From Piromyces finnis finn (lineage: Eukaryota > Fungi > Neocallimastigomycota), in the NCBI GenBank assembly GCA_002104945.1, contig MCFH01000017.1, positions 558,001-622,000 of the forward strand: a stretch of 64,000 bases of DNA, given 5' to 3'. Made by a program: the position numbers and the translations under genes. A model generated the notes under the pieces. That model saw nothing but the letters and a program-made list of their open reading frames with translations, did no database searches and was not told where the DNA came from. Positions 1 to 64,000 of this stretch are shown here, piece by piece. Position 1 is the stretch's first letter; each line of letters begins with the position of its first letter.

Positions 1-27
1 ACTTATGGCCACAAATATTTCTTACAA

Positions 28-672
28 TGATGCGTTGACCGATATATTTTTGAATAATATAATGTCTTTAATAAATAATAAATTCTATATTATTATAATG
101 AAACAATAAATTTAAAATAAAATAAAATATGTTTTATAATTAACAAATAAATCACTCAAAACTCGAAAATAAACTCTTATTATGTTTTAAATTAAATCTT
201 TTATATTTTATAATTTATTGTCTTTTTTATTCTCTATTTATTGTCCTCATTTTTATGAAGAAGAATTTTATCTTCTTTTTATACATTTTTCATTTATTAC
301 ATGTATTATTTTTAACTATTAAATATTATTATTACTATTGTTATTATTTATTAAAATTAAAAGAATAAATTAAAATTATGTCTTAGTATTATAAAATATT
401 ATAGAATATTACTTATTTGATTTTCTTATTACTTCAAAATGTTTAAATTTAGAAAAATTATTATAAATTATCATTGACTATCATTAAATGTATAATACCT
501 TGAATAAAATAATTAAAATTTAAAATTAAAATAATATTAAAATAAAAATATAACAAAATTAAAATATTAAAAGTATCAATTATTATAAACACTCATTTTA
601 TACAGAAACATAAAAGAGTTCTGTATTTTATCTTTAGAATTGTTATTATTGTTTTATTTCCAGGTTTTAAGT
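28..672 (-). repeat. Partial 3' LTR (L0 family) of defective Gypsy E0
   Basis: Reverse complement of ~59732-60414. Ends ...GCATCA at 28 on the minus strand, followed by TTGT. The PPT and first part of U3 are missing; it is fused directly to the last integrase codons. Confidence 0.8.
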
Positions 673-3600
673 ATGATAATGAACTAAATTCTTTTGATGA
701 ACATTTCTTTCTGCTATTGCACCACTAATAGGATCACATAATGTAGCAGTATTAAATTCCATTTTAATAATACGGAAAGGTCCAATGAAAAATGGATCTA
801 ACTTTCTTCTTGAAAAATTTCTAACAAGTACTAAATCACCAGCTGAAAATGCAGTATTCATTGAAGCTTTTTGTTTTCTTCTATTTTCTCATAATTTATT
901 AGCATTCTGAATATTTTTGGTAACTTCTATAACCCATTCCCAATGTGTAGTAAATTTATTTATTAAATATTCTTCAGGAGTTTCATATTCATTTTTATTA
1001 TTATATTCTATCATAAGTTCAAATGGTTGAAGGTCAGTACGACCATATAATAATTCAAAGCTAGAAAATTTTGTTACTTCATTTTTACAAGTACGTAGAG
1101 CCCATAAAGCCGATGGAAGAACTTCGTCCCATTCTTTATTTGAGTCTCCTAATAGTCGAATATTTTTAACAATTTCTCTATTACGATTTTCAACTTGTCC
1201 ATTTGTTTCTGGATGATAAATGCTAGAATATTGAACATATATACCATATAAATCAAGAAAACCTTTAGTAGCATCAGAAGTAAATTGTGGACCATTATCA
1301 GTAATTAATATTTCTGGAGTACCATGTCTAGAAAATACATTTGTAAGAAATTTTATAACATCCGTAGATTCAATTGATTTTAGAGGTTCAGCTACTTTTC
1401 TGATATTGTTTCCATCTTTATAATATTTTATTCCATTTATTAAGATAATTTTCTTTTTAAGAAATTCTTTAATTTTATTACTTCCTGGATATTCATTTGA
1501 ATTATTTTCACTAGTATCAATAGATGTGTCAGTTACAAGTACCGCTTCCGAGTCAGTATAATTATCTATTAATTCAATTTTTTCATTTTCAGATGGAACT
1601 GAGGATATTTTTATTTTATCTTCTATATTAAAATAATTATTTTTATCAATATTAAAAATATTAGATGGATCATATGAATGAATATTATTATGATTATTAT
1701 GGATATTAGGATTATAATAACTAGTTGTAATATTTTCATTTAATTTAGGAAAATCATTTTTATTTATATCTATTTTATTATTTAAGTTGCGAGTATCATT
1801 TAAGTAATTGATATCACTATTCATTACTTTATTATAAACAATATCATTATCATAGTCAGATAATTTATTTATTTCATTATTTTTAAAATAATTATTATTC
1901 AGGCTTTTATCAATATCATTTTTAAAATTTATATTTATATTTTTATTTCCATGTGAATTATTATTAATAGAGATATAATTATTTAAATCAACATTATTAA
2001 GTTTAGAATATTTAATTGAATTTACACTTTTATTAACACAAGTATTTTTATTTAAGTCAATATTTTTATCAATATAAGGATTAATATTGTTATTTTTATT
2101 TATTTCATTATCATTAATACATGAGTTATTAAAACTACAAGAATAAACTATATTTTCATTATTTTTAGAGTAAAAATCTTTATTTGAATTTAAAATATTA
2201 TTTTTAGTAGTTTCATCATCATTATTATTAAAAATAGCTAGTGAAATTTTTATATCATTTTTATCGTCTGGTATTAGTCTAGATAATGCATCAGCGACTA
2301 CATTTTTCTTTCCTTGTTCATATTTGACTTTTACCTTGAGCATACTAAGTGTAGTAACCCAGCGTGTTTGACGAGCATTATTTGGTTCTTTATTATTAAA
2401 TAAGCCAACTAAAGGTTTATGGTCAGTATATAATATCGTTTCTTCTTTATTCCCACTTATAAAATTTAAATTTCTTACAACAATAAAAAGCTGCTGTTCC
2501 TTCTAAGTCAGTTATACTATAATTAATTTCACTATCATTTAAAGACCTACTAACATAATGAATTGGATGTTCAACATTATTTTCATCTTTTTGAAGTAAT
2601 ACACCACCAATATCATTAAGTGATGCATCAGTTCTTATAATAAAATTTTTATCATAGTCAGGATATTTTAAAATAGGAGACTTAATCAGTCTTTCTTTTA
2701 GTATTTGGAAACTTTCTTCAGTTTCAGATGTCCATTCAAATTTCATACCCTTTTTTAATAATTTAAATAATGGATGAGCAATTTGGACAAAATCTTTTAT
2801 AAACTTCCTGTAATATCCTATAGCTCCTAAAAATGATCTTAGCTGTGTAAGGTTTGTTGGTGACTTCCAATTTTTAATAGTTTCAATTTTCTTTTCAACT
2901 GGTTTGACACCTTCTACTGATAGAATATGACCAAGGACCTCTACTTCTTGTTTTAAGAAATGACATTTAGAAAGATTTGCTTTTATACCATTTTCTTTTA
3001 TTATATTAAAAACCTTTTGAAGATCTAATATATGTTGTTCAAGACTTGGAGAAAATACTAAAAGGTCATCCATATAAACAAATAAACATTTTCCAATAAG
3101 TGGTAGAAATATACGGTTCATTTCTCTTTGAAAGGTTGCTGGAGCATTACATAAACCAAAAGGCATTACTTTGTAATTATAATTTCCAAATATTGTTGTA
3201 AAACATGTTTTATCAATATCTTCTTTTTTCATTGGTATTTGATGAAAACTAGAGAATAAATCCAATATAGATAAATATTTTACATTATTATCAATAGAAA
3301 ATAATATTTCTTCAATATATGGAAGTGGATATGAATCTTTTATTGTTATAGAATTTAATTTTCTATAATCTACACACATTCTCCATTTTCCATTCTTTTT
3401 TGGTACTAATAAAACTGGAGAAGACCAAGATGATTGTGATGGTTCTATTAAATCATTCTTTAAAAGCTTTCCTATTTCTTCTTTTAGAATTTCCATATGT
3501 TCTTTATTAGAAATACGATACATTTTCTGTTTAATAGGATCATCTTGATTTAATTTAATTTCATGAGCTAATAATTTTGATTTACCCAAATCGACAGTAT

Positions 3601-4444
3601 CATTAGCTAAAACATCTATATTAGTTATTAAAAGATTCTTCAGTTGGTCTTTTGCTTCTTTTTGTGTTTTAATTTTATTAATAAGTTGTAATCTAGAATC
3701 ACTAGTAGTTTTAATTTCTAAATCTTGATATTTATCATTCTGACTAGTTAAGTAATATATTAATGCATTTTGATTAATTTCTTCATCAAATTCTTCTATT
3801 AAATTAGTTTGATTCATTTCACTAATACTTTCAAAAGATCCAATTTTGTGGATATCATCAGTTTTCTTATATAAAGTATGATAAGAAAAATCCATAATTA
3901 ATTTCATATTAGCTAAAGTTTCTACACCAATTAAGACATGGAATATATCTTCTTTTTCAATAAGTCTAAATATTTCTTTAGATGTTATATTACCAATAGT
4001 AATTTCAATTTCATATAGATGCGACTCAATAGTAGTATTGGAATAAGCTTGATATAAAGTTTCTCTAATTTTTGAAACTAGTTTTAATGGAATATTATTT
4101 TCTAATAAGAATCTTCTAGTAATCATATTTATAGATAAACAAGAGTCCAAATATACAGTAGTTTCTATTCCTTCTATTTTACATTTTGATTTCACACCTT
4201 TATTTTTTCTTATGGTAGAAAGAATTGTAGATTCGTCTTCAATAATTTTAGTAAATTTTAGTGCTTTTGAAAGTTCTGTTTTTAATTTAGGACTAATTTC
4301 AAGTAGTTGGCCTATTGTTATGTTTGCAAAATTTTCACCTATATCTTTAGTTATATTATATTTTTCTTGATCTGCTGAAATAATTAATCTTTTTGTACCT
4401 TTTTCATTTGATACATTATTTTTCCTTTTGACTCGGAAGTTCAA
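667..4444 (-). pseudogene. Ty3/Gypsy pol of element E0 (protease, RT, RNase H, integrase), disrupted
   Basis: ORFs 2447-4444, 889-2343 and 667-861: VYLDSC protease motif, FVYMDD RT motif, RTDAS RNase H, ITDNGPQF integrase, GPF motif. Several stops and frameshifts; the integrase HHCC and first catalytic Asp are deleted at ~1392. Confidence 0.93.
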
Positions 4445-4664
4445 TTTCCTTTGCCAGTTCTATTATTTCCTTTTCTCGTTCTTTTTTATTATTTCGTTTA
4501 GCTTTATCTATAGTGGGTTGATTAATGAATGAAGGATCTAATCGTTTTAATGCTTCTGTTGAATTAGTGTTATTATTAATATTATTATATATCTTATTAC
4601 TTTCATTATTATTTATATTAGTGTCATTATTCATATTCATATTATTATTAATATTATTATTATA

Positions 4665-4697
<33 letters not shown>

Positions 4698-4953
4698 TTC
4701 ATTTTCAATTACAGTCTCCATTTCTACTTCATTATTTGGAACTTCAATTATATCTTCATAAGTATTATTTAATGGTTCTCTAGTCTCATTACTTGGAACT
4801 CTAATTGGTTGTGGATTATCACTTAGTTTTTCTTTGGTAGTTCTTTTATATAGTTTAATATCAGTATTCTTTTAAGCTTTTCTTATTACTGGAATAGTAA
4901 TTTCTTCATTTACTGGTACTGATATTGTAGCAAAAGTAGTATTGGTTTGATTT

Positions 4954-4988
4954 ATGGGAGTATTCCTTCTCCCACTCATAAGTTTAAA
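4954..4988 (-). promoter_or_regulatory. -1 ribosomal frameshift signal of E0 (U UUA AAC plus GGGAG/CUCCC stem)
   Basis: Minus strand reads CAT TTA AAC TTA TGA in the gag frame, followed by GT-GGGAG-AAGGAATA-CTCCC. Same layout as in E2. Confidence 0.7.
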
Positions 4989-6178
4989 TGATTTTGATTA
5001 GAGTTTATAAGGCCTTGTTTTTCCATTTCTGCAAGTTCTTGGAATGTATATTTGCAATCTTGCATTTTGTGGCCTACTTGTTGGCATCTGAAGCATTTAT
5101 TTCTTTGAGACTGGTTAAACATATTCACTTAACTTTGAGGTGTGGTTTGATTAACTTTGTTAGTATTATTTTCATTTTATTAACATTATTAGAATAATTA
5201 TTAGAATTTTGATATGATTTATTTTCTTCCATATTAGAATAATTATTGTTACTAAATGTATTAGAATTATTAGGGTATTTATTATAACCATTATTATATG
5301 CATTTTGATCACCTTGATAGTTATTATAATTATTGTTATAATTATTATTATAATTATTATTATTAGTATTGAAATTATTAGGGTAATTATTTCTGTAATT
5401 ATTTCTTTTGTTAAAACGTTGATTTCTCATATTATAGTTTCCATTGAATCGCATATTATAATTATTATAATTATTATTATTATCATAATTATTATTATAG
5501 TTATTATTATAATATCCATTATAAGTATATGGACTATCATTATTATTAAAATAATTATAGTTAGTTCCACCACTATGTTGAGTAAATAAATTATAATTTT
5601 GGTTTTGATATGGATCAAAGTAAGGTTGGCTATCAGTAAACATATTAACATTATGATACTGAGGAACTTCAGTTGCTGATTCAGCTAATTCGGCAACCTT
5701 AAAAGCAGCTTCTATATCTTTAGGTTGGGCAGTGATTACTTGAGTTCTAATGAAAGGACGAGAAATGATGGAATTAGTGTAATCTTTAACAGTAATGAAT
5801 AGTTGGGATCCAACATTAAGATTTTTATAAGTTTCCGTATCTCCAGTTGAAATCCTTAATACTTTCTCCTCTTCTAATTTTTAAAGATTTAACATTGAAG
5901 CATTTTTCTTGAGGCGTGATTTCTAAGTATTCTTCAATAGCCTCTTTAATATCTTCGATACTAGGATAATTTGTTCCAGTATCACTTTCTGTTTTTAAGT
6001 CATCAATGATTCCTTTTAATCTACCTTGGACACATTCCTTTGCCCAAACGAATATCTTTTTGGGATCATTGATGTCAGATAGGTCCATAACTCTGCTGAA
6101 TTCTTCAGCCCAGCTTTCGATATCCCTATCTTGACTACCAATTCTAGGTAGTATTTTAGTGATTTCACTGATCTTCAT
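4976..6178 (-). pseudogene. Ty3/Gypsy gag of E0 (Asn-rich, C-terminal CCHC knuckle), disrupted
   Basis: ORFs 5825-6178 and 5125-5643 plus manually translated CFRCQQVGHKMQDC at ~5050-5095. Same organisation as E2 gag. Confidence 0.85.
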
Positions 6179-7253
6179 TTTTGTATATATAAATTTCTTA
6201 TAAGGTAAAATAATTAAAATAAAAGAATAATTTAATTTGAAATAAATGGTAATAAAGAAGATAATTGGAATTTGTATATTATATATATGTGTTTTGAACT
6301 TTAATAGTAATATAATAATATTAATAATATTTATAAAATTACAAATGAAAGGAATTGATTATATAAATAATTGATAAATTGATAAAGTATAAAATAATAT
6401 AAAATTTATAAATTTTTTTTTTTTTTTTTTTCAAAAAGTTAAAGAAAATTATTTAGAAATTGAAAAGTATATTAAAGAAAAATAAAAGAATAAAAGATAA
6501 GTAATACAACAGAAATTTATATATATATATAAATTATATATATTATATGAATTATATAAATAAATGAAATTTAATATTGAATGAGATCAGATCAGAGAAA
6601 TATTTTATAGAAAGTATATTATATTATTATTATTAGTCAGGAATAATAGAAGCTTTACGGAATAATATCTAATTATAAATTTAAATGCAATTTATTAGCT
6701 CTCAATTTTAAATGATCAAGGAAGAATGAAAGAATAATTTTTTTTTTTTTTGCAATTAGGAATTTATAAGAATATGTATATTTTTTTTATTTAATTTAAT
6801 TATAATAGTTTATATATATTGTTACAATTATTTATTTATTTTTAGGCACCCGAGGCACAGTGACTATAAAGACTTTCGGATCCCTACTAAACCCCCACCT
6901 TTAAATGATAAATTTTCACTTCCAAAGTTCTGCTCCTTACTCAGGATTTTCAGCCGAACTTGCTACTCTCTTACTTGGGAATCAAATAAAGGCTGTCTAG
7001 TATACCTACTCCCTCTTGCTGAGTGTGTACCCGCCTTACTCTCTAAATAATAATTGTTTTAATTATTGCTATACTTCGAACTCAGTATATTATATAACAA
7101 CAACCAATATATACTTACTATTTTTTTTTTTGTTATAATTTAAATTAAAAATTTTTAGTCAATAATTAAGAATATTGAAATAAATTATTCGCTTAATATG
7201 TAGGTAGCCTTAAGCTAAGAAGTTTTTCATTCAACAGCCGCCTCTACAAATAA

Positions 7254-7556
7254 GCACTTTTCACTTCTTTCCATTACACAAGAAATCCCATCATTAACTC
7301 CTGAAACTCAGAAGGGTTCAACAGTTTCAAAATTAATTCCAATTTCTTTAGCAAATTCAGGATTAATAAAACTTAATTCAGAGCCCGAATCAACTAAAAC
7401 TCTAACTTTAACTTCCGGAATATCATTTGTACTTAAATAAAAATCAATAATATTTAAAAATATCGGTGGAGCATTAATAATGTTCCCCGAGTTCCCGTAA
7501 ACACCCACATTCCTGTCACCCATTTCCAAATTCAAATTTTCAAACTCACTAATCAA
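7254..7556 (-). pseudogene. N-terminal half of a Gypsy aspartic protease (R-family element)
   Basis: VLVDSGSELSFI motif; in-frame stop at 7308, then VSGVNDGISCVMERSEKC. Confidence 0.8.
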
Positions 7557-7874
7557 GCCCTCTAACTTACTAATATAAATAAATATAAAATGGTTTCTTA
7601 CTACTGTTTCAAGTAAGTAATTTTCTTTTACAATAAGTGATGTTAAGATATTAAGCGATACAAAAGTTATTCAGACGCGGTTTGTTGCACAGTGTCGAAC
7701 AAGTTTTGTATATCTATTTAATATATATACTTTCTTTCTCTTTGGTAGCAACCAAGTTCTTCTTTAGTAACAAAGTTCTTCAATAAATTCTTCTTTTATA
7801 GTAGCAATTCAGTTCTTGGATAAATTTTTCTTCTAGCAGTGGTAGATATCCTAACGTACTCTTGAGGTAGTTAG

Positions 7875-7885
7875 GTAATTGTTAT
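7875..7885 (-). promoter_or_regulatory. Self-priming PBS of the R family (ATAACAATTAC)
   Basis: Lies immediately 3' of LTR R0 and is the perfect 11-nt complement of GTAATTGTTAT inside the LTR (8004-8014), ~35 nt downstream of a TATAAATA. Confidence 0.75.
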
Positions 7886-8497
7886 TGTAAAATCGACACT
7901 GAAAGAATAGATTAGGATATCTATTCTATTACAATAACACTAAAATTTTAAAATGAAATAAAATTGTTTTTTAAAAATATCTTTTATAATAGAATTTTTA
8001 ATAATAACAATTACATCGATAAAATGATGAAAAATATCTTCTATTTATATTTTTCCTAAATACATTTATATTATATTATATTATAACTATTTATTTCTTA
8101 TATTTTATTATTTAAAATCTACACTAAAATTTTAATTATTAATAAATATTTAAACTATAACTATTTTTAGTAAAATACAATTGGTAATTCAAATCAAGTA
8201 CTATTCAATTTGAATATGTGCCCATGTATTATTGATATATTAATTATTTAATAATTATATACTATATATCTATTTATATTACAAAACAATACTATAACTA
8301 GGGGTTTGAATTGAGAATTTTAATTTATTTATTAAACATTAAAAATAAATTAATAATTTATTTTAAGATTTAATTATTAATAAATAAATTATGTCCCATT
8401 TTCTTTTTCTGTAATATAATTCGTGTAACTTAAACAATAATATTTATGGCTTAAGTTACATTAAAGATATCAATTCGTGGCGTTTGATATCTTTACA
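7886..8497 (-). repeat. R-family LTR R0, probably a 5' LTR
   Basis: TG...CA ends; homologous to the other R copies; followed by a self-priming PBS. No matching TSD found. Confidence 0.85.
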
Positions 8498-8509
8498 CTT
8501 GAATATTTT

Positions 8510-8760
8510 AAGAAGTTAGTCACGTGTATTCATAAATGTGATGCCTACTCCAAGGGTCTTCTATTTAAATAAGAAATCATTAAGCGTTTTTTTGCTTCAT
8601 CATTCTCGAACCTATCTGGATTAGCTTCAATTGCTAACTCAACCCTTAACCTGCTTAATTCTTGTCTACGTCCCGAAAATAGTGGGGGTCATATATTATT
8701 CGTAATGGAGGGTTTTGACATTCCATTATCTCTCCTAAATGTAAATTGTTTAATAATAAT
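8510..8760 (-). pseudogene. Degenerate Gypsy gag N-terminal fragment
   Basis: Manual translation PPLFSGRRQELSRLRVELAIEANPDRFENDEAKKRLMISYL resembles the gag N-termini at 36570 and 63437. Confidence 0.6.
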
Positions 8761-9106
8761 TCTTCCAATTTAATTATTTCTATTTGCTACTCTTTTAATT
8801 GTTTATAATATTATATTGTTGATGTCGTCGTAACTCTCCTATTAAACGGTGTTAGACGAGATCAAACTGATATTATAAATAATTAAATAACTTTAAGTAT
8901 TTTAACAAAAGAAAAAAGAAAAAGAAAAAAAATGATTCCAATCTAATAATATTAATTGTAGTTCTCAAGAGATACACGGTAGTTTTCTAAAAATACACAG
9001 TAGTTTTCCAATAATACGTGGTAGTTTCCAAAAGATATGTAGAAATTTAATAATAATATGTTTTATTAAAAATTTATAACGTTTTTATTAATGAGGTAAT
9101 TGTTAT

Positions 9107-10396
9107 TTAAAAGTTTTATATTCAAAAACAGATTATAAAATTTTATAATAAAACAATACAATAAAAAAACAAAAACAAAAACAAAATAAATTTAAAATTC
9201 TCTTTTATTAATTTTATTTAATTATTAACTAAATTATAGTCAATAACAATTATCGTTTTAATTACGAAATTTTACATGTATTTATATTTTTTGTAAATTA
9301 CATTTTAATATACTATCCTATTTAATTATACATATATTTAATATAAAATAAATAAAACTAATTTAATACTAATTTAAATAAATAATAAAATAATGAAGCT
9401 ATACTAAAACTAATTAATTACACTTTTGATTCAATTTGAGTAAACTGCAAATTGAATACAGTTCATGTATTACTTATATTAATTAAATATTAATAATACT
9501 ATTGTAAAGATATCAAACGCCTCTGTTTGATATCTTTAATGTAACTTAAGCCACAAGTATTATTGTTTAAGTTACACAAATTATATTCAGAAAAAGAAAA
9601 TGAGACATAATTTATTTATTAATAATTAAAGTTTAAAACAAAATAAATTATTAGTTTATTTTTAATGTTTAACAAGTAAATTAATATTCTCAATTTAAAT
9701 CCCTAGTTTTAGTATTGTTTTTTCATAGAAATAAATAAATAATAAATGATTAATATATCAATAATACATGGGCACATATTCAAATTGAATAGTACTTAAT
9801 TTGAATTGCCAATTGTATTTTACTAAAAATAGTTATAGTTTAAATATTTATTAATAATTAAGATTTTAGTGTAGATTTTAAATAATAATATATAAGAAAT
9901 AAATAGTTATAATATAATATAAATGTATTTAGGAAAAATATAAATAGAAGATATTTTTCATCATTTTATCGATGTAATTGTTATTATTAAAATTCTATTA
10001 TAATAAAAGATATTTTTAATAAAACAATTTTTTATTTTTATTTTAAATTTAGTGTTATTGTAACAGAATAGATATCCTAATCTATTCTTTCTGTGTCGCC
10101 ATTACAACTATTTATTATATATTTACTATTAAAAATGCTAAATTAAACTAATTTTAATTAAATAAAAAAAACTTTCTAAGATTTAATTTGAATATTTAAA
10201 ATATTTAAATTTAATTATCCATTAATTTAAATATTTATCCAAAATTTATTTTAACTTTGATATTTTAAAATTAATTATTATTTAATTATTCCATAAAATT
10301 TATAAAATTTTACAAATAATTTTTTCATTAAAATATCAAAATTATTATAATTATTAGTTAATTAAATAATTTATAGATATATTTTATATCTTTACA
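9107..10396 (-). repeat. N-family solo LTR, interrupted by R1
   Basis: Homologous to 25834-26585, 26645-27070 and 28039-28819; minus-strand start TGTAAAGATATA at 10396. Left end approximate. Confidence 0.7.
9503..10106 (+). repeat. R-family solo LTR R1 (604 bp)
   Basis: TGTAAAG...ATTACA; 5-bp TSD ACTAT on both sides. Confidence 0.92.
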
Positions 10397-13300
10397 TTTA
10401 TGAAGTAGTCAAAGACTCTTATATAATCCCTAATCGTATTAGTAGAAGCAACACTAAAATTTTAGAGCTAGACAATAGAAATATCAATGAAGCTTCTGAC
10501 AAAATTACCCACTTCAATTAAAATGAAATATTAAACGAAACTAATTGGAGTAATGTAAAATTCCAAATAAATGCTCATCATCTTTTTTTTTTATAATATA
10601 ATTAATAAAAAAATTAAATTAAAGAAATGAAATTATTAGAAGAGTTAATTATAATAAAAAATATTTTCACCTAATAATAAATTAAATAAATTAATATTAA
10701 ATTACTACAACATAAAAGAAATATTTATCAAATAGTTAGTAGTATGACTTTTAGTTGAGTTGTTATTATATGATGGAAATAAAGGTTAGTAGTGATATAG
10801 AAGTATTTATTTCTATACTATTAGTTGACAATAGTGAATTTTTTGTTTTTCAATTTTAGATTACATTCATGTCACGTGTCAAATAAATTTATGTATTATG
10901 GAAAAAGTGATTATTGAAAATTTTTGTTGTAGTATTAGAACAGTACTCATAGTAAATAGTAAAGTATTATGCATACTTATTCCTATGCAATTATATTTCT
11001 GATTTTATTAATACTTTGTTATTGAAGTTTGAGTCACGTGTGTATAACATAGTTTATTAGTTATAGCTTTATGTTATATTAGTGATGTGAATATGAAAGA
11101 CTTTTTATAAGGTTGGACAAAAAAGTGGTTGTATACTTGTAGATAATCCAAGGAGTACTTATATACTATCTATAGTAAACTATCTATAGAAACCAGTTTT
11201 TGATAAGGTCACGTGGTTGTTAGTGTTATCGGAAAGTAATAAAATTAGAGTTTATCTATGTTGTTCATGAGTCTGTTAATGAATATATTTTATTAAATAA
11301 AAAGAAAATCTATTATTATATATTCTCTATCGATGCTGGAGTTTTCTAACTTTTGCTGGTTTATTGCTTATGTAATAAAATATCATTGTTTTATTATTTA
11401 ATAAACTCGTGATTGGAAAGAGACAAAATTTTTTTAATTTTTAAATAGGATTGAGTCTACTCATAATATATTGATAATATATGGTGACTCCCAAGTAGAC
11501 TTAAGGGTGTTGGAAAAATCGTAGTTTTTACTTAAATAATAAATATAAAATAGTAGAAAAAGTACATAAAAATTGTCTATCGAACTATCTTTTTATATTT
11601 ATTATTTTAAAAGTTGCATTTATCCTATATTGTACAACTTAAAATTTAATTTTAAGTCGTACAAAGATGGTGTAAAGGTGCAAAGACGTCAGAATGTATA
11701 AATTTAAAAATATTTATTCTAAAAGAGTTCAAAGTGTCCTGCGGTCAGCCATTACAGCTTTGAAAAAAATTATTCCAAAGATGTCTGTGTCAAACAACCA
11801 TAGCATTGGAATTATATTCTCTTTCTTCCTTTCTTTTAATTAATAAATATTGTTTTAATTTATTAGCTTGGACTTTTCTTTCCCTTAATCATATGTTCTG
11901 GCTTGGCTTGAGATAAGATACATTGGTCATGATTAACTTTTGAAAGTTCCAACAAAACATATCAAATTCTTCCAATTCATCAAGAAGATTCTCGGTCATA
12001 TTTAATTTCTTTTGTTTTTCTTCCGGAGCATTGTACTTCTTGACTTTTAGAAAGTTGAAGACCAAAGTAATCATTCATTAAAAAATCCATTCCATTGACT
12101 ACTTTCTGAAGAAATGAAAAAGCTGACACTGTTGGCGTTTCTCTTGACGGTGGATGGAATGCTACATTAACTGGATTATCCTTATCCGTCTTTTGTAAAG
12201 ATATCAAACGCCTCAGCTTGATATCTTTAATGTAACTTAAGCCACAAGTATTATTGTTTAAGTTACACAAATTATATTCAGAAAAAGAAAATGAGACATA
12301 ATTTATTTATTAATAATTAAAGTTTAAAACAAAATAAATTATTAATTTATTTTTAATGTTTAACAAGTAAATTAATATTCTCAATTTAAATCCCTAGTTT
12401 TAGTATTGTTTTTTCATAGAAATAAATAAATAATAAATGATTAATATATCAATAATACATGGGCACATATTCAAATTGAATAGTACTTAATTTGAATTGC
12501 CAATTGTATTTTACTAAAAATAGTTATAGTTTAAATATTTATTAATAATTAAGATTTTAGTGTAGATTTTAAATAATAATATATAAGAAATAAATAGTTA
12601 TAATATAATATAAATGTATTTAGGAAAAATATAAATAGAAGATATTTTTCATCATTTTATCGATGTAATTGTTATTATTAAAATTCTATTATAATAAAAG
12701 ATATTTTTAATAAAACAATTTTTTATTTTTATTTTAAATTTAGTGTTATTGTAACAGAATAGATATCCTAATCTATTCTTTCTGTGTCGCCATTACAACT
12801 ATTTATTATATATTTACTATTAAAAATGCTAAATTAAACTAATTTTAATTAAATAAAAAAAACTTTCTAAGATTTAATTTGAATATTTAAAATATTTAAA
12901 TTTAATTATCCATTAATTTAAATATTTATCCAAAATTTATTTTAACTTTGATATTTTAAAATTAATTATTATTTAATTATTCCATAAAATTTATAAAATT
13001 TTACAAATAATTTTTTCATTAAAATATCAAAATTATTATAATTATTAGTTAATTAAATAATTTATAGATATATTTTATATCTTTACATTTATGAAGTAGT
13101 CAAAGACTCTTATATAATCCCTAATCGTATTAGTAGAAGCAACACTAAAATTTTAGAGCTAGACAATAGAAATATCAATGAAGCTTCTGACAAAATTACC
13201 CACTTCAATTAAAATGAAATATTAAACGAAACTAATTGGAGTAATGTAAAATTCCAAATAAATGCTCATCATCTTTTTTTTTATAATATAATTAATAAAA

Positions 13301-16300
13301 AAATTAAATTAAAGAAATGAAATTATTAGAAGAGTTAATTATAATAAAAAATATTTTCACCTAATAATAAATTAAATAAATTAATATTAAATTACTACAA
13401 CATAAAAGAAATATTTATCAAATAGTTAGTAGTATGACTTTTAGTTGAGTTGTTATTATATGATGGAAATAAAGGTTAGTAGTGATATAGAAGTATTTAT
13501 TTCTATACTATTAGTTGACAATAGTGAATTTTTTGTTTTTCAATTTTAGATTACATTCATGTCACGTGTCAAATAAATTTATGTATTATGGAAAAAGTGA
13601 TTATTGAAAATTTTTGTTGTAGTATTAGAACAGTACTCATAGTAAATAGTAAAGTATTATGCATACTTATTCCTATGCAATTATATTTCTGATTTTATTA
13701 ATACTTTGTTATTGAAGTTTGAGTCACGTGTGTATAACATAGTTTATTAGTTATAGCTTTATGTTATATTAGTGATGTGAATATGAAAGACTTTTTATAA
13801 GGTTGGACAAAAAAGTGGTTGTATACTTGTAGATAATCCAAGGAGTACTTATATACTATCTATAGTAAACTATCTATAGAAACCAGTTTTTGATAAGGTC
13901 ACGTGGTTGTTAGTGTTATCGGAAAGTAATAAAATTAGAGTTTATCTATGTTGTTCATGAGTCTGTTAATGAATATATTTTATTAAATAAAAAGAAAATC
14001 TATTATTATATATTCTCTATCGATGCTGGAGTTTTCTAACTTTTGCTGGTTTATTGCTTATGTAATAAAATATCATTGTTTTATTATTTAATAAACTCGT
14101 GATTGGAAAGAGACAAAATTTTTTTAATTTTTAAATAGGATTGAGTCTACTCATAATATATTGATAATATATGGTGACTCCCAAGTAGACTTAAGGGTGT
14201 TGGAAAAATCGTAGTTTTTACTTAAATAATAAATATAAAATAGTAGAAAAAGTACATAAAAATTGTCTATCGAACTATCTTTTTATATTTATTATTTTAA
14301 AAGTTGCATTTATCCTATATTGTACAACTTAAAATTTAATTTTAAGTCGTACAAAGATGGTGTAAAGGTGCAAAGACGTCAGAATGTATAAATTTAAAAA
14401 TATTTATTCTAAAAGAGTTCAAAGTGTCCTGCGGTCAGCCATTACAGCTTTGAAAAAAATTATTCCAAAGATGTCTGTGTCAAACAACCATAGCATTGGA
14501 ATTATATTCTCTTTCTTCCTTTCTTTTAATTAATAAATATTGTTTTAATTTATTAGCTTGGACTTTTCTTTCCCTTAATCATATGTTCTGGCTTGGCTTG
14601 AGATAAGATACATTGGTCATGATTAACTTTTGAAAGTTCCAACAAAACATATCAAATTCTTCCAATTCATCAAGAAGATTCTCGGTCATATTTAATTTCT
14701 TTTGTTTTTCTTCCGGAGCATTGTACTTCTTGACTTTTAGAAAGTTGAAGACCAAAGTAATCATTCATTAAAAAATCCATTCCATTGACTACTTTCTGAA
14801 GAAATGAAAAAGCTGACACTGTTGGCGTTTCTCTTGACGGTGGATGGAATGCTACATTAACTGGATTATCCTTATCCGTCTTTTGTAAAGATATCAAACG
14901 CCTCAGCTTGATATCTTTAATGTAACTTAAGCCACAAGTATTATTGTTTAAGTTACACAAATTATATTCAGAAAAAGAAAATGAGACATAATTTATTTAT
15001 TAATAATTAAAGTTTAAAACAAAATAAATTATTAATTTATTTTTAATGTTTAACAAGTAAATTAATATTCTCAATTTAAATCCCTAGTTTTAGTATTGTT
15101 TTTTCATAGAAATAAATAAATAATAAATGATTAATATATCAATAATACATGGGCACATATTCAAATTGAATAGTACTTAATTTGAATTGCCAATTGTATT
15201 TTACTAAAAATAGTTATAGTTTAAATATTTATTAATAATTAAGATTTTAGTGTAGATTTTAAATAATAATATATAAGAAATAAATAGTTATAATATAATA
15301 TAAATGTATTTAGGAAAAATATAAATAGAAGATATTTTTCATCATTTTATCGATGTAATTGTTATTATTAAAATTCTATTATAATAAAAGATATTTTTAA
15401 TAAAACAATTTTTTATTTTTATTTTAAATTTAGTGTTATTGTAACAGAATAGATATCCTAATCTATTCTTTCTGTGTCGCCATTACAACTATTTATTATA
15501 TATTTACTATTAAAAATGCTAAATTAAACTAATTTTAATTAAATAAAAAAAACTTTCTAAGATTTAATTTGAATATTTAAAATATTTAAATTTAATTATC
15601 CATTAATTTAAATATTTATCCAAAATTTATTTTAACTTTGATATTTTAAAATTAATTATTATTTAATTATTCCATAAAATTTATAAAATTTTACAAATAA
15701 TTTTTTCATTAAAATATCAAAATTATTATAATTATTAGTTAATTAAATAATTTATAGATATATTTTATATCTTTACATTTATGAAGTAGTCAAAGACTCT
15801 TATATAATCCCTAATCGTATTAGTAGAAGCAACACTAAAATTTTAGAGCTAGACAATAGAAATATCAATGAAGCTTCTGACAAAATTACCCACTTCAATT
15901 AAAATGAAATATTAAACGAAACTAATTGGAGTAATGTAAAATTCCAAATAAATGCTCATCATCTTTTTTTTTTATAATATAATTAATAAAAAAATTAAAT
16001 TAAAGAAATGAAATTATTAGAAGAGTTAATTATAATAAAAAATATTTTCACCTAATAATAAATTAAATAAATTAATATTAAATTACTACAACATAAAAGA
16101 AATATTTATCAAATAGTTAGTAGTATGACTTTTAGTTGAGTTGTTATTATATGATGGAAATAAAGGTTAGTAGTGATATAGAAGTATTTATTTCTATACT
16201 ATTAGTTGACAATAGTGAATTTTTTGTTTTTCAATTTTAGATTACATTCATGTCACGTGTCAAATAAATTTATGTATTATGGAAAAAGTGATTATTGAAA

Positions 16301-17269
16301 ATTTTTGTTGTAGTATTAGAACAGTACTCATAGTAAATAGTAAAGTATTATGCATACTTATTCCTATGCAATTATATTTCTGATTTTATTAATACTTTGT
16401 TATTGAAGTTTGAGTCACGTGTGTATAACATAGTTTATTAGTTATAGCTTTATGTTATATTAGTGATGTGAATATGAAAGACTTTTTATAAGGTTGGACA
16501 AAAAAGTGGTTGTATACTTGTAGATAATCCAAGGAGTACTTATATACTATCTATAGTAAACTATCTATAGAAACCAGTTTTTGATAAGGTCACGTGGTTG
16601 TTAGTGTTATCGGAAAGTAATAAAATTAGAGTTTATCTATGTTGTTCATGAGTCTGTTAATGAATATATTTTATTAAATAAAAAGAAAATCTATTATTAT
16701 ATATTCTCTATCGATGCTGGAGTTTTCTAACTTTTGCTGGTTTATTGCTTATGTAATAAAATATCATTGTTTTATTATTTAATAAACTCGTGATTGGAAA
16801 GAGACAAAATTTTTTTAATTTTTAAATAGGATTGAGTCTACTCATAATATATTGATAATATATGGTGACTCCCAAGTAGACTTAAGGGTGTTGGAAAAAT
16901 CGTAGTTTTTACTTAAATAATAAATATAAAATAGTAGAAAAAGTACATAAAAATTGTCTATCGAACTATCTTTTTATATTTATTATTTTAAAAGTTGCAT
17001 TTATCCTATATTGTACAACTTAAAATTTAATTTTAAGTCGTACAAAGATGGTGTAAAGGTGCAAAGACGTCAGAATGTATAAATTTAAAAATATTTATTC
17101 TAAAAGAGTTCAAAGTGTCCTGCGGTCAGCCATTACAGCTTTGAAAAAAATTATTCCAAAGATGTCTGTGTCAAACAACCATAGCATTGGAATTATATTC
17201 TCTTTCTTCCTTTCTTTTAATTAATAAATATTGTTTTAATTTATTAGCTTGGACTTTTCTTTCCCTTAA

Positions 17270-18430
17270 TCATATGTTCTGGCTTGGCTTGAGATAAGAT
17301 ACATTGGTCATGATTAACTTTTGAAAGTTCCAACAAAACATATCAAATTCTTCCAATTCATCAAGAAGATTCTCGGTCATATTTAATTTCTTTTGTTTTT
17401 CTTCCGGAGCATTGTACTTCTTGACTTTTAGAAAGTTGAAGACCAAAGTAATCATTCATTAAAAAATCCATTCCATTGACTACTTTCTGAAGAAATGAAA
17501 AAGCTGACACTGTTGGCGTTTCTCTTGACGGTGGATGGAATGCTACATTAACTGGATTATCCTTATCCGTCTTTTGTAAAGATATCAAACGCCTCAGCTT
17601 GATATCTTTAATGTAACTTAAGCCACAAGTATTATTGTTTAAGTTACACAAATTATATTCAGAAAAAGAAAATGAGACATAATTTATTTATTAATAATTA
17701 AAGTTTAAAACAAAATAAATTATTAATTTATTTTCAATGTTTAACAAGTAAATTAATATTCTCAATTTAAATCCCTAGTTTTAGTATTGTTTTTTCATAG
17801 AAATAGATAAATAATATATAAATAATAAATGATTAATATATCAATAATACATGGGCACATATTCAAATTGAATAGTACTTAATTTGAATTGCCAATTGTA
17901 TTTTACTAAAAATAGCTATAGTTTAAATATTTATTAATAATTAAGATTTTAGTGTAGATTTTAAATAATAATAAGAAATAAATAGTTATAATAATATAAA
18001 TGTATTTAGGAAAAATATAAATAGAAGATATTTTTCATCATTTTATCGATGTAATTGTTATTAATAAATTTCTACCATAAAAGATATTTTTAATAAAACA
18101 ATTTTTATTTTTTATTTTAAATTTAGTGTTATTGTAATAGAATAGATATCCTAATCTATTCTTCTAGTGTCAACATTACATCTTTGAAATATGCAAATCT
18201 AGCTTTAATGCTAAACTATATAACCGCATTAAACTACTGGGTACACCTAGAAAACAGTGTGAATTGGATACTTTCCCATAATTCAATATCCATTGTAAAT
18301 CCTTTTCAATGACTTCGTAGTAACTTTGGATTTCACTATAATCAGGCCTACCGCTTTGATTATTAAAACATTAAATCTTCTTCGTCCAGTAGAATGCTAG
18401 ACTTGCTGAATATTTATAACAGGTCTAATA
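17270..18430 (-). pseudogene. Unidentified degraded coding sequence split by R4; its 3' part is repeated three times in the array
   Basis: After removing R4 and one TSD, the frame reads LGVPSSLMRLYSLALKLDLHISK|TDKDNPVNVAFHPPSRE across the junction. Frameshifts are present; product not recognised. Confidence 0.45.
17575..18180 (+). repeat. R-family solo LTR R4
   Basis: TG...CA; 5-bp TSD TCTTT on both sides. Confidence 0.92.
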
Positions 18431-18431
18431 A

Positions 18432-18703
18432 TGTAAAAGTATAAAATTCAAAACGATTTTTCACTTAACAATTTTTATTTTTAAAAATATTTAAAGCTCT
18501 AAAAAAATATTATTAATTATATAATAGTTAATAATTAAAAAATTAATATTAAATTTTTTAACCAATCAAGAATATTATGTTGGTAAAGTTTAAATAAAAA
18601 AATAAAATAAAACAAATAATAGAAAAGTAATTTAGAGGTTTCAAATTCAAGACATTCGTATAAAAGTTACTAACCACTAAAACAATTTCTTTATTTCTAT
18701 GAT
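18432..18703 (-). repeat. Diverged A-family LTR, cut near its 5' end by an LTR1 insertion
   Basis: Shares the TAGTGGTTAGTAAC...GAAACCTC module with 31553-31961 and 21074-21502. Confidence 0.6.
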
Positions 18704-19139
18704 TGTAAAAAAGCGATTTTTTATTAAAGAAAAGTGTGATAAGCACACTAGTTATTAATTAGCTAGTATAATACGCTTTCCTATTAAAGGCGTAAAGTTA
18801 ATAATATTTATATAAAGAAAAATAATTAATATTAGTATATATTAAGTTATTAAAAATATTAAAATTTTTAAAGTTTTAGGTTTTATAGGAGTTTATAACT
18901 TTTATTAACTTTAAGTTAAAAAATTACTAACGCTAAAGCTTCGTAATTTTGTCAATTTTTGTTCTTTTTATACTTGAACAATTTTAATTTTTACAGTTTT
19001 AATTAATTAATTATTGTTTAATTATAAAATATTTAATTTTTATAAATTAATAATTAATATAATTATTGTAAATGGTTAATAAATTTAAAATTTTTAATAA
19101 TGTGAAATAAATTTAATTAATAAATAATTTTATTAATAA
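18704..19139 (-). repeat. Older, truncated LTR1-family copy (e)
   Basis: Reverse complement of the 3' two-thirds of 42857-43475, diverged; interrupted by the Copia C1 LTR. Confidence 0.85.
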
Positions 19140-20178
19140 GGTTAACAAAGAGAAAAAGTTACATTGTAAATATTACAGTTATATAATGAGATGTAAGGTC
19201 ATGTGACCATATAAAATAAAATAAAATAAATAAAAAATAACTATCTCTACAACACGTAGACATTACGTTTACAACACTTTTAATACATGTTTATGTTTTT
19301 ATACATTAGTCACGTGTGTTTAATATATGATATAGATAAATAAAATTATGAGCCATAAATGTTCACACTCCCCCTCAAATTAGATTATCTTTAAGAATAT
19401 CTTATTTGTATATTCAAACATTCTTGGACCATGTAGATCTTTAGTTAAAGGGTCAGCTAACATTTCTTTAGTGTTTATATATTCAATTTTTATATTGTTC
19501 TTTTCTATGTTGTCAATAATGAAATAGTAGTGTATATTTATGTGTTTTAACTTAGTGTTTATTTCACCGTTTTCTATTATTTTCTTGCTTGCCTTGTTGT
19601 CGGTGAATAAAGTTATATTTTTGTAATTTAAAATTTCATCTACCATATTTTTGATCCATAGGATTTTCTTCGTATTCATTGACGTACTAATGTACTCAGC
19701 CTCAGCGGTAGACGTAGCCACACATGTTTGTTTCTTCGACAACCAGCATATTGGGCTGTTTTCCATTAAGATTATCCCTCCAGAGGTAGATTTAAAGTCT
19801 TCTGTGCCTCCGTAGTCCGAATCAGTGTATCCTTGGATTTTTCCTTCACCACTTTATTCGATTTTGTAATGCTTTGTAGTGGATAAGTATCTGAAAATAT
19901 TTACAATTGTATTCCAGTCAGATACTGTTGGGTTTTCGGTTATTCTTTAACACTAAAAAATAAAAACAAATATAATAAAAAAAATAATAATGCTAAATAA
20001 AAAATATTGAAATTAATCATTTGTCTATATTTTTTATTAATTTTATAATTTTTAATTATTATGTTTATAATAATTTTTTTCCTTATTTGTTTACATTATA
20101 TATAAATTTTATTTTATTTTATCTTGTTTTAGTATTTTAATTTTTTTTTCTGTTTTATTTTTTTATCCGGTAAAGAGT

Positions 20179-20659
20179 CTAAAAACAGTCAGAATAACAT
20201 TTAAGAGCACTTGGACCAATTCCAATAATACATGCGATAGCTTCTGGTCCAGTAAATGGACCAAAACCATAAAGAGCTAGGTAAATGGTTATTCCGGCGG
20301 TGTAGGCAGCACAAACAAAAAGCTTTTTCCAGTCGCAATCATCACCTCTAGCAACAAGAGATTTTGTTCCAGTATACCCCAAGTCGGCTTCGTATAATTT
20401 TTCTTCAAATTCTTCGACCACGGCTTGTCTAATGTTGTAAACTTCGTCACTGGTAGTGGCATTATTGCTAATAGATACAGAATTGATAATATATTCGAAG
20501 CCGCTACTTACCATTTCTTTTAATTGATTATCCGTAATATCAGTGTTGTGGATATCACAAATTTCTTCATAATTAATCATTTTGTTCATTAATTCTTTAA
20601 CTGAACTACTTAATACAAGCATAGTATTAAGTAAAAGGTACTAAAAATAAAAATTTCAT
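20179..20659 (-). CDS. Putative secreted Cys-rich pro-peptide (signal peptide, acidic pro-region, LVAR site, 55-aa hydrophobic mature peptide); 1-nt frameshift in the signal peptide
   Basis: ORF 20179-20622. An upstream ATG at 20659 gives MKFLFLV(L/P)LLNTMLVLSS if one base near 20635 is removed. Sits in a 790-bp non-TE cassette (19948-20737). Confidence 0.75.
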
Positions 20660-21073
20660 TTTAGTTATTTTTTATGTTATAATTATTTGTTATTACCTTT
20701 TTTTTTACTTGTTTTTATATAATTCATAAAAATAATATTGCAGCTTTATTAACAGCGAAAGCAATATCCGGTCTAGTACATTTTGATAAGTATATTAATG
20801 CACCTATTGCACTTTTATATTTAGTCCTATCAAAAGTATTATTATTTGAGGTGCTCTTATCAATTGTTGTACATGGAGTATTTCTATTACATACATTCTC
20901 CATGTAAAATCTTTGTAATACATTATTAATGTAATTTTCTTGAGAAATAATGTATTTGGAACCTTTCTTCTCAATCTTTATTCCTAGAATATAATTAATG
21001 GGATCACTATTTGATATTTTAAATTTACTTTTAATTTTGCTTATTACTCTCTATTGTATTTGTTTTTCCAACT

Positions 21074-21502
21074 TGTAAAGAAATGTGTCTTTAACAATAA
21101 AAACAAATTATAATATTTACTAAATAACTTAGTAATATTACCACTTTAAAATATTCTGTAAATTATTAATTTATAAAAATATCATTAAAAACACATAGAA
21201 TTTAACTTAATAAGTTAGTGTTTAATAATATAATTATTTATTAATAAAATCTCGATTCTTTAAAATATTTGGGAAAATTCACTCGTATTTATACTAAAAT
21301 TTTTTTAAATTAATTTATAAAATTTTTTCAACTTAAAATTCTTAGCCAATCAATAATCTTCATATAAAATAAAATTTAAAAATAAAATAAAATTATAATT
21401 TTTTAAAATAGTATCTATGAAGTCTCAAACTAGATTCATTCAGACTCAAAGTCTTAGCTACTAACCACTAAGACAATTTAGTTATTTCTAGTATTTGTTA
21501 CA
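21074..21502 (-). repeat. A-family solo LTR (429 bp) in C1 RT
   Basis: TG...CA; TSD CAACT on both sides. Confidence 0.9.
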
Positions 21503-23045
21503 CAACTATAACCATGTCGTCTACATATAGACCAATTATACATTTTACGTATTTATTTTCTTTTAACGTATAAATACATTGTTCGGATTTTAATGGTTTA
21601 AAGTTATTATTTTTCAGGAATTTATCTTGTTTTATTCCATTGTCATCCTGATTGTTTTAAACCATAAAGAGCTTTATTCAGCTTCCAGTATCCTCCCCCA
21701 AAGTTGCTATCTCCAAGCGGAATTGTGGTGTAAATATCCGTATCTAATGGAGCATTGAGGTAGGCAGCTTTAATATCAAGTTGATATATATCCCACTTAA
21801 ATTTTGCAGCAATAGCAATAATAAATACTGTCAATATTTAAGGTTGGAGAATAGGTTAAGTCAAAATCGATGCCTTGTTTTTGACGGAAACTTCTAGCTT
21901 TAAAACGTACAATTTTATTATTGTTGTCCCTTTTAACAGCAAAAACCCATTTGATAGATATAATATTTTTGTTTTTTGGGATATTTTTAACTAGGGACAT
22001 AATTTTATTAGAATATAAATCATTCAATTCATCTTGAATAGCTGCGTTCCAATATTTTGAATTTGTCCAAGACATAGCTTCTTTGTACGTAGTGGGTGCA
22101 TCAGTAAATACGGTAGCTATATATTTGTTCTTGTGCTTCTTAGGAGTACCGGAATTATTCAGAGAGGTAGGACTGCAAAGTCTTTTTCTTTCAGGATGGG
22201 AGGAATCATCAGATTTATCGGCTATGATATCATCCATGATATCATTTTCATCTTCCAAATTTGGATCAGGATCATTCATAGATTTATTGTCGTCCGGGAT
22301 AAGAATGGGTGTCACGTGTAATATCAGTAGAATCAGAAATTTTTGAATTTAAATTTATGTTATCATTAATATCCATAGTATCTGAGTTAGTAGAATTATC
22401 ATGTGTAACATTAGAATTTATGCTAGAGTTATTTGATTTATCATCCAATAGAATGTTTTCATTTTTATTTTGAATTTTTGAGTCAATTTTTTCACAATGA
22501 TTAATAATTGGATTTACAGTAGAATTTTCACCAGTATTTTTGGTATTAGAAATACTTTCAGTGATGAAATTTTCATTTGAAGAATTATTAAAATAATCAG
22601 GATTTTCAATAATATTATTTTTGTTTTTATCAGTAAGATTTATTCCAGAGCGAACGTTATCAGGACCAGAATTTTCAGGATATTGGTATTTGTTATTTTC
22701 GTTAATATTATTTGAAATTTTATAATTTTTCTTTTCGAAATTGCAATTGTCATTTGCAATTTCTTCTAAAACTTTTAAAATGTCATTAGTAAATTTATTT
22801 TTATTAAATTTCGAATTTAAATTATTATTTTTGTTTTGAGTGTCGTTTTTTAAATTACTGTTTAAATTATTTTTTGAATTTTCTTCAACTTTGAAGTTTA
22901 TATTATTCCTTTTATTAGTTTCTTCCTCTTTCCTTTCAGTTTTATCTTCTTTTGTGTCGTTATATTTAGTATTTTCATAAACTGGGTCCTCGTCCATATT
23001 GTTGTCATTATCTTCTTCTTCAACCATTTCTTCTTCTACCTCTTC

Positions 23046-23648
23046 TGTAAAGTCGACACTAAAAGAATAGATTAGGATATCTATTCTATTACAATAACAC
23101 CAAAATTAAAAATAAAATTGTTTTTTAAAAATATCTTTTATAGTAGAAATTTTATTAATAACAATTACATTAATAAAATGATGAAAAATATCTTCTATTT
23201 ATATTTTTCCTAAATACATTTATATTATATTATAACTTTATTTAAAATATATTATTATTTAAAACCTACACTAAAATCTTAATTATTAATAAAATATTTA
23301 AACTATAACTATTTTAGTAAAATTATATAGGCAATTCAAATCAAGTACTATTTAATTTGAATATGTGCCCATGTATTATTTATATATTAATCATTTATTA
23401 TTTATATACTATTCATCTTTTTCTATCAAAAACAATACTAAAACTAAGAAATTAAATTGAGAAATTTAATTTATTTGTAAAACATTAAAAATAAATTAAT
23501 AATTTATTTTGTTTCAAACTTTAATTATTATTAAATAAATTATGTCTCATTTTCTTTTTCTGTAATATAAATTGTGTAACTTAAGCAATAATACTTGTAG
23601 TTTAAGTTACATTAAAGATATCAAGCTGAGGCGTTTGATATCTTTACA
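23046..23648 (-). repeat. R-family solo LTR (603 bp) in C1
   Basis: TG...CA; TSD TCTTC on both sides. Confidence 0.93.
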
Positions 23649-25833
23649 TCTTCTTCTTTTACTTTTTCTTCTTTTACTTCTTCATTATTTTTAAAGTGGA
23701 TATTCACCTTTTTCTTGGAAGTAGTCCTTTCTGTATTATTGTTTTCTTTATTTATATTTGAATTTGTATCCGTAGTGTTGTTGTTCTTGTTGTCAATAAC
23801 TTTCTCTTTTACACCTTCTGTGTTATTGTTGTTCTTCGACGAATCTGAGAGGACCTTATTGTCATAATTGTTGATATTATATGAATCGTTGAAAGAAAAA
23901 TACGGATCATTTATATTTTCATTTTTATAAGTGTATTGTGCCGGCTTATCTTCACAGCATTCTATTTCCCTAGAATAGTGGATTTTAAATTTATCACCAC
24001 ATATCTCCGTGACAATATATGAGTGATGTACTTCACTGAACCCAAGAAATATTCCTTCCTTCGAGTTTGGTGCGAAGAGAATAGTCCTTAAAGTAACATA
24101 TACATCCAAATACCTTTAGGTATTTTAGATCGGCTTCCTCGTTTGTAAACATTTCATCAGGAATTAAGTTATCGTTTCCTTGGTGTGGTATTATGTTGTA
24201 AATATAACAAAATTATTTTACAGCAAAACTCCAAAAGTCTTCAGATAATTTAGCCTAATATAAAAGTGTTTTAGCAGAATTTTGAATAGTTTGGTTTATT
24301 CTTTCTGCTTTTCCATTTAATTAATGTACGTAAGGAGGTGAGTTTATCTTAGATATACCGTTTTCTTTACATTACTTTATAACTTTACTACTGTTATACT
24401 CTTTTGCACCATCTGTCTTGAATGTTTTGACTTTATATTTGTCAAAAGTATTATTGACATTCTCTAGGAATTCAATAATGATGTCCGGTGCCTCAGATCT
24501 TGACTTGAGAGTATAAATCCAAAGTTTTCTTGAATATTCATCCAGCATAGTCATAAAATATTTCTTATTGTTTACGGATGAATTAAATGGGCCTGAAATA
24601 TCGAAGTGAACAGTCTCTAGAACTCTTCCGGCTTTGGATACGATTTTGTTGTGAGGAGCCTTCTTCATTTTTGATATTTTTCAGTCTAAGCAAGGAGTTA
24701 CTTTAATTTTGTGCTGATTTAGATATTTCTTCAGATCCTTTTGGTAGAAATGGCCTAATCTCTTATGCCATGTATCTAAATCATATTCAAAATTTGCAAT
24801 AAATGGTTCGTTTTTCTTTTTATTAATGTTTATGAGTTTAATTTTGAATTGGTTTAATTCATTTGAGTATGTTTGCATTATATTTTTATTTTCAGAATCC
24901 TTGAAAATAAGTCTGACTTTTCCATCGTCAGTGATGTCTATAATGCTTCTTAAACCAACTTTAGCAAGTCCTACACCACTAATTAAATTCTTGCTAACTT
25001 TATCTGAGTACAAAACTTTTTCTAACTTGTAAGTTTTGTTTTTTATCTTAAACTCATATGCACCATAACCACTAAATTCACAGGTAGTTCCATTTGCACA
25101 TCTAAGTTGGATGTGTTCTTCTGTGAAGTTCACTAGAATGTCCTTATTATTAACTATATGTTCGGCGGCATCAGTATCATAGAACCATTCGTCGTATTTA
25201 TTTTTTTCATACACATAATCTATATCTTTTGTGTTAGAAGTGTCTTCCTCTGTAGCTTTATCCTTTTCAATGAGGTATATGTTTCTTTCTATTAGAGGTC
25301 TAATATCTTCAAATTCCACGTTAATGATAACTTTCGTTATCATCATAGTCTTCAAAGAAATCTACTTCTTGTTCGAATTTCTTTTGTTGTTATTTTTTCT
25401 TGTGAACTTGCCTCCCTTGTTGTGAGTTTCTTTTGGATTTGTTTTGATTATAGGTCTTATTATTATTGTTTCTTCTTTGTTCTCTTTCCATTTTTGCTTT
25501 TTGGTTGAATTCACACATTTCGGTAGAGTGACTGTGTTCACAGCAAATATGGCAGTAGGTACGGTGGCTTCTGTTTATATTTCTTCTGCTACCGTAGCTT
25601 TTATTCTTTGTTGGTTTGTTTTCTCTATTAACAAAATCAACATTCATTGGATCATCAACTTCGTCATCTTCATCTTGGTCGTTGATGATCCAATCCTCGA
25701 AGTAGAATTTGGTATTGATGCAACTTTTGACCTTCTCATAGGGCTTATCAGAAGTTTCATCTAAAGTTACGCTTATTTGGTTCTTGACACTTCTTGGAAG
25801 GGAATTGTACATATATTTCAACATTTCCCTTTC

Positions 25834-26585
25834 TGTAAAATATTAATCTTAAAACAGATTATATATTTAACAATAAAACAATTAAACACACGATAAAATA
25901 AAAATAGGAGTTTCTTTTTTTTTAAAAATTATCTTCTTTATTAATGGTTAGAAATAAAATAACAATTACATCGATTCAATTGATAAAATTTACATGTATT
26001 TATATTTTTTCATAATTATATTCTAATATATTATTCTATTTAAATAAACATATATTTAATATAAAATAAACAAAACTAATCTAATTAAATAATAAAATAA
26101 TAAAACTAAACTAAAACTAATTCATTATACTTTTAATTTAATTTGAGTAAACTCAAAATTGAATAAAGCTCAGGTATTATCTATAAATTAATTTAATATT
26201 ATCAATACTATTCTTAATATATTTCCTATTGAAATATAAACACATCTATTTTTAAAACTAAGTTAAAATTATTAAACTATTCTAAATTTAAATAAGAAAG
26301 TATATTATTATTAAACTATTCTAAAATTAAATAAAAAGTATTTAAAGTTATTATGAATATTTAAAATATTTGAAATATTTAAATTTAATTAGGATTCTTT
26401 TGTTCCTTAAATTTAAATATTTATCTTTATTTAATTTTGACGGAATTATTATAAAATAATTTATTATTAAATTATTCCATTGAATATTAAAAACTTCATA
26501 GTTAATTTTAATAAATATTAATTTATTATTTAATAATTAATAGTTAATTATTAAATAATCTAAAGATATATATTATATCTTTACA
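25834..26585 (-). repeat. N-family solo LTR (752 bp) in C1 gag
   Basis: TG...CA; TSD CTTTC; the gag frame (MTLSER|EMLKYMY) rejoins when it is removed. Confidence 0.92.
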
Positions 26586-26644
26586 CTTTCACTTAAGGTC
26601 ATTTTTTGTTCAGACATCTCAAGGAAGATTTCCTTGATTTTATC

Positions 26645-27070
26645 TGTAAAGATATAAAATATATCTTTAAATTATTTAATAATTAATTAATAATTATTAA
26701 ATAATAATTTTGATATTTTAATGAAAATTTATTTGTAAACTTTATTATATAAATTTTATGGAATAATTAAATAAAGATTAATTTTAAAATATCAAAGTTA
26801 GAAATGAAATTTGGATAAATTTTTAAATTAATGGATAATTAAATTTAAATATTTTAAATATTCAAATTAAATCTTAAAAAGTTTTTATTTAATTAAAATT
26901 AGTTTAATAACTTTAGCGTAGTTTTAAATTAGCATTTTTTTAATAGCAAATATATAATAAATAGTATTATTAATATTTAATTAATATATAGGTAATACAT
27001 GGACTGTATTTAATTTGTAGTTTACTCAAATTGAATCAAAAGTGTATTTAATTAGTTTTAGTTTAGCAAA
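26645..27070 (+). repeat. Truncated N-family LTR
   Basis: Starts TGTAAAGATATAAAATATATC and closely matches the reverse complement of the 9107-10396 copy; right end approximate. Confidence 0.75.
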
Positions 27071-27399
27071 ATAATTATAACATCTCGAAGTAATATTAAT
27101 TTTATAATTTTTATTATTAATTATTTTTATTTATTTTTATTTAATTAGTAATTATTAGTAATTATTAGTAATACAAAATTAAAATAATTGTTAATCTTCA
27201 ATTAAGCTCTAGTATAAATAATTAAAGAAAAAATTAATTAAGTTTCAATTGAAAATTATTTTCCAATATTATATAAACTTTTATTATTACCTTGACTTAA
27301 AAGTCCTCTTTTAAATGTTAATAAAAAGCAAAATTTTAATTTTAAACTTATAATTAATAAAAAAAATTTTTAATAAATTTTTAAATTTTTATTATCTTC

Positions 27400-28038
27400 A
27401 CCCTTAAATTTATAAACTCTAATTAATAGTAAAATTATTCAACCTATTCACCAACCTCCTGATAGAAGGTAATATAAGTGTTTGAGTTTTGGAAATCCTA
27501 ATTTCTTCAGAAAGAATCTGAGTTGTAATTACCGTTTCAACTAAATTTTTTTTAACTTCCGAGTGCATTTCTCCCATCAATCGGAGTTAGTTCCAATGGT
27601 GGTTCTTAGAGAAACGTTGGCTTATTTCTATTGCTAGGTGATTGTGACCCTCCTGGTCTGTCATGCTGTATCTTCAGCTTCGACGCTCTTTTAATCAATG
27701 TACATTAGATGCATGTCGTTGTATGATATTTCCCGACTACAATCCTAATCCTCTTATAATTTGATCACGTGTCAACCGCCCCTAATGTTTACACTTAAAT
27801 TGATTAAAGAATATTGTGTATTTTTTGGCATAGCCTAAGTCACCACTTATTAAATTCTAATTCGGAATGTACCATGTACACTTAACCCTCTCAGGCCGGC
27901 TAGACGAGTGTTATTATCATAATAGTAAATTAGAAAGTTCATTAATACTTACCTGAATATCATAATCCATCCTATGGCAAACCCAGTGATAAAATCCACA
28001 GGTACTGATATCTGCGGGGTCAAACCAGATGCCTTATG
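27400..28038 (-). pseudogene. Highly degenerate Gypsy 3' end (integrase remnant, PPT, probable LTR start at 27774)
   Basis: 27952-28038 translates with frameshifts to HKASGL...VDFITGLP*DG.D, resembling the integrase MDFITxLPxxxG motif. AGGGGCGG (27776-27783) precedes TGACACGTG. Confidence 0.45.
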
Positions 28039-28819
28039 TGTAAAGATATAATATATATCTTTAGACTATTGACTATTTAATAATTAATAATTAATTATTA
28101 AATAATAAATTAATATTTAGTAAAATTGCTTTTTTAGAATAAATTTTATGGAATAATTTATTAATAAATTATTTTATAATAATTCCTTTAAATTTAAATT
28201 AAGATAAATATTTAAATTTAAGGAATAAAAGAAATTTAATTAAATTTAAATATTTTAAATACTTTAAATAATCAAAATATTTTTTAAATACTTTTTATTT
28301 AATTTTAGAATAGATTATACTTTATTATTTAAATTTAGAATAGCTTAATAATTTTAACTTAGTTTTAAAAATAGATTTGTTTATATTTCAATAGGAAATG
28401 TATAACGAATAGCATTAATAATATTAAATTAATTTATAGATAATACATGGACTTTATTCAATTTTGAGTTTACTCAAATTGAATTAAAAGTATAATGAAT
28501 TAGTTTTAGTTTAACTTTATTATTTTATTATTTAATTAGATTAATTATGTTTATTTTATATTAAATATATGTTTATTTAAATAGAATAATATATTAGAAT
28601 ATAATTATGAAAAAATATAAATACATGTAGCTTTTGTTTGTTAAATCAATGTAATTGTTATTTTCAATTTTTTAATTATTAACTATTATATAGTCAATAA
28701 TATTTTTAAGAGTTTTAAATAAAATGTTTTTTAAATAAAAATTTAATGTTTTATTTTTGTGTTACTAAAAATTGGTTTATTTTAAGTATAAAATCTGTTT
28801 TAAATTTTATACTTTTACA
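28039..28819 (+). repeat. N-family LTR (781 bp)
   Basis: TGTAAAGATATA...ACTTTTACA; homologous to 25834-26585; no matching TSD. Confidence 0.8.
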
Positions 28820-29406
28820 GTGACATATAATATCTTTACAGGTTTTATACTATTGCATTTAGTATATAATCAATTATATTTGTTTTGTACAATATATTTT
28901 AAATGTATATATTTCGTATTTCTCATATATAATAATAATATGAATATAATATAATATTAATACTTCATTTATTTACTTATTATATTCTAATAATAAAAAT
29001 TTTTTTTTCAATAGTAATATTTTAATTACATTATATATAATTATATATATGTAAATATATTAATTTCATGTCAAATATTTTATTCAGCTTGTTGAATATA
29101 ATATTTTAACTTTCATACACTACGTAACTAGAAAATCTTGGTTATTTAACTGAATAAACTTCCTCAGTTCCAAAACAAATGTAGCAATAAAACTAAACTA
29201 ACTATAAAATAATTCATCAATTTATTCTTTATTAATATAGTATTTTATACAAATGATTAAAACTTTAAAGTATTTGTTTTATAATATATAATTTTATTTA
29301 TTAACTTTTGTTTTATTACAATACTAAAATATACTATTAATAAATAAGAGGAAATTTTCAAATACATTATAGAATATTCAATTTTTAATTAGTTTTCGAT
29401 AAAAAT

Positions 29407-29488
29407 CGTCAGCTGCAGGGTTTGAACCTGCGCGGGCAGAGCCCATCAGATTTCAAGTCTGACTCCTTAACCACTCGGACAAACTGAC
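29407..29488 (-). tRNA. tRNA-Ser(UGA), 82 nt, intronless, long variable arm
   Basis: GTCAGTT/GCTGACG acceptor stem, D-loop AGTGGTTAAG, anticodon stem TCAGA-CTTGAAA-TCTGA, T-loop GGTTCAAACCC; T5 terminator at 29401-29405. Confidence 0.97.
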
Positions 29489-29552
29489 TTTTTTATTTTT
29501 TATCACAATAACATATATAAAAATTTAAAAAATTTGGACACATGGAAAAAAT

Positions 29553-30696
29553 TGTCACGAATACTAGTGAAATTACAATTTCAAGATCACTTGGAATTGT
29601 GAAAACACTTATGAAAATTCAAAATCAACAAATATTTTATTTTCAAATAAATTATAAAATTTTATTAAGAAATATTTAAAAATTTAGGAAAGGTTAAAAT
29701 ATGACCTTAACCCTTAATAATTTTTATAATAAATAACTTTAACCCTTATCGTTAAAATGGAATAAGAAAAAACACGCGTATCTCCTCAACGAATGACGAT
29801 TTTTGAATAAAAATATTTTGGTTATAATTACGTTCGTTAGAAAGCCACGCTCGAGACAAACAACATATCTTAAAATCAGGTCAATATCTCTGCTGGTTCA
29901 CGAGATATTCCAATTTAAAGATATTTTGTTAGCAATGATTAATTGTTTATTCAGAGAATGATCACCCCTGATATATCAAACATAAATCATTCACTCAAAG
30001 TATAAAAATTATTGTTTAATTAAATTAAAATTATTTTCCGGAACTAATTAACTTTATTTTATAATAATTATTTCAATGACATAATTTATAATCTTTGAAC
30101 TAGAGGATTATAATTATTAATATTATATTCAATGAATTATATTATAATTAAGAAATAATTAATATTATGAATATTATAAACAATAGTTATTTTTTAATAA
30201 TTAGGAATAAGTCTTAAGTTTAGTTTAAGTATTATAAAATATATTATGAATATAATCATGTATTGAAAAGTTATTTTATTATTAAATGTAAAATTACAAA
30301 TAGTATAAATAGTTTAGAATAGTTATGAAATTAAAATCTTTGTAAAGATTATTAACTATAAATTATTAACTATAAATTATTAACTATGAATTATTAACCA
30401 AAAATTATTAACCATAAATTATTAAATTATTAACTATAAATTATTAACTATTAATAATAATTAATACTTAATGAGTATTACTACTAAATAATCTTATTAT
30501 TATATATTTTAGCAATATATCATTAAATAAAATAAAAGAAATTATTTTAACCATAATATATAATTTAATTATTCATTTATAAATCAATTAAGATTATTTT
30601 AATAAAACATTTTTTTTTTCTAACCTAGTTATCTTTTAACCTTTTATTTAATTTAATATTTTAATATTAAATTATAAGTTTAGTAAAACTTTTACA
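29553..30696. repeat. Solo-LTR-like insertion S1 (1144 bp) in the E1 5' LTR
   Basis: TGTCA...TTACA; TSD AAAAT; the host LTR restores to exactly 619 bp when it is removed. Contains ~14-bp TTATTAACTATAAA repeats at ~30350-30450. Confidence 0.88.
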
Positions 30697-31268
30697 AAAA
30701 TTAAAAATTTTTTTTAAAATTTGAAAATTTGAAAATTTGAAAAAATTTATTTTTTAAATTTTTATTAAAAAATTTCAAAGTATAAAATTTCTAATATTTG
30801 AAATTATTAAATTTTTTAAAATTATTAAAATTTTATTATTAAAAATTTTAATTTAAATTTATTAACTATTTACAATAATTATATTAATTATTAATTTATA
30901 AAAATTAAATATTTTATAATTAGATAATAATTAATTAAAATTAAAAAATGTAATAATTAAAATTGTTCATGTATAAAAAGAACAAAAATTGACAAAAATT
31001 ACGAAGCTTTAGCGTTAGTAATTTTTTAACCTAAAGTTAATAAAATTTATAAACTCCTATAAAACCTAAAACTTTAAAAATTTTAATATTTTTAATAACT
31101 TAATATATGCTGATATTAAGTTATTGCTAAAATAAAAATATTATTTAAATTTCTTTATATAAATATTATTAGCTTTACGCCTTCAATAGGAAAGCGTATT
31201 ATATTTATTAATTAATATAACTAGTGTGCTTACCACACTTTTCTTTAATAAAAAATCGCTTTTTGACA

Positions 31269-31279
31269 TTACTAACGCT
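31269..31279 (+). promoter_or_regulatory. Self-priming PBS of E1 (TTACTAACGCT)
   Basis: Directly follows the 5' LTR; perfect complement of AGCGTTAGTAA at 31011-31021, which lies 39 nt after TATAAAA. Confidence 0.85.
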
Positions 31280-31349
31280 TATTATAAAAGTGCGCTAAGC
31301 ACCAATTAGTTAGTTATTATTAATAACTAAATATAATAATTAAAGTTTA

Positions 31350-31552
31350 ATGGAAAAATCTCCACTTACACCTATTAAAGTGGATACAAAAGAATTTTTT
31401 AACCGCCTACAAACTACCAAGAGAGAACGTTCCCCAGGAAATACTCCCGTAAGAAAATCAAAGATGCCTAATCATTCCGGACAAGCTAATGCTTCTACGA
31501 GTAATCCTACTCAGAAGCCAACTACTAATGAGGATCTCAAGGCCCTCATTGA
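31350..31552 (+). CDS. E1 gag-pol, N-terminal part
   Basis: MEKSPLTP...EDLKALI joins in frame to 37682 (ATT GAG TCT...) after removing E1b. Confidence 0.85.
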
Positions 31553-32059
31553 TGTAAAGAACTAATGTTCAATAAATAAAAACACAAATATATAAAAAGG
31601 AAAATAATAAAAGCAAATAAAAATTTTATTATTGAACACTTAACAAAATTATAACAGGTTAGTGTTTAATAATTTTATTTTTATTATAAAATTTCTTTGT
31701 TAATAAAAACTCGAATTCAAAATAATTTTTTGAGAAATTTCACTCGTATTTATATAAATGTTTTTAAAAGTAAATTTATAAAAATTTTACAACTTAATTT
31801 TTTAAGCCAATCAGAAATTATCTTCTTTGGTAAAATTTCGTTATAAAATATTTTAATAATTAAAAAAAAGATATTAATGAGGTTTCGAACTCGAGTAGTT
31901 CAAACCAAGGTCTTAGTTACTAACCACTAAGACAGGTTACTAATTTCTATGATTCGTTACATGGTCCTCCTCCAGGATTCGGATACCAGACGAATCAACT
32001 AAATTTATTTGTTACTTTATTATAAAAGAAATAATTGAAACGAGTGAATACATTTTGAA

Positions 32060-32102
<43 letters not shown>

Positions 32103-32205
32103 TGAATATTAAATTATAAATATATTTTTTCATTTTCTATTTTCTATTTTCTATTCTCTTTTTCTCTTATCAATTACTAATTTTTTTTTAAATTAATAAC
32201 TATTA

Positions 32206-35200
32206 CTAATGTGAATTATTAAAGTTTTTAATTAGTTCATCGCAGTTTAAATTACTTTCAGGTTCCCAAGATGCTTCTGAAAGCGGATAACCTTTCCATT
32301 TTATTAGATATTGAATCTTCCCATAATGCTTTCTTTTATCAAGTATTTCTTCTACTTCGTATTCTTCTTCTTCATTTACTATTATAGGTGGAGGTGGATC
32401 TTTGATTCTTCCAAAACTATCTTCATAATACGGTTCTAGGTTTGAAACATGAACAATTGGGTAAATCTTCAGCGATTTTGGTAATTCTAATTTATAAGTG
32501 AGATTAGAGATTTTACTAATTATCCTAAACGGGCCAAGTTTCCTAGGATTAAATTTTTTATTTCCTTTATGAATTATCAAGGAGCTATCCAACCATACTT
32601 TGTCACCAGTCTTGAATGTCGGAGGTTCTTGTCTATACTTGTCGGCATATTTCTTTTGAACTTGGATGGCCTTCTTTAAGTTTTCTTTTAGTTTCTCCAT
32701 TAGGTCTTCAAAGTCTCTTGTAAACTCTTCAGCTCTTGGAACATTCGTTTGGTCAGGAATTACCGGAGAGTATTTTGGGTGATAACCATAATTTAGGAAG
32801 AATGGTGAGAATTTTGTTGAGTCTTGAACAGCATTATTGTAACTGAATTCTGCCAATGGAAGAAAGTTGATCCAGTTTGTTCCTTTATAATTAGAAAAGC
32901 ATCTTAAATATTGTTCAACAACGGAGTTTACCCTCTCCGTTTGGCCATTGGATTGATGATGATATGGTGAAGAATATTTAACATTGACGTCCAAAGATTG
33001 ACAAATAGATTTCCAAAATTTCGAAGTGAATTGCGCGCCTCTATCGGAAATAATTTCAGAGGGGAGACCGTGAATTTTGAAAATATAATTCAAAAAAGCA
33101 AAAGCAGTATCAGAAGCAGAAGGAATACCTTTAAAGGGAATGAGGTGGCACATTTTAGTAAGGCGGTCAACTACAACAAGAATAGTGTTAAATCCATCCG
33201 AAGGAGGGAGGTCAGTAATGAAATCCATAGAAATAGAAGCCCAAGGATGGTCACTAATCTCAAGGGGTTGAAGTAAACCATATGGTTTATGACGAGAAGG
33301 CTTGGAGCGGCAACAAATCTCGCAAGATCGGATATAATTCTTAACATCAATAGAAATGGATGGCCACCAAAAGTCACGAGAGATCAAAGAAATAGTTTTG
33401 CGGATACCAAAATGACCGGCAGAGGGGGAATCATGACAGAGTTTCAAAACGGAGGGACGGCATTTTAAAGGGACATAGATTCTACTATCAAAAAGAAGAA
33501 AACTATTACTAAGGGAGAATTTATTACTTTGTGGATGTGGAGCTGGGAGATTCTTATTTTCAAGAAAATTGCAAATGTCAATGTAAAAAGAGTCGTTCAC
33601 ATATTCAGATAATATTTCATCATTAAGAGAAGAAATGGAACAAATCAAAGCGCAGAAATTCTCAGGGCGTAAAACCGAAAAAGGAGCATCAGAAGGAAGA
33701 GAGGAATCCATATAATCAGGTCTTCGTGAAAGCGCATCAGGTTTACCATTAGATGAACCAGAGCGGTAGAGAATTTTAAAGTTAAATTCGGAAAGGAAAA
33801 GGGCCCAACGAACAAGACGTTGTGACATTTTTTCCGGTTTCTTTTGATATAGTAAGTTTCGATGATCTGAATAAATAGTAAACGGGGTTAAAGCACCTTT
33901 GAGAAAATGTCGCCAAGTTTCAAGAGCATTAACAATAGCTAAAAGTTCTTTATCGTATATAGGATAGTTTCTTTCAGCGGAAGTAAGAGATCTTGAATAG
34001 AAAGCGACAGGATGGATCATTTTATCATCAGGAGATTTTTGAGACAGAACTGCTCCTATAGCAAAGTTGCTAGAGTCGGTTTCAACAATAAAGGGAAGAT
34101 CACGATTTGGGTGAGACAGGATGGGAGCAGATGAAATTAATGATTTAATGGTATTAAATGCATCAAGAGCTTCAGAGGAAAAATCAAATTTAACGTTTTT
34201 ACGAAGTAGTCTGTGAAGGGGTTGTGCAACTTTGGCAAAATTAGGAATAAACCGACGATAGTAGTTGGCTAGGCCAATAAAAGATTGAACTTCCTTGACA
34301 CTGGACGGAACTGGCCAATTAATAATAGCAGAAACTTTATTGGGGTCCATATGTATACCTTCAGAGGATATCCGATGACCAAGGAAATCAATAGAGGAAA
34401 CAAAGAATTCACACTTTTCAAGCTTAGCATAAAGACCAGCATTTCTTAAGCGATCCAGGACTTCGATAACGTGCTTAATGTGGGATTTATGGTTTTCAGA
34501 AAAAATAATTAAATCGTCAATATATGAATAAACAAAAATCCCTAGAATATTTTCCAGAACATCATTGATAAAATGCTGAAAAACAGCCGGGGCGTTTTTC
34601 AGTCCGAATGGCATTACCAGGTATTCAAAGTGGCCGAATTTGCAGGTGAAAGCTGTTTTATATTCATCACCCTTTTTGATTCGGACCAAATTATATGCTG
34701 ATCGTAAATCCAATTTTGAGAAGATTTTCGCTTTACCAAGATGCTCTAGCATATCTTGAATCAGAGGTAGAGGATAGGAATCTCTAATGGTAATTTTGTT
34801 GAGTTCCCTATAATCTTGACAAAGACGGAGTTCACCATTCTTTTTAGGAACGAAAAGTACAGGCGCACCAGCAGGAGATTTGGATTTCCTAATGAAACCC
34901 TTTTTGAGGTTTTCATCGATATAATCCTTCAAAACTCTTGTTTCTTCGTCTGTTAGTGGGTAGATTGGTCCATAAAATAGCTTGGCATTTTCGATTAGGT
35001 TTATTTGGCAATCATAAGGACGATGAGGTGGTAATTGAGCAGCAGAAGATTCGCTAAAGACGTCCATATATGATTCTAATTCCTTCGGAAGTTTAGTAGT
35101 AGGATTTGAGTCTTTAAAAGAGTTTTTTGGTGAACAAGAATCAACTTTAGAAAGAGATATATTAGAAGCCATGACAGTACAAGTCTCTTGTGATAAAGGA

Positions 35201-36570
35201 TCGTTAACAGATTCATTGTTAATTAAGACAGATTTAGAACGATTTTCTTTGGGATTACGAGAATGAGATAACTTAGAATTTGAAAAAGAAGATTTAGGTT
35301 TGTCAATAAAAATAGGCAAAGAAACGGAAGAAGAGTTATTGCAATCAGTAGAAAAAACAGAAGTTTCCTGATGGAATTCGGGAACATTCGAAGGGAGAGT
35401 CATACAATGATCCAAGCAATATGAAGAACCAAAGGATAATTTATTATTTTCAAAGTCAATACTTGGATTATGTTCCTTAAGCCAACGTAGACCTAGAATA
35501 CAAGGATATACAGGTAGATCAGTAACGTAAAAGACAGTACGGCATAGGTGATCCATGTAGCGAAGATTAAGAAGTGGAGTAACTCCGAACAGTTTTTGGC
35601 TACCACCAATACCGAATACGTTGGGTAAATCTTCTTCATAGTGGTAGGGAATATTGTGATCGTTGCAATAGTCGACATCTATTAGATTAAGTGTAGAACC
35701 GGAGTCTATAAGAATTTTTGTGTCTAGTTCAAACGATAATTTAAAATTTGAGGTTACCCTATCTTGTTGATTTTTCTTGGAATTGGTAGAATTATTTTGT
35801 AGAGAAACTAAAGATTCGAATGCTGAGTTTTTATTTCTTCTCTTATGACAATCTTTCAGTTGGTGTCCTGGAGATCCACAATAGACACATAAGTTTTCCT
35901 TACTTCTTCTTTCTTTTTCTTCCTTGGATAACGGACCAAAGTATCTTTTCTTCTTGGGATGTTCTTTTAGATTTGTGGAAGCCTTTCTGGAGCCATTGCT
36001 GGAATTAGAACTTGGTCCCTTAGTATTTTTGTCAAAAAATAATCCCCTGGTAGCAAGTCTGGAGTCTATTCTAGCTGCAATAGTTTGGAGGGAAAACAAA
36101 TCTCTTGGTCCTGGGAACATCTCTAATATCTTCATTGCAACTTCTTGGTTGAGCCCAGCGATAAAAGCATCCATCTTAGCCTCTTCATTCCAGTTAGATT
36201 CATCAGAGTATTTGTTAAATTCAAGGATGTATCCTCTGATGCCGCCCAAACGATGTTGCTTGAGAGTACGTAGCATTTGATTGGCTACGTAGACTGCATC
36301 ATTGTTCCCGTAGAATGCCTTTAGTCTTTCCTTGAATGCTTGGTAGTTGGTCAGACATGGATCATGGTTGTCAATAAGCGTAGCGGCCCAATTTAATGCA
36401 TTTCCATAAAGGCGAGAAATCAGGTAGATAACCTTGCTCTCTTCATCTTGATATCTTTCGGGATAAAGGAGAAAAACAAGTTCTATTTTGGCTAAGAAAC
36501 CTTTGAGATATTTTCTGTCTCCTGCGAAACCGTCTTTTAGTGAGGCGTTATCAAATATTTGTCCTTCCAT
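32206..36570 (-). CDS. E1b single-ORF gag-pol polyprotein (1454 aa)
   Basis: CCHC (CVYCGSPGHQLKDC), LIDSGS protease, YSYIDD RT, ETDSS RNase H, HHCC/DDE integrase, GPF motif, canonical chromodomain (YEVEEIL...KWKGY...SWEP). Confidence 0.96.
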   Translation of the reverse strand: MEGQIFDNASLKDGFAGDRKYLKGFLAKIELVFLLYPERYQDEESKVIYLISRLYGNALNWAATLIDNHDPCLTNYQAFKERLKAFYGNNDAVYVANQMLRTLKQHRLGGIRGYILEFNKYSDESNWNEEAKMDAFIAGLNQEVAMKILEMFPGPRDLFSLQTIAARIDSRLATRGLFFDKNTKGPSSNSSNGSRKASTNLKEHPKKKRYFGPLSKEEKERRSKENLCVYCGSPGHQLKDCHKRRNKNSAFESLVSLQNNSTNSKKNQQDRVTSNFKLSFELDTKILIDSGSTLNLIDVDYCNDHNIPYHYEEDLPNVFGIGGSQKLFGVTPLLNLRYMDHLCRTVFYVTDLPVYPCILGLRWLKEHNPSIDFENNKLSFGSSYCLDHCMTLPSNVPEFHQETSVFSTDCNNSSSVSLPIFIDKPKSSFSNSKLSHSRNPKENRSKSVLINNESVNDPLSQETCTVMASNISLSKVDSCSPKNSFKDSNPTTKLPKELESYMDVFSESSAAQLPPHRPYDCQINLIENAKLFYGPIYPLTDEETRVLKDYIDENLKKGFIRKSKSPAGAPVLFVPKKNGELRLCQDYRELNKITIRDSYPLPLIQDMLEHLGKAKIFSKLDLRSAYNLVRIKKGDEYKTAFTCKFGHFEYLVMPFGLKNAPAVFQHFINDVLENILGIFVYSYIDDLIIFSENHKSHIKHVIEVLDRLRNAGLYAKLEKCEFFVSSIDFLGHRISSEGIHMDPNKVSAIINWPVPSSVKEVQSFIGLANYYRRFIPNFAKVAQPLHRLLRKNVKFDFSSEALDAFNTIKSLISSAPILSHPNRDLPFIVETDSSNFAIGAVLSQKSPDDKMIHPVAFYSRSLTSAERNYPIYDKELLAIVNALETWRHFLKGALTPFTIYSDHRNLLYQKKPEKMSQRLVRWALFLSEFNFKILYRSGSSNGKPDALSRRPDYMDSSLPSDAPFSVLRPENFCALICSISSLNDEILSEYVNDSFYIDICNFLENKNLPAPHPQSNKFSLSNSFLLFDSRIYVPLKCRPSVLKLCHDSPSAGHFGIRKTISLISRDFWWPSISIDVKNYIRSCEICCRSKPSRHKPYGLLQPLEISDHPWASISMDFITDLPPSDGFNTILVVVDRLTKMCHLIPFKGIPSASDTAFAFLNYIFKIHGLPSEIISDRGAQFTSKFWKSICQSLDVNVKYSSPYHHQSNGQTERVNSVVEQYLRCFSNYKGTNWINFLPLAEFSYNNAVQDSTKFSPFFLNYGYHPKYSPVIPDQTNVPRAEEFTRDFEDLMEKLKENLKKAIQVQKKYADKYRQEPPTFKTGDKVWLDSSLIIHKGNKKFNPRKLGPFRIISKISNLTYKLELPKSLKIYPIVHVSNLEPYYEDSFGRIKDPPPPIIVNEEEEYEVEEILDKRKHYGKIQYLIKWKGYPLSEASWEPESNLNCDELIKNFNNSH

Positions 36571-37262
36571 TAAAATTAAAAAAATATAATTGTTTGAAAA
36601 TAAAAATTATGTAAATAAGATAAAGTTATGTTTGAAGAAATTAAGAAAGAAAAAAAAAATTAAATCTTTATTATTATTTATTGATTAAAATATTTTAAAT
36701 ATAGACAAAGAGTCAAATTAAATAGTATTGGACCATCAAATATTTAATTTTATTAGTATTCAATACTAGGTCCCTTGTAGCTCTTTGTTGATAACGTAGA
36801 TATTATCAATTGTTAATATTGGAAATGAAAATTTTCAATAAAAGGAATTAACGGTATTAGTTTCTTTATTGTCACTTACTTAATTAAGCGGAAAGAAAAA
36901 AAATAGGTTTAATTCCCCGATTATTAATAATATCTAAACAACAAAGTATTACGTATAGGTGTCCAACTATCCACGCTAAGGGAGGTATTGAATCCTAACT
37001 TCTTTGTTATTTTAATATTTTTTCAAAAATAATAAATAAAATTTAATTTTATTTATTAAAAGTAGAAAACGTTTTATTAGAAAATGAATTTTTTCTTTAT
37101 TATTAAATTAAGCGTCCTGGCGCTCCCCTTATAATAACTGTGGGTTTTACTTTTGTTTTCAGTACCCTTATTGTTAAAATAAGCTTCACTGACTTACTTA
37201 ATTTTTTAATAAATTAAAAATTCTTCCTTTTTTAAACACTAAGGTGTTATTATATATTTTAG

Positions 37263-37272
37263 GAGTTTTTAT
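37263..37272 (-). promoter_or_regulatory. Self-priming PBS of E1b (ATAAAAACTC)
   Basis: Abuts the 5' LTR; complementary to GAGTTTTTAT in the LTR (37423-37432), ~44 nt after TATATAAATA. Confidence 0.75.
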
Positions 37273-37681
37273 TGTAAAGAACTAATGTTCAATAAATAAA
37301 AACACAAATATATAAAAAGGAAAATAATAAAAGCAAATAAAAATTTTATTATTGAACACTTAACAAAATTATAACAGGTTAGTGTTTAATAATTTTATTT
37401 TTATTATAAAATTTCTTTGTTAATAAAAACTCGAATTCAAAATAATTTTTTGAGAAATTTCACTCGTATTTATATAAATGTTTTTAAAAGTAAATTTATA
37501 AAAATTTTACAACTTAATTTTTTAAGCCAATCAGAAATTATCTTCTTTGGTAAAATTTCGTTATAAAATATTTTAATAATTAAAAAAAAGATATTAATGA
37601 GGTTTCGAACTCGAGTAGTTCAAACCAAGGTCTTAGTTACTAACCACTAAGACAGGTTACTAATTTCTATGATTCGTTACA

Positions 37682-40600
37682 ATTGAGTCTTTAACTGCTA
37701 CCTTAACTGGGAATATCAATCAGTTAAAGGTTGATATTCAAGCTACCAGAAGGGAAAACGAAAGTCTCAATGATCGTTTGACTGTTTTGGAAAACTCTAC
37801 TCAAGTTATTATGGGTAAGATGGCTACCTTAGAAGTCAACGATGCTAGGAAAGACAATCAACTCGCTGATATCAAAGCTCATATCAGCAAGGCTACTCAA
37901 AGAGTTGATGAGTTGTCTACTCCCGTTACTCCTTCTGCTACTACCCCTCACGAACCTGACGGTGACGTCATCATGGGAGATGCTTCGCCTCCAAACGTCG
38001 CTGAAAAAATGCTTTCTTACTCAGGAGAAAGTATTCAATTACGTAGATTCATCCGTCGATGCGAACATCACTTCCTAAGACACATCAAGTTCTATGGAAA
38101 CAATGAAGCTATGAAAGTAAACTTCATTGAAGATTGTCTTACTGGTGATGCTGCAGATTGGTACGATGTTGAACAAGCAGACTTCCAGGAATCTCATCCG
38201 AATAGAAAGGTTCTTTACGAAGCTTTGAGTAAGAGATTCCTTAACCCGAAGGATATCAACATCACCAAAATCGACCTGATGAAGCTCAGACATAGTTGGG
38301 GAAAAGCTTCCGAATACTTAGGAAAATTCTCCCAATATGTCAAATTAATTGGATGTTCCGAAGACATTCAATTAACCATCATGCTTTTCCAAGTTCGACC
38401 TACCGTGAACCACGCCTTTAGTAAATTAACTTCGGATAGACAGACGTTAGAAGAACTGAAGAATCTTCTAATCAAATATGATGCTTCCAAGGATACTTAT
38501 TACGATGATACTTTGGAAAGACAAGTCAACTACAAGGACAAAGAGCCCTTAATAGCTAATTTATTAGGTATTCATGGCAGTCTTTATTCCAAGAACCCTA
38601 ACAAGACTAACAATCGTAATAACAACCAAAGGAATAACAATAACAACAACCGCCCATCTAACCAAAAAGGAAAAGGCTCCAGTAACTTGGATAGCAAGTC
38701 TAGTACCCAAAATCCCAATAAAAGTACTAAACCTAATAATGGTACTTCATACTCCAGCTATCTCTGTGAAGTAGAAGAGCAAGATATCTTAGAGCTACCA
38801 AATCCTGATCCGGAGAAGTATCCCATCGTGAAGACTAGTGTAAAAACTTCTAAAGGATCTAGACAGATTATCACTTCGTCTCTCTTAGATTCTGGCTCTA
38901 CTACCAATGTAATCCATATGGATTTAGTGAAGAAACTAGGAATTAAGACCATACCAGCTGATACTGTTGTAAAGGTCATGGGAGGTAATGTCCTAATGCA
39001 TTACATCACAGAAGAGTTCAACATTGTAATGAACTTATCTTCTTTAGGAGGAACTCGAGAAGAGGTTCGTCAATACAAACTTCGATGCCACGTAGCTGAT
39101 CAGCTTCCTTCTTCGATTCTCCTAGGTTCTAAGTTCATGAAAACCAACTTCTTCTGTATCTTAACACAACCTGACCATTCCTTTACAGTTAAAATTGGTC
39201 CTGTTCCTTTCTCCAACCATAATGGATCTGAGATTAAATCTCCTAACTTTAGGAATGATTTGAAGAAATCTACACCTCTTCATGAAGTTATGTTTATCAC
39301 AGAACTCGAAGACTCAAATCTGGATAAATCAACTTCCATTCCAACAGAAACAGTCTTCATAGCCGATGATCAGAATCCTGAACTAGTAGAATCTATCAAC
39401 GGTATACCTTTGGAATATGAAGATTTATATGAAGCCTTCAATGAAGAACGAGCCGATGAACTTCCTGAACATCGTGTATATGATTGTTCTATCGATTTGA
39501 AACCTAATGCTTCATTATTTTATGGGCCAATTTATCCAACTACTCCTACTGAACGTCAATTTATTAAGGAGTATATTGAAGAAAACTTGAATAAAGGATT
39601 CATTAGAAAATCCCGATCTCCTGCTGGACATCCAGTTCTACTCCAAGATAAGAAGGATGGTAGTCTCAGATTTTGCGTTGACTATCGCAAGCTCAACGAC
39701 CAAACTATCAAGAATGCCTATCCGCTACCTTTAATCCTATCAGTCTTTGAATCAATGAAAGGTGCTAACTATTTCACTAAGTTAGACCTCAAGTCAGCTT
39801 ATAATTTAATTAGGATTAAAGAAGGTAACGAATACAAGACTGCATTCAGGACGGCATTTGGTCACTTTGAGTACTTAGTCATGCCTTTTGGACTAACTAA
39901 TGCTCCTGCAGTTTTCCAAGCTTTCATTAATGATATCTTTAGTGATCAAATTAATAAGTACGTTCAAGTGTACTTGGATGATATCATTATCTACTCCAAG
40001 ACCCTTGAAGAACATGTTCAACATGTTAGAAATGTTCTTCAATTAATCATTGAAAACAACTTAGTTGCGAAACTCAAAAAATGTGAGTTTCACAAAGCTG
40101 AAATCGAATTTTTGGGTCACGTAATCAGTAAGGAGGGAATCAAAACTGATCCTCACAAAATTGAAGCAGTTAAGAACTGGCCTATCCCCACTACTGTGAA
40201 AGAAGTTCAGTCCTTCTTAGGGTTATGCAATTACTACCGTCGCTTTATCTCTAACTTTTCTAAAATTGCAAAACCATTATACAACTTAACTAAGAAAGGC
40301 GTCACTTTCATATGGACAGACGAGTGTAATAGAGCATTTAATCAACTTAAAGAATTTCTTACTTCAGCTCCAGTTTTACTTTGTCCTGATCACGATAAAC
40401 CATTCATAGTTGAATGTGACGCAAGTGACTTTGCTATCGGGGGAGTACTTTCACAAAAAGGTGATGATGGAGACCTGCATCCAGTTTATTACTTTTCTAA
40501 AACCCTTCATGATGCAGAACTTAATTACTCTATCACCGAAAAGGAACTCTTAGCAATTCGTCAAGCTTTTATCGAATGGCGTCACTTACTTCAAGGTGCA

Positions 40601-42367
40601 AAATATCCTATTACCGTTTATTCAGACCATCGAAACTTGCTTTTTGCTACCAAACCGCAACTTCTATCCCAAAGACAAGCTCGTTGGCAAGAATACTTTG
40701 CTACCTTTGATTTCAAGATTATCTATCGACCAGGAAAGAAAAATGGTAAAGCTGATGCTCTCTCTCGTAGATCCGACCATATGCTCACAGTTGGTAAGGA
40801 TATAAGTGAATCATCCTTACTTAAACCAACTCAATTAGAAGGATTCAACGAAGATGAATGCTACTTCTCTATGGAAACTAGCTTCATTGACGACATTAAG
40901 CAGTGCTACCTTCAAGATGAAACCGCTTGTCAGATTCTTAAGGATCTTGAAGTTCCAAATAGTGATCATCCTTGGATTCTTCAAGATGGCCTTTTAATAA
41001 GAACCAAACATCCGGAGCAAGTATATGTTCCAAGTCAACTAAGACTCTTAGTTATTAAGCTCAACCATGATGCACCCACTGCCGGTCACTTGGGAGTCGA
41101 TAAGACTTATGACATTCTTAAACGTAATTTCTATTGGGTTAATATGCGTCAAGATGTCGAGTCTTATATTCGAAGCTGTAGTGTATGCAAGGCAATGAAA
41201 ACCGATCACCATGCTCCTTATGGTAATATGATCCGTGTCCCTCTTCCGGAACTTCCATGGCAACACCTACAAATGGACTTTATCACGGACTTACCATCAA
41301 GACCTTGTAATTCTACCTTACCATTCGACTCTACCAATCCGAACCACCATCAAGGTACCATAATGGTTACTACTTGCTACTTAACTAAGATGATACACTT
41401 AGTTGGGTTCAAACATTTACCCACTGCTAAGGAAACTGCTACTGCTTTTCTTAACCATATTTTCAAACTTCACGGATTCCCCTTATCTATTGTTACAGAC
41501 CGTGGTACTCAGTTCGAAAGTCGTCTTTGGTCCCACTTGATGGAATTCTTTAATATCGATCACCACTCTGCTACTACTGGCCATCACCGCACTGTTGGAC
41601 AAGTAGAACGTAACAACGACTACGTTGAAACTTATCTTCGTTGCTACTTAGCTCAATTTGATGATCTCAGTTGGATGGATCATTTGTACTTAGCTGAATT
41701 TTGCTACAACAATTCCATCCATGCTTCCACCAAACAACCACCATTTCTCTCTGTTTATAATTATCAAGTTCACGCAAACCCACAAGTTGCAGACCTTGTT
41801 TCTTCTTTAGGACTTCATCCCCTCATCGATAGCTTCTCCCATAACTTAGCTGACCTTAAGCATACTCTCGAAGTCAGTCGTACCCGTTATCTCGATTAAA
41901 AGGATAAGCACCTTTATCACAACTTTAAGCGCTTCAAGGTCCACGATCTTGTTTGGCTTCGCAAACCCGCTAATTATCATCCTCCATTAGCGTTCAAGCT
42001 CCAATCCCGCAAGTATGGTCCATACAAGGTCACTGGTGTCGATGAATCTAAGCTCAACTACCGCCTTGATTTATCTACCTCACCTTTCCCTCGTGTCTAC
42101 CCCGTATTCCACATCAGTGAACTCGAACCATATCATCCCACTCCTCACCATCTATTGCTCAACCATCCCAACTCCAATGAAATCACCAAGATCCTTAGTT
42201 CTCGTAAATCGGGTCATTTTTACGAGTACTTAGTCACTTTTACTGACTTATCTCAACGTTGGATCAATGCTGACACCATTGATAAGGATGACTACTACAG
42301 CACCCTTTTAGCTGATTACCAACGTCGCGCTTACCAACAATTCACCAATTCCGTCCCAGATTCTTAA
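37682..42367 (+). pseudogene. E1 gag-pol remainder (gag without CCHC, protease, RT, RNase H, integrase, GPY motif, atypical chromodomain); one in-frame stop at 41897
   Basis: ORF 37778-41899 and ORF 42155-42367 are in the same frame; LLDSGS, QVYLDD, ECDAS, VTDRGTQF, KYGPYKV. Confidence 0.92.
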
Positions 42368-44856
42368 TCTGGACCCCACTTATTAGTATCCCACCTACTA
42401 GTGTCTACCACCCTTACTCCTTCACTACCCACCTATCGCCACTACCCCACCTACTACCCATAACTCCGCTACCCACTAGTCGCCACCACTACAACTACCA
42501 ACCACTATTCCGCTACCCAACCACCCTCTTTCGCCTTTGCCCTCAACCCTCAAATTTCGCAACCTTTTCCGCACCCCAAAATCCGCTTCCCCTCGAGTCA
42601 TATCATTTCCCTAACCTTCACGTGTAGTCTCCATTTCTGAAGAATCCACGTGATACCCTCTCAACTTTTCTTGAGCACTTTTACACTTCACTTTTTCAAC
42701 ACTTAGAAAAATTTTGAGAATTTTCAAAAAATGGAAATTCTCAATTTTTGAAAAAAAATCTAAGTGTCGTGGAAGTGTCCATGTCCAAATTATTATGACG
42801 TGCCAGTGTCCATAATTTTTTGGGTCGTCCGGCGAAACGACCCTTAGGACGGGCAGTGTCACAATAACATATATAAAAATTTAAAAAATTTGGACACATG
42901 GAAAAAATTAAAAATTTTTTTTAAAATTTGAAAATTTGAAAATTTGAAAAAATTTATTTTTTAAATTTTTATTAAAAAATTTCAAAGTATAAAATTTCTA
43001 ATATTTGAAATTATTAAATTTTTTAAAATTATTAAAATTTTATTATTAAAAATTTTAATTTAAATTTATTAACTATTTACAATAATTATATTAATTATTA
43101 ATTTATAAAAATTAAATATTTTATAATTAGATAATAATTAATTAAAATTAAAAAATGTAATAATTAAAATTGTTCATGTATAAAAAGAACAAAAATTGAC
43201 AAAAATTACGAAGCTTTAGCGTTAGTAATTTTTTAACCTAAAGTTAATAAAATTTATAAACTCCTATAAAACCTAAAACTTTAAAAATTTTAATATTTTT
43301 AATAACTTAATATATGCTGATATTAAGTTATTGCTAAAATAAAAATATTATTTAAATTTCTTTATATAAATATTATTAGCTTTACGCCTTCAATAGGAAA
43401 GCGTATTATATTTATTAATTAATATAACTAGTGTGCTTACCACACTTTTCTTTAATAAAAAATCGCTTTTTGACATTTTTGATGATATAAATTGGAATTA
43501 ATAAATATGAAATTATAATCTTGATATAAACTAACCCTCAAAACAACTTAAAAATAAATAATAAATAATAATAATATTTAAATGTTTAATTAAAAGTATA
43601 AAAATTATTTATTAAAACTCAGTTTAAATTATATTTTTGTTATAAAATAAACATAGTATAAATAACATTTTAAATAGTAAAATAGTGTTATATTAATTAA
43701 ATTAATTACTTTAAAATAAATTGTTTCTTTTATTTATTATTCATTATTATTTTAAAACATATTAATATTTTATTTTAAAAAAGTTAAAACAGAAAGAAAA
43801 TTATAAATACATGTAATTATTTCCTAATTTAAAAATCAATCCATACTTTTAATAAATGTATTAAATAAAGAGTTGATTCAAAAATATATTTTAAAATTGT
43901 GTTTTTAAAACATAACTTTTATATTTTGTTAATAATCGTTATGTCGAATTAAAATATTTCAAATAACTTTATAATAAAAATTTATTTTAAATTTTTTTTT
44001 TATATAAATTGATAAGAATATTATCACTTTTATAATTATTTAATTATAAATTAAGATAATAATAAAAACACTTATCAAATTTGGTGGAGAATCCTTTAAA
44101 GGCCGGTGAAGCTAAGTATTAATATTTACTTCATATATTTATATATATATAAAACAAAAAAAAAAAAAAAAAATATGTTATTGAATAAAATAAATATTAA
44201 TAGTGAATAATAATATTTAATAACAATTATAATAAAACATATGAAATTATATAAATACATTTACATAAAGTGATTTATATACATCAATCGAGCAATTGAA
44301 ATATAAAATATACAAATAATAATAAATAATATTTTAAATATATAAATTGTTATGTGACTTGATATGATAATTAAATTAAAATTAACAATAAAATAAATTA
44401 TATTATGTAAGATATATTAAAGTAATAGAAATATAAAAAATATAAATATATATATATATATATAAATTGAAATTATATAATCATAAATAAAATAGTTAAA
44501 ACACTAGTAAATAACATATCACAAATAATTATATTACTAAACATTGAATAATAATAATAATAAATATAAAAGGATAAATAATAAATAGCAAATAATTAAT
44601 GATTAATAATTAGTAATAATTAATAATAATTAGTAATAATATTGAAAATACAAATATTTGACGATCATATTCTAAGATAATAATAATAAATTATAATAAA
44701 AATTTATCATTTAATAATAGTATAGACAATAATTATTATCAATAATATCAACAATAATTAATTAATAAACAAAAATAAGAAATAATAATAATTAATAAAA
44801 TAGGAAATTATTTAAATATAAAATATATAAGAAATAACATAATAATAGTACAGAAA

Positions 44857-46005
44857 ATGGACAACCAGACAAAAATTATTACTTTCAATAGATTACCTAT
44901 ATTAGGTGAATCAAATATATCTTTTGACTCATGGAAATTCTCCTTTGACCATTGGTGTTCTACATTCAAAATCATTGAAGAAGCAGAAAAAATTGATTAT
45001 TTACTAGCAATAACTGCGAATGTGGCCAGAACAATTGTATATAATTCCTTAAACAAAAGCAGTCCAGATAACTATGAGACAATTTTAAATAATCTCAGTA
45101 AACATTACAAGAAAACATCCTCCAAGAATTCAAAAATCTTAGAACTCTCTTCTATTACAATAAAAAAAGATGAAAGTATCTCTGAATTTGATTTAAGATT
45201 CACGGAATTATTAAATCAAATAAATAAAACCGTCACATTATCAGAATTAATTATAACGTCTTATTATATTAATGCTTTCAGGAACTGGGAAAAAATATAT
45301 GAAAATCTTATGGAAGAAGAACCAACAACCCTAGAAGACGCCATGAAGATAACTTCGAAGAAAGAGAAGATAATGAACCTAATGAAAGAAAATAAAGGAA
45401 AGGCAATACCCTCTGGAACAAACAAAGAAAAATTCAATAAATTAAATAAGTTTAGCAAATTTCAAGAAAATACAGATCATAGTGAAATTATGTACAACAC
45501 AAAGAATAAAACTAGTACATCTTATTTACTACCAAATACAAGTGACAACAATGATAGAATTAAGAAGATGTACAATAATAATCACAACATATATAGAAAT
45601 TATAATAATAGTAACAGATATGTCTCTAACTTCAATAATCCAAATAATAATCCAAATTACAGAATTTATAATAATGTACCAAATTATGATTATCCTAACA
45701 ATAAAAACGGTTATAATAAATATTATCAAAATAACAACAACAATGATAATTTAAATAATAATTACAATAATAAGATAATTAATAATGAACAAAGAAGTAA
45801 TTATTATAATAGAAATCAATTCAATAACAGAATGGAAGAAAGAAGAAATATACTTAAAAATAATGCTGACAACAACGACGAAATTCAAGAGTTAACGCAA
45901 AAATTGTCAGAACTTAAGATAAACTTCTGTGCAAATTGCTTACGTATTGGTCATCAAGACTTCGAATGTCCTGAAAGTTATGATGAAGAAAATTATTTAA
46001 ACTAA
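44857..46005 (+). CDS. E2 gag (382 aa, C-terminal CCHC)
   Basis: CANCLRIGHQDFEC; position between PBS and pol. Confidence 0.92.
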   Translation: MDNQTKIITFNRLPILGESNISFDSWKFSFDHWCSTFKIIEEAEKIDYLLAITANVARTIVYNSLNKSSPDNYETILNNLSKHYKKTSSKNSKILELSSITIKKDESISEFDLRFTELLNQINKTVTLSELIITSYYINAFRNWEKIYENLMEEEPTTLEDAMKITSKKEKIMNLMKENKGKAIPSGTNKEKFNKLNKFSKFQENTDHSEIMYNTKNKTSTSYLLPNTSDNNDRIKKMYNNNHNIYRNYNNSNRYVSNFNNPNNNPNYRIYNNVPNYDYPNNKNGYNKYYQNNNNNDNLNNNYNNKIINNEQRSNYYNRNQFNNRMEERRNILKNNADNNDEIQELTQKLSELKINFCANCLRIGHQDFECPESYDEENYLN

Positions 46006-46046
46006 TTGATGGGAGTATGCAATCTCCCTATATAAACAAAATTGCA
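45996..46046 (+). promoter_or_regulatory. -1 programmed frameshift: T TTA AAC plus predicted H-type pseudoknot
   Basis: Heptamer is in gag phase; the -1 frame is open into pol; S1 = 46011-15/46024-28, S2 = 46018-23/46041-46. Confidence 0.85.
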
Positions 46047-49000
46047 CGTCCAAATCAAAATCTAAATACAATAAATGTGCTTCACAAAAATAAAAACACA
46101 TCTATTAAACTATTAGATAAAAATAAAATAAATAATACCAATAAATCAATAATAAAACCTTCCATTTTGAACCAACCAAAAATTAATATATTAAAGCAAA
46201 AGAAGAAAGAAATCAGAGATAGAAGAAGAAGAATAATGGATATCGACTCAGAAGAAGAAAGTGAATATAATTGTAACGAAATATTATACAATAATGATAA
46301 CCAAAATGAAATAAGCTATGTTGAAGAAAGCAGAAAAGAAAATGACAACAAAAATAATAAAAGTAACACAACTAATGAAAATAAAATAAATGAGGAAAAC
46401 AATAAAAATAATGGAGGCAATAAAGGAAACATTAATAGAAAGGAGGAAAATAATGAAGATGATGGAAATACAAAGATTAATAAAATAGAAGAAACTTCAA
46501 AAACTCTTAAGCAAAAAGAAACTATTATGGAAACACCAAATAATATAGAAAATAATAGTAAAAAAATGATAACTAAGAGGAATATGACAGAAATCCAAAT
46601 GCTTAATAAAAATCAAAAGTTCAATATATTAAAGGAAGCTGATAACCTATTTCCAAAAATAAGTTTATCACAATTATTAGCAGCCAGCCCAGCAATTAGA
46701 AAAGAATTAGAAATAGGACTAAAACCAAGAGTAGAAAGAATTATTTGCAATATCACCAACACTAATATTCCAATAATTATAGGGGAAATCAATAACGTAC
46801 CATTTAAAATATTATTTGACACTGGTGCTAATGTAAACATTATTACAAAAGAAGGATTAAGTAAAATTAAAAATATAAACATCTGTAGTACAGAAGAAGA
46901 ATTAACAATAAAACTAGCGGATGGAACTATAATCTTTACGAATAAATATATACCATTAAAAATAAGTATAGATAATAATTTAAATATTAAAGAGAATTTT
47001 TATATTATTGATTATTATAATACCTTTTATGAAATAATCATTGGAAGAACAATTCAAAAGAAATATAGATTATTAATAGACCCTGATGATGATGCAATCT
47101 ATAAAAAGAGCGAAGAAGGTTTAATAAAGATAACAAATATAATAAATAATAGACAAAATACACCACTATTAAACTCGGTTATAGTAACGAAAGAAGAAGA
47201 AAAAGAATTTCAACAAACCATAGAAGAAATAATTGAAAATGTACCTAACCCAGTACGGAAAGAATTCAAAGAACTTATCATAAACAATCAAAAGTGTATG
47301 GCTACTTCATTATCACAATTAACAACCGCAAAATTGGAACCACATACTATTATCACCACTTCGAACAAACCTATAAAATTAAAGCCATACAAACTTTCGA
47401 AAGATCATTCAGATATATTAAAAAAGGAAATAATATCTTTATTAGACAAAGGATTGATTGAGCCATCGCACTCGCCATGGTCATTTCCAGTTCTACTAGT
47501 TAAGAAAAAGAATGGAAAATGGAGAATGTGCATAGATTACAGGAAACTAAACAACATTACCATAAAAGATTCCTATGCACTCCCATTTATAGATGAACTT
47601 GTCTCTTCAGTAAAAGGTGCGAAAATATTCTCTGCATTAGATCTATTTTCAGGGTATCATCAAATACCTATGAATAAGGAAGACATCGAGAAAACAGCCT
47701 TCACAACTAAATTCGGGAACTACAATTTCTTAGTGATGCCCTTTGGTCTAACCAATGCACCGGCATCATTCCAAAGAGAAATGAACAGAATACTTTTGCC
47801 CTTAATTGGCAAATGTTTATTTGTTTATATTGATGATATAGTAATATATTCCAAAAATCTAAAAGAACACATTTGTCATTTAAAACAGGTATTCGAAATA
47901 TTTTCTACATATAATTTATCTATTAACCTTCAAAAGTGTCATTTTTTTAAAGATAAAGTAGAAGTATTAGGTCATGTATTAACTTCAGAAGGTTTGAAAA
48001 CATCGCCATCCAAAGTCCAAAGTATTGCCCTATGGGAAAAACCAAGAAACATCTCAGAACTTAGATCCTTCTTAGGTATTGTTAGCTACTATAGAAAATT
48101 CATTAAAAACTTTTCAATAAGAGCCAGTCCTCTATTTAAACTCCTCAAGAAAAATGTAGATTACATATGGACAGAAGAATGTAACAACGCATTTGAAGAT
48201 TTAAGACACTGCCTATTAGTGGATCCTATTTTAATTTATCCAGATTTCAATAAACATTTTATAGTCAGAACAGACGCTTCAACTAAAGGTATCGGGGGTG
48301 TTCTTTTGCAAATGGAGGAAGATAAATTGGAACATCCAATTTATTGTGTAAGCAGGTCTTTAAAGCCATGTGAAGAAAATTATTCAGTAACAGAATTAGA
48401 AGGTTTAGCTTTAATTTACTGTTTAAAAAAGTTTAGTCCATACATTATTAGTAATAAAAATGAAACCATTTTCATCACTGACCACAAACCATTAATTGGA
48501 TTTTTCAACAAAAATGTACCAACTAAAGGAAGAATTGCAAGATGGATAGAAGAAATAAATAAATACAATATTTCAATAAAATACGAAAAAGGAAAAAGAA
48601 ATGTATTTGCAGATGTCTTATCAAGACTACCATCAAAAGGAAATGAAGGTATTATAAATAGTATCAACGCTATCTTGAATGACATTAATCCAAAAGATTT
48701 AGATATCCCAGAAGGTATAATTAAATATTTTAATAAAAATTATAAAGTTTTAGACAATACATTATATTTTGTAAAAGACGATAAGTTTTTGAAAGTTATA
48801 CAGAATGAGAGTGATAAAAAAGATATTATAAACAGAGCACACAACATAGGACATGAAGGTTCAGATAAAACTACTAGAAGAATTATGGATTCGTATTATT
48901 GGCCTGGAATATGGAACGATGTAAAAATGTGGATAAAATCATGCAGGAAATGTCAACTCTTCAGACCAAAACCACAACCAAAATATACAGAAGACCATAT

Positions 49001-49892
49001 CACACCAGTGGAAAAACCATTTACAAGAGTTGGACTAGATATAATCGGTCCACTTCCAACTACCAGATCAGGTAATAGTTACATAATAACTTTAGTAGAT
49101 TATTTCACAAAATGGCCTGAAGCCAAAGCAATCCCAAATACTAAATCAGAAGAAATTATTAAATTTTTAACAGAAGTAATATCTCGACATGGTCCACCAG
49201 AATTAATAATAACTGATAATGGAAGTTCTTTTATTTCGGACGTAACTAAGATGATGATAGATTTATACGGATCATGGGTGCACTATGTATCACCACATCA
49301 CCCACCTTCAAATGGAATGATAGAAAATCGCAATCGGGAAATAGGTAAGATATTAAGAATGTTAATAGAAGATGAACAGGATTGGGATGAGTGCCTACCA
49401 TCAGTATTATGGGCACTAAGAACCACAAAAAGCACTAAAACAAAGTTTAGTAGCTTCGAATTATTATATGGAAGACGAGATACGTGGCCTATGGAAATTA
49501 TGTTTCCAGACTTATATAAAGAACCACAAGAAACTGAAGAAGAGTACAATTATAGAAGATTTTTAAGACACTACAAATGGGTAAAAGAAGCAATGGAATA
49601 CTCTGATTACGCAAATAAATACTGGGAACATCGAATTGGATTTTCCAAAGCACTTAAAAAGAAATATAAAGAAGGAGATTACGTAATGATAAAATTAATC
49701 AATAGAACTAAACTGCAACCCTATTTTTATGGACCATTCAAAGTTGTAAAGAAACCACAATACAATACTGTCGTTTTAGAAGACCCACAAACCGGAAAAC
49801 TATTAGCAAGAAACGTTCATATCAAAAACATCTATCCCTACACAATAAGAGAGGAATCTTTAGGAACTTCAAGGGACGAAGTTCATTCTTAA
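45996..49892 (+). CDS. E2 pol (protease, RT, RNase H, integrase), expressed via -1 frameshift
   Basis: LFDTGA, FVYIDD, RTDAS, HHCC, GLDIIGP/ITDNG/E, GPF; uninterrupted. Confidence 0.95.
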   Translation, partial: FKLIDGSMQSPYINKIARPNQNLNTINVLHKNKNTSIKLLDKNKINNTNKSIIKPSILNQPKINILKQKKKEIRDRRRRIMDIDSEEESEYNCNEILYNNDNQNEISYVEESRKENDNKNNKSNTTNENKINEENNKNNGGNKGNINRKEENNEDDGNTKINKIEETSKTLKQKETIMETPNNIENNSKKMITKRNMTEIQMLNKNQKFNILKEADNLFPKISLSQLLAASPAIRKELEIGLKPRVERIICNITNTNIPIIIGEINNVPFKILFDTGANVNIITKEGLSKIKNINICSTEEELTIKLADGTIIFTNKYIPLKISIDNNLNIKENFYIIDYYNTFYEIIIGRTIQKKYRLLIDPDDDAIYKKSEEGLIKITNIINNRQNTPLLNSVIVTKEEEKEFQQTIEEIIENVPNPVRKEFKELIINNQKCMATSLSQLTTAKLEPHTIITTSNKPIKLKPYKLSKDHSDILKKEIISLLDKGLIEPSHSPWSFPVLLVKKKNGKWRMCIDYRKLNNITIKDSYALPFIDELVSSVKGAKIFSALDLFSGYHQIPMNKEDIEKTAFTTKFGNYNFLVMPFGLTNAPASFQREMNRILLPLIGKCLFVYIDDIVIYSKNLKEHICHLKQVFEIFSTYNLSINLQKCHFFKDKVEVLGHVLTSEGLKTSPSKVQSIALWEKPRNISELRSFLGIVSYYRKFIKNFSIRASPLFKLLKKNVDYIWTEECNNAFEDLRHCLLVDPILIYPDFNKHFIVRTDASTKGIGGVLLQMEEDKLEHPIYCVSRSLKPCEENYSVTELEGLALIYCLKKFSPYIISNKNETIFITDHKPLIGFFNKNVPTKGRIARWIEEINKYNISIKYEKGKRNVFADVLSRLPSKGNEGIINSINAILNDINPKDLDIPEGIIKYFNKNYKVLDNTLYFVKDDKFLKVIQNESDKKDIINRAHNIGHEGSDKTTRRIMDSYYWPGIWNDVKMWIKSCRKCQLFRPKPQPKYTEDHITPVEKPFTRVGLDIIGPLPTTRSGNSYIITLVDYFTKWPEAKAIPNTKSEEIIKFLTEVISRHGPPELIITDNGSSFISDVTKMMIDLYGSWVHYVSPHHPPSNGMIENRNREIGKILRMLIEDEQDWDECLPSVLWALRTTKSTKTKFSSFELLYGRRDTWPMEIMFPDLYKEPQETEEEYNYRRFLRHYKWVKEAMEYSDYANKYWEHRIGFSKALKKKYKEGDYVMIKLINRTKLQPYFYGPFKVVKKPQYNTVVLEDPQTGKLLARNVHIKNIYPYTIREESLGTSRDEVHS

Positions 49893-50504
49893 AGAAGGGA
49901 GAAATTGATATAAATTGGAATTAATAAATATGAAATTATAATCTTGATATAAACTAACCCTCAAAACAACTTAAAAATAAATAATAAATAATAATAATAT
50001 TTAAATGTTTAATTAAAAGTATAAAAATTATTTATTAAAACTCAGTTTAAATTATATTTTTGTTATAAAATAAACATAGTATAAATAACATTTTAAATAG
50101 TAAAATAGTGTTATATTAATTAAATTAATTACTTTAAAATAAATTGTTTCTTTTATTTATTATTCATTATTATTTTAAAACATATTAATATTTTATTTTA
50201 AAAAAGTTAAAACAGAAAGAAAATTATAAATACATGTAATTATTTCCTAATTTAAAAATCAATCCATACTTTTAATAAATGTATTAAATAAAGAGTTGAT
50301 TCAAAAATATATTTTAAAATTGTGTTTTTAAAACATAACTTTTATATTTTGTTAATAATCGTTATGTCGAATTAAAATATTTCAAATAACTTTATAATAA
50401 AAATTTATTTTAAATTTTTTTTTTATATAAATTGATAAGAATATTATCACTTTTATAATTATTTAATTATAAATTAAGATAATAATAAAAACACTTATCA
50501 TTGA

Positions 50505-51645
50505 TGATAAATAATAATTATAAATATATTATAAATTTGATATTAGTAGAAAATTTTATTATAAAATAATTATTAAATAATTTTATATAGTTTATTATAA
50601 AAAAATAATTTACATAAAATCAAATATTTTATAAATTTATATATTTGATTGGGTTAAATTATAAAAATAATTTTTAATATAAAGAATAATAATAATTTTT
50701 AGTAGAAAATGAGAAGACTTAGATTACTAATAATAAGTTAAATTTTAATAATAGTTAATATAATTAATTAGTGAATACATAATAATATTTAAAAGACAAA
50801 AATAAGTTTATATATAATAAAAATTATTGTTAAAAAGAGCGTAAGAACAATAAATAAAAGAAAATATAAAAACGAAATTAAACTTGTCTAATTTGTAATT
50901 ATTGTGTTAATAATAAATAATATTTTATAGAATAAATCTGGTGTTATTATTCTATATAAATATTATTAAAATAATAAAACTATTAAAATTATAAAATAAC
51001 TTAAAATAAATTAATAAAACTAGTAGATATTGTTAAAGCTCGTACAATAGCTGTCGAGATAAAACAATATAAGATAACAGAAGAAGTAGTTAAAAAGTTG
51101 TAATATAACTACCAATCCGTTATCATTGATACGAAGAAAAAATATTATCTTAATTCTATAAATGAATATAGAAAGTGATAATATTTGTATCTAAAATTTA
51201 ATAAATAAAAATAAATAAGAAAATAAAAATAGAATAAATGATTTTTATACTTGTTCATTTGCAAGTCTTTGTTAGTTTAAAATATAAAATGATTTTATTT
51301 AATTATAAAGTTTTAATATTTAATAACTCTTGTATTATTAAATATATATATGTTATGGTTTAATACATCTTGAATGTATGTAAATATAATCACAACTATT
51401 ATTTTAATAAAATTTAATATTATTATCTAATTTTACTGGATTATTAGGAACATCTTTTAAAATAAAATAATTCTATCACTATTTATACAAAATTATTATT
51501 TTAAAGTATAATTATAAACAAATATAAACTATTAAATTTAAAAATAAATAAACAATTAAATAGACAAAAAGTTTACATTTATAGTTTTTAATTTAATAAT
51601 TTTATACATGTTAATTATTTTAATTTTCAACTATCTGTGTTTTAA

Positions 51646-51679
<34 letters not shown>

Positions 51680-51711
51680 AATTCATAATTTATAAATTTA
51701 ATTATTTATCA
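50505..51711. repeat. Solo-LTR-like element Z (1207 bp)
   Basis: Perfect 11-bp terminal inverted repeat TGATAAATAAT/ATTATTTATCA; flanks TTGA/TTGT; no second copy in the window. Confidence 0.65.
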
Positions 51712-51712
51712 T

Positions 51713-53317
51713 TGTCAAAAAGCGGTTTTTTATTAAAGAAAAGTGTGGTAAGCACACTAGTTATATTGTGAAGATATTAACTGGATTTAAAACAAATTCA
51801 GATAATATCTATAATTAATTAAACATAATAATTAGAATTAAATAATCCCAATAATTATTTTAAAACACCTTTAAAAGTCACCTTTTAAATTTTGGTTCAG
51901 TGAAAGGGTTATGATTTCAAAAAATTTAATATCAATACACTATAACCCTTAGCCAAAAATAAACAAATACGAAACTACGCATAACTCGCCAAAAACGAGT
52001 GCTACGGTTGTGAAACCAAGTTTATTAGAAAGCTTAAGGGAAAAAGCTATATTTTGGTATAATCGCGGTCCTTCTAACTGTTCATTTAAGGAAGATATGA
52101 TCATTTGAAGATTTTAATAAGTAAATTAAAATTAATATGATATCAAGTATGGATCATAGACATTTCTTATGACTTGACGAAAATTAAAAAGATATCAATA
52201 GAAATTCTAATTATATTAATTTAATTAATGATAGTGACTGTTACTAAAAATAGAACTAAACCATTTAGGTGTAACAGTTAACATTTATAAATTAAATAAT
52301 TTTAATTATTATAAAATAGGTTAATGGATCAAGTGTTTAAATGATTAATCATATGTTTATTTTATTTTATGTCATGACAAAACAAACAAACAAACAAACA
52401 AACAATCTTATTATATTATTAACATATTACATGTAATACTTTATTTTTATCAATTTAATAATCTGAACAAAGAATATAAAATAGAATGAATTGAATTCGA
52501 TTTTAATTCTTTGTAAAGATTATAGTTATAATCTTAATTATATAGTTATTAAATATATTATCATTTATATTATTATTAATAAATAAATAAAATTTTATAA
52601 AAAAAGTTATTCTAAAGAATAAATATTAATTTTTCATTTGGAAGTTTAAAGGGTTATTTTATATTTAAATTTAATTTCTTAAAAACATATTTACTATATA
52701 ATTGATAACATTCTGACCTGGCCGCATAATCAAATCCAAAAACTTAACATATATTAATTAATAAATATAATACGCTTTCCTATTGAAGGCGTAAAGCTAA
52801 TAATATTTATATAAAGAAATTTAAATAATATTTTTATTTTAGCAATAACTTAATATCGGCATATATTAAGTTATTAAAAATATTAAAATTTTTAAAGTTT
52901 TAGGTTTTATAGGAGTTTATAAATTTTATTAACTTTAAGTTAAAAAATTACTAACGCTAAAGCTTCGTAATTTTTGTCAATTTTTGTTCTTTTTATACAT
53001 GAACAATTTTAATTATTACATTTTTTAATTTTAATTAATTATTATCTAATTATAAAATATTTAATTTTTATAAATTAATAATTAATATAATTATTGTAAT
53101 TAGTTAATAAATTTAAATTAAAATTTTTAATAATAAAATTTTAATAATTTTAAAAAATTTAAAAATTTCAAAGATTAGAAATTTTATACTTTAAAAAATT
53201 TATTTTTAAAATTTTTATTAAAAAATTTCAAATTTTTAAATTTTCAAATTTAAAAAAAATTTTTAATTTTTTCCATGTGTCCAAATTTTTTAAATTTTTA
53301 TATATGTTATTGTGACA
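51713..53317 (-). repeat. LTR1-family solo LTR d with nested S2
   Basis: Reverse complement of 42857-43475 once 51767-52749 is removed. Confidence 0.93.
51767..52749. repeat. Solo-LTR-like insertion S2 (983 bp)
   Basis: TG...CA; TSD TATAT. Confidence 0.88.
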
Positions 53318-53324
53318 TTTTTGT

Positions 53325-53812
53325 TAATAAAGAATGAAATTTATAAATAATGAATTAATAGAATAGCTGATTTTAAAATTATAAACTTTAATATAAATTA
53401 AAATAATAGTAAATAATCAAACTAATATAAAATATAAATGTTTAATTAAATTTTAAAAATGTAAAATATAAACAACTTTTGTTTATAAACAAACTTAAAT
53501 GTAATTATTTATTATAAATAGAAATAGAAAATATTATTTTTAAAGATTGTTACTAATTAGCCAGGAAAATTAGAATATTTTAAAATTATAATAAATTAAT
53601 ATATTTTTTTTATAATACATAGCGAGATGTATTATACATTTATTTTAAATAAATAAACTAATATTATAAAACAAGATGTGTTTTTAAAACTTTAAATTAT
53701 ATTTAATTATATACTTGTAGAATGAGCAAGTAAAAATAAGTCATTTAAATACACAACAAATATACCACTTTCTAAGCTTATTTAGAATTAATGTATATTT
53801 GAACGTGTGTCA
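53325..53812. repeat. Candidate solo LTR X (488 bp)
   Basis: Ends GTGTCA; flanked by TTGT on both sides (53321-24, 53813-16); starts TAATA, possibly a mutated TGATA. No second copy in the window. Confidence 0.45.
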
Positions 53813-54322
53813 TTGTCACAATAACATATATAAAAATTTAAAAAATTTGGACACATGGAAAAAATTAAAAATTTTTTTAAAATTTGAAAATTTGAAAATT
53901 TGAAAAAATTTATTTTTTAAATTTTTATTAAAAAATCTCAAAGTATAAAATTTCTAATATTTGAAATTATTAAATTTTTTAAAATTATTAAAATTTTATT
54001 ATTAAAAATTTTATTTTAAATTTATTAACTAATTACAATAATTATATTTGAAAGAATAGAATTTAGCTAGAACTTAAATTACTAATAAAAATTTATATTA
54101 CTAATATTAAACTTTAATTAATAATAAAATTATAATGTAATTACTAATGTAATGTTTCTTAGAATAATCGTAACATATAGTATTACTAATTTACATTAGC
54201 CACATACTTTAGTATAAAAAGGAATTTGTAAATGTATTATTAAAATCTTTGTAATTACCTTTATTAAATTAAATTTAATAAACATAATAAATAAACTTTA
54301 TTAAACCTAAATTTACTTTTCA

Positions 54323-54336
54323 GATTAAGAGTCTCA
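54323..54336 (+). promoter_or_regulatory. C2 PBS GATTAAGAGTCTCA, complementary to the anticodon arm of tRNA-Lys(CUU)
   Basis: Reverse complement TGAGACTCTTAATC has a CUU anticodon loop with flanking stem bases; no TGG-type PBS is present. Confidence 0.7.
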
Positions 54337-57300
54337 ATGGCTACCGAATATATTCTTTCTAACCACGGACGTCCACTTAACGGTGACAATTTTAGTGCTT
54401 GGAAATTAAGAATTACCAGCATCCTCACCGCTTTAAATCTCAAGAATTATTTAGACCAAAATATTACTACTGATGGAATTCAAGATCCAGGTGAAATCCT
54501 AAGAATACAAAAGGAAAATGCAGCTGCTGTATCTATTATACTTAACAATATTGAAGATAAAATCTACCCGCTGATAACCGATACTGATACTGCCCACGAA
54601 CTTATGGAAAACTTAAAAATCCTCTTTGAGCAAGACGAAGATGTAACTTTACAAGAATGGATGAACAAATTAAGAGATATGAAGGTCAAAAATCACAAAG
54701 AAATACTTAGCGTAACTAGTAAAATGATGTCCATATTTAAACAAATGGAGAAGAAAAAGTTACCAATTACTGAACAAGAAAAAATAGATTATCTCTTAGG
54801 ATGTATGCCAAAGGAACTAAAAATCATTTTCATTTCTGGAACCACAACTACTGCAAATGACCTTTATGAAGATATTAAAAATAAATACAAATTACTCTAC
54901 CATATAGGAAAAAATAAAGAAATTAGAAATACAAGAAGCTATGATGAAGATATGATGGACATTGACTTAGTTAACAATATAATGAAATTTAACAAGGGCA
55001 ACAACAATAACTCTAGAATAAGCAAATACTGTCATATATGCAATATGAAAAATCATAATACTAGTGAATGCGGTTATAACACAAAAAACAAGAATAGATA
55101 CAACAAATACAACAATAACAGCAACAACAACAGAAGGAAACTATATCAAAATAACAAAAGAAATTATAATAGAAACAACATCAATTATTTAAACAAGAAA
55201 GAAATGGATGAAATTTTATCAAATGATGGACTTGCCTATATTAATAACATCAATAATAAAGAAAATAATGAGAAATCTTCGAACTCTACTACCTGGATAT
55301 ATGACACAGGTGCTTCTGAACACATAACTAATGATAAAAGTATTTTAAGAAATTTTGTTGAACAAAAATTAAAAATGAAGTGTGCCAACAATACTACTTG
55401 TGAATTTCAGGGATTCGGTACATACGAAGGAAAACTAAATAATCATAACATAACATTAAAAAGGGTTTTATACTCCAAGGATATAGCACAAAATCTAATA
55501 AGTGGAATAAAATTAGCACAATCACACATAAATTGTGAAATAATTAATAAAAATTTCAAACCACAGTTAATAATCAAATACAATAATAAAAATATATTTA
55601 GAACACATGTCAATAAAAGGAATAATTTCAAAATTAAAACACAAAATAATAATTTCAATGATAAAAAGATATATTGTATCAATGAAAATTTATCAAATAA
55701 TATATGGCACAATAGATTAGGACATTACTATAACAAAAATCTAGAAAATTTTTTAAAGTCACACAAAATTGAAAATAATGAATGCCTACATTGTAAAATA
55801 TCAAAATTAAATAGAAAACCACACAATGGAATCCCACCCAAAGCGACTAGAAGAAACGAAGTTATTCATTCCGATGTTATGGGACCTTTACCACCATCAA
55901 TAAATCAATATAAATATATTCTAACTTTTATTGACGAAGCTACTAGAAAAGGTTGGGTATTTAATCTAAAAAACAAATCAGATGTTACTAGTACGACTAT
56001 CAATTTTATTAAATTAATCAACAATAACTACCAAAATGAAAAAATTAAAATTTTTAAGTCTGATAATGGAAAAGAATACAATAATAAAAAATTATTAAAT
56101 TTTTGTAAACGAAATGGTATTAAGAAAGAATTTTCCCCACCTTACAATCCTCAAAACAATGGGATAGCTGAACGTTTCAACAGAACTATTACATCGTGCG
56201 TTAAAACAATTCTGTTTTGGGCAAAACTTAGTTTAAACTTTTGGGAATATGCAGTAAAACATGCTGTATATATTTATAATATGATACCACACAGTTGTAT
56301 TTCCAATAAAATTCCTAATGAAATATACTTCAATAAAAAGATAAATCTAAACTATTTAAAAACTTTTGGTTGCATTGCATACTATAAGAATTTCAACCAA
56401 AACAAAAGAAAATTTGATATAAACTCCAGAAAAGGAATTTACTTAGGATTTAATAATAATACTCACTGTTTTATAATTATGGATTTCTACGATCATAATA
56501 TACATTTAGTAAGAGAAGCAATTTTCATAGAAGAAAAACCAGGCAATCTCAAAATTGTATCCGGCAACAATCCTGGTTACTCTAATATTTCAAAAACAAA
56601 AATTTCTAATGGTACAATGGTATATAAACATGATCAGGAATCTAACTATGAGGAGATCGATACCAACCACTATCCTACCATAATTAAAATCAAGAATAAT
56701 TTTGACAATAATTATAATAATATCAGTGAGGATAGTTACACAGAAGAAATTTTTCAACAAAATAATAATCATGAAAATAGTGATGATGGTTACACAGAAG
56801 AAATTTTTCAAGATGAAAATAATCTTAACATTTATGAAAATGATGTAATTATTCAAAATAAAAAATTAGTTACCGAGAATTCCAACAAAGATAATAATGA
56901 AAATATCAGCAATAACAATAATAAAAGACCACTTTCACCTACTGAAGATACACATATTAGCAAATATAGAATTACAAATACAACTGAAGAAGAAAATACT
57001 TCTGAAAATATTGTAAACAACACTATTTATAATATTGACAATAATGATAAAAATTCTGATTGTAACACATTATTTTCTATTAATACTGAGGTTCCACTTA
57101 CTTTCAATGATATATTTAAAAGAGAAGATTGGAAAGAATGGAGACGCGCTATTAGAAATGAACTTTTTAATCTATACAATAATAAAGTTATGATATTTAC
57201 CAAAAATATTCCAGAAAATACAAATGTTATCTCTACAAAATGGGTTTTTAACATAAAACGTGATTCGAACAATAAAATTTCAACATATAAAGCTAGACTT

Positions 57301-58614
57301 GTTGCTAGAGGATACAAACAAAAATACGGAATTGATTATGACAATATCTACTCACCTACATTAGACATTGTTTGCATTAGACTCATTCTATCTTTAGCTG
57401 CAAAATTTAAATGGAACACCTACCAGCTAGATATTAAGGCCGCGTATTTAAATGCTCCATTAGACAAAAATGTTTATGTTTCTATTCCCCAAGGTGATAA
57501 AAACTACAATAAAGGTTTCTGGCTTCTTAAGAAATCGTTATATGGATTAAAACAATCAGGCCGTAATTGGAATATCACTATCTCTGAATTTCTCTCAAAA
57601 ATTGGATTTACTCAATGCAAATCGGAATCTTGTTTATTTTATAAAACTTTTGATAATTCTTTAACTTGTTTAATAGGTCTATACGTAGATGACATGATTA
57701 TTTCTGGCACTAATCAGGAACTTATTAGCACTATATTAAAAATTAAAAATAAATTTTCTATTTCAAAATGTGAAACTATTAATTTCATTTTAGGCATTCA
57801 GGTTGTACAGAAAAACTTCAGTTACACTATTTCCCAAAAATCATATATTGAAAACATTTTATCAAAATATAATTTTAACAATATTAAAAAATCTAAAACC
57901 CCTTGTACTGGTGAAAATTATGTTTCTAAGAACAATTCTTTATTCGATAAAACTATCTACAAATCGGCTATTGGTTCTTTAATTCACTTAGCTAAATGCA
58001 CTCGCCCTGACATTGCTTATGCTGTTAATAATGCCGCCAGATATTGTGAAAATCCTACTGTTAGTGACTGGCATAAAATCATTAATATATTTAAATATCT
58101 CAATTTTTCTATGGAATACTCTATCACTTATGATGGATCTGGTGAATTTATTGCTTATTCTGATGCTGATTTTGGGGGAGACAAAAATGATAGAAAATCT
58201 ACATCAGGCAATCTAATTTGTATGGGAAATAAACCAATCTTTTGGTCATCAAAGAAACAAAAAGTAGTTGCTCTTTCAACAGCTGAAGCGGAACTTATAA
58301 GTACTTCAGAACTAACAAGAAAAATCTTATGGCTAAGAAACATTTTTAAAGAAATTTTGAACAAAAATATAACAATAAAAATATATACAGATAATTTATC
58401 CAGCAAAAAGACAATTGAAAATGGACAATTCAACAACAATATGAAACACATAGACTTAAGAGAACACTTTATCTTTGACGCTTTTAAAAATAATAAAATA
58501 ATTTTAGAATATATAAAATCTGAAAATATGCTTGCTGATACATTAACCAAAAATACTAATGGGCCAAAAATGACTAAATTCACAAACTTAATTTTTAATA
58601 AACAAAATAAATAA
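54337..58614 (+). CDS. C2 gag-pol polyprotein (1425 aa)
   Basis: CHICNMKNHNTSEC, WIYDTGAS, WHNRLGH, HSDVMGP/KSDNGKEY, YVDDM, YSDADF; Copia domain order. Confidence 0.96.
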   Translation: MATEYILSNHGRPLNGDNFSAWKLRITSILTALNLKNYLDQNITTDGIQDPGEILRIQKENAAAVSIILNNIEDKIYPLITDTDTAHELMENLKILFEQDEDVTLQEWMNKLRDMKVKNHKEILSVTSKMMSIFKQMEKKKLPITEQEKIDYLLGCMPKELKIIFISGTTTTANDLYEDIKNKYKLLYHIGKNKEIRNTRSYDEDMMDIDLVNNIMKFNKGNNNNSRISKYCHICNMKNHNTSECGYNTKNKNRYNKYNNNSNNNRRKLYQNNKRNYNRNNINYLNKKEMDEILSNDGLAYINNINNKENNEKSSNSTTWIYDTGASEHITNDKSILRNFVEQKLKMKCANNTTCEFQGFGTYEGKLNNHNITLKRVLYSKDIAQNLISGIKLAQSHINCEIINKNFKPQLIIKYNNKNIFRTHVNKRNNFKIKTQNNNFNDKKIYCINENLSNNIWHNRLGHYYNKNLENFLKSHKIENNECLHCKISKLNRKPHNGIPPKATRRNEVIHSDVMGPLPPSINQYKYILTFIDEATRKGWVFNLKNKSDVTSTTINFIKLINNNYQNEKIKIFKSDNGKEYNNKKLLNFCKRNGIKKEFSPPYNPQNNGIAERFNRTITSCVKTILFWAKLSLNFWEYAVKHAVYIYNMIPHSCISNKIPNEIYFNKKINLNYLKTFGCIAYYKNFNQNKRKFDINSRKGIYLGFNNNTHCFIIMDFYDHNIHLVREAIFIEEKPGNLKIVSGNNPGYSNISKTKISNGTMVYKHDQESNYEEIDTNHYPTIIKIKNNFDNNYNNISEDSYTEEIFQQNNNHENSDDGYTEEIFQDENNLNIYENDVIIQNKKLVTENSNKDNNENISNNNNKRPLSPTEDTHISKYRITNTTEEENTSENIVNNTIYNIDNNDKNSDCNTLFSINTEVPLTFNDIFKREDWKEWRRAIRNELFNLYNNKVMIFTKNIPENTNVISTKWVFNIKRDSNNKISTYKARLVARGYKQKYGIDYDNIYSPTLDIVCIRLILSLAAKFKWNTYQLDIKAAYLNAPLDKNVYVSIPQGDKNYNKGFWLLKKSLYGLKQSGRNWNITISEFLSKIGFTQCKSESCLFYKTFDNSLTCLIGLYVDDMIISGTNQELISTILKIKNKFSISKCETINFILGIQVVQKNFSYTISQKSYIENILSKYNFNNIKKSKTPCTGENYVSKNNSLFDKTIYKSAIGSLIHLAKCTRPDIAYAVNNAARYCENPTVSDWHKIINIFKYLNFSMEYSITYDGSGEFIAYSDADFGGDKNDRKSTSGNLICMGNKPIFWSSKKQKVVALSTAEAELISTSELTRKILWLRNIFKEILNKNITIKIYTDNLSSKKTIENGQFNNNMKHIDLREHFIFDAFKNNKIILEYIKSENMLADTLTKNTNGPKMTKFTNLIFNKQNK

Positions 58615-59301
58615 TTAAGTTTGAGGGGAAGTGAAAGAATAGAATTTAGCTAGAACTTAAATTACTAATAAAAATTTATATTACTAATATTAAACTTTAA
58701 TTAATAATAAAATTATAATGTAATTACTAATGTAATGTTTCTTAGAATAATCGTAACATATAGTATTACTAATTTACATTAGCCACATACTTTAGTATAA
58801 AAAGGAATTTGTAAATGTATTATTAAAATCTTTGTAATTACCTTTATTAAATTAAATTTAATAAACATAATAAATAAACTTTATTAAACCTAAATTTACT
58901 TTTCAATATTAATTATTAATTTATAAAAATTAAATATTTTATAATTAGATAATAATTAATTAAAATTAAAAAATGTAATAATTAAAATTGTTCATGTATA
59001 AAAAGAACAAAAATTGACAAAAATTACGAAGCTTTAGCGTTAGTAATTTTTTAACTTAAAGTTAATAAAATTTATAAACTCCTATTAAACCTAAAACTTT
59101 AAAAATTTTAATATTTTTAATAACTTAATATATGCCGATATTAAGTTATTGCTAAAATAAAAATATTATTTAAATTTCTTTATATAAATATTATTAGCTT
59201 TACGCCTTCAATAGGAAAGCGTATTATATTTATTAATTAATATAACTAGTGTGCTTACCACAATTTTCTTTAATAAAAAATCGCTTTTTGACAATTTTTG
59301 T

Positions 59302-60414
59302 TGATACGCTACTCCCATAAAAACATAATAAAAACTAGCTGAATAAACACGACTTAACCCATAGTAACTTATAATAAAAATAAATGAAAATAACCTTTAA
59401 AAATGAATGAATAATAATTTTATGAAAATATAACCCTTTTTTTTAAATAAATAATATTCTCTTTATTATATAATAAATTCTGAGTAAAAACGACCTAATT
59501 GTGATAATAATAAAATAAATTATTAAATAAAATAAAATGACTTAATTCAATAATGTATTAAAATAATAAAATAATAATAAATAAATAAATAAAAATGAAT
59601 AAATAAACTAAAAATAAAATGATATACATCAAATAATTAATTCTAGTGTTTTATCCAAGTGTTCTTTAGAAATTCCTTTAAACTTATAAATTAATAAATA
59701 ACTAATTAAGTAATTATTATTAAAATGATAAACTTAAAACCTGGAAATAGAACAATAATAACAATTCTAAAGATAAAATACAGAACTCTTTTATGTTTCT
59801 GTATAAAATGAGTGTTTATAATAATTGATACTTTTAATATTTTAATTTTGTCTTAATTTCATTTTAATTTTATTTTAATTTTATTTTAATATTATTTTAA
59901 TTTTAAATTTAATTATTTTATTCAAGGTATTATACATTTAATGATAGTCAATGATAATTTATAATAATTCTTCTAAATTTAAACATTTTGAAGTAATAAG
60001 AAAATCAAATAAGTAATATTCTATAATATTTTATAATACTAAGACATAATTTTAATTTATTCTTTTAATTTTAATAAATAATAACAATAGTAATAATAAT
60101 ATCTAATAGTTAAAAATAATAATACATGTAATAAATGAAAATGTATAAAAGGAAGATAAAATTCTTCTTTATAAAAAGGGGACAATAAATAGAGAATAAA
60201 AAGACCATAAACAGATAATAAATAAATTATAAAATATAATAAAGATTTAATTTAAAACATAATAAGAGTTTATTTTCGAGTTTTGAGTGATTTATTTGTT
60301 AATTATAAAACATATTTTATTTTATTTTAAATTTATTGTTTCATCATAATAATATAGAATTTATTATTTATTAAAAACATTATATTATTCACAAATATAT
60401 CGGTCAACGCATCA
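59302..60414 (+). repeat. L0-family 5' LTR with tRNA-Ala-type PBS (TGGTGGAGAATCCGGGC, 60423-60439); internal region missing
   Basis: The 3' 680 bp match 28-672. Imperfect terminal IR TGATACGCT/AACGCATCA; preceded by TTGT. Alternative start at 59726. Confidence 0.72.
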
Positions 60415-60942
60415 TAAAATTTTGGTGGAGAATCCGGGCGTGACCAAAGATATGAAAAAGAATAATATTAATAATACTAATAAATTCTAAAATATTAAGT
60501 GTTTATTAAAAAACAGTTTACATTTAATTTAATTTTACTATATTCTTCTATAATAATAATAATAATAATAATATTAAAAAAAAAATTTAATTATATATAT
60601 AAAAGGAAATATATATATAATTTTAAAATTATAAAAATTTTAATATTTCTAAAAAGGGTATTTAAGAAATTAAAGACTAAGTGATTAATATTTAGTCATA
60701 TACGTTACACAAGGAAGAAAATTTCTATAATTCCTATAATCGTTTCCGTTCTTATTATTAATAAGGATAACTTAATCCATTCAGTTAGTTTGTTATATTT
60801 CTGATCTATCCAGGGGATCAGTGTGATAGTAAAAACTAGGAAAAGAGTTAATCCTTCTCAGCAATTAATAATAAGATCATAATTTGAATTAAATATACAA
60901 TTTTTATTTCTTAATTAAGAGAATAAATTAGTTCACCAGTGC

Positions 60943-63186
60943 ATGTTAAGGTGTAGAAATCATTTTGAAACTATTCAATTATATAGTTTGAAAGTTCCTG
61001 GTGTCGATGTAATTCTTGGATTACCATGGATTAAAAAACACAATCCTGAGACTTTTTATGATTCCAAGAAAATCGATTTTATTTCGGGATACTGCGCTAG
61101 ACACTGTAATCATGGGAAAAGAAATAGAAAAACAAGAAGAAATCTAAAAAGGACAAATTAGACCATGAAGTCCTCGACAAAAGTCTTATGAAGAAATCGA
61201 CTAAATCCATTAGTCTCTCAGATAATGCAAGTACCTCGACTAAGGAAGATAAGGAATATGTTAAAGGCCGCCTAGTAAGAACTATTAATGATGAAGAAGA
61301 CAGCGAAGATGACGAAGACAATTACAATAAAAAGTTATGTATAATTAGTAAAATTAGTGAAACAAGTAATAGTAATAATAAATGTAATGATGAATGTGAA
61401 TATAATGAAAATAGTCATAGTTTAATAGAAACAAAGATTAAAAATAATGAAGTAAATAAAGATAAATTGGTTGCCATACCAACCCAATATTTAGAATTTA
61501 GTGAAGTGTTTAATGAAAAAAATTGTGAAGTGTTATCTCCTCATAGACCTTATGATTGTGAAATCAAATTTAAGGATGATGCAACTTTATTTTATGGACC
61601 TTTGTATCCATTAACTGAAGTTGAAAGAGAGGAACTTAAAAAATATATAGATGATAATTTAAATAAAGGTTTTATCAGGAAATCATCGTCTCCTGCTGGT
61701 GCCCCAATTTTGTTTGTTAAAAAGAAGGACGGTTCCTTAAGACTTTGTATTGAATATAGAAGGTTGAATAATATTACAATTCGTAATTCATATCCTTTAC
61801 CTTTAATAAGTGACCTTTTGGATATGGTAAAAAATGCTAAGATTTTCACCAAATTAGACCTTAAATCTGCTTATAATCTTGTTCGTATTAAAGAAAGTGA
61901 CGAATACAAAACGGCTTTTCGTACTAGATATGGCCATTTTGAATATCTGGTTATGCCTTTTGGATTAAAGAATGCACCTGCAACTTTTCAACACTTCATT
62001 AACGATGTTCTTAGTGACTATTTAGACGATTTTGTTATCTCATATATTGACGATATTCTTATTTATTCTAAAGATTCGCCTGGAACTAACTTGAAGAAGA
62101 TACTAGCACCTCAAATGCTTGGTCCATTTGAAATAATTAAAAAAGTTAGTTCTCTCGCTTTCAAATTGAAATTCCCAAAGACAATGAGATGTCATCCAGT
62201 CTTTCATGTCTCATTGTTAGAATCATACTTTGAAAATGAATTTAACGATAGGTCTAATCGTAGGAAGAGAAATATTCACCTTAATACAAATTTGATTGAA
62301 AAAATTCCAGAAAAAATTGAGAAAATGAAATCTATTAATGGTGAAACATTTTATAAGTTATCGTGGAAAGGATTTGACAAATCCACCTGGATTTCTGAAG
62401 ATCAGATTCCAAACAAACAATTAATACAAGAGTTCGAAAGAAACTTTAAAAAGTCAAAACATAAGTCGAATGACTCCATGAAAATTAGAAAGAATAAAGT
62501 TGGTAATTTAATTAAGCATAGATACCAACCATTTGTAATTGAAATTCCTTCGAGAAAAGATTCCCTATAAATTAATCTCAAAGGAGCTCGACTTAGAAAG
62601 AGAGATTGTAAAGATATCAAACGCCTCAACTTGATTTCTTTAATGTAATTTAAGCCACAAGTATTATTGCTTAAGTTACACAATTTATATTACAGAAAAA
62701 GAAAATGAGACATAATTTATTTATTAATAATTAAAGCTTAAAACAAAATAAATTAAATTTCTCAATTCAAACCCTTAGTTTTAGTATTGCTTTGTAATAG
62801 AAATAGATATATAGTATATAATTATTAAATGATTAATATATAAATAATACATGGGCACATATTCAAATTGAATAGTACTTAATTTGAATTGCCTATTTAA
62901 TTTTACTAAAATAGTTATAGCTAAAATATTTTATTAATAGTTAAGATTTTAGCATAGGTTTTAAATATTTTAAATATATAGTTATAATATAATATAAATG
63001 TATTTAGGAAAAATATAAATAGAAGATATTTTTCATCATTTTATTAATGTAATTGTTATTATTAAAAATTCTATTATAATAAAAGATATTTTTATAAAAT
63101 AATTTTTTTTTATTTTATTTTAAAATTTTAGTGTTATTGTAATAGAATAGATATCCTAATCTATTCTTTTAGTGTTCAACATTACA
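60943..63186 (+). mobile_element. 3' part of an internally deleted R-family chromovirus (protease C-half, partial RT, GPF, chromodomain, PPT, 3' LTR 62607-63186)
   Basis: DVILGLPW; SYIDDILIYSKD joined in frame to ...MLGPF; KLSWKGFDKSTW; PPT AGAAAGAGAGA at 62595-62605. Confidence 0.9.
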
Positions 63187-63437
63187 AGAACTCAATAGGG
63201 GGCTTTCTTCTCTAAGTCGACAAACCATTCGGCGGCGGTTCCTTCCAGGTAGCATCCCAAGATATCCAGCTTGTAGGCGTCGGTAGCATCTTCTTCTAAG
63301 TTATACTTGAAATACTTCTCCAGTCTTGCCAGGAAGTAAAGAAGTTCACTTCTTTTTCCTGAAAATCTTGGAGGTTTTGGGATGAGTTTTCCCCTGGTGT
63401 TAACGCTTTTACCAGTCTCATCCTCTATGCCCATCAT
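63187..63437 (-). pseudogene. Gypsy gag N-terminal fragment interrupted by the R-family LTR
   Basis: PKPPRFSGKRSELLYFLARLE...YLEGTAAEWF, similar to the E1 and E1b gag N-termini. Confidence 0.8.
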
Positions 63438-64000
63438 GGAACTCGCCTCAGAATCTGCGTCACTGGCACCAGCTATTCCATCGTCACGGTTGTTTATTCT
63501 TAAATATAACTATTTCTATCCATTTTACTATTACTTAATAAACAACAAATTATTAACCAATAATTAATATCCCAATTATTATATTTACTCAATTTTATTT
63601 CTGTACTTATTTTAAACTTTTTTATTAATAACTAAAACCAAATAATGTATTATACTATTATTAACTAAACTAGTATTTTATATTATTACTATTTATTAAT
63701 TATTAACTATTAAACTATTTTAACAACAAAATTATTCTATACCAAATAATTTTAAAATACCCTGAAATTAACTAAAATTAATTTCTAACAACAAAAAAAA
63801 AATTTTTTTAATATTATTTTGAAATCCCCGAATTTAAATCTATTATTAAATTCTCGCTATAATTAATAATTTTTTTTACTATCACTATTACTACTTGTAT
63901 ACAAAGGTGAACTTTTATACTATCAAGTTAGAAAATTGTAAAATAAACTATTCTAGTTCAGGTTTGTATACACTAACTAAACTAAACACTAATTAAATTA

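Follow-up and report, generated by a model that had tools for sequence, protein, structure and literature searches.

Anaerobic gut fungi form a small minority in the rumen and yet hold their ground against bacteria by means that are poorly known. As candidates for ribosomal antimicrobials, only a handful of lactococcin-972-like genes from two other genera have been reported to date (PMC8106346). A short open reading frame (ORF) on contig MCFH01000017.1 of Piromyces finnis, lying amid the remains of retrotransposons, looks like the gene of a secreted, Cys-rich peptide with an N-terminal pro-region. The locus raises the question of whether this ORF is a true gene, whether it still works and how it came to lie inside a Ty1/copia element. 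According to our analysis, the ORF is a relocated gene copy that has probably died recently, and it belongs to a new pre-pro-peptide family of Neocallimastigomycota. The term window is used below for the whole stretch of 64,000 nt that was analysed, and positions refer to it.

The peptide gene in the window

All ORFs of at least 180 aa in the window encode Ty3/gypsy or Ty1/copia proteins. An apparently intact copia Gag-Pol of 1425 aa with gag, rve and RVT_2 domains was found at 54337-58614. The peptide gene is located on the minus strand (Table 1). Reading from the ATG at 20659 gives MKFLFLVPFT, directly followed by a stop codon at 20627-20629 in this upstream frame. The main frame is open from 20640, has its first ATG at 20622 and encodes 147 aa up to the stop codon at 20179-20181. 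G+C content is 0.33-0.38 across the ORF versus about 0.17 in the flanks.

The coordinates and the architecture that an initial annotation of the window had given for the ORF, namely a signal-peptide start, an acidic pro-region, an LVAR site and a short C-terminal part with five Cys, agreed with our reading. The same holds for its description of the ORF as a non-TE gene in a retrotransposon graveyard, since all ORFs of at least 180 aa are retroelement-derived.

Table 1. Features of the peptide gene, the surrounding cassette and the adjoining copia sequence.
Feature	Position	Strand	Remarks
Cassette of 790 bp in single copy, comprising 78 nt 5' flank, peptide gene and 231 nt 3' flank	19948..20737	-	In copia pol
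Copia pol directly upstream of cassette (…RPDIAFAVNKAA)	20738..21073	-	94% identity with other copies
Copia pol directly downstream of cassette, RNase H end	19077..19947	-	95% identity with other copies
Start codon and first six signal-peptide codons (MKFLFL)	20642..20659	-	Upstream frame; matches MKFLLL of P0039/P0013
Frame break	20626..20642	-	5 nt shorter than closest DNA relative L030; signal-peptide start out of frame
Remaining signal peptide (LLLNTMLVLS)	20608..20637	-	Main frame
Acidic helical pro-domain, 87 aa, net charge -9	20347..20607	-	Motif I-x-Y-x-x-I-C-x-x-H
Conserved N-x-T sequon (NAT) in pro-domain	20455-20463	-	Family alignment
LVAR processing site (putative), residues 89-92	20347-20358	-	Family alignment
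Mature peptide region, 55 aa, hydrophobic, 5 Cys, predicted two-helix hairpin	20182..20346	-	
Tyr codon in column of near-invariant third Cys	20281..20283	-	Alignment of 18 members
Stop codon	20179..20181	-	

A gene family of anaerobic gut fungi

A search of the P. finnis genome (56,455,805 bases in 232 contigs) revealed three copies of the family: the window copy, an intact copy on contig C112 and a broken copy on contig C177. The intact gene encodes 179 aa, has an apparent signal peptide by sequence pattern and corresponds to BCR36DRAFT_365881 in NCBI. In the C177 copy (L003:1510-1916; G000:C177:192487-192893) the pro-domain and the hairpin lie in different frames separated by a stop codon, and a signal peptide could not be recognised. 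A check for tandem arrays of family genes within 10 kb found none.

A family profile was built from the three P. finnis copies and scored against 1.84 billion representative proteins. The search returned 28 relatives at E≤1e-3, 13 of them at E≤1e-10, and the best non-self match had an E value of 8.9e-29. The ORF is therefore not a product of chance, and there is hardly any doubt that it belongs to a real gene family. All relatives that carry an organism name are from Neocallimastigomycota (Piromyces sp. E2, Neocallimastix lanati and P. finnis), and the remaining ones come from one NCBI assembly and from JGI/ENA metagenomes. A word-index protein search, which is far less sensitive than the HMM scan, returned only the query itself for member P0001 and four proteins for the alignment.

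Pfam and NCBIfam scans of 18 aligned members, both as whole proteins and as mature parts, gave sub-threshold noise only. A sequence profile search of the PDB with the family profile gave no match, and a literature search found no paper on the family. The family is undescribed and, as far as the named members show, confined to anaerobic gut fungi. Feature searches of the ESM Atlas had best scores of 0.84-0.86, which is below the level of evidence. P0001 and a second member, P0029, shared the same nearest Atlas cluster, which comprises 198-aa proteins of Ascomycota, has the automatic name 'Multiprotein-bridging factor 1' and carries no Pfam domain. With scores below the level of evidence, this cluster is a possible distant lead.

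Anatomy of the family

In intact members the signal-peptide region, judged by eye, consists of M-K-x and a run of about 15 hydrophobic residues ending in VLS. It is followed by an acidic, helical pro-domain of about 87 aa, for which the family alignments show the motif I-D-Y-x-x-I-C-x-L-H-Y-N-x-D-x-T-D-x-Q-I. Most of the 18 members also share an aligned N-x-S/T sequon. No feature is better conserved in the family than the L-x-x-R site, which the initial annotation had pointed out: N-x-L-x-x-R or a dibasic variant stands directly before the first Cys in 17 of the 18 aligned members.

The mature parts are 46-64 aa long, hydrophobic and typically contain six Cys in the pattern C-x7-C-x9-C…C-x10-C-x3-C. 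Except in two divergent members, GRAVY values range from 0.6 to 1.3 with a low hydrophobic moment, and in most mature parts the best 19-aa Kyte-Doolittle window scores 1.5-2.2. Net charge is between -3 and 0 in all but one member; this neutral to anionic character sets the mature peptides apart from most antimicrobial peptides. The two divergent members have polar mature parts (GRAVY 0.16-0.19, one of them with a charge of +4), which indicates that the fold needs no membrane. The window copy and P0029, its closest intact relative, share 71% identity over the mature part, compared with 39% over the pro-domain.

Predicted structure

AlphaFold2, run with the family alignment, predicted the window ORF as all-helical (pLDDT 75.7, pTM 0.70), with four helices in the pro-domain (block pLDDT 80-89). 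The mature part of P0029 was predicted as a two-helix hairpin with helices at residues 6-28 and 33-54 (pLDDT 84.8), in line with the helical hairpin proposed in the initial annotation. In this model, the facing Cys pairs 22/39, 12/50 and 4/54, which were assigned from sequence positions in the register of the hairpin, suggest three disulfide rungs. Five fold searches with both models (Foldseek PDB, VIA-align wide, Atlas) retrieved generic helical bundles and hairpins only, at Z≤8. Membrane hairpins, for example those of an Mrp subunit, OST and cytochrome bo3 subunits, rank among the closest structural neighbours of the hairpin.

A complex test of the pro-domain against the hairpin gave weak support for their association. 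The score was 0.37 (best of three controls, 0.01). For comparison, 51 of 78 solved complexes attained the mark, as did 2 of 108 mismatched pairs, and at 0.60 or under only 5 of those 78, together with all 4 mismatches that passed, did so. The runs agreed in at least 72% of contacts, and partner pLDDT was at least 65.

Putative processing of the precursor

In fungal effectors, Kex2 is documented to act on L-x-x-R where the pro-domain ends (10.1101/2020.05.27.120113). P. finnis possesses a gene for a kexin-type convertase with Peptidase_S8 and P_proprotein domains (G000:C90, L042:700-2466). Two further P-domain loci were noted on contig C156. Judging from the sequence features of the intact members, it is fairly probable that they are secreted and cleaved by kexin.

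The same features could also belong to small membrane proteins that have a cleaved signal peptide, a helical domain in the lumen or outside the cell, and the C-terminal hairpin as a permanent two-span anchor. On this view, the role of L-x-x-R would be structural, with no cleavage there. Most mature parts have hydrophobicity at the transmembrane level together with a low hydrophobic moment, which fits an anchor as well as a released peptide. Both helices of the hairpin are 22-23 residues long, and the membrane hairpins among its best structural neighbours point the same way. However, a span of the bilayer would put the turn of the hairpin on the reducing side, whereas the facing Cys pairs (of typically six Cys) suit a disulfide-stapled fold in the lumen or the extracellular space. 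The two members with polar, even cationic, mature parts cannot be anchored in this manner. The position of the basic site directly before the first Cys, the most conserved feature of all, argues against an anchor, as do the compact model of the whole protein (pTM 0.70) and, weakly, the result of the pro-domain/hairpin test (0.37 versus 0.01). We consider a permanent anchor unlikely and prefer a released hairpin.

The frame break and the fate of the window copy

The frame break lies where the initial annotation had placed it (Table 1). The signal peptides of the closest relatives (MKFLLLTIFTLLNTMLVLS) extend over both frames of the window copy, which shows that the break is real. A manual check of the window found no GT..AG pair that would join the two frames as an intron and restore the reading frame. 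Assembled read data agreed with the assembly at the break, which the initial annotation had singled out for inspection: a 606-nt short-read DNA contig from run X1, which possibly derives from the same sample as the assembly, spans 20167-20724 with 0 differences and 0 gaps. The break is therefore located in the DNA and is not an assembly error. Of the two causes that had been suggested, pseudogenisation suits the appearance of the copy, and a sequencing error is unlikely in view of the identical X1 contig.

The window copy also differs from its relatives within the coding region. The third Cys, conserved in 17 of the 18 aligned members, is replaced by Tyr in the window copy alone, and the family alignment shows that this copy also lacks one of the codons for the conserved H-Y-N motif. 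Loss of a Cys does not by itself prove decay, since odd Cys counts also occur in the apparently intact members P0001, P0016 and P0011. Contigs from three runs of two studies (X2-X4), whose status as RNA is a guess of the tool, fall on 20167-20566 without differences at a depth of 3-5, and none of them reaches the break. In the putative RNA runs, a contig matching exactly the copia copy around the peptide gene was found at 19683-19799. The window copy may be transcribed at a low level.

An open frame of 147 codons with coding-like G+C implies either that decay was recent or that the product of the ATG at 20622 is still in use. A working copy, with the break being an error or a variant of the strain or with the ATG at 20622 yielding a useful non-secreted protein, would explain this open frame and composition as well as the possible RNA contigs over the ORF in three runs and two studies. 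It would also agree with a dN/dS of about 0.28 against L030, although dS is near saturation in that comparison. But the X1 contig is identical to the assembly across the break, and a disulfide-dependent peptide lacking a signal peptide cannot fold in the cytosol. In addition, the near-invariant Cys and one H-Y-N codon are gone, several other family copies are likewise broken, and the copia element around it is dead and carries two solo LTRs as well. That the copy still works seems to us quite improbable.

The window copy is very likely non-functional, and the locus is probably a pseudogene. After its insertion, the copy would have lost both the near-invariant Cys and the frame link to its signal peptide, so that no secreted product could be made even if low-level transcription persists. 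The working copy of P. finnis would be the 179-aa paralogue on contig C112 (BCR36DRAFT_365881).

Selection and turnover in the family

A comparison of two intact metagenome members gave dS 0.305 and dN 0.061 (dN/dS 0.20), and intact members are under purifying selection. Between the window copy and L030, dN/dS was about 0.28 with dS near saturation, which indicates that most of their divergence accumulated under constraint. The initial annotation had named the absence of homologues, of expression and of purifying selection among paralogues, or the finding of a fragment of a longer known protein, as grounds against the gene. This is not the situation: homologues exist, the intact members are constrained, and the ORF is no fragment of a longer known protein.

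Turnover was tallied for those loci whose DNA was readable. P0033 (on four contigs), P0025 and the C112 gene are intact, and the window copy, the C177 copy, the P0036/P0039 group and the P0005 group are broken. The P0036/P0039 group has an in-frame TAG, a TGA at a conserved Trp and a lost fourth Cys; the P0005 group has a TGA and no ATG. The contig of P0004 (L041), on which the signal-peptide start is doubtful, was counted neither as intact nor as broken. About half of the examined copies are broken. We also observed that metagenome gene callers translate TGA as Trp on the AT-rich fungal contigs in question (L030:791-793 and 872-874; L044:10037-10039). As a result, W stands in the database proteins P0039 and P0005 at positions that are stop codons in the DNA, which gives broken genes an intact look in protein collections.

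A cassette inserted into a copia element

The flanks of the cassette are homologous to copia Gag-Pol and repeated in the genome, and the host is accordingly a Ty1/copia element. Compared with the intact 1425-aa Gag-Pol of the window, the adjoining pol sequences match residues 1182-1234 on the upstream side and residues 1296-1422 on the downstream side, and the peptide gene and pol are on the same strand. At the junctions, two bases (AA) can be assigned to either side. The uninterrupted insertion site (GCTGCAAGAAAATCCG) was found by genome search in at least 20 other copies of the host copia family, and the empty form is also present in read data as a contig that joins 19945 to 20738.

Some further retroelement sequences were observed in this part of the window. 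A solo LTR of 417 bp (21074-21490), derived from another retroelement family, is nested in the host copia copy; its family has at least 40 copies with 95-98% identity, often paired about 6 kb apart. A second nested LTR-like insert, also a solo LTR, lies at 23046-23648. The Gag-Pol at 54337-58614 shares 56-60% protein identity with the copia family that hosts the cassette.

No second DNA copy of the cassette was found in the P. finnis genome. A search of the cassette for terminal inverted or direct repeats gave nothing beyond AT-rich low complexity, and comparison of its flanks with the two paralogue loci gave nothing beyond AT-rich noise. The 3' flank has matches of 70-75% across the genome, which we regard as low complexity because both strands of the same loci were matched. 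The metagenome relative L030 aligns over 20733..20026 at 66% identity. This alignment starts 4 nt inside the 5' end of the cassette and covers the gene and 150 nt beyond it, and a TATA-like box lies in L030 about 60 nt upstream from the position that corresponds to the cassette start. The cassette therefore appears to be about one transcript long and to lack a promoter. When L030 was examined for synteny with P. finnis, the sole match was a repeat.

The window copy would have arrived as a transcript-sized piece of DNA of 790 bp that entered a break in copia pol, with no loss of host sequence and no transposon ends. Most likely, a fragment of cDNA or DNA was captured by end joining, and this view of the mechanism is based on one event. 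The cassette could instead be cargo that copia picked up through template switching during reverse transcription, in which case the gene would be able to spread with the element. Its transcript size, its start about 60 nt downstream of the position of the L030 TATA-like box, the common strand of gene and pol and the contig in the possible RNA runs that matches the host copia copy exactly are all in keeping with such an origin. Against dozens of copies of the host copia family in the genome, however, there is one copy of the cassette, and an element with its pol interrupted would be unable to supply RT or RNase H of its own. Exit and return of RT at the same nucleotide without loss of pol is not what template switching would be expected to produce. 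Copia cargo is thus very improbable, and end-joining capture fits better because no sequence was lost and the overlap is 2 bp. With none of the hallmarks of a transposon, the cassette offers a clean case of the capture of a host gene copy in a retrotransposon.

A proposed route from precursor to hairpin

Taking the evidence together, we lean towards the explanation that the family releases a stapled hairpin from a precursor and that the window copy has decayed after being relocated. In intact members, the signal peptide would bring the precursor into the ER. There the acidic four-helix pro-domain, of about 87 aa and with a conserved N-glycosylation sequon, may keep the hydrophobic C-terminal hairpin soluble while the cysteines, typically six, form disulfide rungs between its two helices. 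A kexin-type convertase would then cut after the conserved L-x-x-R and release a stapled hairpin of 46-64 aa, neutral to anionic and uniformly hydrophobic, which most likely inserts into the membranes of target cells.

That the hairpin acts as a membrane-active antimicrobial is a tentative proposal that we consider less likely than not. It is equally speculative to see in the family a new class of eukaryotic bacteriocin-like weapons, made as kexin-released, disulfide-stapled hydrophobic hairpins. If this were true, the secreted peptides would serve to attack rumen bacteria, methanogens, protozoa or rival fungi at their membranes, and an arms race would lie behind the fast birth-and-death turnover, in which about half of the examined copies are broken. 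The probable pseudogene status of the window locus lowers its own value. The family is nevertheless of interest although the window copy is probably dead: these lineage-specific, apparently processed and stapled hydrophobic peptides under purifying selection are concrete natural sequences to test.

Comparison with known systems

The candidates described earlier from anaerobic fungi are lactococcin-972-like, have been found in no species other than N. californiae and C. churrovis, and represent a different family, unrelated to the present one (PMC8106346). The initial annotation had mentioned Cys-rich bacteriocin-like peptides as possible kin. Like hydrophobic class II bacteriocins, the family consists of small ribosomal Gly/Ala-rich peptides with small-xxx-small helix-packing motifs that are made as precursors in the setting of gut competition. 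Unlike them, it has no double-glycine leader; where a short leader would be expected, there is a pro-domain of 87 aa. Kinship gained no support, as neither whole proteins nor mature parts of any member matched a Pfam or NCBIfam model.

A saposin-like fold as in Histoplasma CBP had also been suggested. Saposins and CBP are likewise helical, with six Cys and lipid association, but saposins are bundles of four to five helices and about 80 aa with a different Cys pattern, whereas the model of the family is a two-helix hairpin. This kinship was not supported: Pfam, NCBIfam and PDB searches gave no match, fold matches were of a generic helical kind, and no saposin or CBP entry appeared in the sequence or fold searches.

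Helical hairpins stabilised by cysteines are known from plant alpha-hairpinins, from scorpion kappa-toxins (CS-alpha/alpha) and from the twin-CX9C CHCH proteins. All of them show polar surfaces and two disulfides, with defined pairs of the CX3C or CX9C type; CHCH proteins are found in mitochondria and lack a signal peptide. The present family shares with them a helix-turn-helix with predicted disulfide rungs between facing cysteines, and its spacings C-x9-C and C-x10-C resemble the twin CX9C pattern. It differs in that it would form three disulfides and have a uniformly hydrophobic surface. Although a hairpin is predicted, there is only one C-x3-C, as against the two CX3C motifs of alpha-hairpinins and CS-alpha/alpha toxins, and fold searches of the hairpin gave no matches to alpha-hairpinins, kappa-toxins or CHCH proteins.

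In the order of its parts, the family resembles the Kex2-processed pro-domain (K2PP) secreted proteins of fungi, which include SnTox3, ToxA and the SIX effectors (10.1101/2020.05.27.120113). Both have a signal peptide, which is putative in the present family, a pro-domain, L-x-x-R (or KR/RR) and a Cys-containing mature part, and the kexin gene is present in P. finnis. The processing motif LxxR, KR or RR is found between pro-domain and mature domain, as LVAR in the window copy and as N-x-L-x-x-R or a dibasic variant in 17 of 18 aligned members. There is no relation in sequence or fold. K2PP pro-domains are short and predicted to be disordered, whereas that of the family is an 87-aa conserved helical bundle, predicted as four helices. 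The mature part is a hydrophobic hairpin of 46-64 aa in the family and a beta-rich effector in K2PP proteins, and the organisms are a gut commensal and plant pathogens, respectively. By tests of individual features the family is a member of neither group, but it is like Kex2-processed proteins in layout and like Cys-stapled hairpins in the predicted shape of its mature part. It would add a new type of mature domain to the Kex2-processed precursor proteins of fungi.

Follow-up and report, generated by a model that had tools for sequence, protein, structure and literature searches.

Eight stacked insertions of two Ty3/Gypsy retrotransposon lineages upstream of a single tRNA-Ser gene

Integration directed by RNA polymerase III (Pol III) is a textbook example of safe-site choice by retroelements and has been worked out at atomic detail for Ty3. 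The targeting of tRNA genes is usually explained as gene avoidance in compact genomes, and in yeast both Sigma/Ty3 and delta/Ty1 LTR clusters are found upstream of tRNA genes. Targeting of the Pol III type has been published for Ty3, Tj1, Tca8, DGLT-A, and Skipper-2 (PMC4600332, PMC8632968, PMC5911963). In particular, Tj1 of Schizosaccharomyces japonicus carries a self-priming PBS, complementary to the transcript's 5' end, and its integration sites lie 5-11 bp upstream of where the mature tRNA begins (Guo et al. 2015; PMC4600332). In Ty3, a vestigial chromodomain that binds Brf1 serves as the ruler (PMC8632968, PMC5911963), while Skipper-2, which has a diverged chromodomain, also targets tRNA genes, and clusters of TRE and DGLT-A are known in Dictyostelium (PMC5911963). 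The locus described here, in a very AT-rich eukaryote, is best explained as a further case of the Ty3/Tj1-style Pol III targeting known from yeasts: two Ty3/Gypsy lineages account for eight successive LTR retrotransposon insertions, all of them 7 to 14 bases upstream of one tRNA-Ser gene. The original prediction had presented such targeting as undescribed in anaerobic fungi and for chromoviruses; this claim of novelty was not upheld, since Tj1, Ty3, and Skipper-2 already show comparable features (PMC4600332, PMC8632968, PMC5911963). A literature search on TE targeting in anaerobic fungi found nothing.

The window, i.e., the whole 64-kb stretch of DNA that was analysed, is entirely TE-derived. 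According to ARAGORN and Rfam, its sole Pol III gene is a minus-strand tRNA-Ser(TGA) (29407-29488; RF00005, 58.5 bits), with +1 at 29488 and a T5 run after the 3' end on that strand. Beyond this gene, complete LTR units abut one another, the gaps being spacers of 1-12 nt. From the tRNA side outward, the proximal spacer TTTTTTATTTTT (29489-29500, positions -1..-12), whose final 5 nt form the left copy of the E1 duplication, is followed by E1 (29501-43475), TTTTTGA (43476-43482; right copy of the E1 duplication plus GA), E2 (43483-50500), TTGA (50501-50504; both the right copy of the E2 duplication and the left copy of the Za duplication), Z (50505-51711), T, d (51713-53317), TTTTTGT (53318-53324; supported by sequence and simulation), X (53325-53812), T, c (53814-59293), ATTTTTGT (59294-59301; right copy of the c duplication plus TGT), and the LTR of L0 (59302-60414). 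These spacer strings, re-read from the sequence, are identical to those first reported, and the stacking of insertions upstream of tRNA-Ser is real.

E2, Za, Zb, X, and L0 belong to the TGATA lineage. E2, on the plus strand, is an apparently intact Ty3/Gypsy element whose TTGA duplication lies at -11..-14. Its two 595-bp LTRs show 100% identity, and it carries a PBS (44082-44094), gag (44857-46005), and pol (46017-49892). A chromodomain is absent, with no room for one, and an exact-sequence look-up of the E2 pol matched no record. The unit Z had been taken for one element but is a composite of two plus-strand solo LTRs, as indicated by the internal junction ...CCGTTATCA/T/TGATACGAAG at 51125/51127 and by X, which aligns end to end with the second part only (local score z = 12.9). 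Za (TGATAAAT...CCGTTATCA, 50505-51125) has a duplication of TTGA / T+TGA (4/4) and no relative elsewhere in the window, while Zb (TGATACGAAG...TTATTTATCA, 51127-51711) belongs to the X family and is without recognisable duplication. X itself is an inverted (minus-strand) solo LTR whose TTGT duplication (4/4) takes in the first 3 nt of c. L0 is not a solo LTR; it proves to be the 1113-bp 5' LTR (59302-60414) of a truncated plus-strand element, because the PBS TGGTGGAGAATCC (60423-60435), shared with E2 at 44082 after its 5' LTR, follows it, LTR and PBS together spanning 59302-60435. The start of the L0 LTR matches L079 and the P0016 family. As a 5' LTR, L0 has no right-hand duplication, and the stack therefore extends past 60414.

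The LTR1 lineage comprises E1, d, and c. E1, on the plus strand, is a full-length and apparently self-primed Ty3/Gypsy element whose TTTTT duplication lies at -8..-12. The unit ins1 interrupts its 5' LTR (29501-31268), its 3' LTR lies at 42857-43475, and the pair is 99.84% identical. Its gag is interrupted by element N, and its pol contains an in-frame stop at 41897-41899. The inverted solo LTR d (minus strand; 97.4% identical to the E1 LTR) has a TTTTT duplication at -8..-12 and contains ins2, and the plus-strand solo LTR c (98.9% identical) has an ATTTT duplication at -7..-11 and is interrupted by a Copia element. The self-priming PBS that had been proposed for LTR1 is supported by a 12-nt perfect complement within the LTR, kept in all LTR1 copies: ATTACTAACGCT (31268-31279, plus strand, in E1) complements AGCGTTAGTAAT at LTR position 362, ~35 nt downstream of the TATA-like box TATAAAAAG, a site predicted to lie at the transcript start.

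Four elements, absent from the original prediction, are nested within the stack, each with a 5-bp duplication. N (31553-37681, minus strand, ATTGA) is an intact chromovirus with 409-bp LTRs that are 100% identical and a canonical chromodomain, and lies in E1 gag. The 1143-bp TG..CA unit ins1 (29553-30695, plus strand) lies in the E1 5' LTR, with an AAAAT duplication at -60..-64 from the tRNA, and the 983-bp TG..CA unit ins2 (51767-52749, plus strand) lies in d, with a TATAT duplication 49-53 nt from the tRNA-proximal end of d. Homology between these two units is weak (z = 6.4 overall), and none is found in the GC-richer core. The Copia element in c (54049-58905, plus strand, ATATT) is intact, with 274-bp LTRs that are 100% identical.

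The ORFs of E1, E2, and N show in Pfam the PR-RT-RNaseH-IN order and a Ty3-type gag capsid, which together with TG..CA LTR ends places them in Ty3/Gypsy (Metaviridae); the top PDB match of both E1 and E2 pol is Ty3 Gag-Pol 7q5b. FastTree phylogeny bears out two distinct lineages. In this tree, built without reference chromoviruses, E1 and P0053 together form the sister group of N (SH-like support 93), and their clade also includes a sushi/GIN1-like protein from fish as well as an element bearing a chromodomain. No named element is as close to E1 as the canonical chromovirus N (45-48% aa). The C-terminus of the E1 integrase past the stop (41900-42364, plus strand) is assigned an SH3-like CTD and a degenerate chromodomain by Pfam, alignment, and an AF2 model. 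Pfam detects SH3_Tf2-1 here (7.9e-9) and otherwise Tudor-knot at E = 0.13, with no Chromo match; the predicted structure has Ty3 IN 7q5b (TFIIIB complex) as its top PDB match, then HP1/Rhino/CBX chromodomains. The modelled fold thus appears chromodomain-like, but in the alignment E1 does not retain the aromatic-cage positions (Y, W, Y) of the N chromodomain. The classification of E1 as a chromovirus holds only with respect to a tentative phylogenetic placement and the degenerate chromodomain; the domain is missed by Pfam and its cage is not conserved.

The order of events was examined by forward simulation, starting from tRNA/TTTTTTATTTTTGT/L0 and allowing LTR1 5-bp duplications at -7..-12 and TGATA 4-bp duplications at -11..-14. 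From the 14-nt ancestral spacer, all 41 spacer bases and the interval 29489-60414 were reproduced exactly. In the simulation, the first bases of the preceding LTR are duplicated along with the target, which accounts for the 'A' in TTGA and for the copies of 'TGT'. Duplications are perfect in 6 of the 7 insertions that can be checked, the exception being Zb. At the time of insertion, the LTR end lay 14 nt from +1 for E2, Za, X, and L0, and 11 nt for Zb. The simulation supports repeated insertion into a stretch of ~8 bp upstream of the tRNA, at -7..-14, each newer copy lying closer to the gene than the one before, and it reproduces the predicted series L0, c, X, d, Z, E2, E1, except that Z stands for two elements, hence eight insertions. 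A parse with a single Z, which had explained its junction by one substitution and one 1-nt indel, was rejected in favour of Za+Zb with one missing duplication at Zb.

Relatives in metagenome contigs show that the TGATA lineage lies near tRNA 5' ends elsewhere, as had been predicted. In L001 (71% aa to E2), the LTR end ...CTTATCA is followed after 15 nt by +1 of tRNA-Arg(TCT), and in L010 (45% aa to E2) ...CGTATCA is followed after 14 nt by +1 of tRNA-iMet. Thus, TGATA-lineage LTR ends lie less than ~20 bp upstream of three different Pol III genes (tRNA-Ser, tRNA-Arg, and tRNA-iMet). These two independent contigs are the informative ones for the E2 clade, as L002-L009, L077-L079, and L108-L110 mostly end within LTRs or wrap from LTR to PBS, so that their flanks are uninformative; no tRNA was found at 44 distant Gypsy control loci. 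Relatives of E1 were sought with an integrase piece, which yielded the P0087, P0093, P0095, and P0099 families (L081-L111; 52-70% integrase identity). Beside these, ARAGORN, with or without introns, found no tRNA and Rfam no Pol III gene; the flanks of the P0099 family are of several kinds, and no Pol III gene is among them. An A-box/B-box-like stretch in L101 (2618-2693, minus strand) was dropped, as neither ARAGORN nor Rfam called it even at E up to 1. A metagenome scan with the E1+P0053 profile yielded no closer relative, and scans of viral_contigs with both profiles yielded nothing relevant. For LTR1, the proposed tRNA targeting is therefore backed by the three insertions at tRNA-Ser but is seen at this locus alone, with no tRNA near the 52-70% relatives.

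It is likely that both Ty3/Gypsy lineages integrate in a Ty3/Tj1-like manner, at positions measured from the Pol III initiation complex on the tRNA gene. The integrases would set the cDNA at a fixed distance from this complex, as in Ty3 and Tj1: the tRNA-primed, chromodomain-less TGATA lineage, with its 4-bp duplication, would cut at -11..-14/-15 from the mature 5' end, and the self-primed LTR1 lineage, with its degenerate chromodomain and 5-bp duplication, at -7..-12. Each newcomer would enter between the tRNA gene and the previous copy, displacing older copies outward, which would later be reduced to solo LTRs via LTR-LTR recombination. TFIIIB (Brf1/TBP) may serve as the tether, the insertion window probably coincides with the predicted Pol III start site, and, by analogy with Ty3, the LTR1 chromodomain might act as the ruler. 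A broader proposal is tentative and rather doubtful: three molecular rulers would operate at one tRNA (the TGATA clade at -11..-15, LTR1 at -7..-12, and a third LTR family, ins1 and ins2, at ~-60..-66), Pol III targeting having arisen independently several times in one non-compact, extremely AT-rich, early-diverging eukaryote genome. In that proposal, the LTR1 clade would derive from chromoviruses, and its chromodomain would no longer have the cage that reads histones.

The alternative that survives best, although improbable, is that only the TGATA lineage targets Pol III and that something else brings LTR1 here, such as an affinity for the ends of other LTRs or for short T-runs in TE-rich chromatin. 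A TGATA LTR terminus is found 2-3 nt away from each of the three LTR1 insertions, and because of this the tRNA and the TGATA LTR end are inseparable as the reference for LTR1. Support for LTR1 is likewise absent outside the tRNA-Ser locus; an LTR1-like fragment at 18704-19130, with no tRNA adjoining, abuts a truncated N-like LTR end, and in L111 a 20-nt piece that ends in CGTTACA and resembles an N-type LTR end comes after the LTR of an E1 relative. However, three independent LTR1 insertions in two orientations, 97-99% identical, each show a clean 5-bp duplication that falls within the tRNA-proximal spacer of 12 nt, insertion of the self-primed Tj1 is published for positions 5-11 bp upstream of mature tRNAs (PMC4600332), and the E1 tail is modelled as a Ty3-like CTD plus chromodomain. 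Recognition of the DNA motif ATTTTTG(T/A), rather than of the Pol III complex, is very unlikely: every duplication in the window is a piece of it, but of the 40 copies of ATTTTTGT in the window only the tRNA-adjacent one has accumulated LTR termini, and the spacers of L001 (CTTTTGACAAAATGA) and L010 (AAAAAATAACAAGG) differ in sequence while keeping the same distance to the tRNA. Equally hard to credit is a scenario in which elements nested without targeting in a TE graveyard, or in which identical LTRs gave rise to an assembly artefact, the tRNA being incidental: although the window is all TE-derived, four ordinary nested insertions lie within the stack, and LTRs can mislead assemblers of metagenome contigs, random nesting splits older elements (N, Copia, ins1, ins2), whereas the eight stack units are juxtaposed, their termini complete and their duplications matching, every stack junction is unique sequence, and the geometry is repeated in L001 and L010.

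Under Ty3/Tj1-like targeting by both lineages, the stack would bring Pol III-directed integration to a host group in which it is new, probably the anaerobic fungi of rumen or gut, and to two clades with different equipment, one with a degenerate chromodomain like that of Ty3 and the other with none. It constitutes an unusually clean natural record of order, position, and duplication for eight successive events, and the apparently intact E2 could serve as an experimental system. If the targeting is genome-wide in a large, gene-poor genome, the case for compactness pressure as the main driver of tRNA targeting would be weakened.

In its features, LTR1 resembles Tj1 through its predicted self-priming PBS (12 nt in LTR1) and insertion position (5-11 bp upstream for Tj1, -7..-12 for LTR1). 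However, Tj1 inserted in only one orientation in the assay and LTR1 occurs in both, gag is a separate ORF with a stop in Tj1 but part of a single gag-pol in E1, and the hosts differ. With Ty3 of Saccharomyces cerevisiae, which integrates a few bp from the Pol III start site (PMC8632968, PMC5911963), LTR1 shares the 5-bp duplication and an SH3-like CTD followed by a degenerate or vestigial chromodomain, but Ty3 is primed by a tRNA and encodes gag and pol in separate frames, whereas E1 is predicted to be self-primed and has a single gag-pol; E2 departs from Ty3 in its 4-bp duplication and lack of a chromodomain. Compared by description only, the dictyostelid DGLT-A is also a Ty3/Gypsy element beside tRNA genes in an AT-rich genome, inserting 13-33 bp upstream in either orientation (PMC5911963), a wider window than here. 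Skipper-2, likewise compared by description only, is a dictyostelid Ty3/Gypsy element with a diverged chromodomain in an AT-rich genome (PMC5911963), but it inserts downstream of tRNA genes. As in the yeast and Dictyostelium clusters, repeated hits at one Pol III gene have produced an array of solo LTRs and full-length copies; unlike those clusters, the eight units here retain intact termini and duplications, so that the succession of events is legible base by base.

The window is entirely TE-derived, and its only Pol III gene is a tRNA-Ser(TGA) gene on the minus strand (29407-29488; mature 5' end at 29488) with a T5 run 3' of the gene. The region upstream of this gene, toward higher coordinates, was mapped by self-BLAST, ORF listing, and Pfam. 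E1 (29501-43475), which carries LTR1 LTRs of ~620 bp that are 99.84% identical, is nearest to the tRNA and is followed by E2 (43483-50500; 595-bp LTRs, 100% identical, with intact gag and pol ORFs), Z (50505-51711), d (51713-53317, an inverted solo LTR1), X (53325-53812), c (53814-59293, a solo LTR1), and L0 (59302-60414). The spacer strings between units listed in the original prediction match the sequence exactly; two of its units are read differently here. Z, formerly taken as one unit, consists of two, Za and Zb, as indicated by an internal junction at 51125/51127 (...CCGTTATCA, a single T, then TGATACGAAG) and by the alignment of X. In particular, reverse-complemented X aligns terminus to terminus with Zb (51127-51711), the distal part of Z, only (local score z = 12.9 against dinucleotide shuffles), and Za has no match elsewhere in the window. 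As Z represents two units, the stack comprises eight proximal-site insertions. L0 had been regarded as a solo LTR; however, it is followed at 60423 by a 13-mer, TGGTGGAGAATCC, which also follows the E2 5' LTR (44082) and lies 3' of the LTR in relatives L002, L008, L077, and L079. This 13-mer is the primer-binding site (PBS) of the TGATA lineage (E2, L0, and the other units with TGATA-starting LTRs). Because it follows L0, L0 is a 5' LTR whose element has been truncated, which accounts for the lack of a right-hand duplication there.

Four further insertions, each with a 5-bp duplication, are nested inside the stack. The E1 5' LTR contains ins1, and E1 gag contains N, an intact chromovirus whose chromodomain is canonical; ins2 lies in d, and an intact Copia element in c. 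Both ins1 (29553-30695) and ins2 (51767-52749) are ~1-kb TG..CA units with 5-bp duplications, lie in LTR1 copies, and are almost equally distant from the tRNA-proximal LTR end. The ins1 duplication is at -60..-64 from the tRNA, and that of ins2 lies 49-53 nt into d, which corresponds to -62..-66 while d was proximal. Since the two host LTR1 copies are oppositely oriented, the site is not a sequence hotspot; the two units, whose mutual similarity is weak (z = 6.4), could belong to a third family, one that uses a ruler of its own. Several other elements lie outside the stack. Just past the L0 remnant, a degenerate chromovirus fragment (60946-62570) contains a 460-aa ORF in which RT is joined directly to SH3 and a chromodomain, the RNaseH and integrase core being deleted. 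At 9499-18183, a 2691-bp unit is repeated 3.2 times in tandem with 99% identity. Each repeat includes an LTR-like segment of ~605 bp, which is found outside the array as single copies too, and the arrangement resembles a non-autonomous element copied in tandem as LTR-internal-LTR; further copies are located at 7885-8497, 23046-23648, and 62607-63191. A degenerate Copia-like element broken up into several ORFs (19380-25824, minus strand) shares 37-61% aa identity with the intact Copia in c.

The order of insertion was examined by forward simulation, starting from the tRNA, TTTTTTATTTTTGT, and L0 in succession, to which seven insertions were added (positions are counted upstream of tRNA +1 at 29488): c, duplicating -7..-11; X, -11..-14; d, -8..-12; Zb, between -11 and -12 without duplication; Za, -11..-14; E2, -11..-14; and finally E1, -8..-12. 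The simulated product is identical to 29489-60414, including all 41 spacer bases, and the duplication is perfect in six of the seven insertions where it can be checked. Zb (junctions at 51126-51127 and 51712) is the sole unit of the stack without a target-site duplication, and the array is therefore 4 nt below the expected total; a deletion may have followed the insertion, or Zb may have entered by recombination. With Za and Zb separated, the A of the "TTGA" spacer is a copy of the third base of Zb, the "TGT" copies stem from the initial bases of LTR1 units, and the one substitution and one indel previously invoked at the Z junction are not needed. The stack preserves an unusually legible history of successive insertions.

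This pattern is best explained by integration at a position measured relative to the Pol III initiation complex. The window contains 40 occurrences of the motif ATTTTTGT, but LTR termini pile up only beside the tRNA, so sequence alone fails to explain the accumulation at one site. Random nesting would cut older elements in the way that the four nested insertions do, whereas here eight complete units adjoin.

Relatives of the E2 pol are numerous in ENA, JGI, and Logan metagenomes (45-82% identity). Most of their contigs stop inside the LTR or pass from the LTR into the PBS; those of L002, L008, L077, and L079 run directly from pol through the LTR to the PBS. Such contigs are the signature of collapsed LTR assembly: assemblers join the 3' and 5' LTR contexts, and false flanks result. 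Genuine flanks are present in two contigs. The LTR end ...GCGCTTATCA of L001 (71% aa) is followed by CTTTTGACAAAATGA (15 nt) and tRNA-Arg(TCT); in L010 (45% aa), the end ...CGTATCA is followed by AAAAAATAACAAGG (14 nt) and an initiator tRNA-Met. The spacer sequences and tRNAs differ and the orientation is opposite to that of E2, yet the distance is the same. No tRNA was found at 44 distant Gypsy loci from the same metagenome scan. In L010 (5792-5948), the initiator tRNA-Met and a tRNA-Ser(GCT) lie on one strand, 1-2 nt apart, apparently as a dimeric tRNA gene. The window has a second element of the TGATA lineage at 1-672 and 658-4556 (minus strand), a member of the L0/P0016 family (77-85% aa to P0016). 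Its 3' LTR ends at approximately position 28; beyond it come TTGTAAGAAATATTT and, at the window edge, GTGGCCATAAGT, where a tRNA could start ~15 nt from the LTR end.

For the LTR1 lineage (E1, d, and c), a metagenome scan yielded nothing, and the one close relative, P0053 (79%), is on a contig without flanks. Neither a tRNA nor another Rfam Pol III gene was found for the relatives P0087, P0093, P0095, and P0099 (52-70% integrase identity), whose 31 loci (L081-L111) cover several different flanks, and an LTR1-like fragment in the window (18704-19130) neighbors a truncated N-like LTR with no tRNA. Such absence is weak evidence, because old stack copies sit tens of kb away; nonetheless, no outside support was found, and the case for LTR1 targeting comes from three insertions, all at a single gene. 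Moreover, each of the three lies 2-3 nt from a TGATA LTR end, which makes their reference point ambiguous. At 18522-19130, the N-like LTR, minus its last 8 nt, adjoins the inverted LTR1-like fragment (94% to LTR1), and in L111 (3057-3096) the LTR of an E1 relative is followed by 20 nt ending in CGTTACA, resembling an N-type LTR end. L101 carries a tRNA-like stretch (2618-2693, minus strand) with motifs of an A-box (TAGTACAGTGGTA) and a B-box (GGTTCGAATC) and a T-run, which neither ARAGORN nor Rfam calls as a tRNA; an LTR belonging to an E1 relative lies ~880 bp away.

E1 encodes a Ty3/Gypsy gag-pol. Directly 3' of its 5' LTR, the 12-nt ATTACTAACGCT (31268) is a perfect complement of AGCGTTAGTAAT at LTR position 362, ~35 nt past TATAAAAAG, and this complementarity, kept in every LTR1 copy, is on sequence grounds the Tf1/Tj1 self-priming arrangement. 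The pol ORF has an in-frame stop (41897-41899), where P0053 has Glu. Beyond it, the integrase contains an SH3-like CTD (Pfam SH3_Tf2-1, 7.9e-9) and a tail in which Pfam calls no chromodomain; the tail is alignable to the canonical chromodomain of N, but the aromatic cage is not kept. Among PDB structures, the tail model (pLDDT 85-91) best matches the Ty3 integrase of the TFIIIB-tDNA complex (7q5b; E = 1.3e-3 over 149 columns); chromodomains of HP1, Rhino, and CBX come next (TM 0.75-0.80, rmsd ~2 Å). In E2, gag and pol are separate ORFs, the PBS is of the tRNA type, and the duplication is 4 bp long; the integrase terminates ~15 residues past the SH3-like CTD and therefore lacks a chromodomain. 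In a FastTree phylogeny of RT-RNaseH-IN that contains no Ty3, Tj1, or DGLT-A sequences, E1 and P0053 are sister to N. The supported clade to which they belong also includes a chromodomain-bearing element and a fish sushi/GIN1-like protein. The other half of the tree contains a separate clade, with 100% support, that unites E2 and its relatives with the L0 family (P0016). The two lineages are distinct, as proposed, though both are Ty3/Gypsy.

In both lineages, the integration position would be set relative to the Pol III initiation complex on the tRNA gene; we infer the tether, the ruler, and the coincidence of the insertion site with the start site. The TGATA lineage would have to use a surface other than a CTD-chromodomain tail. 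Gypsy elements of this kind are already known, including self-primed and chromodomain-derived versions: Ty3, Ty3p, Tj1, Tca8, Tyl3, Ylt1, Tyl6, and DGLT-A insert upstream of tRNA genes, and Skipper-2, a chromovirus with a diverged chromodomain, inserts downstream of them (PMC5911963). The suggested novelty accordingly does not hold for self-primed or chromodomain-derived targeting. Literature searches found no published description of such integration in Neocallimastigomycota. Ty3 insertions fall 1-4 bp upstream of the start site, the CTD contacting TBP and the vestigial chromodomain contacting Brf1 and acting as a ruler (PMC8632968), and those of self-primed Tj1 fall 5-11 bp upstream of the 5' ends of mature tRNAs (PMC4600332). 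In its priming and insertion position the LTR1 lineage resembles Tj1, and its CTD-chromodomain tail resembles that of Ty3.
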